Shown here: positions 1 to 64,000 of the stretch, piece by piece
Layout of the letters: every line of letters begins with the position of its first letter
Position numbering within the stretch: the stretch's first letter is position 1
Assembly (NCBI GenBank): GCA_964304625.1
Contig: OZ199838.1
Location: forward strand, 2,953,947 to 3,017,946
Reading direction: 5' to 3'
DNA length: 64,000 nucleotides
Origin: Kudoa neothunni
Taxonomy: Eukaryota > Animalia > Cnidaria
Made by a program: the position numbers and the translations under genes
The notes under the pieces: model-generated
Databases searched by the model: none
Seen by the model: only the letters and a program-made list of their open reading frames with translations
What the model was told of the DNA's origin: nothing

Positions 1-179
1 CTAGATACCGTATTTCAAGATCAACTTGCGACCAGCACATACGATTAGGTAACATTTCAAAATAATAATGACTATGAAAGAGTATACGCTAATCTTGACA
101 ATTCTAAACGGTCTGCCATTATGGAATTTTTTTATGTAAGGTGTTGTAATTGCAAAAATGATTTAATTTAATTTTTAAG

Positions 180-420
180 GACAGATGTTATTGTTGACCA
201 AATCAATAACAGCGGGCATAAAGTGTTGTTCTACCGCCGTATTCTCTGTTATTAAATTCTTTTGAGGAATTGTTCAATCAAATTAAATTGCTTTCTTAAA
301 AACAAAGCTCCACAGAATAGAGACGAGCTGCATAATGCATAATGCCATCATGGATACACCTAATCAAATATCGTCAGAACAATGCTCTAACTATTTAACC
401 ACTCTGAAACCTATTTTACT
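180..420 (+). pseudogene. Tc1/IS630-family (DDE_3) transposase C-terminal remnant
   Basis: Frameshifted translation DQINNSGHKVL(F)/LPPYSLLLNSFEELFNQIK resembles the LPPYSPxLNPIExxW/F motif of IS630-Tc1-mariner transposases. Confidence 0.65.
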
Positions 421-1757
421 TTTACTAGACGCCTAAATTCTGAGGTTATTGAAAATTAATAATTTACAACATTTTTGTTTTTGTTGCATGTTGATCTTGA
501 AATGCTATAATCACACAGTTCATGATCATTTGTACACAATGTGCTTCAATTGTATACACCTTAAAATGATAATTAAGCTCATTCACTAATTCAATTTTTT
601 CGAATAGTCATTGTTATGAAATTTATAATACATTATATACAAAAACCATAGGGATAGACTGAAGTGTTACCTTCTTAAACGCTTGGACGTGAACACTCAT
701 TGGAATTTATACATCTATAAATAATTTATTTCATCTTCACGAAATTTAGTTTTAAAAAAATTCTTCAAAATGGGGTATGCAAATTATCTACATTGAAAAT
801 ATTAATATATTTAAAACACACATTGGTGGACCGCTTGTCCAAGGCGCCCAATGAAACTATCGAAAAAAACACAATAATATTATTAAAATAACAAAAATTT
901 TTATTTTAAAATATGAAATACCATAAGAGTGACGACTATGATGACCCTTCTCCAAGTGCTCCAAATGCATTTCGATTCGTTCACCGACTTACAAATAAGC
1001 AAGGAGCTGTTTGTTTTCTTTCACCTGTTTTGAATGATGGTCGTGGATGCAGACGGATTATAAAAACAGGATCATCAAGTGACAAAGTACATTTATTTTT
1101 GAGAAAAATGTTTATTAACTATTGATAAGGTAATTCATAAACATGTTCAAGCAGAACACAAAGTTAATCTATGAATATTAATTGCTTCTTAAAATAAAAT
1201 GAGAAAGAATGATATAACAAATTAAAAAAAAAATAAAATCCCGAAATTGGCAAGTCTAACCAGGGGTTTTTCTTTATAAAAAATTTTAATGAGTATTTAA
1301 GGTTATTAAACAATCGATATTTAAAATAAATGGCGAAAAGTGTATTTTATTTAAACACAAATTATATTGGAAATTTTACAAGGAAAAATTTAATGAATAA
1401 CAAATTTTTAAATCGACGTACTCATGCTTGTTTTATACGAAAGTCTATTAGATATTCTGGTTGCTAGATTTTATTAAAATATTTGAATTTTTGTTATCTT
1501 TTATATTTTTTTTGTTGAATCAATAAATTTGTTCACAGTATTGTATTAAAGAAGTTATTGTGTGTTATGATATAACACTAGGATATCTCTATGAATCCCT
1601 ATAATTCATCAAATGAATATATTTTTGATTTAGTATAAATAAAATCTTCCAATGCAGTTTCACGGGTTAGGATAATTTGAGATATAAAGAAAAATTAATC
1701 ACTCCATGTAATAATAGTGATAATATAGTTAAACGAGTTTTTAAATTGACGGTTGCT

Positions 1758-2679
1758 TTAAGGGGCCACAAACTCTAAGGTTAAATTCCTTATTTTATGA
1801 TTTCCAAGCAGAATATTAGCATATTCAAGGTTGTTGTGGGTATCACGGTAAGCTAAGTGATGATCCTTGTACATCCAATCTAAATTTTTTTATTCATATG
1901 GTTAAAATTATTAATATTTTAATTGAGAATTAAGTTTAATAAATTTACAAACAGGAATTAATTACTTGTTCTAAAGATCCTCTGGAAGTCGGTACATTGT
2001 TCGTCAATATAACATAGCTCATTTGAATAATTAAGTATTTGTCTTCTCATCTAATTTTCAATATTATACGAAAGCGGTTTTAGATGGGAAAATAAATTAT
2101 TATTACCTCTTGAGTAATTACAAACTTATTATTAGCAAGTTCAAGGCGATAAATGAAAAGAATCAGCTATCCTGCAGTTAATTACATTACAAACAATTTT
2201 TCATACAATACAAGGTAAGCAAGTGACTTTTTCCTTAAAATAGATGACTAAATTGATAAATGGATTCATTAACCTACTGACTACTAAGAATTTACTGTCG
2301 TTATCATTGCAACTGGCGAAATATTTACAAATTTCGTCAGGTTGTGGGTACATATTGACAAAGGCGTTCACCTTGGGTGTTACTTTTCGAATTATGCTTC
2401 TCTACATTTATGTTAAAAGAATTAATTAATAAAATTACTTTTATTTCACTATATTTAAATAAATTTTTATCATATAACTCCAATAAAGTTGTTATTATTT
2501 GTCGAAGAGGTGCGCCTTGCATTGTGAACTGAAATTAGTTATTTACATATTCATTTTTTGGACTAACAATTCTCACGGGGCTTCCTAACGTGATTTCAAA
2601 ATTGAGCAAATCTAAATATATATTTTAAAATGAAATTTCACTTATAGTTACGAAACGAAAGCAGAAAAAATGTTAACAT
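1758..2679 (-). CDS. Secreted swaposin-like (permuted saposin) protein, paralog 1, 8 exons
   Basis: Spliced by eye with 7 GT-AG introns: MLTFFLLSFHLLNFEITLGSP-FTMQGAPLRQIITTLLELYDKNLFKYSEIK-RSIIRKVTPKVNAFVNMYPQPDEICKYFASCNDND-IIYFKEKVTCLPCI-LILFIYRLELANNKFVITQE-MRRQILNYSNELCYIDEQCTDFQRIFRT-NWMYKDHHLAYRDTHNNLEYANILLGNHKIRNLTLEFVAP*. Frame is open and intron positions match the four paralogs. The gene model is firm; the fold call is inference. Confidence 0.85.
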
Positions 2680-3884
2680 TGATCCCAATATTAATTAAAA
2701 AATTGTAGATATTATCTAAAAATATTCCGCTCATATCTTCTTATGATTTCTATAATTTCTATGGATACACAACCGCTGATAATCTAAAATTGAAATTTCT
2801 TAGGAAGCATAAAAAGAAATGATTACGTTATCTGTATTTTCTTATTTATAACAGATAAAAATACAAGTACTTTATATAGTGGGTCTCTTAATTGAACTCG
2901 GCATTTTTTTCATTCAATTAAAAGTTTATGTAAAATATTAAAAATTCTTTTATGAAGCATTGGTTTATTTTTAGTTAAACATAAATAAATCTAAATTGAA
3001 AACAGTTAATTTATGGTTTAAGCGCAATTCTTAAAAATTTATTTGTCTGTTCCTCACTTTATCTACATTCAAATCTGAACAGATAATTATCTAAAAATAG
3101 ATGGTTTATCTATAAATAATTAGTTTTTAACAAAATATTAATACTGAAAACTTTCATTGTGGTTCTAATGCGAAAATGCATGTAATGCATTGATTTTCTA
3201 CTTTCCAATTTTTTCGTTGCATCCATACACAACTCTATATATATATGTATATATAATTAATTCGTCCTCTGTTTATAATTCATATTTCAGAAAAAATTCG
3301 TATAGTATTATCATAATTTAATAAAATTGGGTGATTAAATGGCAATACTCCTGGCGTAATGAAATGTATTATTTTAAATTATAAATTCGTGATGCGGCAA
3401 ATTTTCATTAATATTTACTTTTGGGTGTATATTGCGTTGTAAAAATGGTAGAAAGATCTCGTACTTAAAATTTCCGTTTATTATAGTGTAAACTATAAAA
3501 ATTAAGTCTTTGGAAAAGGTGGTTTTAAACTTTGTTACATGTAGCATCATTACAAAATAAATTATATTAATTTCTTTTTATTTTCCATTAAATTATCACT
3601 TAACTGTTTTAATATTTTTTACCAAGAATGAATTGAAGTTAATATTTCATATTGATTAGACCCAAATAAAAACATTAGGGGTTGTATTAAATGGGTTTTG
3701 AGGATTATATGTAAAATTGCAAAATAATGAAATAAAATATTAAATATAAAATAACCATATAATATAAAAACGTCTCTATTTAAAATAGCCTAATAATAGA
3801 AGAAATGATTATAAATGCATTGAAAAAATAAATATACACATTTTGATATTATTAAAACATTTTTCTAGACTAAGTGCGAATATT

Positions 3885-4820
3885 TTAGGTTGATTCCATC
3901 TTTAACGCAATATTTGTTATTTTAAGATCTTTAAAAAGAATTATGACTTCTTCAAGGCCGTAACGATTTTGATAGCCGTAAGATACATGATTCATCAATT
4001 TTATTTCTAAAATTTACAATTATATATATATATATATTATCACGACGATATTATTTTGTTATAAACGTCATGATAACTACTTGAATTAAATGGTCGCTGA
4101 GAATCGTTGCATTTTTCAATCAGATAACACAAGTCGTTTGCGTAATTAAGAAATTCTTGTAGCATCTATAGTTTAAATCAAACGTGAATTTATAACGATC
4201 AGAATAAAATTTTTGGAACATTAAATATTTGAGGAACTCAACGAAATCAAAGAGATTACTTCGCCAGTAACGTCAAATGTTTTTGCCAGGCCAAGTCGAT
4301 AAATATAAAGAACCAGCTATACCGTAATCAGAAAAAATAAACAAATTAAGCATACAACACAAGGTAAACAAGAATAATCTTCCCTAAAAATAAGAACTAA
4401 ATCAAGAAAAATTTACTTAGCGTTGGTATACAAAAACTACTTGTTGTGCCGTCGCAAATGGCAAATATTTTACAAATTTCATCTTGATCGGGGTAAATAC
4501 TCAAAAAATATTCTATATTATGTGTAGCTTTTGCAATAATACTTGTCTATAAAAGTTTTAGTGGTTGGCCTTTAAAATATACTTTCGTGTAGCTGTATTT
4601 GAATAAGACGCTACAATTCAGATCCACTAAAGCTTTCATTATTTGATAAAGGGGAAGACTTGATATTGTAAACTATAATAAATCATTAAAATATACTAAT
4701 AATTTATTAGTAAATTTTACGAGTGTTGGTGTTGTGATTTTAATGTTTAAACAATCTAAAAAGGATTAAAAATAATCAGCGTCACAACTTACAAAGAAAC
4801 ACCACACATAACACCAGCAT
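3885..4820 (-). CDS. Secreted swaposin-like protein, paralog 2, 8 exons
   Basis: MLVLCVVFLYCLNIKITTPTL-FTISSLPLYQIMKALVDLNCSVLFKYSYTK-TSIIAKATHNIEYFLSIYPDQDEICKIFAICDGTT-ILIFREDYSCLPCV-LVLYIYRLGLAKTFDVTGE-MLQEFLNYANDLCYLIEKCNDSQRPFNS-KIKLMNHVSYGYQNRYGLEEVIILFKDLKITNIALKMEST*; intron phases 1,0,0,1,0,0,1 as in the paralogs. Confidence 0.85.
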
Positions 4821-5607
4821 TCGAATTATTTGAGTTTATTAGGAAGATATTACCTCAATATTTTTAAATTAATTTATCATTATAAGTTATCTTTGATATC
4901 TAAAATTTTATAATTAATGATTGAATATATATATCTCATTCAAACAAAAATTTGTCACATTATCTTATAACTCAAAATTTGATAAGCTAATATAAAAGAA
5001 TATTTATTTAATTAAACCTATTTTTTAAGGTAAAATTTTTGTATTCCTTCATGTTTAGCAAATGAGTATACAAAATTAATGAGAATGTACTGACATTCAT
5101 TCGTTATAAGACTATTTATCTTTAAGTGATATAGCTTTTTGAAAAATTAATAATCTTTAATCAAACTTTTTGAAATTTCTTAACCTATTTCATTTTTTTT
5201 GATAAAATATTTAATAATATTATATAGATCTTATCAAATGCCCATATCACCTTGGAGATAATATTGATTAGTACCTTATATCATATTTATTATCATATTT
5301 AGTTATTATAATAGTTAACGTAGTTCACGCTATACCTACGATACTGTAGAAAAGTGTGTAAAATTTTTCACGAACTATATATTTTTTCTGTGTTACTATA
5401 CAAAAAATATAATTTTTCAATGTTTCGCATTTGATATTATGGAAATAATACATGTATTTTTTGTAAACGAGATAAGTTATTTTCATGACAAGATATTCAG
5501 AATATTTTGTTTATAGTTTCATCAATCTAAAAAAATATTTTGAATATCACTCAGTTAATAAAAAACGCAAAAACATGTTAAACAAAAATATTTAATGAGC
5601 TAAAAAT

Positions 5608-5811
5608 TGTCATAATCCGAGAATCACGATCCCTCACAATAAAGAGGGAAGTCGTTCCCGGGTGGGCGACCCGGTGGAGACCGAGGCAGTGCCCACGCTA
5701 CACGGAGATATACATAGACACGACTAAACTGGGAGGAATACCATCACTACCTTTAGTCTATTTTATTCCAGTTCTCTTTCTTTTGCGCGGCCTTAATCCC
5801 AAACTATAACA
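5608..5811. mobile_element. Solo LTR-like element (204 bp)
   Basis: GC-richer island with termini TGTCATA...TATAACA (6/7 inverted match), flanked by the direct repeat AAAAT at 5603-5607 and 5812-5816. Confidence 0.65.
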
Positions 5812-7034
5812 AAAATATTTTTTTATAATAAGGGCGTCCATATTGTATTATCATTATTGAAGAATATTTCGCCAGTCGTGGGTTATTTTATAAATGAATT
5901 TTCAACGAATTATGCTTAAAGTTTTTATATAACTTAACTAATAATTCTTTTAACAATTTCAAGAATGTGTTTAATATCACGTCAACGTAATACAGTATGT
6001 AACCAATTTCACGCACTTTTTAAACCCCCATTTAATAGGAATATTTATTAGTTATTGTTTATATAATATGTTTCTTATAATATTTCAATTAAAAAATTTT
6101 TCAATAATTTTAACAAATTCGAAGTCTTTAATTGTTCACTGATTTTTTTTTATTTGTATCTGTTAGTAATAAGTGTGTAAATGTTCAAGCTTAACTTCGT
6201 ATTTTTAAAACAGAACTTTCTGATTTATTCTATTCAAAATTTTAACGAAGATGTTTAAATTAAACTATGGCATAAATTAATGTGTTTTTTAGTTTATAAA
6301 TTTTTTCGCATTCATTATTCATGATTTAAAATATTTTATAACAATATTTGTTCTAAAATTCCAACATGAAAATTTTTAATTTATTTTATTCAATTATTTA
6401 TTTATATATATATATATATATGTATATAAGTGAATAAAAACAAAAATCTTCAATAATTATTTATTAATTAAAATTAACTTAAAAGTAGAGTAATCGTCAT
6501 AAATAAAAAAAAAAGTCATAATCCGTTTATTTGAAAATCGCGCAATCCCAAAAAACCTTGGTTGAAATTTTTGAGTAAAATTACTATGAAATCTGAATTA
6601 ATGTCTGGTTAAATAGCACCTCCATCCATTTTTTGGATTCATAAGTTCGTTATTTATTCAAATTAAGTTTAAGATTGGTTAATAGAAACAACTCAATGTA
6701 GATTATTATAGTTCGTGTTCGAAAGTCAATCATGTGGACAATGGACAGGAAAATTTTGAGTAAAAACAAATTCCCTTACATCTTTTCATGAGTAATAAAT
6801 ACCAAAAATAAAATTTATTGGAATGTTTAATCACAAACTAACAATTACTTCATAAAATCAATATATCGATGGAGTTGACCCAATTCAACAATGTTCGTTC
6901 ACACATCTACTTTTTCTATAACACCACCACTATTAAGTCCTATTGAGACGTAACAATCATTAATAAATATTAAATTGTTGGAATAAAGACATTTTTCGGC
7001 TCCAGCAGGAAGTGTTCATGAATTGGCCGGAAAT

Positions 7035-7800
7035 ATGAATTTGAATTCCTTATTTACTGGCGATTGGTTTATAGAAGATGTTTTTAAGTTTAAAAATTGC
7101 AATAAAAAATTTATTGAATTTTGCAACGTGTTGAGTTGATTCCAGAAACGAGGGATTGTGGTCAATGTCACCAATTTATGGCATTGAAACAATTTAACAT
7201 AATGAATGACCGTGTGTTTTGATCTTATCAATGAAATAAACGGGTTAAAATTAAGAATAGATCCTTTTTTATTACGCCAAATTGTCGTTATGGAGAACAC
7301 TTTTCATGATGTATTCGAAATTAACGGCATATAAATGAAACAAAAAAAATATCGTCGCGAGAAATAATATGATGATGGAAAAACTACATAAGAGAAATTT
7401 ATAAAGAGTATTTCATTATTCATAGGCCCTCTATTGATGGTGTTGATGTGATTGAGAAAATAAACGAATCTCATGTTCGTAAACGAAAATTTCACCGTGG
7501 GAGTGTCCTCATAAACTAGACTATTAGGATCATGGGCGGGATTAATTCTACTGTCAACTTTTTCCATGTCCTTGCTGAGAAACGCATCCAAGCCATCCTT
7601 TAAGAAATAATAATTCAAAATATTAATAGAGATTAACTATGTGGACGTACAAATGACCTTCTTATCATAATTTAACCCACTTATTTAATATTTAATACTA
7701 AAGGTTTTACGAAACATAGTATCAAGTTTAAGAATGTCAAATGTGTGCATATAAATCTAATAGAGGCCATTTAATTTGCAACCAAATGCAAATTCAGATG
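7035..7800 (+). pseudogene. Merlin/ISXO2(IS1595)-like transposase remnant
   Basis: Disrupted translation contains ETRDCGQCHQFM (zinc ribbon), IDGVDVIEKINESHVRKRKFHRGSV...IMGGI and VHINLIEA, matching the VEIDES..KRKYHRG / WVFGG / HTNxIE motifs. Confidence 0.75.
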
Positions 7801-8419
7801 AATCACCAATACAAAATCGGAATTTTTGTAAATAATTATTTCAAAAAAATGCCCTGTTAAAATATTTTATCAATTTTCTTTAGAATAATTAATGAAATCC
7901 ATCCACATTGTCGTATTTTGGGCGTTTTATTTTAGGCCCGATTTGTCGCGACAGATGCCGAACGATGTACTTTACCGTATTTTAGTCGCATATCTCAATT
8001 AAAAAGTAATTTCTAAATATCGTTAAGGAGAATTCTAGGAAAATACTCCCCATTGTTATTTTAATTATTCTCACTATCATTATTAGTACAACCTACAATA
8101 TCCATATTGAGAAGAAATTGTAAAAAATTAATAATAATAATAATAATAGTCTATTTTTTAGAATCTAGGATGTATTATTGAAATATGGCGCGGTGGTGTT
8201 AAAATCGTACATCTCTGTTGTATGCGTGCGCCGACTACGCTGGATCTCTAACTTTTGTACCTTAAACTAATGTTTTCACATTGTATTCACCAGCATAACT
8301 TATATATTTATATAGTAGAATATTCGTTTAAAATATAAAACAAACATTAGATAATGGAAAATAAAGTATACAACCAACCTACCATTTTTTATCATTGCAC
8401 ATGCGCATTCATCAAATTT

Positions 8420-8496
8420 CGTTGAACCCGAAATTTCAGTATCCGAAAGAAATATGCCAATCCAAACATTTTCGGATAAACAGGGTTCGACTGTAT
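8420..8496. mobile_element. Tigger/pogo-type MITE end
   Basis: Ends ...cggataaacagggttcgactg|ta (CAGTCGAACC-type TIR with TA target); similar to 28572-28653. Confidence 0.45.
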
Positions 8497-9466
8497 ACGA
8501 TCTTTAAGCTGTTTATGTTCAATCAATTATGGATGTTATTACGTGTAAAACATTTTTTTATTATTTATCTCAACGATATAAAAATGATGTAAAACCTAAA
8601 AATAAACACTTAGTACCACATTTTCGCATATAAAAATGAAATTCTACGTCGTATTTTATAATTTTCTTCAATATTTTTGTGTGTTTGAATGTTTCGAGCG
8701 TTTTACACTAATATAATTAATTTACTGAGATGTATTATCTATCAAAACGTTTACAAAAACTAGTAACAACCACAAAATATTGGAATAATGAAATCCCTAT
8801 CAAAATCCTAATAATCCTCATATCAACACAGAATCACCCTCGGTTTTTAAAGGCCTAGTTTTGACGCACTTTTTTCTTCGTCCCGGGGGGATTACGTGAA
8901 GTTGGTCCCCTACTGTAGTTTCTTTGGAGAAAAATAAGAATAAATCCTAATCACGCTCAGTTTGGTAAAATTAATATCAAAATAATATTTTAACAATATT
9001 TCACAATATTTAAAGCATGGTTGCTTTTGGATATTTATAAATAATAGTGTATACAAATAAGTACAAAAAATCGATAACTTTGGACTAAAATATTGGGATC
9101 TATTGCAAGTGAGATTTAGGAGAATATATGCGGAATGGTCCTTCGGGGTGATTCCCGACTACTTTTAGTTTCACAAATTCTTAATTTTATATTAACTACT
9201 ATTTTAAATTTAAATCAAATATTGAAGTCATGAGGTATTTACAATTCAACATAATTTGGTTGTTAATTTTATGTCATTGAAGAAAAAATAGTTTTTTATT
9301 AGAGTACAAAGCATTTTATTACCATTAGATTCATTTGTAAAATAAAGTACTATAATTATATATATATGTACTTAGTCAATGACACATTTATTTATTTATT
9401 CTGAATATAATTTTTTCGAAAACATTCACTAAATAATATTAATAGGCATACGTTAACTAAATTGTT

Positions 9467-10407
9467 TTAAAGAGTTTCAAACTTTAAGGTCACATTGGCA
9501 TTTTTGTGATTTCGTGGAAGGGTAACGATTTCTATAAGCTCGTGCGGTTCGCCATTATAATAATATTGATTATCACTAATATATTTTTCTAAAATTATCA
9601 TTATTGAAAAGTCTAAAAATATTTTTTGTAATTAATGATTATTTATTTAACCCGTAATGAAATTTTTCGAAAATACCCATACTATGGAGACCATTGAAAT
9701 CTTCGCAAATTTTGCTTGTGTAACACATATCTTCTGCATATTTGAAAGATTCATCCCTAACCTAGAGTTATAAAAGAGTAATATTAAAAATATATTATAT
9801 TTAAAAAAATGATATGGCATATAAAAAATTTAGTAGATTACTTTTTTAGTTATATAAAAATATTTGTCTGCTAATTCAATACGATAACTGTAAAGAACCA
9901 ACTATTCGAATATCAAACATATTTATAAAGTTATTTCATACAACACAAGGCAAACATGTTTGTTTTCTCTTAATAATAAGGACTAAATTTTTTGACAACT
10001 GACTAAAGCATTTTTCAAAAGCAGAAACTACTTTTGTTACCCATGCATATGGCAAATTTTTCACAAATTTGCTCTGGCTTGGGGTACTCATTGAAAAATT
10101 TTTCTACATCAGATTTAGCTCGTCTGATTATTGTTTTCTATAAAATATATATATATATATAATTTTGAAGCGGTTACTTTTATTTCGCTAAATTTGAATA
10201 AGTTGTTTCCACATAACTCGCTTAATGCATTCATTATTTGAAAACGGGGTGTACCTGATATTTCGAACTATAATTATTTATTTTAAATAACAGAATGTAT
10301 TATCTCACATGTTTTTGAGATGTGCTTCGAAAGTTAAAACAATCTAAAACAAGTAAGAATGAAATACATCAAACCTTACATAGTATAACCACAATAAGGT
10401 TAAACAT
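9467..10407 (-). CDS. Secreted swaposin-like protein, paralog 3, 8 exons
   Basis: MFNLIVVILYCFNFRSTSQKH-FEISGTPRFQIMNALSELCGNNLFKFSEIK-KTIIRRAKSDVEKFFNEYPKPEQICEKFAICMGNK-ILIIKRKQTCLPCV-LVLYSYRIELADKYFYITKK-VRDESFKYAEDMCYTSKICEDFNGLHSM-EKYISDNQYYYNGEPHELIEIVTLPRNHKNANVTLKFETL*. Confidence 0.85.
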
Positions 10408-11332
10408 TTAATTATTGATGTATTATCTATGCGGTTAATTTGCTTAGATATTACAGTTTATATCGTAGTATAATAAGTATCTATGTTTACTAACCAAAAG
10501 ATAATTGTTAATGGTTAAATCGCAGAATGAGATTAATATTATTAATAAAAATTGGGTTCAAAACATAAAATAATATCACCAAATGGTTATCTGATAAATA
10601 TATTTTATTGTAGATACCAATAGATAACCTAAATATTTATAGGTAAATATGAATTACAATTTAAACAAGAATCCAATGTTACTCCAAGTATACAAAAGAA
10701 TCGACGATTCTATTATGTTTTATCGCAACAACATTATTTTTTTATTCAAAGATAAATGAAGATAATAAAGACGACATTTTAAATTCCAAGCTGATTGAGG
10801 TTTTTTAAAGTTTAAAACTACATAATTTCATCAATCCTTTAACCCATCGGTTATTAAACATTTTACAGGTTTTGAACCCTTGTTAACGTGTTTCCTCGAA
10901 AATAAGACATGATAGCTTTTACTATTAAAAATTGATATAACACTGGGTTGTATTTTCAAGGAAAGATTGTATGTATATTATCATATGCGTGTTAGTAAAT
11001 GAGGGGAAATGGTAACGCCTAATTTTAGATAATTTTCCCACGACCAGGGATGATTGCCTAAACCCGTTTAATTATTGTATGTATAATTACATAGATTTAG
11101 TTACGATTAACTTAAATATCAATAGAATAATCTTTGTCGAAGCATTTCAATGGAAAATATCAATCTATTTTTGAATTTTCGCTCACTCTCGATCATATTT
11201 TCCCTTATTTTATATTTTATCTGTCAATAATGTTCTATATTGTTATTAATTGTTTATTATTAAATCAAATCAAATGTCGATACCAAGATTCCAAAACGCT
11301 TGAAAGGTTAGAAGAGTTTGAGGACACCAAAT

Positions 11333-11693
11333 AAATTGTTAAAATAGTTATATTTGTTTTTGCCTAAGGAGGTCTATGTAAATTCACAAGATGTAAACAT
11401 TTTTAGAAAAACACAGATTACATCAGTTTTAGAATGCATATACAGTCACCAAATTATTCCTTTACGACAACAATTCTTAATTTCAAATTACGCATTTTAT
11501 TTAATATCATCATAAGACATTTTACTTTGAAGCATCTTTAACCTTTGAATAATGAATCTACATCGTAAATAATTTGGTTACACCACAATCTTTATAAGGG
11601 AAATGCAACATCTCCTGAAAACACGGCTTTAATAGCTTTATCTGTCTTAAAATCACTCCAAACGACATATATAACATTCTCACGGCATTCTAT
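11333..11693. repeat. Repeat B (about 360 bp), inverted near-identical copy of 16814-17172
   Basis: Reverse-complement match throughout with few mismatches; a diverged relative lies at about 27300-27950. Confidence 0.9.
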
Positions 11694-11815
11694 TGTAGCG
11701 GATGAGGATCGAACCTGAGATCCTCGAGCTGAAAGTGGCGGGGCCTTACCACTTAGACTACGGGCCATAGCGCACTTGAAGTTAGACGCAACTCTATTTA
11801 TGTGGATGTGCCACA
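11694..11815 (-). mobile_element. tRNA-derived sequence inside a short TGT...ACA-bounded element (SINE head or mini solo LTR)
   Basis: Minus strand GGCCCGTAGTCTAAGTGGTAAGGCCC...CAGGTTCGATCC has A- and B-box-like motifs but no acceptor stem; termini TGTAGC...GCCACA. Confidence 0.55.
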
Positions 11816-12339
11816 GTATTATAAGTAAAACCTAAATAACTAATTTTACTAATTATTTTCAAACCTTTATAAAAATACTAGCGTGCCTATCAAACTAAAA
11901 ATACATTTTCCACAAAAATATTATAAACTAAAATTATAATTACTCCAAAAATTTATTTGGTGTCCTCAAACTCTACTAACCTTTCGAGCGTTTTGGAATC
12001 TTGGTATCGACATTTGGTTTGATTTAATAATAAACAATTAATAACAATATAGAACATTATTGACAGATAAAATATAAAATTGGCACTGGCTATTACCACG
12101 GGAATCAATTTCTCTGCAATTATTATCTCTATTAAATAACTAATTTCATTTTATTATTTATAATTTTTTCTATTAAATTAAACAATTAGATAACAATTGC
12201 GAACATCTTTTTTTACATATTTATATTGTTTATTTGATTGATTATTTTCCTTATTTGGTTAAAATGTAGAATAGTGGCCGTAATACAAATCAGCGACCAC
12301 GATAAAAATCTAACCTGTTGATTATTCTAATTTTTTATA

Positions 12340-12472
12340 TTTATCATTTAACCACCCCCTTGATTGTAAATCCAACACTATGAGGTTTCTATTAGAAAAA
12401 GCACCTGTATGTGCGTTGTAATTATGTATTCTCTGCCACCAACACAGACAAAAAGACGATGTTGTTTTGTGT
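12340..12472. repeat. Repeat D (133 bp), inverted near-identical copy of 21100-21232
   Basis: Reverse-complement match with about 3 mismatches. Confidence 0.9.
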
Positions 12473-14173
12473 TTCGAAAGACTGCAATAATCCGTCACCA
12501 AATTTATCCATCTGCTCTAAATATAAAATGTTTGGTGATTTTTCACTCGAAATAAAATTCCCCAAAGTGTTATTGGTTGTGGTATTTTTCACAATTTTGA
12601 AAATATACACGACGACAGTTCATTATTCCCTTCTCGGCATTTATAACCTTTGAAATTTCTCGAAATAAAATTTCATTTCGATGCATTAAAAATTTACAAT
12701 AATAATTAACGAAAATTTCCAGTACATAATACAATGCAAAATTATATTAACCCCAAAGAAGCCTTTATTGACGATGTAACATCGAAATATATCAGAAACA
12801 TTTTCGAAATATGTAGATTTACGCATATATTTATAATCAATTCGTGGCAAAAAAAAACTATATTCGAAAATTTACCACAATGAATCTATTTTTAATCATA
12901 AATTATATTCAATTGACTTACCAAGTTAGGTCGCTTGTATATGATTATAGTTACATACTTTTACACATATACAAGCACAACAGCAGATTTTAGGTTTAAA
13001 TTACACATATATAGAAAAGTTAATATTTATTCACGGCTGATTCTAAACGTTAATAAGAATATCTTAATGTTTACCCTAAGATTATTTCCCTTAACTTGAC
13101 GGCGCTTGAAGAGTTTTTGAAGTGTCCGCAGCAGTTCAAACGACACTTTCAGATTATTATATTTATTTTAGTAACTTTTGTAATTACGATTCAAATCAAT
13201 TTTAAAAATTAGATTTATCCTTCTTAGTCGATTATAAACTATCGTTGTTGTTTTAAAAATTGTTAATAACAATGAGTACTATTGATCATTAATATTTAAG
13301 AAAAATAAAGCAAATCTATTCACTAGTTTTTATGAGCTATAAAGTATCTCTACATAAATGAAAAATATTGAACTAAATATCTAAGAAAGGTGGCAACTGA
13401 TTTTAACTTAAAAGTAAAAAACAAACGTCAAAGGGTGGTATCAATTAACATAATTAAATAATGTAGTAGGAAGATGGGAAGTATTACCTTAAAAGCCCAT
13501 AAAATTTAGTGGAATCTTTATAACACGTATCGACCACTTTGGAGACCCCTGTCCTAATGTATAAATATTAATATGGGTGTGAAGAGGTTCTCAAATTATT
13601 TTGGTAAACTAGCCGCATAAAAGTTTCTCTTAGTGTAAGCATTCACAATTGATTTTATCGCTCTGTCTAAACCATACACATATATATATATATATATATA
13701 TGCGTTACCGAAATGACTATAGAAGCTGCAGAATTCAGTTTGTATGGGTGGTATTTTCTCTGATCGGATGACGCACTCATAATTAAACAATTTTTTCGTA
13801 ATCTATTTAGTTCTTGATTAATCTCAAAATATGTTATTCTCGAATTAACGTTGTGTACATAGAATATGCCTCTTCATAATAGAACTACATAACCATTTCA
13901 CTGTTGTTCATTGTGTCATATTCTTGAGGTGATGTTTTTGCATGTTCTTGTTATAAATTAAAAGTTTAGCGCCAATATAATATTTATGTTTAGATGAATT
14001 ATTATTTTGGTTTAATATATTAATATTTTGATAACAATTCCATAATTTAACTTTGGAATACACAATTTTTGGGTCAAACTCGTTGCATTTGCACATAAAG
14101 TTTAAACACAAATCATATAATTAATAAAATTGAGGATTAGAATTACATTAATAAGATTAGAAACAACTTGAAG

Positions 14174-16466
14174 ATGTGTAGAACTATCGGACTCATAATA
14201 TTTCTAGAAATAGTTGCTCCAGCTGGAGTTCTTACCACCCCTGAGAACAGAGATGAATATCAGGTATATTTTTGAATTTTCTTATCTAAAATATTATATA
14301 GTCTGGACTAGCTATAATGTTCAATTTCGGTGAGTTATATATTTTACCGTATCATTTTCGGTATGTCGAAGCATACCAGGTTATTTCTTTTAAAAGTTTC
14401 AGAACACGAAAATGCAGATGTAAAACCAGATTGTATCTAATTTCTTTAAGATATTGTTCTAGTGACTAAGTTCGTCAATATGGAGGAACATATCAAAACC
14501 ATCAAATGGTGCATAAAAAATGAAATACATGGGAATGAACCTTATTTGAACTCAAAATTCAACCCGATGATTATGTTCATAATATTTGAAGTTAATTATT
14601 TACCAATGTAACTACGAATCAATAAATGGAGAATAAATTAAGCTCAATTTTAGGGATTGGAAAGTGGAGTGGTTTCAACATATTTATCATGTTAAAGAAT
14701 GGAAGATCAGTAATGATATAATACTCAAGCAACAATCGATATTTATAAACAGAGAAGTAGAAACGTTCATTCACAATGTAGTTGGAGCCTACCGATATAG
14801 TCATACGGTTTGAGCGATATTTTAAATTAATTTAGTTCTAAACCATTATATTTAGGATTTCTGCAATCAGCCAGTAATTTATTTGGGTTTCGACAGCCTA
14901 ACATTCGGTCGCTTATTTTCAAACGAATCACCTCATATAGAAACTGAATTTTCATTTCAATATGGTAGGAAAAAGTATCACTCGTACCAAAGAAAGTATT
15001 TGTGTCATGGAATGTATTTAATGGAAAAATTATTACATATAAAACAAATATTAGTAATAAACATATACGCGTTGTCAGAATTTGACCATCTATAGAATAG
15101 TAAGGCCGGATTTAACCTGATCTATCCTTGTGCCGTAAACTATGACAAGCCTATGGAGGTTCACTTGAAATATTTGAGATTTTGTTTGGATGACAATTTT
15201 ACCATCCCAAACTTATCCCTATATAGAATTGTAGCAAAATTCGATTTTGCTGCTTGCTCACAGTTAATACATGAAACATTATCCGATCCCACCTTGTGTA
15301 TAAGAAAGGAAAATTGTTTCAGTGAGGATTATAAAACTCTTATCATAAACTTATTCACGAAAATACCCCCTGAATATCAGAAGGATCCATTTAAAGTTTT
15401 ATTTTCTATATTATCTCGTTTTTTTATATTCTTACAGGTGTTACACGATTTTGATGAAATGTCTCTGGGACTAACTGGAATATTTTGGATTGCATCCATA
15501 GTTAGACTAATATCAACAAACTGTGAAGCTAATCCAAAACCCACATCGGTGGATATTTGCTTTACTAAATACTTGTTAAATAAGGGTATAGTACAAGTTT
15601 GAAAATTCCGTGTGTCTTTTTCTTGTGTTCATCCATTACATAATTGACCATATTGCCGAAAAAAGGAAAGAAGGTTTCGGTTCAGTTTTATTTCCTGTAG
15701 AGGCACTATTTGGAGTTCCTTTTCTTGATCTCCGTGTTGATATTCTTAAGTTGGACAAAATAGAATTACCAAATTTTACTTTTCTTAGATTAAAGGTATT
15801 TCTTGATCCATCTCAAAATTCACTGATAATAAAAATTCGTTTAGCCACCGTCGTCTTTAGCTCCGTCCATACCAGCGATAACAATTCAAGTAATAGAAAC
15901 GGAGTATTATCAAAGTATGGCGCCTCAGAGTATTTATTATTCGAATGTTAGGAAATTGAAAAATACGTTTTAATTATATTAAAAATATCAGGTTTGTTTA
16001 GCTATTCAACAACAGACGTTTACAAGCCGAAAATTCAAGAAACATCACGTTAATTTTTGTTTGATTCTAATTTAAATTTTACATAAAAAATTTAATTTAA
16101 TTAGAAACATCTTATTCAAAAAAACGAACATCCACATCGTTTCGACAAATTCAGACGTCATTTACAATTTATTCACCCACAGAAACAACTAGAATTAAGC
16201 AAGTAACAGCCTCTGAAATCTATTCAACTTCGGAGACATTTAAAATTACTCAAGAAGTAACTTCGTTGAGTTATTCATCATCTGAAAGACTCTTCGCTGA
16301 TACCGAAACATCCGCACCAGACGCTGACGGCACATGTCTAATAATAGTCCTTATTTCGATAACTGGTTTATTCGTAATATTCGTTCCCTCAATAATGTTT
16401 ACGATTCTTTTAATAAAAAGAAAATGGTTCCCAACTTCCACATTAGGGAATGAGTCGGACCTTTGA
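14174..16466 (+). CDS. Multi-exon type I membrane protein (ectodomain, Ser/Thr-rich stalk, TM helix, short tail), function unknown
   Basis: Hydrophobic N-terminus MCRTIGLIIFLEIVAPAGVLT. Successive GT-AG-bounded exons stay in frame (e.g. DWKVEWFQHIYHVKEWK, DFCNQPVIYLGFDSLTFG). Last exon is S/T-rich, then CLIIVLISITGLFVIFVPSIMFTILLI-KRKW. Exon boundaries between 15.2 and 16.1 kb are uncertain. Confidence 0.7.
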
Positions 16467-16499
16467 CTTTACTTAACGATTTCTTGAACTAAACACATT

Positions 16500-17172
16500 T
16501 ATATACATAGCTTCTTATGTCTGTTCGTTTGTGTCTGTTTGCAGCGGGGTACGCATGTATCTTGGAGAAACTTTTTTAGATACAGTTTTTATTATGATCA
16601 TGAATAGGAGATACTTTTTAAATGTCCACAAATTCACTTAAAAGTATTAATATAATCAATACCACTATCGGAAATAAGAGATTTAACAGTTGTCTATTTA
16701 AACAATGGATTAAAAGTTACCCTCATATTGATAATTTTGGTCTACTTAAGAGTGATTGTTAATTAGCTTGAACTTTTACATTCTACAAACAAATTGAATC
16801 CATTAACTAAAGTATAGAATGCCTTGAGAATGTTATATATGTCGTTTGGAGTAATTTTAAGACAGATAAAGCTATTAAAGCCGTGTTTTAAGGAGATGTT
16901 GCATTTCCCTTAAAGATTGTGGCGTAACCAAATTATTTACGATGTAGATTCATTATTCAAAGGTTAAAGATGCTTCAAAGTAAAATGTCTTATGATGATA
17001 TTAAATAAAATGCGTAATTTGAAATTAAGAATTGTTGTCGTAAAGGAATAATTTGGTGACTGTATACGCATTCTAAAACTGATGTAATCTGTGTTTTTCT
17101 AAAAATGTTTACATCTTGTGAATTTACATAGACCTCCTTAGGCAACAACAAATATAACTATTTTAACAATTT
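16500..17172 (-). repeat. Dispersed repeat family member (possibly a decayed LINE 3' end)
   Basis: 16814-17172 is near-identical to 11333-11693; the full length aligns loosely with 27300-27950 (e.g. taagggaaatgcaaca, acagacataaga). Confidence 0.7.
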
Positions 17173-18226
17173 TTATGTTTGATGAGGTAATATTTTAAGT
17201 AATATTTAAATTTCTTTGACCCCAGGACTTTTTCATTTTTTTAACAATTATATTCTTTTAGTCCGTCTAATTGTAATACTTACTACATGCATTTAATAAA
17301 AATTAGGTGATGGGATTTTTACCATTGCTAAGTTACTATTAAATACTTACATCGCCTAAAAACCATTATCCATGTTATTTGTAGATTAATGGATATCATG
17401 TTTCAAGTAGATAGATACCATTATTTTCAAATATTTTCAAGAAGTAAACGATGATAATAGAATGTCTAATTAAGTCATAATGTGATCTTTGAGCATCAGA
17501 CCCGTACACTCGGTGATTACAGCCCCGTTGGGCTTGCTAACAAGCGTATGCAATGGTAGATTATGATTTGATCGTCGGTTATTAAATGGAGGCGTTCTTC
17601 CCAACTTAATTGTAATTATTCAGATGTGGAGACTTTAAAACATTTTTTTAATAAAAATAAATATATTTTAAAGGTGCTGACGGATTTTGGTGACTCTCGC
17701 TTTTGATTTAAAATAAAAATTGGATGTATGCCATGTTGGATTATCTAGGACCGGCTACCGCTCCATTTTCGGAGCATAATATTAGGAGAATGAAATCTTC
17801 AATATGTCACCCGCTAGCGCGGCTTGCACGTGTATTAACTTTACATTATTATTTAGTCGCGTGGTTGTTAGTTTAGTAAAACGTGTTCCTATGGCCGCAT
17901 TTAATTTAACATGCCATCCTTCATCACATTGCTAGTTGAAGACTCTTCTAAAGGATGATCTCTGGATAGCCCCCATAGCCGAACGAAATCCATCGGTACA
18001 AAACCAAAAAATGCATTTATTACGCTTCTAGTAATACTCTGGCATTTTTCAATCAATATAAATGTCATTAACTATCTTAATATTTTTTATTATTTTGATA
18101 TTAATTGGTAGTAACTACATTTAAATGAAGTAGCAGGAATAACGCTTATTAAAAGTGAAATATTTAAATTAGTAAATACACATTTTCTTTATAACTTTAT
18201 AGTTATCAATTACAGACTCTAATTAA

Positions 18227-20060
18227 CCCTCTGGAGCACGCTTGGGGTCTTTTAGACCCCACGTGGTTTTAATATCGCTGTAATATTTTTCGGTTTAAGC
18301 TATTGACTCGTAATTAATTTTATTCGCATATTTTTGTACAAAAATTATAGAGATTTAACAGATATGGATTTTGAAAATTTTTTACATGGTGATAGCAGTG
18401 ATATGTTTTAGTCGGATTCGGAGACCTATAGCTCTGACTCCTATTTGGATAACGTACTATCAGAAAACAATGATATATCTGATTCTGATGTGTCAAAAGA
18501 CATTAGCGATGATGAATTGATTGTTGACTGTTCAAATATTAATAAGGATACATTACATGGAAAGAATTATGAATGGTCGCCTAATCCAGTCGGGTTATTT
18601 GGCAAAAAAAGAAAACATGATATTATTCAAGAAAAACATCGAATCAATCTTCCTGATAATGTTTATACGGAGTCTGAGATATGGAGCTTATTTATTACAG
18701 ACGAAATACTGAACGACATTCTACATTTTACAAATGACCACCTAAAAAAATACAAACTAATTTCAAACGAAAAAGAGATTGCGTTGAATTTGATTTATGT
18801 GAATTAAAAGCGTTTATAGGTTTACATTGTTTTCTTGGCGTAAAAAAAGCTAATTTAACCAATATGAATGAACTCTGGGCAGATATCTTTGGATTTTCCA
18901 TTTGCAAAAAAGTACTCGGCCAAAATAGATTTAAGTTATTGAAACGTTGTCCACGTTTTACGAATGACTCGTCAATATCATTGGAGTCCTCTAATGATAG
19001 ATTATTTAAAATTAGAGATGTTATTAGCCGCGTAAAATCCAATTTCTTAAAATACTATACTCCAACCGAATATTTAACAATTGACGAAATGCTTCGGGCG
19101 TTTAGAGGCAACTGTATTTTTAAGCAATACATGCCTCTAAAACCTGCAAAATGTGGCATAAAAATCTTTAATATGGTATGGCCGATGCCAAAACATGTTA
19201 TTCCTTAAATATTAAGGTATACTTCAGTGCTCAAAATGTTGGCACTCATAAAATTGACAACTCACCAAAAAGTTTAGTACTGCGATTGGTAGAACCGATT
19301 TTAGGTTCTGGTAGAAACGTTACGGTAGATAATTGGTTTACCTCAGTTCCTCTCTTCGAAGAATTATTGAAACGTGGTATCACTGCATGTGGTACTATTA
19401 GAAAAATTAAAAAGGAGATTCCTTCGGAATTTCTACCATCGAAGACAAAAGAGATATACTCATCCATGTTAGGCTTTACTAAAGATTTTACATTACTGTC
19501 ATACACTTTGAAAAAAAAACAAATCTGTCATATTATTGAGTTCTTTTCACCATAAACCAATAATAGATTCGAATCATTCCCGGAAACTTCCAGAAATGAT
19601 TTCATTTTATAATTCCACCACGAGAGGTGTAGACACAATCGACCAAATGTGTACCAATTATTCTACCTATCGAACTACCAGAAGGTGGCCAGCAGTAATA
19701 TTTCATGCGCTCCTAGATGTAGTTTCAATAAATCCATATGTAATTTATTGTTTAAATACGAAGAAAAATATTCGGAGAAAAGAATTCTTAAAATCGTTAG
19801 CATTACAATTGCTAGAGCAACAAATGAATCGCAAAAGTACAGATTAATTTATGCATTAATAATATCAATGTAGATGAGGCAAAAATTAAAGAATGTGACC
19901 AAATATCTACTGCCGCAGATAGAAGATGTCATATATGTGTTAGGCAAAATGATCGTAAAACTCAATCAAAATGCAATATTTGTTGGGGAATTATTTGCAA
20001 AAAACATTCTAAAACTATGTGCGATAATTGTTTTGTTAACCCATAACGGGTCCAATGTTT
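18227..20060 (+). mobile_element. piggyBac transposon with frameshifted transposase (PGBD4-like)
   Basis: Left end TTAA|CCCT at 18223-18230. Motifs TIDEMLRAFRGNCIFKQYMPLKPAKCGIK, NVTVDNWFTS, GVDTIDQMC and a C-terminal Cys-rich domain CHIC...CNIC...CKKH...CDNC. Right end not identified. Confidence 0.92.
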
Positions 20061-20299
20061 AGATTTTATTTATAATTTATATATATATATATATATGTAT
20101 TAAATCATTAATAATTAACACTGGTGTAATAGATTTTTGAAATATTAAATATTTAATGAATTACAATCGAATTAGTAATTGGCCGAAAAAGCAACGAAAA
20201 ACTACTAACGTGCGATTTTCCAATAGCAGGTTTGTGTTTGCGGTATACAAATAACAGCTGGTTTAAAGTGAAATAATTGTAAATAATCATGCCTTATGA

Positions 20300-21099
20300 A
20301 ATCTCATTGAACATTTTATGTGCATATAACATTGTCAATTCGTACATAAATGTATTGTAGTTTTTTTACAAACTATACACCTACGTTTCTTTTTTGCAGG
20401 ATGGGTATTAAGCAAGGGTTTTTTGCACAATGATGACGCTTGGAGTTTGGATAGGAACGATGTTCTGGTAAGTTTTTCATGGTCACTAATGCTAATTAAA
20501 CATGTTACGATATTCCGAATATGGTTTAACAATTTTATTTTTCCATCATTTGTATAGGTAACCAATTTATATGAGTTAACCGCAGCCAGGGATAACATAT
20601 TGGTAAACTGGGGCCAGTACCATTCTTTAGATTTTATATTTACTCTGTAACATGAAACTGAAGCATCGACTCCTCCCATGTATTTATTGTACATATAACA
20701 CATGTAAGGTTGAGGAACGTTGTCGGATCTGTTGGACAGGTTCGGCATTTAGTGCATTACTCATTAGAGCTACAGGTTTTGTGTCTCTTCAATATAGACA
20801 ATTAATGCCAAATTCTTTTTCCTTAAATGTTTCGAAGAAACCTCTCGATTTTTTTTCCATCACTTTATTTGTTGTAAGCGGGCATTTGGAAGTACGATTG
20901 GTTCTCACGGTGCCGGTTGCTTTGAGGGATCTTTTCTTTAGTTCAACGAACAATTTATAGGATGTGAAAAAATTGTCCATATAAATATGAGCGTTTGGTT
21001 TATCCTTAAGATCGTCCGCAAAATTCAGCACAACACTGCCACCGAGGCCAAAATATTTATCATATTTCACTGACTTACCTGTATAAACGTCAAAGCTAT
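20300..21099 (-). pseudogene. piggyBac (PGBD3-like) transposase, 3' half
   Basis: FDVYTGKS..GLGGSVVL, YMDNFFTSY, ATGTVRTNR, YNKYMGGVD, WYWP, RRCIVC. The 5' side is replaced by repeat D. Confidence 0.88.
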
Positions 21100-21239
21100 A
21101 CACAAAACAACATCGTCTTTTTGTCAGTGTTGGTGGCAGAGAATACATAATTACAACGCACATACAGGTGCTTTTTCTAATAGAAACCTCATAGTGTTGG
21201 ATTTACAATCATGGGCGTGGTTAAATGATAAACTATATC

Positions 21240-22330
21240 TCTTATGTGATTCATAGATGATCTAAATTTCTCGTTGTCCATATTTTTAAACTAGCAGGAG
21301 TTAATAGCTGCGATAGACAACGTATTCGTGTGTAATGTCCATTACTACTACTTACGTCGGATTATAATACGAGAGCAATGCTACTCCATTATCAACAAAG
21401 TCAATTTCTCCCATGTTCCTATTATATAGATGTTATTCGAAAGGTTGATCTATTTAACGTGGCTTTTATCAATTTACAATATCTTTTTATGTTGTTTAAT
21501 AATTTAGCGCCATAAAAATAACGTATTCGAAGAACGGACTTTTTATCATTCAGTTGATCAAAGTGATCGTATTTTGATGGTCATCGAAACATACATGTGT
21601 AACACGACTTTTTTTCATCATATTCTTCGAAGTTAGTGAACAGCTTCCAATTCGATTATTTCTCACAGTACCAGCTGCATTAATTCCGTTTGTAGTCAAT
21701 TCATATGTCAGCTTGTAAGCTGGAAAAAGCTATCAAAGAAAACGTATAGTTCAGCTTTGTTTTCATTATCAGCGACGAACGTTTTAACAATAGACCTCCT
21801 AAAACCAAGTTTTTTCCTAAGTTACAGATTTTCCAGTATTTAAATCAAACCCAACTGGTTTTACCTTTATGAACATTTTAAATCAATGATACCAAATGTT
21901 TGTGAAGCTACAATATTTTAATAAATTTTTGTTCAGCTTTTCAATCAGACTTAACCTCAAAAAGTTTATCATCACAATTTAACTTTGAATTTTCGTTAGA
22001 ATTGATATAATGATTTTTTTAAAATTATTTCTAAGATATTGCCCTTTTTAACAATTTCAATACCTGAATCCAATGTAGAATTCGAATACATGTGTTGTTC
22101 AGCAAGACAACGGTATTCTAGCGTTAAAAACAAACCAGTGAAAGAGGAAAAATCTTTGATGATTAAATAAAATGAATAATCATTTGTTCGGGTTTACTTA
22201 AAAGTTGGAGTTTTCACAAACGGAGTAACAACTACCCATCGAACATGTCTCTAAGTAGTTCACTAGAACCAGCGTTGTCAATAGTGTCAGATATTATTTT
22301 TAAATGTATTATATTCCCCGATTCTTTAAT
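21240..22330 (-). pseudogene. Second, more decayed PGBD3-like piggyBac transposase
   Basis: Remnants QHMYS..DSG, LGGLL, VFFDSFF..YKL, AAGTVRNNRIGSC in broken frames. Confidence 0.7.
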
Positions 22331-22694
22331 TCATGGTCTTTTAAAGATGTAATAATCATAAAACGCTCTTTCATAAGTAAAAAGTTATCGCAAATTCACA
22401 AAAAATGAAAATTAATTTAATCCGTTCCCACAAATCCAATAAATAACTATTGTTATTCCCATTTACGCGAAAAATGCATAGCTTTTATTTATAAAACATG
22501 GAAAAAAAATTAAATATAGTAATAAAAATAAAATATAGGATAAGTATTTTTTGGTTGTCATACGATAGGTTATAAATTTTTCTCTTTCGATGACGTTCGC
22601 ACAATTTGATTGAGCAACTCTTCTTTGTGTTCCCAACTGGATTTGGTTCTGAATTGGCTGTATTTTCTAAGATGAAAAACATATTTAAAGTTAA

Positions 22695-23800
22695 TTACTT
22701 TTTCCTTCGTTTTAAAACTCTTCTGGAGTGATTCATAACGGTATCGTTAAAAATGTCTACTGTTCTATTCGCCAATAATGTATACGGATGGAATGCTTCC
22801 ACAAAAAGGTTCACTTGACACCACTTAGCACAAACTTCTTTTATGATAGAACTTTGAGTTTTCTCGTTTTCTTCGTCCTCTTCAGACAACTTTTCGTCAA
22901 ACAATCCCCTTTGCTCTTCACGTACATGTATTAGCTGTTCGAACATTAACTCAGCCGAATGATTCCCCACTAGTTCCCCGATGTTTACATTCTCCATCTT
23001 GTACCCCATAATTTTCCCCATTGAAATAATACCTTCAATTGACGCATTTTCAATGATAATAGTATCCCTAGTTTTTGTGTACAAGGTCAAACCCCTGGCG
23101 AAACTTTTTAGGTTGTGGAGTGTTGGCTGGTTAGGCCTTCACCATTAACACTTTAGGCACCGCAGTGTCATATTATATTAAGGAGATTTACGTTTATGCG
23201 GTAGTATGGGATTATAACCCATTAAAGTTAAACATTCTCGTTCCGGAGCAACCACCACCCCAACCATACCCTGAACTAACCCAGAATCAGTCTGTAACGT
23301 CGTCTGAATTCGGGTATCAACTCTACGAAAACTCCCTACTGGATTTTATTTCGATCCTGTAGTACCCCCAGCGTTCATGAGTTTATGAGCGCCCGAGTTC
23401 TACCCTTCCACCAGTTCCCCTCCCACCTGCAAGCAAGACCACGATAAATCGTAGATCCTTGCGATTACTACAGCCTTCCTATTTAATTTCGGATTAGGAG
23501 TACAGGAACGCCCGCATTAGGCTTGAACTCGCAACCTCAAGGTATGTGATCTCGACCTAACACCACTATGACATAATTTCCGGGCTATTACAGTATCCGT
23601 AACTGTCTCGGATAAGCTTCCTTCAGGGCGACGTTATGGTACACACTCTGCTCAAAATTTCCTCCATTTCGAATGTTGAAGTCAAGGTTCCTTATGTCGT
23701 CTGACTCCAAGCAGTAATGTTAAAGAAGACGGCTACTTGATTTTAACCTCTAAACTTCATTTATTTTCGCCGATTCTTTCATGATAATGTTTTACAATTT
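22695..23800 (-). pseudogene. Tigger/pogo (TIGD1-like) transposase 3' part, interrupted by an insertion of about 0.5 kb
   Basis: ORF 22695-23090 (IISMGKIMG..NIGELVGNHSAELMFEQL..VDIFNDTVMNHSRRVLKRRKK) resembles the TIGD1 C-terminus. Upstream AWSQ..WRKF..ECV remnant at about 23640-23730. Confidence 0.7.
23166..23592. mobile_element. GC-richer insertion with a tRNA-like segment (minus strand, about 23507-23584)
   Basis: Minus strand TGTCATAGTGGTG...GCGAGTTCAAGCC gives A/B-box-like motifs; TGTCATA at 23166 and TATGACA ending at 23573 are a perfect inverted 7-mer; no TSD seen. Confidence 0.4.
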
Positions 23801-25840
23801 GAATATTGGACAGTGTCGTTCAATTCCCCAAAAAATTAATTATAAATTTTAAGAAAACTTAGGATTAATCCCCAGTTGTGTTATTTAAGTCTGGATTTTA
23901 TTAAGATTTAAATGTTCATTTCCTATTCGTACCATGTATACTTCATAGTTACACACTTTTCATTGTACATAATGATTCAGATATTTTTCCCCTGGTCGGG
24001 TGGAATAATCCGCGTTAATAGTAGAAAATATTAGAGGTAATAAGGTAGGATGTGGCACCTCAAAAACACTCTTCTACGCATAGTTTTTCGGCCGATTCTT
24101 TCGAGATTGTTTATAATAAAATTAATAAATACCGAGAGAAAGAATTCAAATAATTATAATATCATCTAATTTTTTTAAAAAATTCCTAATACAACATAAT
24201 CGATACATGTGAAATCTTCGTTAAATTCCCAATAACCAATGAAAACACATTTTATTTTCTTTGTACTAACTTCTAAATTGATTATTCACCTTAATATCAA
24301 TTTTAGTAATGGATTATTTCAAAATTATACGACTCAGCCGTTTAATTAAGCCGTACACATCTTACTTTAAATTATCTTCTCTATTTTTTTTGTACACTGA
24401 CTTTGAACTTTTCAAAATAACAGTACGATCAATTATTACTTACTTTAGTTTATAAATTTTTTTAGTTAATTTATCTTAATTATAAAAAAAGTTATAATTA
24501 TTACATCATCCAAATTTTACCATGAAATTTTTATAGTGATAATATAAGCAATTTTTGAACTGCATTACATTTAATAATTCTAAAAAAATGTTGTATCAAT
24601 TAATTAGTTTTTGAAGAATCATTTTTCATAAACGATATTTAGACAGAATAAAACGAGCAATATGAATTGTTATTTAATAGTATATTGTTGAAAATAAATT
24701 ATACGTGTCATATGTTTTGATACATATGGTCCTTAATTTTGATGTCAAATCGTTTTTTTTCAAATAATAATTTTATTTTAAATCTTCTGTCATAATTTAT
24801 AAAATATTTGAGGAAATTTACAAATAATTGTGGTTTTTCTATATTTCTATATTTTACTCTTTACAAGTTGGTTTCACACTATTTTATAATTTAACATTAG
24901 TTCTTTATTCGAAATAAATTGTTATAAAAATTATTTAAACGAAGCAGTTACTACGACATATAATTTGATAAAATGATAAATAATTGGCATTCTATTGTTT
25001 TAAAAATTTTTATTTAATGAGCCGGTCACTGGACCGATAATTTTTTTGCTTTCGTGAAGGATTATTTTGTCGATTTCCAGGGGTTGCACTATAGATGATT
25101 TTACACTTAGCGTTACGCTTTATTTCAAATTAAAATATCTGAAGAAGAAGTTCACCAAAGGAAATTTATACTTATAAATTATGAAAATTCATTCTTAAAG
25201 TTCGTTAAATACAGAAGTTAAGGCTAAAGAGAACATGCCAACAATTTATGAATGTAAACATATTTTAAAATGGTATGCTTCAGTTAAGACCAATATTTAG
25301 ATTTTTTTATTATTATTAGCGATATCCAACGCTAAGCTATCATTACAAATGCTTTCTATACATATTTTATTATTTTTTAATACATAAATTAATATTTAAC
25401 AAAAAGTCATCAATTTGACTAATTTTTCTTATTTTTAGTGTATTAATAGTCGTACATAAAAATAAAATCTCATCTAGGTACAATTGCTTTATTCAAACAT
25501 CAAATGGAGAGCTGTAATACATTATCTGAAATTAAAGGAATTGAGCAGATTTGTAAAAAAAGTTTGATGACTTTAATTTTCAAAAATCGCACTTTGAATT
25601 TTTAAAATCGGAAAAATAGTTTTCATTCCGTCTGAAAATATTACATATTTACTTTAATCAACTCTGTTCATCGCTTTCCGGAAATAATATTTTCTTCTGC
25701 CGGAATTATTAAAACGGTCAGAAGAAATGGAATGTTATGCTCTACTCTAAATGGTCTTATTCGAATACGTGAATAATTCAATACATCGACTAAGAGATTT
25801 AATAACCTTGAGGTTTCTGGATCGATTATAAATTTACGCA

Positions 25841-25873
<33 letters not shown>

Positions 25874-27299
25874 CATAAGGTTTTCTTTTACAAAAATTTT
25901 CGATATGGCCGAATTGGGGTTGGCCACATTGGTGAAATAATTACAGAGGATGTTTTTCGCTTAATTCTACATGTTTCTGAGGATGAATAAATTTTGAATC
26001 ATTTTTGGAATTTTTTGATTTGACGCGGATTTTTTTTGTTGAATACGAAAGCGTATCTAATTGGAGTAGGCCATTATATGAAACTAGCATATATACCCAG
26101 CTTTGTTTGGTTGTGTGTGATGGAAAATTTTAACTTTTAGTTTTATTTTTCTATTTAATTGTTACATTATTAAGATTGTCATTATTTTTGCATTGTGATG
26201 ATTTAAATAGACAAAATTATGCGCATATTTTTTATTCAAATATAAGTAGAGGTATCGAGGGAAATTAACGAGTATTTTTAAGTTTATTTTACAAATTATT
26301 GACCAAAAATACAATGACCCTAATTTTATGAGCAATGTAATTAATGATTAAAGTTCGTTTATTTACTAAACAAAGTCATTAAGTAACTTAAGTAGGACTT
26401 TCAGTTCTGTTCAAAATTTTTGCGATAAGAATTAATCCTTCTAGTTATAAAATTTATTATTAGCCTACAAACGATAAAAAAAAATAAAATCGACCTAAGA
26501 TGCGTCAGAAATAAAAATATTAAATTCTTACTCCTTTTTTTTGCGATTTTATAATAATGCCAATGATATTTTAAAAAGCTGTGAGCGATAACTTACGTAT
26601 TCACTATTTTTAAATAATTGAAACCTTTCTTTTTATCAAGAACACTTACTGGTTCAAAAATATACACATTTAATTAATAAAATACGATTAAATCTAAAAT
26701 GTAAAGGTGTTCTTGATTTGAAGAATTACAGTAATGCTTAAATATCAACTGGTTTTTCTCGAAGGAATGCATCCGTTTAAATACAAACGTAATGTTTAGT
26801 TTCTTAAAAAAAATTTTTTGTATTGAATTATTCTTAGATTAACGAAAACTTTGTGAAAATATCGATTAGATCGAATATACCAAAAATTTCTTTATTAACT
26901 TACATGGCACATGGCACGTATTGAAAGTGGATTATATTTTGTGCAAGAGTAATCGTGAATATAAATACTTAAACTGCGTATAGAATGAGGTGTCGCATAT
27001 TTTCATGCAGCTTTTATATCATAATGAATTATTTTTAGCGAGAAGAAAATTATTGATTGATTTGAATATTAACCTTAAGGTCTGGGTGGGGGTAAGGAAT
27101 AATTAGGTTAATAAGATCTTAAAGATAATTTAAAAAATTATCTCATCAAATATTGAGACTTATCGAATTAGATATGCCCAGTTGTTTTACAAGAAAGTAT
27201 AGGAAAACCAAAAAATGAGTACAAACTTATCGAAAAGGCGAATATAGTTTAAATCTCAATCGATATATTTGATAAAAAGAAATTTTCACATCTCAGGAA

Positions 27300-27950
27300 T
27301 TCCAATGGAGCATAATTTTCATTTAAGAAGTTATCACAAAAATATAATTATTTGAAAACACTACACACATCTTACATAGTTTATAGAATGCATATAGAGA
27401 CCAAAAATATTCCCCACATGGCAACAACTTGTAATCTCAAATTATGTGTTATATTTAAAATGATCATAATTTATTTTGCTTAACTATAACCTTAACGCCT
27501 GTAAAGAGAAAACGCATCCCAAATAGCTTGTTTATGCTTCAAAATATAAGGGAAATGCAACAACACTTGTAAATGTGACGTTAATAATTTTGTCTTAAGA
27601 TTTCTCCGAACAGGCATATGCAAAATTTTTAGAACATTCTATACCATAATTAAGAGACTCTTATTCTATATAGTGAGTAAAAAGTTCATTTTAATTCGTT
27701 ATCACTCCCAAGCAAACCAATATCGATATTATGCAGGTTTTTTTAATCTGCTTATTGATACAGGCAACTAGAAGATTCCTTACTTCTGATACCAATATTT
27801 ATTATGTAAGCAATTACAAGTGAATTAGCGATTTTTTGTAACAGTATCATCTTTCCAAATGTATGCTAAAAGCTGTATTTAAAGAGAGTTTCTCTATGGC
27901 ACATGCATACGAACACACACACAAAGACAGACATAAGAGCGTTCGATACA
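27300..27950 (+). repeat. Diverged member of the 16500-17172 repeat family
   Basis: Collinear blocks such as tagaatgcatata, taagggaaatgcaaca, tgtcttaa, cattctatac, acagacataaga. Confidence 0.7.
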
Positions 27951-28571
27951 CATTTATATATACATAAATTTGTACACATATTTGTTATATATAGGGTTTC
28001 TAATACATTGTACTTCTTGAATTGTCCATATTACTATATATAATTTTTTGGGGTAATCAATTTTAATGAAAATGCACATATAACCATCTGACATATATAC
28101 AAAAATTCCATAAAAAATTTATAAACTAAAAATACCATCGATAAACCTATATAACTACATTTAAAGTTAAAATAGCATTTTTATAAAATAGAAAATATGA
28201 TGTTTTTGTGAAATATGCGCGTAATCTATTTTATAATTTATCCAATTAGGATTGTTATATTTCAATAGAAAAAAATCTAATTAGTGACAATGAATAAGTT
28301 TAGAGTTAATAAGTGGGAATAACAAGAGAATATTCAATGTGTTATGGTGACACAACATTCCCCAATATTTAATTAAAGTAAAACTATGTTAATAAGAAAA
28401 CATTTTTTCGTTTTGCGCCCGTATGCTTGGTCAATGGATATGTCCATATTTTCGAGTCAACTTGTATTATTTTAACTATTCTACCCAATAAATGGAAAAA
28501 CTTGTTTCTAAATTAAGTAAACAATCGAAATAAGCGGAAATTACAAATAAACGCGCGAGCATGTCATTATT

Positions 28572-28653
28572 TAGGTTCGATTAATCGGAACCTCGCTATC
28601 CGGAAAGAAAATCTCCGACCCCAAATGTTTCGGATAATCGAGATTCGACTGTA
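28572..28653. mobile_element. Tigger/pogo-type MITE end
   Basis: ...cggataatcgagattcgactg|ta, similar to 8420-8496. Confidence 0.45.
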
Positions 28654-30475
28654 GCGAGATAAGATATCACATATCTTATGAAATCGATAAAAAACTTTTC
28701 GCACACGCGCGCAATAGAATATGAATTAGTAGCAGTCACCCATAGTGTGAATAAAATTTTCCTATAAATTGAGATATATTAAATCTAACTAGATAGATTT
28801 TTTTAGTTATAAATATAATCCGTCACATTTAATTTTGTAAGAATTAATAATTTCGTAATTTGTACATTTTCTAGTTAATAATCATCCTAAAGTCCAGTTT
28901 GGGGGATAATCTATCCGATATAATTAATTAATTGCTCCTAATAAAGAGCGTTGTGACTGAAAAAATTCTTACTACTAAAAATAGTTACATTGCTCCAATC
29001 AAGTAAAAATGTGAACAAAAAAACGCTTTGAGTGCGGAGAAATTTTCAATGTTCTACCTGCCTGAACAATAACTATCAATAATAACTTATTGCCAAATTA
29101 TTATTGAGCGGAGTATAAATATACAAATAAAGTAAATCTTTTAATGCACGATTTATAGTCACATTTATATTTCCTCACGACGAAATATAGAAGCTGTTGT
29201 TAAACATTGGGATTACGGTATTCACTACACTGTCATATATTTGATCACGAGAATAATTTATTTACAAAATTTTTCGGAACCACATACAACAATCACTTTT
29301 TCTTCATTTAAAACTTGAAATTTTTCAAAAGTTTTATGGCGTATTAATCGCTCCAACTAACCCCGAAGTTGATTTGAAGAATTTAAATGGTACCTGATGA
29401 GGGATTAATTCAGCTAATCACTATTATTGAATTCATATGCACTCCCATGTAATGATTATAATCCAGATTACAATTGACGTAATCTTTTAATTGTCTAGTG
29501 AGAAAATGGAATGGGATTATTTATATTAATATGTGTTAAGATATTTATTGTTAGAGAATTAATTCATTACAACATTTGAATAAGGATAAAATAAAGCTAT
29601 GCGTACACACACTTTAAATGGAGTCAAACGACATTGCCGCTCTCGTTCATGATGTACAATATTTGTCATCTGGATATAATTATGTCATTAAAATAAATTT
29701 TTCCTAAATTCGTCCAACAAAAATTTTAGTTTTACTCGACGTAAAATCAAACTTGTTGATATCACGCATGCTCGTAAGATCGCATGCCATCACGTGTATT
29801 AGTTTGGTTGGCGGTTAGATGTTGAATCTGTGTTCAGTTAGCAATTTCACATGGTTTGTGAACATTTTTTTATTCTTTTGATAAAAAACAAACCTAACCA
29901 CAAAGTCAAGAAGATTTTCGTAGTCAAATATTATGCCTGTAATATTTACATTGAATGTTAATATTTGGTGATGGAGTTATCATTTTAGTAATACTGGGAC
30001 CACACAATAGAATCTCAAGTCAATATCAAATTGTTTCCACTTGTGCATCAACTGTGAAACCTTCTTCCAGACATATTAGGTAACGTCAATTTTTAATTTC
30101 ATCAATAAACTTCATCTTAATACTTTAAATTTGTTGCAATTAGTCTTGAAAGTGCTAAACCTTATTAAAATTATATTTAATCAGAAATTGTAATAATTTT
30201 ATTTTTCTGAATTTTTATATTTTTTAACTGTAGAAAGATAGTTTCTTATTGTGGTGCGGCCAGTTAAAAATTTATTCACCCAATTGAATGATTATTTTCG
30301 CACGTAATTTTTCTAATAGAAATATTTCTCAAATTAAATTTGAATCTACGCCAGGTTATAAAATAAATAGGAAATTGTGGTGTTAAATTGAGACAACATT
30401 GTTTGCCTCAATGGGAATTCATGCAATTATAATAATAGATGATGAGAAACAGCTATTTAATTAAAGAAATATTAA

Positions 30476-32507
30476 CCTTTTAAATAATTGGAAAATTTAC
30501 ACCCTCCGAGTAAAATAGAGGAATTTTTTACCTCACATTTTTTTTTCATCAAACAATTTAGAATATAAAAATAATTATTTTTGTAAATTTGGAAGAATTT
30601 TTATCGATTAAATTCAAAATTATAAACAAATGTTTCTAACTAAGCTTGCACGGACCCGCTTGCGCACAAATCAATATTTATCACCTGGTGTAGAATGATT
30701 ATTGACAATACGTTTACAAGACACTTAATTATTTTCTAATCTAGGAAAGATTTTAAGCAGCATTAGAATTATTTTGTTAAATATGCGAACAGAAGAATAA
30801 CATTAAGAATAAGACAACATTGACAAAAAGTTATCAATTAAAACAAACATGATTGGAATGAAATTCGCAGCAAGATGAAGCACAAATGTCGCATTTTATT
30901 TCGGTTTTCTATCATACTTCCCATCACATAATCGACATCTCCTTTAACTACTTTGTCCAATTATAACAGATATAGCAGATAACAGATATAGCAGATAACA
31001 GATAACAAATAACAGAGGAGTCTTCACTAACTGCCATATTTTGTTTCCGTCTCAGAAGCAGTCGATGTGTCAATTGGGTTGCAATCATGTTTAAAAATTC
31101 CCTCCTGAGTAATTTTGAAGAAGGGAATAAATTTTTGTGTATACAAAACGTATTGATCAGACTAATATCAACTATATTAAAGAAAACAATTAACGGCAAA
31201 CGACAAGTCATTCGTCTAACATTTATTGCTGTCAATAATCTGGAAATCGTATCAACTCTGCCTTTTACTGCATTATAAGGCGTTATAAGGTATTATGATG
31301 CATTATGACGTGGGGTTTAAATGGCATTTCGGTTGATATTTGAGTGTTTGTTGAGGAGTAACAAAGCATATATCTTAGTATCATTTTTTTGTTGTTAAAA
31401 ACAAAAAGAGATGCATGAAGGGAGTCGTTCTATGTGGTCTCAAATATGACAGTATCTCCCTTTTATTTGAACGCATTGTTCCAACAATCGTAAGTTTTTT
31501 TGTAACAATTCATCCGCTAACTCAATTGACGTGAAAAAATTGTCGCATACCACATTTCCACTAGAACGTTCACATCCCTCGTAACATTTTGAGATCGCTT
31601 TCCCAAATATTCAATCACATTGAAAATAAAAGTTGACTTTTGTTCGCAACTATTAAAAAAAGCGTTAGGCCATATTTTGACGACTTTTTTGACATATGTT
31701 GTTTGAATTTACAACAATCTCTAAAAGCCGAAAGTTGCTCGTCGAAAAAAAAATCCTCAAAAGGTCGAAATGAAAAACTTTCTTGATTTGTTTGAATCTA
31801 TTTAAAGAAAATAGATCACGATAAACTTGTCTTCCCTATTCTAACCAAAACAATTCTTTGACTGGTTGTTGATTATCGTCAAATATTCCCATTAACAATA
31901 AACATCCGATGAATCCATCGAATTCTACAGTATCTAATTGCTTCCAAGCATCACCAGAAATTTTTTGCCACATTGATTTGTATATTTTAAAATTTAATCA
32001 TACATTTCCTAGCGAAAAAACACTTTAAACGTATCAATAACTTCAGATACATTCTGCAAAACGAAAGATGAAACACCAACACGAATGGTCAAAATATTTT
32101 CGGCTGCAGTTCTAGAAGTCGAGGGTTTTTCAATTGTCTAAAAGGTTCCATTCTTATCTATTAAAGAGTCAGATGGATCATTGATTTCAACTTCCGAATT
32201 ATCTGATAGCTTATCATGCATAATGGAATAACCCATGTCTGAAGTATCAGTATCAGAACAGCTGCCGCTATATTCACTCGAGCTCATTTCACCAAAGTTT
32301 GATGACACACGCCGATTGCAAAATGTCCAGTAATGTTTGTTGATTTAAACAATAATTCGTCGACAAAAGTGTATCAAATTGAACAAAAAGGTATTATTTT
32401 TTATTCGGAATAATTTAGTCTAAAAAAATTTTACTCTTAGATTTGAGGTAAAAAATTAAAGATTAAATAGGCCTGAGGTATAAAAATACCCCATTTTACT
32501 TGGCGGG
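30476..32507 (-). mobile_element. Decayed piggyBac element with both ends
   Basis: TTAA at 30472-30475 and 32508-32511 flanking CC.../...GGG termini. Transposase remnants DEQLSAFR, NVVCDNFFTSIELA, YNAVKGRVDT, RLPLIVFFNIVDISLIN. An internal (AGATAAC/AGATATAGC)n microsatellite lies at about 30963-31017. Confidence 0.85.
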
Positions 32508-34497
32508 TTAAAGCTTCTTATTCTGTAATGTTGGGATAAGGATAATATTTTGGTTGTCACAAGCAACATGCTCTTTAAATAAGATTAAAAGACATATTTT
32601 ATGCCAAAATACTTCTTTTTGCGTCGGTTCATTTTTAAATAACACATTTCATTTTTCAACTTGTTTCAATTTATCCTCCATGCTTACAATTAAACTTTGA
32701 TAACTAATTGAATATTTTTTGAACGTGTAGATAAAGATAAATTGGTTGAGTGGTTTATGCCCTAATGGGAAAATATTGTACGACTTGCACCATCTAATGA
32801 ATTTCATAACAGCGCCTAACTCTAATTTTTGGTTGGAAAATTTATACTGGGTTTTTATTGACTCGTTTTGTGGAATTATATTGAATGAAATAAAAACAAA
32901 TCTATTGAATTAATATAAAAATTAAATTCATCTTTTTTTAGATCCTAATGTAACACTATAATAAGTTGTACGAATAATCTTTTTTGCCTAATTAATTGAA
33001 TGTTAATTTGGACGCCTATTTAATTCAAATATTTTAATTAATTATCAAGTGACTTGTATTGAAATGAATTAAATTTTGGAAACAAGTCATTTCTGCCTTC
33101 TTAGATATCTTAACAGAGGAAGTTTTATGCATGATTTTGAGTATACAGATTTCACTTTCAAACTATTACGATGTAGTTTTGTTTTATGTTGATATGCTAA
33201 CAAAACGAGGTTGTTTTAATTATTTTACATTTATAATATTTGAAGGAAATGATTTTATAGAATATATTTTGGTAATGCTACGTTCAAGAAATCTCCCATA
33301 AAAACTGTGTTACTTTCGGATTAATCCCCAATAGAGCTCATATCACAGTTTATTATTTGAAATGTGGGGATATTAAAATATAGACTACCGTATCAACTAT
33401 TACTTGATATTTATTATGTATCAAAATATTTTGCTATACTCTTTAAAAGCATAATTTGTTCTTCTGTTTGTTAATAAAGCGATGATAGTAAACTATCTAA
33501 CTTTGTCACTTAAATGGGATTAAAGTATTTCGTATAATTTAATAGTGCTAAATAGCAACTTTTTCCTAGTTGGTAAAGTCAGAGTTTATTTTAAGATTTA
33601 TTGTCTAATTTCAAAAATATCTAAATATGTTGTTTATTCGTTAGTTTTATGTGTCAAAAATAACTCAGGCTTAAGGAGGTTATGCTTCTGTATTGAATGA
33701 TATAATTGAAAATGAATAACTCTAGGTATTTAATCGAGCTAGTTCTTGTATATCTTAATAGTTCACGTAGAGATACTCCGTTCAAATATTAATAAATAAT
33801 TTCACAATAGGTTCTCTTTGGTTTCTTTAGTAACAATTAAATATCTCTCGAATAAAATTTAAAACCAGGATTGAAGATATCAAGTTAAGTGCTTCTAATT
33901 GAATGGCACCAATGTTGTTCATATATTGTTGCTGTAGTTGACTATTATTCCTTTCACCAAAACCAAACAAATATTAAGGTTTGCAGTCTGTGAAGCTGTA
34001 TCAGGCAACAGGGCTTATTAATTTATTAATGTGAGAATATTGCAGTTTCAAGTCCTTTTTTCTAATTTATGATACCAACAAAAAATCTTATTTTTTGTGC
34101 CGTGGGGCTTTATGCGATTAACCGAAGTGAACATTTTCAACAATATTCTGATTTAACTATAATATTATTGATTATGAAATAATATAGTGCACAGTCGTGT
34201 GTAGAAGTTTAATACCAAATAACCGATTGCGAATCGATAACGATGCCAATATTTTTCTAAATTTCGTTATTTACAATTTAGACGTGAAATTTTCATTCTA
34301 AAACCTAATGTAATCTTTGGAGAATTGTCTAACTCAATTAAGATAAGATTGTTAGTTTTTTAGCATTTTTTTAATTGAAGGATATTTTTATTTGTTATAA
34401 TTATGTAATTAAATTAGACTGATAAAAGTAATTTTTTTGAAAAATTCAGTGTATAATTATTAATGGATGATATATCGTTTTCTGTAAAGGAATCTCT

Positions 34498-35452
34498 CTA
34501 CCAAGTTTTAAACTCCAATTTCACATTAGTTATTGATTGGTTTCCAAGATATGTGATAGTTTCGTCAAGGTTGTTATGTATATCGTCGTAATGAAGTTGG
34601 TTACTCCTCAAAGTGCTGTCTAAAATGAAATTCATGTGTGTAAAATTGATAAAATAATTTTTATCAACTTGTCCAATAACGCAAAAGTTACAATTACCTG
34701 AATAATATGGGTTCTGTGAAGGGTTACATTGATGTGCGGCAAGACACAAGTCGATTGAATAATGGATAAATTGTTCCCTTACCTAAGATATAAACATATT
34801 TAATTATAATGAAAAACTATAAATTGAACTTTGGCGAGTTTTTTTAATTAATATAGATACTTCGTCAGTTATAATAAAGTGTCCTGCTGCGATCTTGAGA
34901 CGATATACGAATAGAACTAGCTAATTAAAAGGAATTGAAATATTTTTAGTAAAAATATTGATATACAGTACAAGGTAAACAAGATTCCTTCTCATTGAAA
35001 ATGATAACTAGATATTAAATGTTTTTTTCTGGGTTGTGATAATATAAAAAAATACTTGTGTCACCATCGCAAATAGCGAAGAATTTGCATATATGGTATG
35101 GCTTCGGATAAATATTTAGAAAACACTCTGTTTTAAGGAGAGCTCCTTTAATTATAGTTTTCTATCTTTATTATATATAAAAAAGTTATTAGTAAGCATC
35201 ACTTTAATTTCACTGTGTCTAAACAATATATTGGAATATAAATCGGTGAAACTAGTTAATGCTTGTGTGAGAGATTTTCCACCTATTTTTAACTAAAAAA
35301 CAAGAGTTGGACGTGTTAATATTATTTTTTTTACGTTTTGTGTTTGTATACTACCTTGGAAATCGAAGGTAACTAAAATAAATGAACATGCGATTTAATG
35401 TTAACATACTTATTGAGATTGTAAACAGTGTTAATGTTAAAAATTTCATCAT
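34498..35452 (-). CDS. Secreted swaposin-like protein, paralog 4, 8 exons
   Basis: MMKFLTLTLFTISIITFDFQGSIQTQN-LKIGGKSLTQALTSFTDLYSNILFRHSEIK-KTIIKGALLKTECFLNIYPKPYHICKFFAICDGDT-IIIFNEKESCLPCT-LVLFVYRLKIAAGHFIITDE-VREQFIHYSIDLCLAAHQCNPSQNPYYS-DSTLRSNQLHYDDIHNNLDETITYLGNQSITNVKLEFKTW*. Confidence 0.85.
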
Positions 35453-36750
35453 TTCGTTTAGTTGATTGTTAGATTTTGCGTTTTATATCGTCTTATTGCA
35501 TTAATGTTAACAAATTTTCGGATTAATTAAGTAGTGCACGATATTATTTCTAATACTGTATTTTTATTGAAATCTAATTGATAATAGATAACATTTACGT
35601 ACGATGTAATATTTTATCTTGTTTTATTTTTGACCTGTTTTGGTTATTCCAAACAGTAAAAATAAAAGCATTAATATTTAATTTTTCATTTTATGTTCAC
35701 TAGAATAGGACTCGATTACTCACTACTCACTCGGGTGTAATAATTTTTGATAAAAAGAAAGTAGTTGCTATATTACATTCATATTACTGAACTTATTGTT
35801 TAACTAGTTGGTATATTTGAAAAGCTTTATATTGTTTATAATTGATTATATTATCTAGTTACATTTATACATAAGATAGAGTGCGCTTTTATATAACTTT
35901 TGAACGCCGTTTTTAATAGAGTGGTGTGAGATTATATTGATAGATTTATGAAAAATATACGTAAAATTTTAATTTATTTCACCATTAATTATTTTATTTT
36001 AATGATAATAATAATGCGGATGTATGGTGAAACGCACACGAGGAAGGCTTTTTGAATCCACTATTTTCATGGATGTTGGAATCAATTTGATTATTATCAG
36101 GAATGATTTCGATATAATAGTGCAGTCTTGTTTGTTTTGTATAAATTTAGATATTAGATTAAATTATCCTTTCATAAAAGTTTTACGATAGTATGTTAAG
36201 TAGTAAAAGAGATTATTTTTTAATAATTGATAAAGTCTTTGATTAGATGGATGACATTGATAATGAATCTTACGATGGTTGATATTATATTAGTAGGTAT
36301 TGTCGATTAATTTAGATTTTTCTTGGATAAATTTGTGTTCTACTTTGCTTTCATAATGCCGTCACTCCACCGTATATTAAGATTTAACCGATTTCTTTAG
36401 AAACTGTCTTCTGATTAATTTAGGCTAATATATTAGAGAGATTGTAATTATTTCTGTAATAATATGTATTATTTTCCCCTGCGAATTTTTCACGTTAAAT
36501 TTATCAGTATAATTTTAAATCCTTGATAAAATTGAATTCTAATATTTTTCTGCACCAACAATTCTAGAATAGTGAAAATTACAATTTAAGTATTAATAAA
36601 TATTTAAATTAGTTAATGGCTATGTCATTTATGCTAGTTATTCTCGAAAATTTAAGTTTGAATTCATATCTCTCACAAAACGTAAATTATAATAATTTTA
36701 CATTTAAAAAATTCTTTTTTTAAATTTTATAATGTGAATTTTGTATTTAA

Positions 36751-36922
36751 CCCTCCTAGTAAAATGAGGTGTATTTCTACCCCAGGCGATTGTTGATGAA
36801 AATTTTTCTCAGTACGCGGTAATGGTTACCTATTATTTTCCAATAATTTTGTTGAAAAAACCTGTGGTGTATTTACACTCCAATTTTACTCGGAAGGTGT
36901 AAAGTTTCTTGATTTTGGAGGG
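36751..36922. mobile_element. piggyBac-derived MITE (172 bp)
   Basis: TTAA|CCCTCC...GGAGGG|TTAA; both subterminal regions match the ends of the 30476-32507 element (agtaaaatg.ggt and ttttactcgga.ggtgtaaa). Confidence 0.85.
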
Positions 36923-37812
36923 TTAATTTATTTCATGTATTTTTTGCAGATTTAAATTTAACGTCAATTAACATTCATTTAATGGAATAAACTCGTCAAT
37001 TATACTAAAGGACGATTTAATTTTGTAGATTTTTATGATTTCATTTATGTAACTATTCACCTAAAAAAAATTTGGCTGTTTAAAATTTTTAAAATTCTTT
37101 TAAAGATATGAACTAATTTTTTCTCGCTTCTGCCTCTTTATAGAACTCATCAACGTTAATTATTGGAATGTATTTTTATTTTTAACACCGCCGCACATTC
37201 CTTAATAGCTTTTTTATTTACTGTGTCTAAGATTAGTCAAATGTTTCAAATATTTTTCCGAGTAATTTTAAAATATGTTTAAATTAATCTCAACTTGTTA
37301 ATAAAGTTTTTGTTTTTGAATCTATGATTAAAATTGTCGTTTAATTATAGATTCAGACCTAAGTATTTGACTCTCACATATTTAATTTTTTTTTCATAAT
37401 ATGTACATAATAAATGGAATATAATACAATTATATTTTTATTTAGATTATGTCAATCCTATAGGTTTCTACTCAATGTATATATTCGCCAATTGATGGAA
37501 AACAAAATTAGATGAGTTGTTGTTTTATCGGTAAAGGTATTTTTTGTTACAATTCAAAGTTACACTTAAGAAATTTTACAAGTTAATTCTAGTATTTTGG
37601 GAATATTTAAATTTAATTAAAAATATTTGCTAATAATATGAATATAGTATATATTAAATATCCTAAATGATTGACCTTTTGTTAATTTAATAAGTTTATC
37701 CATTATTTCGTATATGACAAAATATTTAGATTCGAATGTATTTTTTATGCATGCTTAATATTGATTTAATTTTTCGTTCTTTTAATTAATTAAATAATAA
37801 ATTACTAGTTAA

Positions 37813-38800
37813 ATGAAACGAGTAGATTTGAAGAAAACAATGAACAAAATGGCTAGTTGTGCCATTGCGCATAGTGCATAATTCTATATGAATGACGCGA
37901 ATGATTTTATTGAAAATTATACCTCATTTGGAGGCGAATTCGGCGATCAAGTTATTGATGAAAGTGATATATCGGACCAAGAAATAGATCCCATATATAT
38001 TAATGATAATAATTTGAAAAGTAAGAGTGGAATTATTTGGAGTTTATCAAGTCACTTACGTGAAAAACCTGTGCCGAAAACATAATGAATTCCATCTGTG
38101 GTGTTACTTTATATATTGTATCAAAGATAAAATCATTCATTTATTGGTTTTTATTATCCTTTACCTCAGAAATTGATAGTATTATCATAAATTACGTATG
38201 CAAAAATGTGTTTGGAAATCACTATTTCAATGATGAGTGACATGTTACCAATGAAATTGAATTTAAAGGTCATGTAAGCCTTCTAATACTAATAGCTATT
38301 CAGACATACAAGTACCACTGATAATACTGTCATCGATGCGTCTAAAAGTTTAAAACCTCATACCACAATGCATTACAAGGCAACCAATGGGGTGGGGTTG
38401 ATAATGTGGGTAGAATGTTGGCATCAATTTCTACCCAAAAGTTAAAAAGATGACCGCTTATCGTTCTTTCAACATGATTGATATATCGTTGATTAATGCA
38501 TTTGCATTACTGAATGACATATTTAATTCAGAAAAAAAATTGAGGAGAAACTTTCTGAAAGAGATTTCTAGCGAATTGGAAAATTCGCTGTAAGTAGAAC
38601 CTCCAGAAAAGTTATCAAAAGAAATTTAAATAAATCTGATACTCGAACAACGAACTGAGTTTAAATAAAAAATCGTCACGCTGGGATTATTGTGAAGGAT
38701 CAAATGATAAGAAAAACTCTAAATGGTGTCATAATTGCTGCAAGTTTTATTTCTTCACTCATGCTTCGAAATTCTTTTAAAGTGTCAAAATTAATTGTTG
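37813..38800 (+). pseudogene. Internally deleted, decayed piggyBac transposase
   Basis: Acidic N-terminus, KSKSGIIWS, HYKATNG.GVDNV, PLIV..NMIDISLINAF and a remnant Cys-rich tail; the catalytic core is missing. Confidence 0.7.
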
Positions 38801-39957
38801 TGCTTATTTTTTTACGTTATTTTTTAATTTTTAATGAGTTTTTTAGTAGCCGATAACGTTATTTTTATTTTGTGAACGCGTACTGAGAACGTTGATATAT
38901 CCCGATAATGTCATAAGCAAGATTAGTTTGAGATTATTTGGCGTAATAACTACAATATTCCAATGATTCTACTCGTTTAAGTTTAATACTGTTTTTTATT
39001 ACCTAATTAATTATTTTTTAACACACATCAACGCAATAAAAAGTGAGGCAATTTTTACCCCAAGAGTATTAGGTATTAGTTACAGGGGCAGCGTTTCTGA
39101 GATCGTTATCTGTTAACATTACAAGGTATATTTTTTTTTGAATAATTTTATGATGTATATTTTTGTTTATGCAAATTAATTTTATTTAGAATTTATTCCT
39201 AATCTATAAATTTAATGTTCTGTTGAATATTATTGCTTAGTTTTGCGTTTATTAAATCTCTTATAATGTTTATTAATGATTAGTCTAATGTACTTTTGTT
39301 AGTTTTTATATTTTGTCAATGTATAAAGTTTTACCAAGAGTTAGTATTAAATTTTTTTACATTATGTAAATAAGTTAGATATGTACATAATGTTGGTTAT
39401 CGCTCGTTTTCTTTAATTCTGTATATTTTTGTTAAGAAAATTGTTTCATATTAAGGCTAATTTTTATTTATTATTATTTGAATTTATTTTATGTAAAGTT
39501 TGAATAATAATTTATAACGGTTCTATTGTTATATGAGCTGAAATTTTTCGCTTTATTATTAAAGTATAATTATTCTTAAGAGATTTTTGCCCATCGAAAT
39601 TAAATAATTATGATCAGTTAAGCATTTTTATCATGTTCCTGTATGTTCATTAAAAATCTTTAAATAATATTATTTATTAATTAAATGATATATCATTAGA
39701 ATTTAATTTCTTATAGTATTCATTGAAATTTTTAAATATTCCTTATGTTTTTGTGACATTTATTTTTGCAATACTTTTAATTGAGCAGTTTTATGTGATT
39801 TGTTTTACAAACAAATATAAATTTCTTTTTTGATTAAATATCTCAATTGTGGCTAAAGCACTTTTAAATCTTTCAAGCGCATAATAAAATTTTCGCTAAC
39901 AGAGAATAAAAGAATTTTGTAATTCTAGTGATATCAAATTGATTTTATATTCGACTA

Positions 39958-40917
39958 TTAATGTGCTTCAAATTGAAGAGTCACGTTAGTTATTTGGCGG
40001 TTTCCAAGAAGGATAATAACGTGCTGAAGGGTTTCTTCTTGGTCGACGGCGTAATTTAAATTTTTTTTTGTATTTTTATCTAAAAATTTAATAATGAATA
40101 AATAAATGGTTAAAATAATTTATAACACATTCAATATGGCTTATTTTTATTTTTTAAATTATAATCATTACTTAGTAATGGTGGTATTTGGGAAGGATTG
40201 CATTGTTTATCTAAATAACACATGTCGATCGAATATCGAAGAAAATGTTCTCGAACCTAAAATATATAAAAATTATTCAACAGATTAATTGTTTTGTAAT
40301 CTTTTAATTAAATATTTAAAATGGAGTTTGTCATAAATAATTCACCTCATTATTTATGTCATGAAAATTCCTAATAATCTTCAAGCGATACACGTAAAGG
40401 GACAACTATCTTTAATTTTAATTATTTTCACAATAATAAAGGTATACAATGCAAGGTAAGCAAGAAATTTTTTGTTTAAGCATAAGGACTAGATATTATA
40501 ATGCAATCTAAATAATGATGTAAAAAATTTACTTTTTTTTCCTAGACAAAAAACAAAATATTGGCAAATGTGTGAAGATTCCGGGTAGACGTTAACGAAA
40601 ACCTCTATATTAAGAGAAGCCACGTTAATTATTTTTTTCTGGAATAAATCTTACAAAATATAATGTCAATAGATTACTTTTATAACACTGTGTTTAAACA
40701 AGTCGTTTTGGTATAATTCAACTAGACTAGAAACTATTTGTTCCATAGCAGTTTGTTCCACTGTAAACTAAAATTGTATTAATTATTTGTATATTTATAT
40801 TTAAATTAATTACTTGCAATGGTATACATTTTAGAATTTTGAAAACACCTATAATTACTTTATTTCAATGAAGAATCATCACTAATTACAACATATAAAC
40901 ACAAATAATTTGAACAT
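39958..40917 (-). CDS. Secreted swaposin-like protein, paralog 5, 8 exons (apparent 1-nt frameshift in the last exon)
   Basis: MFKLFVFICCVFKILKCIPLQ-FTVEQTAMEQIVSSLVELYQNDLFKHSVIK-KKIINVASLNIEVFVNVYPESSHICQYFVFCLGKK-ILMLKQKISCLPCI-LSLYVYRLKIIRNFHDINNE-VREHFLRYSIDMCYLDKQCNPSQIPPLL-NKNTKKNLNYAVDQEETLQHVI/(shift)ILLGNRQITNVTLQFEAH*. Confidence 0.8.
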
Positions 40918-41299
40918 TGAGAACTATTGAACGATATTTATTGTCTCTATGTGAATAATTATACTTTAATATATTAATATCTTTTTATTGATATTTGAAT
41001 TAGTGATAAAATGATAAATCAAGAAATCAATAATTGATTAGAATATTACTCATTTAGTTATATATTTTTCGGTTTTTGCACATACATAATTATTATCATC
41101 TGAATTGGTTTTATTAAATTTTATATTAATTAATCAAATTTTAATGTTAGTTATGCGTTATGTAGTATATTTTTCCATCAAATAATAATGATAAATAAAT
41201 TATTTGTTGCTAGTTATTAATTAGTAAGCACTATTTAATTTTTATGCAACTTTTCTTTCAATTCGGTTGTCGTTTATGCGCGGTATGTATTACAAAAAT

Positions 41300-43300
41300 T
41301 CGATTTTTCGATTTTACAATAAAATGTTATGGTGAATATGGATTATTATAACAATGTGACATTCCAACAAATAAATTTAATTTATTTGAATATATCTCGT
41401 AATTGTCTAAACTTGTTGGCAAATGTATGCTTAGAATTTGATTTGAAAAGAAGAACTTATTAATTTGTTATCGAACGAATAATTAAAGCTTAGATGTGTT
41501 AAACTTGGTTTATCGATATCGATGTTTGGAACAAATGGTTGATAATGCGTTAAACTATGCTCTAAACAAATTTAAGATTGGATAAATCGTAGATTGTTTA
41601 TCACATTAATTGATTAAATGAATTGATTCTAATGGTTAACTTTTAAAAATTTATCGTTCTATTTTAAATTGAAAAGTATTAAAGTACGATATATTGGTTA
41701 TACAATTTTATCCGATAATCAGTTGACAACACAAATATTTATCGAATAATTATTTTTATTTATGGGTCATATAACTTTTGAATTTGTATTTACTAATTGA
41801 TGGAGAAAAATCAGAGATAATTTTCTAAATTTATACGTCAACAAATAATAAATTTAAAGTTGTAGTTTCAGAATAAATGTCCTTCAATAACGTAATGTAT
41901 TAATAGAATTTTATCATTTTATTATTATTGACTGCATGTTTGTTTAAATTTAATTAACTTTTGTTTGTATTAATGCTTTTAAAGAATTTTCTACTTAAAT
42001 TAATTGCATGATCCATCTAATTACTGTATACAGTAAGTGATGGCTGATGCGTATTAAAACGTGTAAATTGATGTTTTGATATCCACGAGTTGTCCATGCG
42101 CAAATAAATTTTTCAAAAAATTTCTAAATTGATTCTATTATGTCTGAAGAATGTGTAGAATCAACATAAAATTTTAAATAAATTATTATTCATCTTCCTG
42201 TATGACTTTAATATAATAGCAGTTATATTCAAAGTTTTGTTGAGCGAAATATTATGAACTAAACATTGTCGTTTAGTTTAATTTAAAAATTGCATGCAAA
42301 TACATTACTATGAGGAATAATGAATTTTTTTTATTTTGTTAATTAATTAATTAATTCAATTAAACTTAAAATAGATAAATATGTAAAATATGATATTGAT
42401 ATTTTTTACCGGCAAAATGTGTTAAATTTTCTCATATGTTTGGTATAAAAGAAATATTCAGCTAATGATCACAATAAATTAATTATTCAATTTCTTAATT
42501 CATTGAGTACGCTTATTAGAAATTGTGCCAAATCATTCGGGCAATAAAATACTCAACTTTTGGACTTTTTAATTATATCTGTTTATCAACATAATCGTTG
42601 AAGATGTTAGCGATTTAGTGTCGTTTTGATTCCTATAAATCATTTATCTCGATTTCTAATTTAATTGTTTATGCTAACATTTAAAGATCTTGTTCATTGC
42701 AAATTTTTTTAATTTGTTTATATAGGAGAGAGCTAACTTGATTAAAACGATATGTTTTTCAAATAATCGACAGAAATTGATGAAGAGATGGATGTGTCAG
42801 TTTCTAATGTTCCATATCTTCAAATACTACTACTGTTCATCAAAACTGTTTTCATGATGACTTTAAATCAACATACAGAATTAATAAAAATCAATTTATG
42901 GCGATTAATGATTGTATCAACCGTAAAAGACTCGTATGATTTTTCTACGATTACTGCATCCAATGTATCCTGTAATTTGATCTTTTCTTCCCATATTCAA
43001 TACGAAACATGATTGAATTTATCAATTAATTACAATATCTAGATTTCTAAATGTGTCTAATGATTTATAGACATTGGTCGAATTTACATGGATAACAAAG
43101 TAATAAAGTAATTTTGGGAATGTTAAATAGCGCTTCATATTACTAAAGAAATTGTTCTCAAAATATCCGATAATTAATGGAGTTGAATTATTATTCGCCA
43201 TCTTATATTGTATACTAAAAGTTCCACGTCTTAGCTCTCATTGTCTCAACCCAAATATTCATTATTTAATGTCTTCAGGTTCTGTTTCCTTCATCATGAA
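41300..43300 (-). pseudogene. Possible highly decayed APE-type LINE (endonuclease + RT remnants)
   Basis: Only faint motif traces (MKETEPEDI..IWV, NVY..LDIVI, ISKHQF) amid many stops. Confidence 0.3.
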
Positions 43301-43443
43301 CTTTCATAATAATTATTCTCAAGTGTAATATATTAATTATAGATACACTACCAACGTACAGTCAGTATACCAATAACAGTCAAAATAATATTGGCTGTTG
43401 GTAATGTATATAAGCCAATCTGTGACAACGTTCATCACGAAAG

Positions 43444-43520
43444 GCCGAACTAGCGCAGTCAGGTTAGCGCATCAGTCTCATAATCTGGGGGGTCGTGTGT
43501 TTCGACTCACACGTTCGGCG
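43444..43520 (+). tRNA. tRNA-Met (CAT), elongator type
   Basis: GCCGAAC/GTTCGGC perfect acceptor stem, GCGC/GCGC D stem, TCAGT-CTCATAA-TCTGG anticodon arm typical of elongator Met, GTGTG/CACAC T stem. The T loop has one extra T relative to the copy at 49791-49807 (possible sequencing error). Confidence 0.9.
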
Positions 43521-43527
43521 ATTGTCG

Positions 43528-43533
43528 TTTTTT
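43528..43533 (+). terminator. Pol III terminator (T6) of tRNA-Met
   Basis: TTTTTT 7 nt after the discriminator base; duplicated at 49823-49828. Confidence 0.75.
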
Positions 43534-43581
43534 GATTTCTTCAGCCTAGTTTTGCGAAATTTTTGCATATACTGATCGCGA

Positions 43582-44961
43582 ATGAATTTGGAAACGATTG
43601 AACTAACTATCGGAGGAATTGAATCAGTAGTTGCTGAGATCGACACGAGTCTGTACTCGGATGTCGTCCGGCATTACTTTGACGAATTTTTGAGAATCTC
43701 TCGTCTTAAGATGAAGAAGTCTCCTTTCCTAGAACGAATCAGACGATACGTTCAATTGACTTTTACATTTACCGATATTTCCGATGATAAGGCATTTTTG
43801 CGCCCAGATAGCTTAGATGATAATCCAATTCATGCCTCCCCAGGTAATAAACAATTTTGCGGCGCATCTATCGGATCTGTTCTCTTAAAGAATGGTATCC
43901 TAGAGAGCGTGTTAGATAGCTTTAATGTTGGTGATCGCGATAACTATGTTAAATCTGTGTTGATTACCGTTTTCGGTAGCGACCAGAGGTCTGCAGCGTT
44001 GTCCGGTGTTCCTAAAAAGCTTGACGAGTTAAGTTCACCCGATGAACGTAACGAACTAACCTTACTGATGAATGATATTTGCCGGAGTATCATCTTCATG
44101 ATAAAGCAATCCACATTCCCATCGTTCCTGTTTAATGTTGATGGTAGCGTAAATCTTACGGATGATTTGGTCCTTCATCCGTACGTTGATTTCCCAGTGG
44201 AATTCGCAATATACGAATTATCACATGCACCATTCAAAGTTAACCTTACCAATGATCCTAAACTTCTTGCAAAGTTTGAAAAGTTTGCAAAGCTTGATCG
44301 GTCCGGCATATCCACCACTCCAATGACAGTACATGAATCGGCGTCGTCGGCGGCCGATGATTGTATTATATTGGGAGATAATAACAAAAATAATAACGAG
44401 GCTCTGAACCTTATCGAAAACCTTAATTTTAACAAAACAGAGGTTCCAGAGCATGATAATGTTAAAATTAATCAATCTTTTTCTTCTTTTAAACCAAAAA
44501 CTGCCTTAAGTGCTGAAAATTGCGATGCATCCAACAATTCGGTCTCATTAGCCGTCTTAGCGAATGATAAACAATTGGAGGACTTTGTTATTGAATCCGG
44601 CAGTAAACAATTTACCTGTATTCAACCTGTCAACATACATAATCCAGTTCATGAACCTGACAATGACATTGTCGGTGACGTGTCAACTGGAATATTATCC
44701 GTGATTGTTGATGAATCTGTTGATAACGATAACGATATTGTTGACACTTGTGTTAACATTGATGAGGAATCATTCGTGACGACTCGTCGGCTAGTTGGGA
44801 AGCCATCGTTGTCAACATTAGCAGATGTAAAGCAATCTAACGTAGATGCGCGTGTTTATATGAAGGATGAACCGAAGCCATTTGTTTTCGACATCACTTC
44901 GGATGCGTCGCCATTTACATCTAACCACTTCATTATCAGATTCAATCGATATGAGCTTTAA
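43582..44961 (+). CDS. N-terminal part of the element 1 protein (unrecognised domain of about 240 aa, then low-complexity region)
   Basis: 459-aa ORF whose N-terminus aligns without gaps to element 2 (GIESVVAEIDTS vs GIEAKLAEIDLT; RLKMKKSPFL vs RLKLKMSPFL; TFPSFLFNVDGSVNLTDDL vs TFPFFLFDIDGSINVTVDL). Confidence 0.8.
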   Translation: MNLETIELTIGGIESVVAEIDTSLYSDVVRHYFDEFLRISRLKMKKSPFLERIRRYVQLTFTFTDISDDKAFLRPDSLDDNPIHASPGNKQFCGASIGSVLLKNGILESVLDSFNVGDRDNYVKSVLITVFGSDQRSAALSGVPKKLDELSSPDERNELTLLMNDICRSIIFMIKQSTFPSFLFNVDGSVNLTDDLVLHPYVDFPVEFAIYELSHAPFKVNLTNDPKLLAKFEKFAKLDRSGISTTPMTVHESASSAADDCIILGDNNKNNNEALNLIENLNFNKTEVPEHDNVKINQSFSSFKPKTALSAENCDASNNSVSLAVLANDKQLEDFVIESGSKQFTCIQPVNIHNPVHEPDNDIVGDVSTGILSVIVDESVDNDNDIVDTCVNIDEESFVTTRRLVGKPSLSTLADVKQSNVDARVYMKDEPKPFVFDITSDASPFTSNHFIIRFNRYEL

Positions 44962-46749
44962 TGCGCAAGCTGCGAAATCAACATTATCTAATAACACTCC
45001 TGATAGCGACATAGTCGTTATCAGTGACAATCAACATCACCAACTTAAATGCTCTCTAAATAAATCACGCATTCATATAAAACAAGATAAAACTGATAGC
45101 AACACTCACATTACAAATTCTAGCAATAAATCAACCAAGCTTAAGCGTAATAAACGTGGGAAGTTAATTCCTACAATTATTACAAAATTAGCTGTAGAAT
45201 CAAGTGAGCAGCGACCGCAATTAAAAGCTGAGACGCCATTAAGCGAGAATTAGGGATAATAATGAGCAGCCATGTTTAAATCAGTCAACCAATGCCTTAG
45301 GTGAGAATACAATGCTTAACGATGATGACATCAATAATATTAATTCCAACGTTAAGTTATTAAGTTCAAACACTAAGAATAGTCCAGCCCCTACAACATG
45401 CGCTGCAAAAGATTCATCTTTGCCAGTATTTTCGACAGATCTTAATCTAAACAAAATAGGAAGCATAGATGTAGCTAATCAGCCTAATTTTAATAATGAC
45501 GCCTGGGAGGATCATGACTTTGGTTCGCAGAACATTTTTAATGTACAGTCTGCGTTAAATCCTCCAACATTAACTTCTAGTAAGTGCAATACTGATGTGC
45601 CATTAATCGAAACCTCAACATTAAATTCAAAACAAACCAACTAAGAGGCGCATTTCCACAATTAATGACTACCTGGCGGAAGCCAAAAATAAGTCTAAGT
45701 GTACTAAATTTATTGAAGGCAACTACAATGAGCTTAGTTTACTTAATGATGGCGCAACAGATAAAGATCTGTTGGCCATTTTCGTACCACCTCCTCCATC
45801 CTATAATAAGCAATTAGGCAGTGTTAACAATAATATTAAATCTAATATTAATACCGAAGATACTCCTTCTATTCGGAAGAAGTATTAGAGGAAATTGACA
45901 CTCGCGAACGCCAGAAGCGAATACAGCAAAGAGCTTCATAATTTCGTAAGAAACAAACTGAAGTGCTGGAACAATGTTCCAGTGATTTAAGGTCGCTTCT
46001 CGCTAATACCAACCCACAGATCTATCGATCAAGTCTACTCCTCCTTCATAGGTGTGGCACACGCTGCTGCGACGGCTATACGTATGGTTTTCCATCGTAA
46101 AGTACCTGAACAAAAGCCGCCCACTAAGGATACAACCGAACACACTTCCCCCACTTCCCCCCACTTCTCCGTCTATTTTCTCCATCCACAACAAACCACC
46201 TAAAAGATAAGCAAATTCACACTCAAGACAATCAAGATAAGATCCACAATCCACCTGAAGAACCTGTCACAGAAGCCAAGAAATTGCGTGGTAATGTACA
46301 GATTCAACCAGAAGAGATGCTACCGCCAAATTACAGAGAAATCTCCTAAATGGTGTGAAGCATCTGCCGCAGACATAATAGAATCACTTTCCTACATCAA
46401 CTTCCAAGGATGTCCAGAACATTCTGTGCGGCCCAAATGCTGAAGAACTCTCTCCAATCCATATTCCAGCTTTGGACAACTCAGAATCCACACAACCACA
46501 TCCACACGTAACTAATTTTCATTCTGAATCTGAGGAAAAGTCTTCCGATGAATGCCCTCCCTATGAGGACATTCGTGACGTTGATAAAGTACCAGATTTT
46601 TACAGTGCGCAGTCCGCTATCTCCACCTTCTTATGCTCGCCCTAAATTTAAATTAACACCTTCACCCTTAGCGTCGCAAAATCTTCAATTAACTAAGCAA
46701 TCTAATTCACAAATTCCTCCAGTGAATGTATCTGCCGAGGCCGTCTATC

Positions 46750-48117
46750 AATCCGGAAACCAATTCAGTGACTTTTATGTTGCTGAGGAGGAAGTAAGTT
46801 TTGCTCTAGACCGTGCTAAGAAAGATACCTCTCCTGGTACAGACGGGATTCATATGCGCTTTTGGAAAAAAGTTCCCTCTATGAATGCCCCACTTGGCCA
46901 AACTTTTCAATTTAATCCTTAATTCGTCACAATTTCCAGAAGACTGGCTTGTCAGTCGACTTGTCCTTATTCCAAAATCCAATGAAGATAATATTGATGC
47001 ATTCCGATCCTCTGAATTATCGACCTATTTCGATAACTCAGACTATTTACAGAATTTTTATGAGCATTATGAACAAAAAAGTTAGGTGCAGTCGTCGAGT
47101 TAAGTCCCTCCCAGAAGGGTTTCATTGCTAGCAATGGATGTGTTGAGCATGCCATTTGTCTTGCAAGAAATTCTCGACGATGTACGTAGGAATATGCACC
47201 GTCTGTCCGCGACATGGATAGATTTGCGTAAAGCTTTCGACTCTGTGCCGCATGAAGAACTTTTTAAACAACTGCGCTTTCAAAACGCGCCTCGTAATCT
47301 TCTCCAATGTCTGCAACATATGTATGCAAATTGTTATAATTTGGTCACTGATAAAGACGGCGGATCTGGCCTACTTTACCATCATGGTAGAGGTGTGCGT
47401 CAGGGATGCCCTTTGTCACCCTTATTATTCAATTTGGTCATCGACCCTTTCCTCAAGCAAATCGACAATTCAGACCTGGGTTATGAACTTCGTGAACAAC
47501 GTTTTGGTTCATTAGCGTACGCTGATGATATCATTCTTCTGGCCAAAGATCATAACCAACTTCGAGACATTCTACGTCGATTTGAAGAATTTGCCAACAA
47601 TCTTAATTTACGCGTGAATCACGGAAAAAGTGCGGCAATTAATGTCACCTTTAGAAGTAGGAAGCGCATACTTAATGACCCCATTATCCTTCCATACACA
47701 TTTCAAGGTGTGGACATCCCTATGATGACAGACTATTATAAGTACCTAGGTACTTGTAAGAATCTTGCATCTTTTAAGGACTTACCACCTTGTTTTGAAG
47801 AATTTTCCACCAATTTAGTTAAAATTTCCAATTCTCCCTTGTTGCACTTTATGAAAGTCAACCTTCTCAAAACATACATGTATCCGACCTTAGAATATTC
47901 CATGAAGAACAACATTGTGCGCATCGAAGAGTTAAAACGCGTAGACAGGGAAATTAAGTCAGCGGTTCGCCAATGGCTTAGGTCTACCTCATTCTACAAC
48001 AAAGTCCCTTCTGTACACTCCGTGTGCAGTTGGTGGTCTCGGTCTTCGTTGCCTCAAATTAGATTTCCCCTGTTTAAGGCTCGCCTCTGCAATGAATCTC
48101 ATTCATTCTCTGGATGA
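46750..48117 (+). CDS. Reverse transcriptase domain of element 1 (frameshifted)
   Basis: All canonical non-LTR RT motifs including YADD; ORFs 46548-46922, 46885-47085, 46949-47131 and 47125-48117 join through small indels. Confidence 0.95.
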
Positions 48118-49778
48118 AAGGGTTGCATGTGTAGCCGAAAAATCAATCTCTGCTATCATTTCAAGGAGGACAAATGATAGTATGTCTCCTGAGGAGTATT
48201 TTAATCGTGACACTGAGCTGATTGTGAGCAGAGATGTGAGAAGCATCTTTTCTAGTATTCGTTTGAATGCTAAAGCTCTGCAGCTCCAAGTAATCCAAGT
48301 TGATGAAGACAATCCTACGAAAGTTGACATCGACCCAAGTTACTTGCAAGATCCCACCCACATTCCGTCATATCAACAGAGAGGTGCCACCAGGATTAAA
48401 CGCTTGCGTTGGCATGTTCAGTCGATGTTTCTTGACGCATGGAAGTCCATGAGTACTCAGGGGACGCTCCGTTGAGTGCTTTATTGGTAGTAAAGCCGCA
48501 AACTCTTGGATTACCCAAGGCGATGTTTCTCCCTATGTATACCGCTTTGGAATCCTTGGGCGAGGTGAATGCGCTGCCGACAAAGTGCGTGCTACAAACA
48601 CGTAGGCTAACCTCCGAAGCTAGCTGCAGACGTTGTGTAAAAAGCAACGGAACACCTTGGACACATCCTTGGTGGCTGTAAGTTTGGTGAAGGGGCGCGG
48701 TCCGCTCGACACAACCATGTTGTTGACCTCATTGCTGAGCAGATAAAGCCCAATAAAAACTGGGTTTTTATTCCTCGACACAATCTTTCCTCAAATCCCC
48801 TCGAATCGCCGTCCAGATTTTGTGCTTTTGAATGAAAAGACAAAAGATGTCAGAATCTGTGAACTGACCATCTCATTTGAGTCCGATAGTTCCCGTCTTG
48901 ACCAGGTTCATGCCCACAAGCTGAACAAATACCGCGAGGAACAATCTCAATGGATGGAACTAGGCTATTCCTGCTCTTTGCATGCCCTTGTCTTTGGAGC
49001 CCTTGGGGGCGCATCTTGATGCAAACCAAGAGGCATATAAAGCGCTCTTTTGTTAAAAATAAGCGCAAGGTTCATGCTCTTCAAAAATCCATCACGCGCT
49101 CCATTTTACTAGATTCCTCGAATATTTGGAGAGCTCATGTCAAAGATACGAGAGCTACTGCTCTTGGTAAATTTGGCACAGGATGCCCCAAATATTCCCC
49201 CTAATCCTCATAACCAAGTCATCCTTGCGAGTACTTCACAAACTGTGAAGAAAACTCGCCAAAAAAACATATCCCGGTTAAATCTAACCCCTTGTCAACC
49301 CCTCAGATCGTTGTTAAAACTAATTCCCAACTAATTCCAACTTTAGAAATTAACAACTCAAATTCCCAACCACCTCCGAATAACTCAACCGCTCACTTGA
49401 AAAATTCCACCAACAACGATCTGACATATATCAATAAGAAGAAGAAATATCCTAGAGTTATCAAATCCCAACCTCTGATAACTCTTGTCCCACCACAAAC
49501 AAAATCCAAATCTCAAAAACGAAAATCCAAAAATTCCCAATCTACCCAATGTCAACCTGTGGTGCTCTGCGCAAAGTCACCCCCTTTACAGACCTCTTCG
49601 AAGTCTGTAAAGGAGTGACTTTGTTGTCAACATCCAACCATCAATCTACATGCTGCTAGCTGGTAAGTTTCATATGTGTATTTTAATTTTCATTTAGGAC
49701 CAATTCAAAAATTCAACATTCCAACCACATCAACAACTTATTTAGCTACTAAACTCTTATTTTATGTTTTGTTTATGT

Positions 49779-49851
49779 ATCTGGGGGGTCGTGTGTTCGA
49801 CTCACACGTTCGGCGATTGTCGTTTTTTGATTTCTTCAGCCTACTTTTGCG
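49779..49851 (+). repeat. Duplicated tRNA-Met 3' half + terminator + flank (73 nt; copy of 43483-43556)
   Basis: ATCTGGGGGGTCGTGTGTTCGACTCACACGTTCGGCGATTGTCGTTTTTTGATTTCTTCAGCCTA(C/G)TTTTGCG; one indel and one substitution between the copies. Confidence 0.97.
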
Positions 49852-52800
49852 CAAAAAATAAACAAAATCTATCCTAATGGTAACTAATAAGAATCGTGTG
49901 ATTTTCGTAGGTATTGAAGCCAAATTGGCGGAGATAGACCTAACTGGACATTCGGAAGTCATTCAATTTTATGCAAACGAGTACCTGAGTTCCCTTCGCT
50001 TAAAGCTGAAGATGTCTCCATTCCTTTCCAAGGTTGCTAGAGTAGTTCTTTTAACCTACAACAAACAATTTTACAATCCGAATGATTCAGCAGAAAAACA
50101 CCATCTTATCACAGTCGTTATCATCGAAGAAGCCGCTCCCAGGTAATGAATTAGTCACATGTGATTCCATTTGCACTTTCTCTCCTAAAGAGGGGGTCAA
50201 TTGGATAGCATTTTAGAGAACGTCACTTTGGGTGTTGCCATCCGATCGTCCCATTTGTTGTGGAATCTGCGTCCCGAGCTCTTATCAGTTCCGATAACGA
50301 TGACGCAACATTTGTTAGTGGGCCACCTAAAAACCTCTCTACGGTCGGTTCTGACGCGGAACGAGATGAATTAAAATCACTTTTAAATGATATTCGCCGG
50401 GAGTAATCATTTTTATGGTTTAAAAAGCGGTACTTTTCCATTTTTTCTATTTGATATTGATGGGAGTATTAATGTTACGGTTGATCTGGCACTTAATCCG
50501 TGTAAAGACTTAACAGAAAGATTTGCTGCATACGAGGAGCTCTCTTTTGCATCCAAAAAACACAATATTAAATTAGGAATGAATCCGGAATATATAATAA
50601 CGAACTCACGCCCTGTCCCCAGAAATTTCCACCTGGTGATTATATTAAGGATTTAACGCAGCCTGTAAACTGTGTGTGAACTGTAAAATAGGCTAAAAGA
50701 GAAGAACCCCAACCTTTTTATATCAGATAACGAACAAATCATTGAAGATTGTGTTGCAACTGGCAATTCTGAATCATATTCTGACTCTAAAAAGTTTACC
50801 TTGTATAATATTGATTGATGAGTGTGCGGATGAATTTGTTCAATCTGCATGCAATCAACAGTTATCTTTTCTGCAATCTAATCGTCATGCCAATATTGAA
50901 TCTGATACCTTATCAATCGGAACTACTGATGAGCAAGTTGGGAAGCCATCAGTGAAACAACCGTAATACGCGTGGACAATCCGAATGAACTGACGGACTT
51001 TTCCCTCTCGAACGTTCTTCCGATTTAGCATCCAATCTCAAAGAAAACTCAATTGATATTAATTCTACGGCGCTAGTCAATAACAAAAATTTTTCAAATC
51101 CACTTTTATCAATGATACTAGTGAATCTAGCTTTTTGTTCTCTTAACTCATCAATTTCGTGCGCAACTTTTGAAAATGAAAACACCGTTGAACCATCTAT
51201 TTTTGAAATCTAAAACACATAAACTTAAGCGTGATAGGTGTGGGTAAACTAATACCAACCATCATTATGCAAGAGTTTAATTAAGTCAAGTGAAACGCTA
51301 GCGCCACCTTTAGAGCGGCCATCCTCGACAGTTAAATCAGTTATAATGTTGAACAGCCTTGTTTAAACGAGAATAAATGTGCGATTTTAAATGAAGCACA
51401 ATCTATTAATGTTGTTGATAATAATAAAGTTAATTCCAATGTTAAAAATGTAGTAATTAATGAGAAATCGAGTTTGCCTAATAAAACAAGTGCTGCTGCG
51501 TTTGATGAAGCTGTTGTAGGATTGGATAATTATCACCTAGATACCCCAAAGTGCATTTTATGCATTAAAACCCCCGTCTAACAAACTACAAAAGCGCAAA
51601 ATACAGCAAGTTGATTATTTCCTTTCGGAGGCACGCATACAGTCCATCAAGAAAAGTCCGTCAAGTTTGTAGAACTTGACTATAAAGACATTAAGATAAT
51701 GGAGGACGTAAACTGATCACGAGTTGCACGCCATTTTCGTTCCTCCTCCCCCTAGTTATTTGAAAGAAAAAAGGTCCAAAGTTGTGTCGAAAACTATAGA
51801 GGCACCTTGCACGCCATCCATTCCGGATGAGATCCTCGAAGGTTTAGATACAAGGGAACGCCAGGTGCGCATTTCAAAAAAGAGCCGCGGAGTTTCGTAA
51901 GAAACGTACCGAGGTGCTTGAGCGTGCTACAAGCGATTTCAGGGCAATCCTGGATTCCCACCCCGACTCGTCCGTGCAAAGCCTATACAGCAATTTCATA
52001 GAAACGGCGTATACAGCGGCTAAAGAATTGAGAATGGTTTACCATGCTCAAGTCAAAGATAAAAGAAACGCCAGCCAAAAATCTGAAGACTCAAATCTTC
52101 AGCCAACATCTCTCCCTCTTAATGAGGATGTCCCCAATAAGTCTTCCCAAGCTTCGCGCGATTTAAAACTAATGTCAATGAAACCAAACGATTAAGGATT
52201 CTGTACAGAAACAATCAGAAAAGCCTCATTTCATTCAAATCTTCCACCGAGTTATGACGAATTTAACACGAATCTGCAAAAACCTACAAATTCCCCCTTC
52301 TACACTTCATAAAGCTTAACTTGGTAAAAACTTACATGAACCCAACATTGAGTTTTCGATGAAGAATAACATTCTTCGCATCGAAGATCTTAAAAAGGTG
52401 GATCGTGTCAAAGAATTCAGTCAGTTCGTGGCTTTCGATGCTTAGAACTCGACTTTGCATATCTCCGACTCGCCTGCTCCATGAATCTCATCCATTATAG
52501 GGATGAGAGGATTGAGAAACTTGCGGAGCATGAAATTACAGCCATTGTCGATAAGAGGACCGACAACAGTCTCTCCTCCGAGGAATAATTTAACCGGGAT
52601 CACGAGTTGATGGCAGCCAGGGATATCCGCAGTATCTTCTAGAGCATCCGCTTGAATGCTAAATCCCTTGGCTTGCAAGTTCGGCAAGTTGATGATCAAT
52701 CTTCTTCCAAGATTGACATTGACCCAGAATATTTGCTTGATCCCTCTCATGTGTCTCCTTACCAACAATAACAATGTGGTGAAAACTCGGATTCGTCGTC

Positions 52801-53650
52801 TTCGGTGGTATGTTCAAGTTCAATTTTCTGGATACTTTTAAGTCCCAGACTGTTCAGGGACGCTCCGTTGGTAGCAAACTTGCAAACTCATGGATAACGC
52901 ATGGCGATGTTTCTCCTTATGTATACCGTTTTGGGAATCCTTGGGCGAATGAATGCACTGCCAACGAAGTACGTGTTGCAGACACGTAGACTTGCCCCCT
53001 AATGCCTACTGCAGACCTTGCTTTAGGGGAAACGGAACTCCTTGGACACGTCCTTGGTGGCTACATGTTCGGCGAAAGAGAAAGGTCCGCCCGACATAAC
53101 CATGTTACGGATTTGCTCTGCGAACAGATAAAACCCAATAAAAATTGGGTTCTATTCCAAGACACGATTTTCCCCACAAATTCGAAGCAACCGACGCCCA
53201 GATATGTCCTCTTGAACGAGAAGGAGACAAGCAGGTACTTATCTGCGAGCTTTCCATCACCTTTGAGTCTGATGCCGACCGTTTGAAGCAAGTCCACGCG
53301 CATAAAGTGGCGAAGGTATGTTAATGAGCAGTCTCAATGGAGAGAACTCGGTTATTCATGCACTCTACACGCCCCTGTTTTTGGTGCCCTTGGCGCTCAT
53401 TTCGATGAAAACCAAGTGGGTTTATAAAGAGCTTTTCATAAAGAATAAACGCAAGGTCACACAACTCCAAAAACAATCACCCGATCAGTCATCCTGGACT
53501 CTTCCAATATTTGGAGAGCCCATGTCCACGACAACAAAGCAACTATGCACGGAATGTTTGGTGCCGTTGGTCCTTCTCAACCAAACAAAATTCAACTACC
53601 TCCAAGGTCTACTGAAGTCAATAACGACCTAAATCTTAATTCCTTGAAAA
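49852..53650 (+). mobile_element. RLE non-LTR retrotransposon, element 2 (diverged relative, RT core deleted)
   Basis: ATG 49877 with homologous N-terminal domain and AIFVPPPPSY motif. Sequence jumps at about 52215 directly to the post-RT thumb (NLPPSYDEFNTNL..MKNNILRIEDLKKVDR), then LGHVLGG, RHNHV, ICELSITFE, IWRAHV. Confidence 0.9.
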
Positions 53651-55370
53651 TATCGTGGCGATGACTAAATCACAATCAACTCCTATTGTCGAGATCTCTG
53701 ATGATACCCCAAATCTCAATCAAAACCTCTTGTATCTTAAAAGACCATATAAATATAAATAAACACGATTCATCAATACCTAGTAATAGTGAGGATGATG
53801 ATGTGATACTTTGCGAAAGTGAAGCTATCACCAAACCATCCCAACCACACCTCAACTCTCATGTACCACTTCCAAATCAAACTCCAACACAAGAGACATC
53901 CAAAACAGCAATGTTTGGTTATTACGAGGATAAAAAACCCTATCCGAAATCAAGCAAACGTACGTTAATGACTTGCACGCTTTTCTAACCAAGCACAACA
54001 ATGACTCCGTTCTGACATTAAATGAATTCTATGATGAATTCATACGTTTATCAACTGCACAAGTACAATTACTAATGATATATTACCTTCCAGAGCGCCC
54101 AACTCCAAATCGACCACCCAACATTAGAAGAAACGAGCAAAACGTGGTCCCCGAAGACTTTCAACGAACATCCCGAAGATAAAAACTAAACAACTCCCAC
54201 AAAAATCAACAATTCCCCTGACAAAACCATAGTGATTGAAGAGGAAACATTTAACAACGTTCAACAGGAAGCGTCCAACACACAAAATTCTCAAATTAAT
54301 ACCAAAACAAACCAAATTCAAAATCACTCTGCGCAAGATCAGTGAACAGTGACGAAGCAATCCCGACTTCGATCCCTCCTTAATTCAACACAACAGAATG
54401 CTGTGCGTGAAATAACTGATCCAACACCGACTTGGTGTAGAGCCCCGGCTGATGAAATAGTTAATCTTTCATTTTTTTCTGCCTAGAAACCTCCAGAAGA
54501 ACTTCGAGACCCATTTAATCGGAATAAGCTGTTAAATAAACACCGCTAATCCATCGAATCAGAAAAGATTAAATCAATTCCAATTTCAGTTCTGATCAAA
54601 CACTCGGAACAAAACCAACCAATTCTCAACACTGATTCCAATGAATTTAACGACAAAACTGATATTTCCTCAACAGCAAAAACCACGATATCTCAATCAG
54701 ACAAATCGAACAATTCGAAAATAATGTTCTAATCAAATTCTAATAACAAATCAAACAAAAAGTCATCCAACATTCCAAATATAAATCCATACATTTACAC
54801 AACCAATTCCGATTTATTATTCGTTCCGACCCTAAATAAATTCACACCAAGCCCAACCACTAGCAAAACTCAATCAAATCAATTTCTATCTTTAGAATCA
54901 TTAGAGGCTAAAGACCAAAATCATCATCATCAAAACACCAATCCGGATTGGAAATCAATTTATCCTGACAACTATTACACACTATTCCAATTCGATGAGG
55001 AAAACACAATCAGAGCAAACCAAAATGCAAAATCAGACACCATCTCTGGCACGGATGGGATTCACATGAAGTTTTGGGAATGTTTACCCAATTTGGATGT
55101 TGTCCTCACTCCAATCTTCAATAAAATTCTCAATTCAACAGTGGAGTGGTGCCGAAACAATGGTTTGAGGCTAAAATGATTTTAATCCCAAAGATAGAAT
55201 TACCAGATCCCAACTCCACAGTTGACTACAGGCCCATATGTATTACACAAACATTATATAGAATATTCATATCAGCTCTAAACACTAATTCAGAACATCA
55301 ATCACATTATCAGTGAATTAGAAAGGATTTCAACCGGGAGAGGTGTGTGGAGCATGCTTTATCGCTGTAA
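53650..55370 (+). mobile_element. Third RT-bearing unit of the same lineage, truncated at both ends
   Basis: Helical block LHAFLTKHNNDSV..FYDEFIRLS..LMIYY, low-complexity linker, then AKSDTISGTDGIHMKFW, PKQWFEAKMILIPK, DYRPICITQTLYRIF, KGFQ..CVEHALSL; stops abruptly at about 55370. Confidence 0.85.
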
Positions 55371-56465
55371 AAAATCTTCCATAACTTTTCTCCATTGAAA
55401 CTTACTGTTTTGTTTTTTTCCGAAATGTTTAATTTTCTCTAATGAGTCATGATTTTAATAATATAGACGCCATCTTTGATGAATGGGAGGACTATGATAA
55501 TTTATTTTTAAAAATTATCGATTACATATATAATAGTTTAGACAGACGATAACTCAGGGGGTGATTATATACGAACATAACAAACATTAATCTAGAATTT
55601 AAGATAAGTACAACCAGCTTACACTGGTACACTTTATTGAAAAATATTATCCAACTCATGCAACAAAAGCTTTTAACCATGTGATAAAGGAGGAATCTAC
55701 ATTAAATTGAATCGGTTTGTTCTGCATCGGGGCGGCAAACAAAAACAAACTAATGTTTACCGTTTCAAAGCAATCACCCAATTTTAAATTCCACGATGTG
55801 GTATGCACAATCGCAAATATGGAAACTCCTACTGAAGTTGCGTTAGAATTATACAACATTCTGGGTGACGTTGTAATTAAAAAAATCATATTTGGCATGT
55901 ACACATCGATATGACGAGGGATAAACAATTTTGATTGTACAGCAAACTCTCTTATTGCATCGGCTACCCAAAATGAGTCAATTCCATGTGACATTTTTCT
56001 TGATTTCACAAAATCAATACATAGGATTGCAACGTCGTCATATGTCATCTGTGATGCAGCTGATCCCAGAAAGTTGTATTCAAGAACAAAAATTTTAATT
56101 TTGTTATTTTTCTGTTATCACAAAATGACCACATTTGATATACGCCCACATTAATCTGCTCACGCTAAAAAATTACGCTTTTTTGTAAAAATATACTAAT
56201 ACAATTAATCACTAGGTTAATACCGTTATAAGTATAATGATCGCTCCTATAGTCGCACTAAGAAAATGTGTTAATCTGAAATGACTTTTGGAAGCACCTC
56301 TAACTGTTCAAAGTGTAAAAAAGATAGGTCTTCACATTTGATGTGAAAATTAAAACTTTAGTTCAGATTTAGTAGAGTAAAACATATATTCAAACAAGGG
56401 AATGGCGAAAGTTAGCCGTAGATATTTTTATGCGCTCGTATCAGTATCACGCCTGCGCACAAAAA

Positions 56466-57870
56466 TGAGTGAAAATATTGAAAATTCTTTCAAATTTTTA
56501 ACACTCGCAGAATTAATGGCATGATCCTATACAAAGGTCATCCCAACGTGAAGGATTGCCAAAAAATCTACAAATACTAAAGATATCAAATTAAGGAAGT
56601 GTAGAGGGAGATTATAAACTTCTCTCTCTGTTGACATTGATTCCCTTTCACAAATTGGATTTCATAGTCATAATTGATGATGAGGATACGAAAAAGAAAA
56701 CGTTCCAACAGAAAATACGGTGTACCAAACCAGAAAAGTTTATTTCGTTGTTTCAACTGAAGAAAATTTAAATAATATTAACGCTTGCTTTAAAATGTCG
56801 ATTAATAAAAATATACAAATTATTCCTATGCGACAAAATATCAAAACTATCCCAATTTTCGACTGATACAACGAATTAAAAACAAACGAAGGACTCCCGC
56901 TTATATGACTCAGGATCAGAAGACAATCAACGAATTATTATTTTCACGACAGAAAAAAAATTAATGCGTTTGAGAAATTCAGATTTCTGGATGACTAATG
57001 GTACATTTAATGTTGTTCCATAAGACTATAGTCAACTGTACACCATCCATGGGACTGCCTTCTACAAAGTTTTTCCACTGGTGTATATTTGAATGAGTGA
57101 TAAATTACAGGAGATTAACAAAAAGTTACTTAAGATTTTAGCAGAGAAAGGAAAAGTCGCACCACCGAAGAACACAATTATTGATTTTGAATTGGCCGAG
57201 TATAATGAATGCTTTCAGAAAAATTTTGGTCGAATTCAATCTATTCATGTTTTTTCCACTTTGGACAATTTTATATATTATGGTACAACAATCAGGCTGT
57301 TGAAGGAGTATATAACCGTCGAAGGTATCAAATTATTTGTTAAATGAATATCTCTTACATTTGTACCTCCTAATTCCATCCTTTACCAATTTGAGAAACT
57401 AAAAATAAAATCAAAAAAGTTTGAGAAATCTGACAAAATTGTTAATGGGATACTTTCAACAAAATTTCATCCAAAATACCCTTCTTAGTAGCATGGAATG
57501 CTTACGATTGAGTCCTAAACAATATTAAACTTACCTCAAATTCGGCGGAAATTTTTAATTGTCATTTTTAATCACGGTTCGAGCAATCCCACTCTGGAAT
57601 ACTCGTTTTTATTTAAAAACTGAAGGAACATCAGAGTATTGTGAACAGGACATTTTATACCGAATTTGTAACCCAAACTATGAATTAAATGAAAATAAAC
57701 TTAAACATATTTTAACTGAAAACCACTTCGATGAGGAAATCGCAAATAAAATTGATCCGTGCGGATAGCAACACCCACAAGGTATTCGTACACATGTGGA
57801 AACAAGAAATTAACAATGAACGTATTAAATTAAATAAAGGTGCCATCGATCTAATGCGTAATTTAACGAA
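56466..57870 (+). pseudogene. MULE (Mutator) transposase remnant
   Basis: RIIIFTT, FWMTNGTFNVV..YSQLYTIHG, FPLVYI, PPKNTIIDFELA, CFFHFGQ-like motifs in broken frames. Confidence 0.85.
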
Positions 57871-60800
57871 ATTTTAAAATTATATATAACAGGAAACGTT
57901 CAAATAAAATCTTAAAATTTGATTTATAGACTCTGTTGTCGGACAATTTTTATTCGAAAAAATTAGATATGTCGCCTTATTTCTGTTACGTACTCTTTAA
58001 TTTTCTCCGCATTGCTTTTTTAAAAGATTTTATCTTGTAAATCAAATAGTATCGGAAGTAAGTTATAATTATAAAGTCAAATAAAACGACCGAAAATTCC
58101 ACGATTTTAAAAAATTATATTATAAATTCTCTTTAAAAATCTTTATAATAAAAAGTTTAACGAATGAAATACTTGTTTCCTTCTACTGGCAAACTTACAG
58201 TAACGAACAGTAAATCCGGGATTTCGATAAAATATTTTTGGATTAAACTCGGAAATCCACTGTGAAATTCCATGAAATGCTAAGAATCGGCATTTACACA
58301 ATTAAATATTACATCTTAAATCTCTAAATCATCAATTATTAGAAGATAATATATATACCTCGGTACAAGTGTGTTTTCTTAAAAATCGATAGATGCTTTT
58401 CTCTGTGAAGGCACAAAAATTATTAAAATAACTAACAATAATAATTTTTTAAAATTTAAGGTTTTTAGGTCGATCCCAATCCAAACGTCAAATTATTACG
58501 GGAATTCTGATATTTAGGGATGGCTTAAATTTGTCTATCTAAAATTGGATTCAAATTATTCGGATTTAGGGTCCACGCGAATCACACACTCCGGACAGGG
58601 AATGTTAAAAAACAAGCTTCAGAATTAAATAAATATTGAAAACAATTCCTCTAAAATGTGTCGAAATTTTTTTTATTTTAAACCATCATTATTTAGTATG
58701 CATAATAAAATATCCTTAAAATGAAATTAAAAAATTTTGTTCAAAAAATATATATCGGCTAAATTATTAACAAGCATTTTCGAACATTAGTGTCACCTAT
58801 TCGGATGGTATTATTAATTCGTCAAACGTTTCCATTGTCGATTCATCACTCATTCATACATTTAATTAAGTTCATTATACTCAATATTAATAAATATTTT
58901 TAAAACAATTATTCACATGATTATAAACTTTAGCTCTAGTTGGTTAATTTTACGATATTTAAACTTTTAAAAGATACCGTAAATAACTTTGTTATTGTTA
59001 CTAATATTTATTAACATAATGATACCAATATCCATTGCAAAAAACAAATACTGTTATTTTACCATTTATAATTAAAACGATATCTTAATTAATTAAACCA
59101 AATTGCTCCCATAAATTTGATATTAATTAATTGGTAAATTATGATAAGAATTTTAAAGATAAAATAATAACAATCACTATAATCGAACGAAAACGAAAAT
59201 CCTATAAAAAATTATCTCACCACATATAGCTAGATAAATAATGATAATAAAATCTTTCAGAGCAAATTTAAAGATTAACTGTCAAAAATTAATATCATTA
59301 TCTATTGGATTATTTAATCGATAGAAGAAAGTATTTCACATGGCTATATAATAAGCTTCATCGAATAACATCATTAATAATATTTGACGAATATTTTTAT
59401 AGGGATGCGGTATGTCATATTTGACTAATATGCACTTACTTAATAAAGTTAAAGCGGAATATTTCGACTGAAAAATATTTTACCAATATTTATTTAATGA
59501 ATCTAGTGAACTTAACCAACTTTTATTTAATATTAATATTAATGGAAATATATGTATAAATATTTTATATTCAATTAAACATCAAACAAATCAATCAATT
59601 CATCGACAAAACGTCTTAAGATCCTAGTACATATTAAATCATCATTTATTGTTAATTCTAATTTTTAAGGATAATAAGCGAGTTCTTATGAATAGAAAAT
59701 GAAATGTTAAATTTTTAACCACGTTAATCATTTATTATTATTGGTTTTAAAAATTAAAACGTCGGTTAAAAATAACTTTCATTTTTATATTCGTAAATTT
59801 TTGATGTATATTATGTTAAATAATGAACTACTTAAAACACTATTACAGAAGTTTTTATTATTATCAACAAATATTAGATATTTCCATGAATTAGCCAAAA
59901 AACTAAACCAAATGGATAAAATAATATATACAGTTGAGGTTCGATATTGCTTAATTTTTGGGACCGAGGAAAAATTACGTAATAAAAAGGTTTTTACGCA
60001 ACGCCGAGACACGCACATACAAAGGAATATACTTTTTTGTACACGTTTTAAATGATTATCTTATTTCCAATAAACGTTAATTACCTAAAATATAAGAACA
60101 TTATGTTAAACCAATAATATCAATTTTATATATAGGGATTCAGTTATTTTATATTAATACAACTTTTGGGTTAATATTTGTAATATTAGATCCATTATTG
60201 GATGGAGATCGAAGATTATTGACAGGTCTTTTCAAATAAATGCATCCTTTAAATTACGTACGGCATGTTTCATAACTTTACCGAAACTTTAATTTGTTTG
60301 ATCGTCATCAAATTTGATATCATTCTCAATTGAATTTGTGTGGTTGATACGACCTCGTAATTTTATAAAATTTAAAAATTACAGTTTTAATCTATAGTTG
60401 GGGTTTTTCACAAATTTTATTTCTTTTCGTCATCCATGTCATATCACAATAGACATAATTTTAGATGTTTGAACAAGTTTTTAATTTCGCATAAAATGTA
60501 GGATCTTTTAAAAAATTTTACAACAACTTCTGGTGAAATGCTGTCTAATACTGATTGAGAGTCAAAATTGTATCAAGGAAAGTATATTTAGTATTCAACG
60601 TATTAACACATCACATCTTATGGCCCCACATTATTTCTTATATATACATTAAAGAAATGAAATCATTCTTAGACTTAGTGGTTACAAAACACCTGTTGTA
60701 TTTTTAAATAAAAAGAGAAGCTTTAAATTTCTTCAACAGTAAGTATTTCGGATGTACTGAGAATGGGCTCAAGAAGATTTATATTTTTAGTTTCTGATTT

Positions 60801-61824
60801 CATTTTATAATTAACCTTTTCCATTATCTCGAGAAAATAACGTAAATCAATCAGGAATTTTTTTGGAGCATAATACTCATAAAGTAAATTTTAGACTCTA
60901 AAACAAGTCGGATTTTAGCGCTTTTTAAATATGAATAAAAAAATTGTTTTTCAACTTGAAGCGCATGATACTAAAATAGATATCCATTCTTGAATGCTTT
61001 CTATCATTGTCACTTTCTTTAATACACGACTGTTGTTCTGTAATTGTTAATAAAACAAGACAGTTTTATCAATATTTATTGTCTCTTGGGATATACGTGT
61101 ATATCCAATTTTTATTCTCAAAAACACGAATCAATAGATACAAGGATAATGCTAACAGTTTCACGATGAAAATGTTTACAAATGATATCAAATGTTTTAT
61201 TAAACTCCTCTAACCCCCTACCTTACACTTTTCTACATTTTAAACGTCGTTCATTTTTAAATGATGGTCCTATTTCTAGAATTGTCTCCAGATATAATGT
61301 AACAATTCGTGCGGCTTTTGATAAACCCATCCATCACTGTTGTTGAATCTTCCATTTGGATGCATCTTTCTACTTCTTATGAAATATTCAGTTTGATTTA
61401 ATGACAAACAAATCCGCCAAGAATTGAATGTCTCTGAAGATAAATATTAAAATAGAATAAAACTAAGCCATTAAATAGAAATTTCTCAAACGTCATTTTC
61501 TTGGTATCTTTTATTGTTTTTATTCAATTGAAATATTGAATTTTTCCGATATTCGTAGAATTACCACGCTGTTTTCTCCACATATTGAAGATAAAATCAC
61601 GCAATATCGAGTTTTCTTGATATTTTTGTTACGCAATACTGAGACATGGACACATGACATATAAACATTTTTTTGGTTTTTTTTAAATGAGAAACTTATA
61701 AATTGTAATTACGATAATATTTTACAATTAGATCCAATGTAATTATTATCATAATGAAAATCTTAAATTACGCAACATTTAATCTCGATTGTATTGTTAA
61801 AATATATTTGTATTAATTTAAGAT

Positions 61825-61874
61825 CAATTATTTATTAACCAAAATTATACAATTATTTATTAACCAAAATTATA
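61825..61874. repeat. Perfect 25-bp tandem duplication
   Basis: caattatttattaaccaaaattata x2. Confidence 0.9.
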
Positions 61875-64000
61875 CCAATTCGCGATCTATATTTATTCTT
61901 CCTTATGAATTAATTGATTCATCCAAAAAACATAGCGCAATCATTATATATTAAATACATGGCAGGTGTACTATTTTATTTAATGATTAAAAAAATCCAA
62001 TTCAGAATATAGGATTACTTTTAATTATTCGTCAATAATTAAGAATATAGCATGTTACTTAATGAATGAAAAATCTATCAAACAAAAAATTAAAAAATTC
62101 TAATTTAGATGTAACGTAACCACTATTTTTTATCATTTTGCACAAAATCATTTGTAGTTGTAGTTGTAGACCTGAAAAATCGTATAGGTTTAACGACAAA
62201 ACTAAGGTAATCCGACTCGCTGGATATTTTAAATGCGAGGCAACATTGTCGTTAAAAGTAATAAGAAATTAAAAAAAACCCTTTGTTGTTTTATGAGCAT
62301 ATTGAAAAAAATCACTTGATCACTGTACGCAAGAGAATAAGGGGAGGAATTCCACTATTTGTTTATCAGATTTAAGATCTAAACCAAGAATTCATACATC
62401 AGAATGGATGCGAAATGATCATTCAATATCAAATTTGATGGCATTCTAAGGGGTTTGAAAATTTATAGTTAATCATACTGCCAACTTAGCCTTAAAATTA
62501 AACCTGTATGTTAAATCCGCTAGACAGGAATTTTTCAGTCTCCAATATTATTGAAGTATTCTGGTATATTCGTGATTGATCTTCACGGATGCCCTCGTGA
62601 GTTCATGTATGCAACTGGAATACATGTCTTAATTAAAAAGGAAATTGAGAAGATAGACCGTTCGACAAAATGTATAAACGTAGGAGAAAGTCTGGAATTT
62701 AAAGTATTCATAATAGCAATATTAAACTAAATAAAGATTTGGCTTTATTTATACGGATAATGAAAATTTGAGTCCAACTGGAAAAAAGGCTGTCAAAAAA
62801 AACATAAGATTGAAGAAATTAACATTATTATAAAAATAAAATAAATTTTGGAAAGTCATAATGAAATTATAGAAATAAACGATTAGGAAGATATTGAAAT
62901 AAAAAGTAAATCTTTGAATGCTGAAAATAAACAGTAACGTGAACCGGTATTTGAAACCTCGAATAATCAGGTTGTACTACAATATTCCGACGACCCTAAT
63001 AAAAAAGTATTTTTTTAAATGTAGGGGTAACTAAAAATTTCCGAATCCGAAATACAAAGCCATATACATATTCTCTGAAAATCCATAAAATTTGAAGAGA
63101 ATAAACCAGGTTATTGAGGTAATTTCAATAATCATTCAATAACTTAAAAAAACAATTAAGCTAAAGAGAAATATAAAATACATTTCAATTAAAGTGATTT
63201 TATACAAGAATATATGAAAGTTATGTTAATTGCAGTTCTTACTTTTATTATAAAAATTTTATTGAATACACAACTAATGTGTAATAAGCGATGTTAATTG
63301 CACATTCCTGATTCTATTGGCATATATATATCAATATTATGAAATTAGTACAATTACGTTCAATATAAAAGATTGATGGAATATACAAAATTTATAGAAA
63401 TGAATGTAATAATTGATACTAGAAAACAACGAAATTTTACAAATAAACAATGATATATGTTAATTTATGAATGATAAGAATATAATTAAAGATGATTTAA
63501 AAAAAATAAATATTAAAAAAGTTTTATTGCTAATGAATCTATAACAATTTGTTTTGAATTGTTGTCGATTTCAAAGAAATCTTCATGACATATTGTTTAT
63601 AAGAATTTAATATATTACCAAAATATGAAAGAAATAAAAAGGAATGGAGGGATTAACGTTGAAGGAAACCAAAAGATCAACTTTTTAAAGAAGTGGGCAA
63701 TTTGAAGCAATGGGAACAACTTTATGCGAACGGTAAGAACAAGCATGAATGGCAAAAGAAGTTTAGATGACTTATTTTCAATATACATAATTCAAATAAA
63801 AAACTATAAAGTCATTTCTCTTTCACAGAAAGTATTCTTTCATTTAATTCGAACAATGGCTGCAGTATAAAACATCATAATAAAATATTTGAAAATCATA
63901 ACACATTATATAATACACTGGATATTGTTGAATGAGAGTTTAGAAACAATTTTTTGTACATATAAATATGAGTATAACTAACTAAAGTATAGCATAATTA

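Follow-up and report, generated by a model that had tools for sequence, protein, structure and literature searches.

A multigene family of eight-exon, cysteine-rich and probably secreted proteins with saposin-like cysteine spacing in Kudoa

Five paralogous genes on the minus strand

The window (the whole 64,000-nt stretch of Kudoa neothunni DNA analysed here, GCA_964304625.1 OZ199838.1:2953947-3017946) carries five intact paralogs, g1-g5, on its minus strand between positions 1758 and 40917. The original prediction had described five genes invisible to the open reading frame (ORF) track, each with eight exons and intron phases 1,0,0,1,0,0,1, and a splice-aware model built from coordinates, giving predicted splicing, recovered this architecture in every copy with GT...AG introns of 36-94 nt. 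The outer coordinates also agree, as 1758 is the last position of the g1 stop codon and the ATG of g5 is at 40917. The gene models are as follows.

1758..2679, minus strand: g1, 8 exons, 188 aa (198 aa with the longer exon-2 variant); exons 2679-2652, 2611-2577 (alternative in-frame end 2547), 2528-2439, 2401-2296 (P-x3-C-x5-C), 2247-2207 (CLPC), 2166-2107, 2050-1966 (C-x5-C), 1879-1758 (stop)
3885..4820, minus strand: g2, 8 exons, 187 aa; exons 4820-4793, 4755-4721 (alternative end 4697), 4672-4583, 4546-4441, 4396-4356, 4316-4260, 4165-4081, 4006-3885
9467..10407, minus strand: g3, 8 exons, 188 aa; exons 10407-10380, 10343-10309, 10267-10178, 10137-10032, 9982-9942, 9901-9842, 9761-9677, 9588-9467
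34498..35452, minus strand: g4, 8 exons, 193-194 aa; exons 35449 (or ATG at 35452)-35410, 35372-35335, 35292-35203, 35161-35056, 35007-34967, 34920-34861, 34782-34698, 34619-34498
39958..40917, minus strand: g5, 8 exons, 188 aa; exons 40917-40890, 40848-40814 (alternative start 40857), 40767-40678, 40638-40533, 40488-40448, 40405-40346, 40256-40172, 40079-39958

Exon-2 boundaries are ambiguous in g1, g2 and g5. When in-frame alternatives for this exon are chosen, the exon lengths are 28(40)/35(38)/90/106/41/60(57)/85/122 nt in 5/5 genes, and the same choice yields predicted proteins of 187-193 aa, with g4 at 193-194 aa. Exon lengths are thus constant across g1-g5 while intron lengths vary. The 48-nt intron 4 of g1 is in frame and stop-free, which produces a natural 65-aa open frame at 2207-2401; this was the only foldable natural piece, and its AlphaFold2 model had a pLDDT of 54.7. 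The 78-nt intron 7 of g4 is also stop-free and in frame, and a 94-aa open frame was seen. The g2 protein has additional cysteines in exon 3 and near its N-terminus.

Six-frame motif scans of the window returned exactly five copies of each of the invariant motifs that had been claimed, all on the minus strand: Y-P-x4-I-C-x2-F-x2-C in exon 4, CLPC-x-L-x-L-x2-YR spanning the exon 5/6 junction, and Y-x3-[LM]-C-x5-C in exon 7. Each predicted protein begins with a hydrophobic, signal-peptide-like N-terminus. As had been stated earlier, none of the g1-g5 proteins contains DTG or DSG, and they stand alone rather than being inserted in an aspartic protease. Protein identity among the paralogs is 36-41%; dS is saturated and dN/dS, a comparison suggested along with the original prediction, is 0.2-0.57. 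The spliced models, joined from their coordinates, were the input for the alignment, dN/dS, cysteine tables and tree, and the database searches used exons, natural open frames and six-frame translations. Taken together, the fixed exon lengths with variable introns, dN/dS values well below 1 at saturated dS and an exon structure that recurs throughout the genome place the g1-g5 pattern far beyond chance.

The family in the Kudoa genome and in sequence collections

In the family tree g1-g5 form a single clade, a local tandem group within a family that numbers about 50 genes across the 40-Mb, AT-rich Kudoa genome with its tiny introns. Exon 4 has 43 genome matches and exon 7 has 39, and a large family cluster lies on contig 3 at 5.05-5.47 Mb. 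The same exon structure was found at about 40 further loci, with intron positions conserved family-wide; a GT donor directly follows the CxPC codons in 21 of the 22 cases examined, and further copies of the complete eight-exon unit are present at dispersed loci. Neither an intron-poor nor a retro-copied paralog was found, nor any natural frame spanning exons 5-7. With about 50 genes in the genome, five of them in the window, and no protease domain, the earlier description of a stand-alone, expanded and diversified family holds.

Relatives were sought with a profile, A5, whose rows were five natural open frames reading through intron 4 together with exon-4 and exon-5 fragments; thirteen intron-derived columns became positions in this profile, so that some sensitivity was lost for spliced proteins. 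Against 1.84 billion protein representatives it gave one match, a 35-aa ORF; the 26%-GC metagenome contig on which this ORF lies shows the family's exon 1-6 layout. A word search returned no matches, and neither search gave a saposin signal. Pfam searches of the exons of at least 20 aa (3, 4, 7 and 8), of 29 family exon-4 pieces and of nine natural read-through frames produced noise only. Literature searches found no description of this family or of myxozoan saposins, with nothing for Kudoa and saposin and incidental mentions only for myxozoa and saposin. By these searches the family appears to be lineage-restricted, with no detectable relatives beyond the one metagenome ORF. Orphan, lineage-specific families are reportedly abundant in myxozoan genomes (bioRxiv 10.64898/2026.02.11.705288); the expanded secreted families of that report are likewise orphan, fast-evolving, tandemly amplified and confined to one parasite lineage.

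Cysteine framework and relation to saposin-like proteins

The cysteines of the family are ordered C-x5-C (exon 4), C-x-P-C (CxPC) and C-x5-C (exon 7). Only 13 residues separate the exon-4 pair from CxPC, and 24 residues precede the first exon-4 cysteine. The linker between the exon-4 pair and CxPC is conserved and hydrophobic, not a variable loop. Exons 3 and 7 and the first half of exon 4 show a 100-degree amphipathic periodicity, and exons 5/6 encode a uniformly hydrophobic stretch, with Kyte-Doolittle values as high as 1.6-1.8 in a 19-residue span of g1 and g4. Comparison of exon 4 with exons 7 and 3 by hhalign gave no significant internal repeat, with only the two C-x5-C motifs aligning (P=0.06).

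Variation among the paralogs bears on how these cysteines may be paired. The first CxPC cysteine is lost in three paralogs, L012, L019 and L026. In L012 the cysteines are rearranged, not simply lost; in L019 and L026 the last exon-7 cysteine is lost as well and both exon-4 cysteines are kept. This co-loss suggests, if indirectly, that CxPC is stapled to the downstream exon-7 C-x5-C and not to the upstream pair. In the paralogs examined, a cysteine at exon-6 position 7 (8 residues past the second CxPC cysteine) is always accompanied by one 8 residues ahead of the first exon-7 cysteine, and neither occurs alone, which fits an antiparallel hairpin in register. The cysteine patterns suggest that CxPC pairs with the downstream C-x5-C in a canonical-order two-helix hairpin rather than in a 3-4-1-2 permutation, a pairing that draws on two or three paralogs of unsettled tree position and may reflect a single evolutionary event.

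Saposin-like proteins (SAPLIPs) with SapB_1 and SapB_2 domains include saposins A-D, NK-lysin, granulysin and amoebapores, and hookworm members are on record (PMC3184995). They resemble the predicted proteins in being small, secreted or lumenal, helical and disulfide-stapled, with a C-x2-C at one helix start and a P-x3-C-x5-C at another helix end in common. Whereas the SAPLIP framework is C-x2-C...C...C...C-x5-C, the family has two C-x5-C and one C-x2-C, with the proline fixed in C-x-P-C; it also differs in its mature length of ~170 aa, its putative N-terminal helical part, its 50-aa tail ending in a strand motif and the lack of a profile match. Jellyfish J3-crystallin is reportedly a cnidarian saposin-related protein with two full six-cysteine saposin motifs in tandem; work attributed to Piatigorsky and colleagues in 2001 reportedly described one exon as encoding, between these two motifs, an arrangement of the swaposin type. 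The family described here differs in having no detectable SapB motif.

The original prediction expected a SapB_2 profile signal ahead of a SapB_1 signal, and neither model matched the family in the scans of exon pieces, natural frames and the six-frame genome. SapB_2 matched 0 of 29 exon-4 pieces even at E<=10. Six-frame genome scans with PF03489 (SapB_2) and PF05184 (SapB_1) each gave two weak matches, those of SapB_2 both in unrelated large genes and those of SapB_1 below the threshold, at E values of 0.11 and 1.07. All four matches lie away from the family loci. The SapB_1-equivalent stretch is split over exons 5, 6 and 7 (13, 20 and 28 aa), and the natural read-through frames that were scanned gave no SapB_1 match. 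Profiles of exon 4 and of exons 4+5 had no match among PDB sequences. Atlas language-model features of the g1 exon 4-5 piece pointed to SapB_2 clusters at 0.76-0.85, with ten of ten named best matches in one clan, a lead that fell below the tool's own reliability marks; the features of paralog L014 pointed to Polyketide_cyc/START, not SapB_2. The lead was therefore treated as not reproducible. Of the saposin likeness proposed originally, the P-x3-C-x5-C and C-x2-C spacings are real, but no search yielded a homology signal. Given this spacing, the family may be remotely related to SAPLIPs.

The more specific proposal was that the genes encode stand-alone swaposins. The swaposin is the plant-specific insert of phytepsin-type aspartic proteases, an established permutation with helix order 3-4-1-2 (PMC3320104, PMC5717070). 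Exon 4 would then encode helices 3-4, the half of SapB_2 type, and exons 5-7 would encode helices 1-2, the half of SapB_1 type, with the exon-4 C-x5-C bonded to CxPC and the exon-7 pair forming a shortened C3-C4 loop. The C-x5-C unit does lie directly upstream of the C-x2-C unit, the order that defines the permutation; both spacings match saposin ends, a bond is possible across 13 residues, the 24 residues ahead of the first exon-4 cysteine equal a SapB_2 half in length, and the Atlas ranking for g1 would agree. Set against this are the failed SapB and PDB searches and an Atlas lead that was not repeated on L014, and the cysteines themselves argue for a different arrangement. The C4 position, 24-25 residues before the exon-4 pair, has no conserved cysteine but K or R, at the exon 3/4 junction, so the cysteine of the helix-3 start is missing; an additional invariant cysteine lies six residues after 'C3' in exon 7; and the presumed partner of C1 is retained in L019 and L026 despite the co-loss, as would be expected if the C-x2-C were bonded downstream. 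The conserved, hydrophobic linker is likewise unlike a variable loop, and the family differs from the plant insert in being stand-alone, animal and free of a protease. The swaposin reading is not established, and we regard it as unlikely.

A wider saposin-derived origin is possible, if tentative. The family could be saposin-derived but rewired, as a stand-alone animal swaposin, as another permutation (helix order 4-1-2-3) or as a 'mini-saposin', a hairpin of two helices joined to a helical N-domain, in each case giving myxozoans a ~50-gene repertoire of secreted proteins that act on membranes or lipids. It is rather doubtful that this is instead an orphan family of secreted, cysteine-rich proteins whose fold has no relation to that of saposins; such proteins might be part of the spore, the plasmodium surface or a matrix, or form a variable set of antigens. 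The absence of a homology signal in every search run, the probable non-helical elements (the strand-like linker and the C-terminal alternating motif), the inconsistent Atlas results and the reported wealth of orphan families in myxozoan genomes would all suit such a fold, in which the cysteine spacing would be coincidental; however, C-x2-C with C-x5-C and a proline four residues ahead of a cysteine is a specific saposin hallmark, and the helical periodicity and the in-register extra cysteine pair fit a helical hairpin. A near-invariant-proline CxPC with a hydrophobic stretch 4-5 residues upstream resembles a thioredoxin active-site context, and a redox protein of this type would have a hydrophobic strand, CxPC at a helix N-terminus and strand-like segments after it. 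This is very improbable, as no piece had a thioredoxin-clan Pfam match, hydrophobicity of the segment past the first helix is not shared family-wide, and the loss of the first CxPC cysteine in three paralogs, with a distant cysteine also gone in two, points to structural rather than redox cysteines. It is likewise very improbable that the exons are parts of larger genes or of genes with another splicing pattern, or that the copies are unexpressed. The exon-2 ambiguities would allow it, and positions 1600-5100 drew 0 reads in three metatranscriptome runs with the same species label, which is no test of expression; but every copy has its own ATG, hydrophobic start and stop, all five are intact with low dN/dS, and the whole unit recurs at dispersed loci, with its layout also on the metagenome contig.

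A candidate stapled hairpin at the host-parasite interface

The reading we favor, at a probability of roughly 0.5, is a lineage-restricted, probably secreted, helical and disulfide-stapled family that was diversified in tandem, with a CxPC-to-exon-7 hairpin and a lipid or membrane role. The proteins would be small and mainly helical, with three disulfides (four in a sister subfamily). After the signal-peptide-like start would come a pair of amphipathic helices, one from exon 3 and one from the first half of exon 4, ending in Y-P-x-P-x2-I-C-x5-C and followed by a short, hydrophobic, strand-like linker. CxPC would then open an unusually hydrophobic helix (exons 5/6), leading through a turn to a second helix that ends in the exon-7 C-x5-C, and the protein would close with a ~50-aa tail ending in a conserved basic and alternating-hydrophobic strand motif, usually with an N-x-T sequon. 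CxPC and the exon-7 C-x5-C may form a double staple of the two-helix hairpin, the exon-4 C-x5-C being a separate unit. The same C-x2-C / C-x5-C staple joins helix 1 to helix 4 in saposin-like proteins, and here it would occur in canonical order, not permuted. Some features sit less well with this anatomy: a helical exon-4 segment would be hard to reconcile with its lone C-x5-C pair, saposin-like proteins have nothing comparable to the tail and its terminal strand motif, and to our knowledge a near-invariant proline inside CxPC is not typical of saposins. The family may be remotely saposin-like and lipid- or membrane-active, and its most likely role would be to interact with lipids or membranes where host and parasite meet, with tandem duplication as the source of its diversity.

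SAPLIPs are commonly expanded in parasites. Myxozoans are economically important fish parasites, Kudoa spoils fish muscle, and myxozoan genomes are full of unexplained lineage-specific genes. The ~50 predicted secreted proteins described here, hidden from ORF-based annotation, are a candidate host-interface repertoire. If the saposin-derived reading is true, this would be the first family of permuted or miniaturised SAPLIPs beyond the plant aspartic proteases; saposin rewiring would gain a second natural example or a new type, and the ~50 diverged copies would help to trace how the disulfide framework was rebuilt. If it is false, the family would have a small disulfide-stapled fold that is new. 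In both cases the co-varying cysteines provide a testable disulfide map for the family.

Gene structure of g1 to g5 and their surroundings

Six-frame scans of the AT-rich window (~27% GC across the first 42 kb) recovered five minus-strand copies of each motif cited in the original prediction and none elsewhere. The g1 model, drawn up by eye and verified with a script, was the basis on which a splice-aware dynamic programme modelled the other four paralogs from coordinates. All five genes, lying at window positions 1758-40917 with g1 at the low end and g5 at the high end, are intact and have the predicted eight exons, with GT-AG introns in phases 1,0,0,1,0,0,1. The exon-2 boundary of g1, g2 and g5 has an in-frame alternative (2547-2611, 4697-4755 and 40814-40857). 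Choosing a 35-nt exon 2 eliminates an implausible 18-nt intron and gives near-uniform exon lengths of 28 or 40, 35 or 38, 90, 106, 41, 60 or 57, 85, and 122 nt, and with this version the proteins are 187-193 aa long. Each opens with a hydrophobic run of 9-13 residues, in agreement with the N-terminus predicted earlier, and all are devoid of a second clear membrane span or hydrophobic C-terminus. The predicted absence of a protease motif also held, as neither DTG nor DSG occurs in any of the five. The paralog dN/dS comparison proposed with the original prediction gave values of 0.21-0.57 with saturated dS, indicating old, selected coding genes.

Intron 4 of g1 (2248-2295) and intron 7 of g4 (34620-34697) are stop-free multiples of three, so their retention would preserve the reading frame. 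Retainable in-frame introns also occur in paralogs outside the window: intron 4 of L006, L007, L014 and L022, intron 5 of L023 and L027, intron 7 of L016 and L041, and intron 3 of L032. A run search found DNA sequencing runs containing the locus. Window 1600-5100 drew 0 reads from three metatranscriptomes labelled with the same species, but these may not contain the organism and so do not bear on expression.

The window also holds the following elements:

18864-19555, plus strand: piggyBac-type transposase (DDE_Tnp_1_7) fragment
20335-21163, minus strand: piggyBac-type transposase (DDE_Tnp_1_7) fragment
43444-43520: tRNA-Met(CAT) gene
43582-44961: 459-aa ORF, starting within 62 nt of the tRNA gene
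47125-48117: ORF with a reverse-transcriptase domain (RVT_1, E 8e-26)

The piggyBac-type region (18445-21163) is situated between the g1-g3 and g4-g5 groups, and since the transposase is broken into several ORFs, these are probably decayed copies. The 459-aa ORF is followed by further ORFs, the RVT_1 ORF among them, and the ORFs downstream of the tRNA fall within a block of 37-43% GC (~44-54 kb) in surroundings of 25-30% GC. The tRNA gene and ORFs at 43444-48117 fit a tRNA-adjacent non-LTR retrotransposon.

A genome-wide family and its homology searches

The window lies at 2.95-3.02 Mb of contig 1 in a 40-Mb, four-contig assembly. An exon-4 profile matched 43 times in this genome and an exon-7 profile 39 times, several of the latter being additional, which puts the family at ~50 genes; most of these matches are concentrated on contig 3 at 5.05-5.47 Mb. 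About 40 loci were retrieved and modelled, and virtually all of them have a 106-nt exon 4 and a 41-nt exon 5. A GT donor immediately follows the codon after the C-x-P-C motif (CxPC) of exon 5 in 21 of 22 loci. In the family tree g1-g5 form a single clade, which indicates local tandem expansion, and their proteins are 36-41% identical in pairwise comparison. Two copies on contig 3 depart from the pattern: in L016 the first exon-4 cysteine is replaced by Arg and the rest is intact, leaving an odd number of cysteines, and L046 is missing most of the family cysteines and has the appearance of a decayed copy.

Homology searches were run with single exons, natural read-through frames and family profiles. 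The original prediction expected SapB_2 (PF03489) to precede SapB_1 (PF05184) in the sequence, and the Pfam searches of these pieces gave no SapB match to the family. The whole SapB_2-equivalent stretch falls within exon 4, and none of 29 family exon-4 pieces matched SapB_2 in Pfam, even at E<=10; other exons of at least 20 aa and the natural read-through frames matched no Pfam family. Six-frame scans of the whole genome missed the family with both PF03489 (two weak matches, both in unrelated genes) and PF05184 (two weak matches, both under the cut-off). Family profiles had no match among all PDB sequences, and a word search had no hits. A profile of exons 4 and 5, assembled solely from by-reference rows, had a single match among 1.84 billion representatives, a 35-aa ORF on an ENA metagenome contig of 1,978 bp and 26% GC (L031). 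This contig shares the family layout of exons 1-6, including a GT donor at the end of its CLPC codons; it is the sole relative found outside the genome and presumably derives from another myxozoan. With language-model features, the g1 exon 4-5 frame was matched to SapB_2 clusters at scores of at most 0.85, short of the reliability marks of the tool, while the equivalent L014 frame gave Polyketide_cyc/START clusters instead, and this lead was therefore discounted as evidence. AlphaFold2 returned a pLDDT of 54.7 for the sole window piece spanning two motifs. A literature search found no paper linking Kudoa and saposin, and only incidental mentions of saposin with myxozoa.

Cysteine framework and proposed disulfide pairing

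The invariant order in the family is P-x3-C-x5-C (exon 4), 13 residues, C-x-P-C (exon 5), 33 residues, and C-x5-C (exon 7). A swaposin is expected to read C4 ... C5-x5-C6 - C1-x2-C2 ... C3 with helices in the order 3-4-1-2 (PMC3320104). Where C4 is expected, 24-25 residues ahead of the exon-4 pair, the family instead invariantly carries K or R, at the junction of exons 3 and 4, and it differs further in a sixth cysteine six residues after "C3".

Paralogs with altered cysteines bear on the pairing. In a sister subfamily on contigs 2 and 3 (L009, L023, L024, L027, L038-L042, L044 and others), exon 6 is often shorter (39-45 nt) and two extra cysteines are present, one at exon-6 position 7 (8 residues beyond the second cysteine of CxPC) and one 8 residues before the first exon-7 cysteine. 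Both are present or both absent wherever both exons are readable, and their symmetric spacing is that expected of an added rung in an antiparallel, in-register hairpin of helices. Three dispersed singletons have instead lost cysteines:

Contig 1, 0.19 Mb: L026, first CxPC and last exon-7 cysteines lost, both exon-4 cysteines kept
Contig 1, 11.46 Mb: L019, same losses and same cysteines kept
Contig 1, 14.79 Mb: L012, first CxPC cysteine lost, exon-7 end rearranged with two adjacent cysteines 3-4 residues after the exon-7 cysteine

The simplest reading of these patterns is that the CxPC would be stapled to the downstream exon-7 C-x5-C, with the exon-4 C-x5-C presumably independent of that staple. 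This would be the C-x2-C/C-x5-C staple known from saposin-like proteins, but placed here on a two-helix hairpin and in canonical order. Downstream stapling argues against the 3-4-1-2 permutation, a case resting on few paralogs that are possibly related because the tree leaves deep branches without resolution. When hydrophobicity is averaged by column, the periodicity of an amphipathic helix appears in exons 3 and 7 and in the first half of exon 4, and the stretch from the CxPC into exon 6 is hydrophobic throughout. At the end of the tail is a conserved motif in which two basic residues precede hydrophobic ones at every other position, frequently accompanied by N-x-T, and the tail is without counterpart in saposins.

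Interpretation of the family

The original interpretation is backed in part by the data, in that the family is secreted-looking, protease-free, expanded and diversified. Its saposin homology is unproven, and indirect evidence makes circular permutation less probable than an N-terminal helical part followed by a stapled hairpin in canonical order. That g1-g5 are true swaposins is doubtful: the profile searches of exons and read-through frames returned no SapB match to the family, the C4 position is K or R, the sixth cysteine lies beyond "C3", and the losses in L019 and L026 spare the exon-4 pair. An orphan fold unrelated to saposins ranks marginally above the swaposin reading, but is still unlikely given the co-occurrence of C-x2-C with C-x5-C in these proteins. 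The fixed proline of the CxPC after a hydrophobic, strand-like run resembles a thioredoxin active site, but a thioredoxin-like protein is very improbable, as it has no profile support and the first CxPC cysteine is dispensable in three paralogs. With intact models under selection, mis-modelled or silent genes are the least probable explanation.

We favor, at a probability of about one half, a family of helical, disulfide-stapled secreted proteins that is restricted to one lineage and may derive remotely from SAPLIPs; these proteins would most likely bind lipids or membranes where the parasite meets its host.

What the first reader, a model, noticed from the sequence alone, without database searches (positions are those of the whole stretch)
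43444..49851. RLE retrotransposon that appears to insert in the tRNA-Met anticodon loop while leaving an intact tRNA
Seen: a complete tRNA-Met (43444-43520) sits immediately 5' of element 1. Element 1's 3' tail (...tttatgttttgtttatgt) joins directly to ATCTGG..., the tRNA 3' half starting just after the anticodon (CTCATA|ATCTGG). The duplicated block (43483-43556 vs 49779-49851, 73 nt, 2 differences) covers the variable loop, T arm, acceptor 3' strand, T6 terminator and about 23 nt of flank, whereas the two element bodies behind it are strongly diverged. Established: RLE-type non-LTR elements (R2, R4, NeSL, Utopia) are site-specific for multicopy RNA genes and usually disrupt them with short or no TSDs; some tRNA-targeting relatives are known. 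Inference: priming occurs at a nick in the anticodon loop. The tRNA is then preserved either by an unusually long (about 73 nt) staggered target duplication or because the element carries the tRNA 3' half as its 5' end. This parallels bacterial integrative elements that cross over in anticodon loops and restore the tRNA. It would also regenerate the target, explaining the head-to-tail array.
Basis: partly seen in the sequence, partly recalled or inferred. Interest (0 to 1): 0.92.

Follow-up and report, generated by a model that had tools for sequence, protein, structure and literature searches.

The report
Decayed tRNA-Met-rebuilding retrotransposon array
Behind the genome's only detectable elongator tRNA-Met gene lies a decayed stack of R2-like jumping genes that enter at the 3' edge of the anticodon loop yet leave a complete tRNA gene with a terminator in front, which would explain how the family lives in essential single-copy tRNA genes.

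Summary
A tRNA-Met(CAU) gene lies at 43444-43520. Element 1 (E1) runs to 49778. Its tail abuts a second copy (49779-49851) of the tRNA 3' half, T6 terminator and 23 further bases. That copy is 97% identical to 43483-43556, while the element bodies are only 69-78% alike. E1 and E2 are frameshifted R2-like elements (reverse transcriptase plus restriction-like endonuclease, RLE). E2 has lost its 3' end and a third fragment follows.

The pattern is genome-wide. At least 16 RT-bearing loci lie 2-5.4 kb behind a same-strand tRNA gene. Every intact 3' tail read joins a tRNA 3' half at nt 36-40 (Met, Lys-UUU, Gln-UUG, Trp-CCA, Phe-like and others). Two metagenome contigs from elsewhere show the same architecture.

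The scan found this family before on other DNA of this genome (tRNA-Cys, Lys, Gln). This window adds the tRNA-Met instance.

How the tRNA is preserved is not settled. I favour a block carried in the element RNA. The 23 bases after T6 are element 5' UTR, not native flank, and a sister lineage starts its ORF inside the tRNA half. A staggered cut ending near the tRNA's 3' end is not excluded. tRNA-specific RLE elements are known (planarian LIN15_SM), but they break their target.

The parts
43444..43520 (+). Complete elongator-type tRNA-Met(CAU) gene, anticodon 43479-43481. It is the only copy detectable in the genome. Its T loop is 8 nt.
   Evidence: ARAGORN. Rfam RF00005 at 45.5 bits. BLAST of the 77 nt and an anticodon-arm pattern search find no second gene. 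Two near-matches to the pattern are not tRNAs.
43483..43556 (+). Upstream copy of the duplicated block: tRNA 3' half, ATTGTCG, T6 terminator (43528-43533) and 23 nt that are the start of the element 5' UTR.
   Evidence: The segment after the tRNA is homologous to the 5' UTR of the tRNA-Lys sister lineage.
43557..49778 (+). Element 1 (E1) body. It is full-length but decayed, with its ATG at 43582.
   Evidence: tblastn of the intact sister protein covers aa 43-1828 in at least 8 frame changes. The N-terminal ORF is 43582-44961. The RT lies at about 46840-47979, with Pfam RVT_1 in 47125-48114. The CCHC/RLE region lies at about 48456-49010. ORFs are listed. The last 300 nt are unique in the genome.
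49741..49778 (+). E1 3' end: a small hairpin (49741-49753, 5 bp with a 3-nt loop) followed by a T/A/G-rich tail ending ..TTTATGTA.
   Evidence: Seen directly in the sequence. Comparable hairpins and a TTGTAT(A/T)ATT end motif occur in the other lineages.
49779..49851 (+). Downstream copy of the block: tRNA-Met 3' half from nt 38/39, T6 (49823-49828) and 23 nt. It joins the E1 tail to E2.
49852..53990 (+). Element 2 (E2) of the same lineage group, ATG at 49877. It is heavily decayed. The part matching aa 725-1275 (RT core) is deleted, and its tail and the following block are missing.
   Evidence: tblastn map, blastn against E1, sequence.
53990..55385 (+). Third element fragment, matching about aa 690-1075 of the intact relative and truncated at both ends. 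Non-element DNA follows.
   Evidence: tblastn. An RT motif-0-like GTDGIHMKFWE is read at about 55050.

Best explanation
The stretch is an old, decayed head-to-tail pile of tRNA-Met-specific members of a clade of R2-like non-LTR retrotransposons. These encode a single ORF with reverse transcriptase, a CCHC knuckle and a restriction-like endonuclease (RLE).

Inferred from how RLE elements work: the endonuclease nicks the bottom strand of the tRNA gene at the 3' edge of the anticodon loop (nt 36-40; here 37|38 or 38|39). The nick primes reverse transcription of the element RNA, so the element tail comes to lie against the tRNA 3' half.

Shown: a second copy of that 3' half plus a Pol III terminator ends up between the tRNA 5' half and the element body. 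The gene in front stays complete and terminated, and it can be hit again. New copies therefore stack on the tRNA side and older ones decay behind them.

My preferred version (about 0.55) is that the block is part of the element RNA, fully or from the acceptor strand onward. The 5' junction would then be set in register by homology with the resident gene, so the terminator behind the tRNA is element-supplied.

Shown: the anatomy, the family, the junction positions and the association with tRNA genes. Inferred: the nick site, the order of events, and whether the RNA carries the tRNA half.
For: Anatomy of the window.

RLE/R2-type protein. The intact sister copy aligns to R2 structures over RT through endonuclease (E 4e-82). 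It matches Pfam RVT_1 and zf-RVT and shows the CCHC and PD..D motifs.

Family-wide junction rule:
- tRNA-Lys(UUU): six blocks in one array and nowhere else, with the full gene at the array's 5' end.
- tRNA-Gln(UUG): full gene plus seven internal blocks behind four different tails.
- tRNA-Trp(CCA).
- A Phe-like tRNA, a class-II tRNA and three other tRNA halves.

Genome-wide association. Of the 38 best tRNA genes, 15 have a family RT 2-5.4 kb downstream on the same strand, and so does the window's tRNA-Met. Two more carry the family's 5' UTR motif.

Independent organism(s). Metagenome contigs encoding 46-48% identical proteins show tail | tRNA 3' half | T-run | next element. In the tree they sit beside the lineages that use the same tRNA.

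Reads. The unitig graph of the source sample has the 49-nt tRNA-Lys block as a shared node inside a 5.8-kb repeat unit.

For an RNA-borne block:
1. The 23 nt after T6, and the TCGTTTTT context, are homologous and in register with the 5' UTR of the tRNA-Lys sister lineage across the block boundary. None of the 18 trailers of unoccupied tRNAs has TCGTTTTT.
2. In the intact tRNA-Lys type-2 copies the frame is open through the block. The only in-frame ATG ahead of the conserved N-terminal domain lies inside the tRNA T arm.
3. In the tRNA-Gln array a patch of 13 differences is confined to the acceptor 3' strand and first trailer. It occurs in 2 of 8 blocks, one of them in front of a distinct lineage. 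All variants still pair with the resident 5' acceptor strand.
Against: - No RNA data. The RNA and DNA raw-read runs under the same species label held no reads of this organism, so the RNA 5' end is unknown.
- No empty allele or orthologous empty site was available.
- No array end with native flank was read. Every last block I reached is followed by another element's 5' remnant.
- Sharp identity boundaries look like target duplication. In the window the block is 97% identical and the bodies about 70%. In the tRNA-Lys array two deeply separated lineages share an identical 49-nt block including 14 trailer bases.
- The published planarian relative LIN15_SM appears to make a duplication of about 39 bp inside tRNA-Arg (machine-read figure). 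A staggered cut is therefore a plausible ancestral property.
- The ATG inside the tRNA half could be bypassed by non-AUG initiation.
- The 8-nt T loop leaves the function of this tRNA-Met unproven.
Confidence: 0.85

Rival explanations
1. Pure staggered-cut target-site duplication. The element RNA starts after the block. The protein nicks the bottom strand at nt 38/39 and the top strand 45-75 nt downstream, and gap repair duplicates the native 3' half and trailer.
For: - There are sharp drops of identity at the block ends.
- Two distant lineages in the tRNA-Lys array share an identical 49-nt block.
- Precedents exist. R9 of rotifers makes a very long duplication; the paper is cited, and the length of 126 bp is from my memory. 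Planarian LIN15_SM appears to make a duplication of about 39 bp within the tRNA.
Against: - The last 23 nt of the window block, and the terminator context, are homologous to the 5' UTR of a sister lineage at a different tRNA locus. They continue in register into the E1-specific UTR. A blind cut would then have copied part of E2 and joined E1 in register by coincidence.
- Shared-block lengths differ: 49, 73 and about 100 nt.
- The alternating alpha/beta patch in the tRNA-Gln array cannot arise by serial duplication of one native sequence without extra recombination.
- The type-2 ORF needs the ATG that lies in the block.
Confidence: 0.22
2. Short duplication plus element-supplied terminator. The top strand is cut at or near the tRNA's 3' end, or at the T stem as in LIN15_SM. 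The duplication is then only the 27-38 nt inside the tRNA, and the element's own 5' end provides the acceptor strand and/or the T-run.
For: - It fits the element-type terminator and UTR directly behind tRNA-Met, -Lys and -Phe.
- It fits the start of the beta patch exactly at the acceptor 3' strand in the tRNA-Gln array.
- The LIN15_SM 5' junction lies after the T arm.
Against: It does not explain why the ORF of the tRNA-Lys type-2 copies starts in the T arm, unless transcripts begin upstream anyway. It cannot be told from a full head with the data in hand. I count it as a sub-case of the best explanation rather than a contradiction.
Confidence: 0.2
3. Ordinary tandem segmental duplication or unequal crossing-over of a unit made of tRNA fragment plus element, without site-specific insertion. 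Alternatively, an assembly artefact at 49779.
For: Arrays can grow or shrink by unequal exchange between blocks. Mosaic units in the tRNA-Gln array suggest some recombination.
Against: - Uniform duplication predicts equal divergence of block and body. Observed values are 97% and about 70%.
- The same tail | tRNA-half junction recurs at nine or more different tRNAs, with different lineages, and in foreign metagenome contigs.
- The sequence on both sides of the 73-nt block is unique, so a mis-join is unlikely.
- The analogous tRNA-Lys junction is present in the read graph.
Confidence: 0.03
4. Mirror reading. The block belongs to the 3' end of the upstream element: a read-through transcript ending at the T-run. 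Insertion then happens just after the tRNA terminator, so the tRNA is never cut.
For: The structure is formally symmetrical. From my memory, read-through 3' target sequence helps priming in R1 and R2. A T-run would give a defined 3' end.
Against: - It still needs an original insertion at nt 38-40 to place a 3' half downstream.
- The published relatives have their 3' junction inside the tRNA.
- In the tRNA-Gln array the beta-patch block sits in front of the distinct lineage b (the L015 element), while the element upstream of that block carries the same tail as elements followed by alpha blocks.
- The ORF start of the tRNA-Lys type-2 copies lies in the block in front of them.
Confidence: 0.05

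Closest known systems
LIN15_SM, LIN25_SM (planarian) and NeSL-1_TV (Trichomonas): tRNA-gene-specific RLE non-LTR retrotransposons (Kojima and Jurka 2015, PMC4640811, text and S6 Fig)
   Same: - They are RLE-type, insert in sense orientation and have a precise 3' junction inside a tRNA gene.
- The LIN15_SM tail (..TTGTATAATAATAAT..) resembles the TTGTAT(A/T)ATT end motif of most lineages here.
- The 5' junction of LIN15_SM lies about 39 nt downstream of the 3' junction, so a long duplication of tRNA sequence also occurs there.
   Different: - LIN15_SM enters at about nt 26/27. Its upstream tRNA copy stops after the T arm, so the gene is broken. Its targets are multicopy.
- Here the entry is at nt 36-40 and the upstream copy is complete and has a terminator. 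The targets tested are single-copy.
- No reference sequences were available, so relatedness to LIN/NeSL could not be tested by tree.
R2 (28S rDNA) and its relatives R8 and R9
   Same: - The best solved-structure matches are R2 proteins, over RT, linker, CCHC and RLE.
- Both have a single ORF, no poly(A) tail and a structured 3' UTR end.
- Both are site-specific for an RNA gene and occur head to tail.
- R9 is the precedent for an exceptionally long target duplication. The paper is cited; its details are from my memory.
   Different: - The target is a tRNA gene, not rDNA.
- No N-terminal zinc finger or Myb domain was detected in about 950 N-terminal residues.
- No HDV-like ribozyme or other Rfam family was detected at the 5' ends.
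- The clade is separate from the spider proteins labelled R2 in my tree.
- R2 inactivates the rDNA unit it enters.
Utopia (U2 snRNA genes)
   Same: It is an RLE element living in a low-copy small-RNA gene, sometimes in arrays, with several lineages sharing one target.
   Different: Utopia leaves disrupted U2 genes that outnumber the intact ones. Its authors call its persistence in a low-copy target unexplained. Here the target is rebuilt.
Dada DNA transposons (tRNA and snRNA genes; PMC8869645)
   Same: Several Dada families insert around the anticodon loop of tRNA genes.
   Different: They are DDE DNA transposons, insert in the opposite orientation, disrupt their targets and rely on multicopy targets.
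Bacterial and archaeal integrative elements that recombine in tRNA genes and restore the 3' part from attP (established knowledge, not tested here)
   Same: The functional logic is the same: the incoming element carries or recreates the 3' part of the tRNA, so the gene stays intact and remains a target.
   Different: Those elements use a tyrosine or serine recombinase acting on DNA, not target-primed reverse transcription. There is no homology.

Membership tests
RLE-type (R2-superfamily) non-LTR retrotransposon | Reverse transcriptase domain of the non-LTR type | tested here: met
   Pfam RVT_1 matches window 47125-48114 at E 8e-26. The intact sister copy matches at E 6e-37. It also aligns to R2 and LINE-1 ORF2 structures.
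RLE-type (R2-superfamily) non-LTR retrotransposon | C-terminal CCHC zinc knuckle followed by a PD-(D/E)xK restriction-like endonuclease, with no APE domain | tested here: met
   The CRRC..H....C motif, RHN and RPD..D motifs are read in the sister protein. The alignment to R2Tg runs to its C-terminus. There is no APE Pfam hit. In window E1 the same region (about 48456-49010) is present but frameshifted.
RLE-type (R2-superfamily) non-LTR retrotransposon | Precise, sequence-specific 3' junction in sense orientation with the target | tested here: met
   Junctions lie at nt 36-40 of nine or more tRNA species. At least 16 RT loci lie behind same-strand tRNA genes.
R2 sensu stricto | Insertion in the conserved 28S rDNA site | tested here: not met
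   All junctions read are in tRNA genes.
R2 sensu stricto | N-terminal zinc finger(s) and Myb DNA-binding motifs | tested here: not met
   Pfam finds nothing, and a regex finds no C2H2 pattern, in the roughly 950 N-terminal residues of the intact sister copy. Remote folds were not tested.
R2 sensu stricto | 5' HDV-like self-cleaving ribozyme | tested here: inconclusive
   No Rfam match at E up to 1-5 over the window elements and 14 related loci. A divergent ribozyme would be missed.
NeSL / LIN group (tRNA-specific LIN15_SM-like) | RT phylogeny places the element within NeSL/LIN | not testable with these tools
   No Repbase reference sequences were available. In my tree the clade is separate from the Ulp1-bearing (NeSL-like) and RNase H-bearing (Utopia-like) database proteins. 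The tree is unrooted and made with FastTree only.
NeSL / LIN group (tRNA-specific LIN15_SM-like) | Ulp1-type protease domain (NeSL proper) | tested here: not met
   No PF02902 hit.
Long-TSD RLE elements (R9-like behaviour) | The duplicated flank is native target sequence on both sides of a single insertion | tested here: inconclusive
   The tRNA part could be native. The part after the tRNA is element-type. No solo insertion with native downstream flank, and no empty site, was available.

The most novel reading that the evidence does not exclude
A clade of R2-like retrotransposons carries the 3' half of its own target tRNA plus a Pol III terminator at the 5' end of its RNA. Each target-primed insertion at the anticodon loop therefore rebuilds the gene. 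This would be a retroelement counterpart of bacterial tRNA-integrating islands. It would let the family occupy about 40% of a nearly single-copy tRNA gene set and keep lineage-specific tRNA targets across species.
Probability: 0.5. Interest if true: 0.9.

Novelty: new variant of a known kind. Interest (0 to 1): 0.8.

Why it matters
Site-specific retrotransposons are thought to survive by hitting multicopy, dispensable targets. How they persist in low-copy genes is an open problem, stated explicitly for Utopia in U2 genes (PMC4640811).

Here the targets tested are single-copy tRNA genes, presumably essential. The elements avoid killing the host by leaving a complete, terminated gene in front of themselves. 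That also regenerates the target and explains the arrays.

If the RNA-borne-head version holds, three things follow:
- It is a new way to make a retrotransposon insertion neutral.
- It is a natural example of 'insert without destroying the landing site', which bears on R2-based gene-insertion tools.
- It is a case where host tRNA 3' halves and terminators are repeatedly replaced by reverse-transcribed copies. That could shape tRNA evolution, as the 8-nt T loop of this tRNA-Met hints.

Tried and rejected
- **Reads.** Only one 2021 sample holds this genome, as unitigs. One DNA and two RNA raw-read runs under the same species label gave zero reads on the tRNA-Lys junction locus. There is therefore no test of expression, RNA ends, or presence/absence alleles.
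- **Genome letters.** I worked with RT-centred loci plus small targeted pieces. Eight pieces overshot the junctions, which were already inside the loci held, and one missed the tRNA-Trp by 25 nt (corrected).
- **Rfam.** No ribozyme or other family was found at the element ends.
- **Pfam.** Nothing was found in the long N-terminal region.
- **N-terminal protein search.** It finds only the tRNA-Lys type-2 copies and the window elements, so the N-termini of the other lineages are too diverged to locate 5' ends this way.
- **Terminator motif.** I first thought ATTGTC(G)T6 was a universal element-borne terminator. Trailers of unoccupied tRNAs also end in T4-7 followed by G, so only the narrower TCGTTTTT...CAGC motif of one subclade is informative.
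- **Second tRNA-Met gene.** Two near-matches of the anticodon arm are not tRNAs.
- **Literature.** Searches for anticodon-loop-inserting, tRNA-restoring retrotransposons found none in the held library. Absence there is not proof.
- **Organism.** It was not identified and run labels are coded.
- **Tree.** The IQ-TREE run did not finish, so the tree is FastTree only.

Full report
**1. The observation**

ARAGORN finds one tRNA in the 64-kb window: tRNA-Met(CAT) at 43444-43520, anticodon 43479-43481. Rfam's tRNA model scores it 45.5 bits against a cut-off of 29, with single-base insertions in the D, variable and T loops.

The stretch 43483-43556 recurs at 49779-49851. The two copies differ by one T indel in the T loop and one G/C change. 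A search of the whole 40.26-Mb genome finds only these two copies.

The block holds the tRNA from nt 38/39 to the discriminator, then ATTGTCG, a T6 run, and 23 more bases. Element 1 (E1) ends ..TTTATGTA at 49778, directly against the block.

The element bodies align only in patches, at 69-78% identity, against 96% for the block.

Three qualifications apply:
- The complete tRNA has an 8-nt T loop, whereas the downstream fragment keeps the canonical 7 nt.
- E1 is full-length but shows at least 8 frame changes.
- E2 lacks its RT core and its 3' end. A third internal fragment follows at about 53990-55385, and there is no third block.

**2. What the elements are**

Window 47125-48114 matches Pfam RVT_1. 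The genome holds 56 RT matches clustered in head-to-tail arrays, some with open frames of 1775-1901 codons.

I rebuilt one intact sister copy from adjoining natural loci, without altering any base. It lies behind tRNA-Lys and its RT piece is 59-64% identical to that of E1.

- Its 1881-aa ORF aligns to solved R2 proteins from the RT to the C-terminal endonuclease (E 4e-82).
- It shows the CCHC knuckle and the RHN and PD..D motifs.
- No zinc finger, Myb or Ulp1 domain is detectable in the roughly 950 N-terminal residues.

The family is therefore RLE-type and R2-like. It is not R2 proper.

**3. The junction rule holds across the family**

I oriented every locus held and read on from the ORF stop. 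Each element with an intact 3' end has its tail against a tRNA 3' half.

| Target | Evidence |
|---|---|
| tRNA-Lys(UUU) | Six blocks, all in one array; the complete gene sits at the array's 5' end |
| tRNA-Gln(UUG) | Complete gene plus seven internal blocks behind four different tails |
| tRNA-Trp(CCA) | Complete gene plus internal blocks |
| Phe-like, class-II and three other halves | 3' junctions only |

Homology to the tRNA begins at nt 36-40, the 3' edge of the anticodon loop. It is ambiguous by 1-2 bases because the tails end in A or T.

Most tails share a small hairpin and a TTGTAT(A/T)ATT end motif. E1 keeps a hairpin at 49741-49753.

The association is genome-wide. Of the 38 best tRNA genes, 15 have a family RT 2-5.4 kb downstream on the same strand, and the window's tRNA-Met adds a sixteenth locus. 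Two further tRNA genes are followed by the family's 5' UTR motif. By chance a given locus would have such a neighbour with probability of about 0.003.

The tRNA-Met and tRNA-Lys(UUU) genes are single-copy by BLAST and pattern search.

**4. Independent support from elsewhere**

The closest database proteins (42-48% identity) come from metagenome contigs. Two of these contigs again show tail | tRNA 3' half | T-run | next element. One involves tRNA-Gln, and the other the same tRNA half as a G000 lineage.

In a FastTree of the RT-RLE region, all tRNA-linked lineages and these metagenome proteins form one clade (SH-like support 100). The clade is separate from the Ulp1-bearing, RNase H-bearing and spider 'R2' proteins. 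The metagenome proteins pair with the genome lineages that use the same tRNA. Target choice is therefore heritable within lineages.

The unitig graph of the source sample contains the tRNA-Lys block as a 49-nt node inside a 5.8-kb repeat unit.

**5. How the tRNA is preserved**

A pure duplication of native target predicts that the sequence after the tRNA is locus-specific. It is not.

- **UTR homology across loci.** The 23 nt after T6 and the TCGTTTTT context align with the 5' UTR of the tRNA-Lys sister lineage on another chromosome. The alignment continues in register across the block boundary into the E1-specific UTR. The same motif follows the Phe-like tRNA and is absent from the trailers of 18 unoccupied tRNAs. 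The terminator behind tRNA-Met is therefore element-type.
- **ORF start inside the tRNA half.** In the intact tRNA-Lys type-2 copies the reading frame is open through the block. The only in-frame ATG ahead of the conserved N-terminal domain lies in the tRNA T arm. This implies that the mRNA spans the block.
- **A patch that tracks lineage.** In the tRNA-Gln array a patch of 13 differences is confined to the acceptor 3' strand and first trailer. It occurs in two non-adjacent blocks, one of them in front of a distinct lineage. All variants still pair with the resident 5' acceptor strand. Serial duplication of one native sequence does not give this pattern.

Some evidence points the other way.

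- Identity drops sharply at the block ends.
- Two distant lineages in the tRNA-Lys array share an identical 49-nt block.
- The published planarian LIN15_SM seems to duplicate about 39 bp inside tRNA-Arg.

One model fits all of this. The RNA carries the block, and the 5' junction forms by pairing with the resident 3' half, with crossover wherever the homology ends. This is inference. My odds are about 0.55 for an RNA-borne block (full or partial) and about 0.2 for a pure staggered cut, with the rest for mixtures.

**6. What happened in this window (inferred)**

Older elements (E3, then E2) entered the tRNA-Met gene. E1 entered last, on the tRNA side. All have since decayed, and deletions removed the 3' end of E2 and the block that should follow it.

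The 2.7% divergence of the two blocks is compatible with the number of frameshifts in E1. No intact tRNA-Met-specific copy was found in the genome.

**7. Comparison with what is known**

tRNA-specific RLE elements are published: NeSL-1_TV, LIN15_SM and LIN25_SM (PMC4640811). LIN15_SM even shares the tail motif. Its upstream tRNA copy, however, ends after the T arm, so the gene is broken, and its targets are multicopy.

Utopia likewise disrupts U2 genes, and its authors call its persistence in a low-copy target unexplained. Dada DNA transposons hit the anticodon region but disrupt the gene.

I found no paper describing retrotransposons that restore their tRNA target. The functional parallel is the bacterial tRNA-integrating island.

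The scan had already noted this family at other tRNA genes of this genome. I re-derived the Lys-UUU and Gln cases myself. The Cys and Lys-CUU cases I did not check.

**8. Verdict**

This is a new variant of a known kind. The step that preserves the tRNA remains to be shown by RNA ends, empty alleles or nick mapping.

Noticed in passing
L050:380-425; L009/L010/L011/L013 junction regions; L037:118-155 and 5148-5190: The 5' UTRs of the tRNA-Gln lineages and of a metagenome relative contain an intron-like segment (GTAAGTT .. GCTAAC .. TTTTTAG) just before the ATG. Most other lineages keep a conserved (A)TTCTAACGAT motif at the same place, in some cases inside the coding start. It could be a retained intron, a trans-splice acceptor or a protein or RNA site.
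   Followed up: no
window 49741-49778; tails listed: Lineages share a small 3' UTR hairpin with compensatory stems (GATC/GATC, TGGCC/GGCCA, TATCT/AGATA, AGCT/AGCT, TTTAG/CTAAA) and an end motif TTGTAT(A/T)ATT. The motif resembles the tail of planarian LIN15_SM in the published S6 Fig.
   Followed up: partly
window 43495-43512 vs 49790-49806: The only elongator tRNA-Met gene found has an 8-nt T loop (TTTCGACT). The non-functional downstream copy keeps the canonical 7 nt. The change is therefore in the copy expected to be under selection.
   Followed up: partly
G000 genome-wide: The tRNA gene set looks close to minimal. The 38 best hits are nearly all different genes, with only two obvious duplicate pairs (C2:688009/698477 and C1:15358995/15371099). 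About 18 of 39 genes examined are followed by this family.
   Followed up: partly
L065 (C1:5765953-5766144) and L066 (C1:7136952-7137144): tRNA-Gly(TCC) and tRNA-Arg(ACG) have no RT hit nearby. They are nevertheless followed within 100 nt by the family's 5' UTR motif (GCGATTCTAACGATGCC and GCGGATCCTAACGACGC). These may be remnants or very diverged occupants.
   Followed up: no
L013 and L010 junctions in the tRNA-Gln array: Block variants TACAACC and TACGACC replace two G.U pairs, or one, of the acceptor stem by A-U pairs. Every variant stays compatible with the resident 5' strand GGTTGTA.
   Followed up: partly
window 20335-20748 (-): A 137-aa ORF has a cysteine-rich C-terminus reminiscent of piggyBac-derived transposase ends. 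The window otherwise has only short exons and about 27% G+C, against about 40% in the elements.
   Followed up: no
L061 (C1:14310506-14310591) and L070 (C3:9254943-9255032): Two tRNA genes of 87 and 91 nt appear to carry introns next to the anticodon. One is tRNA-Ile(TAT). ARAGORN could not name the other.
   Followed up: no
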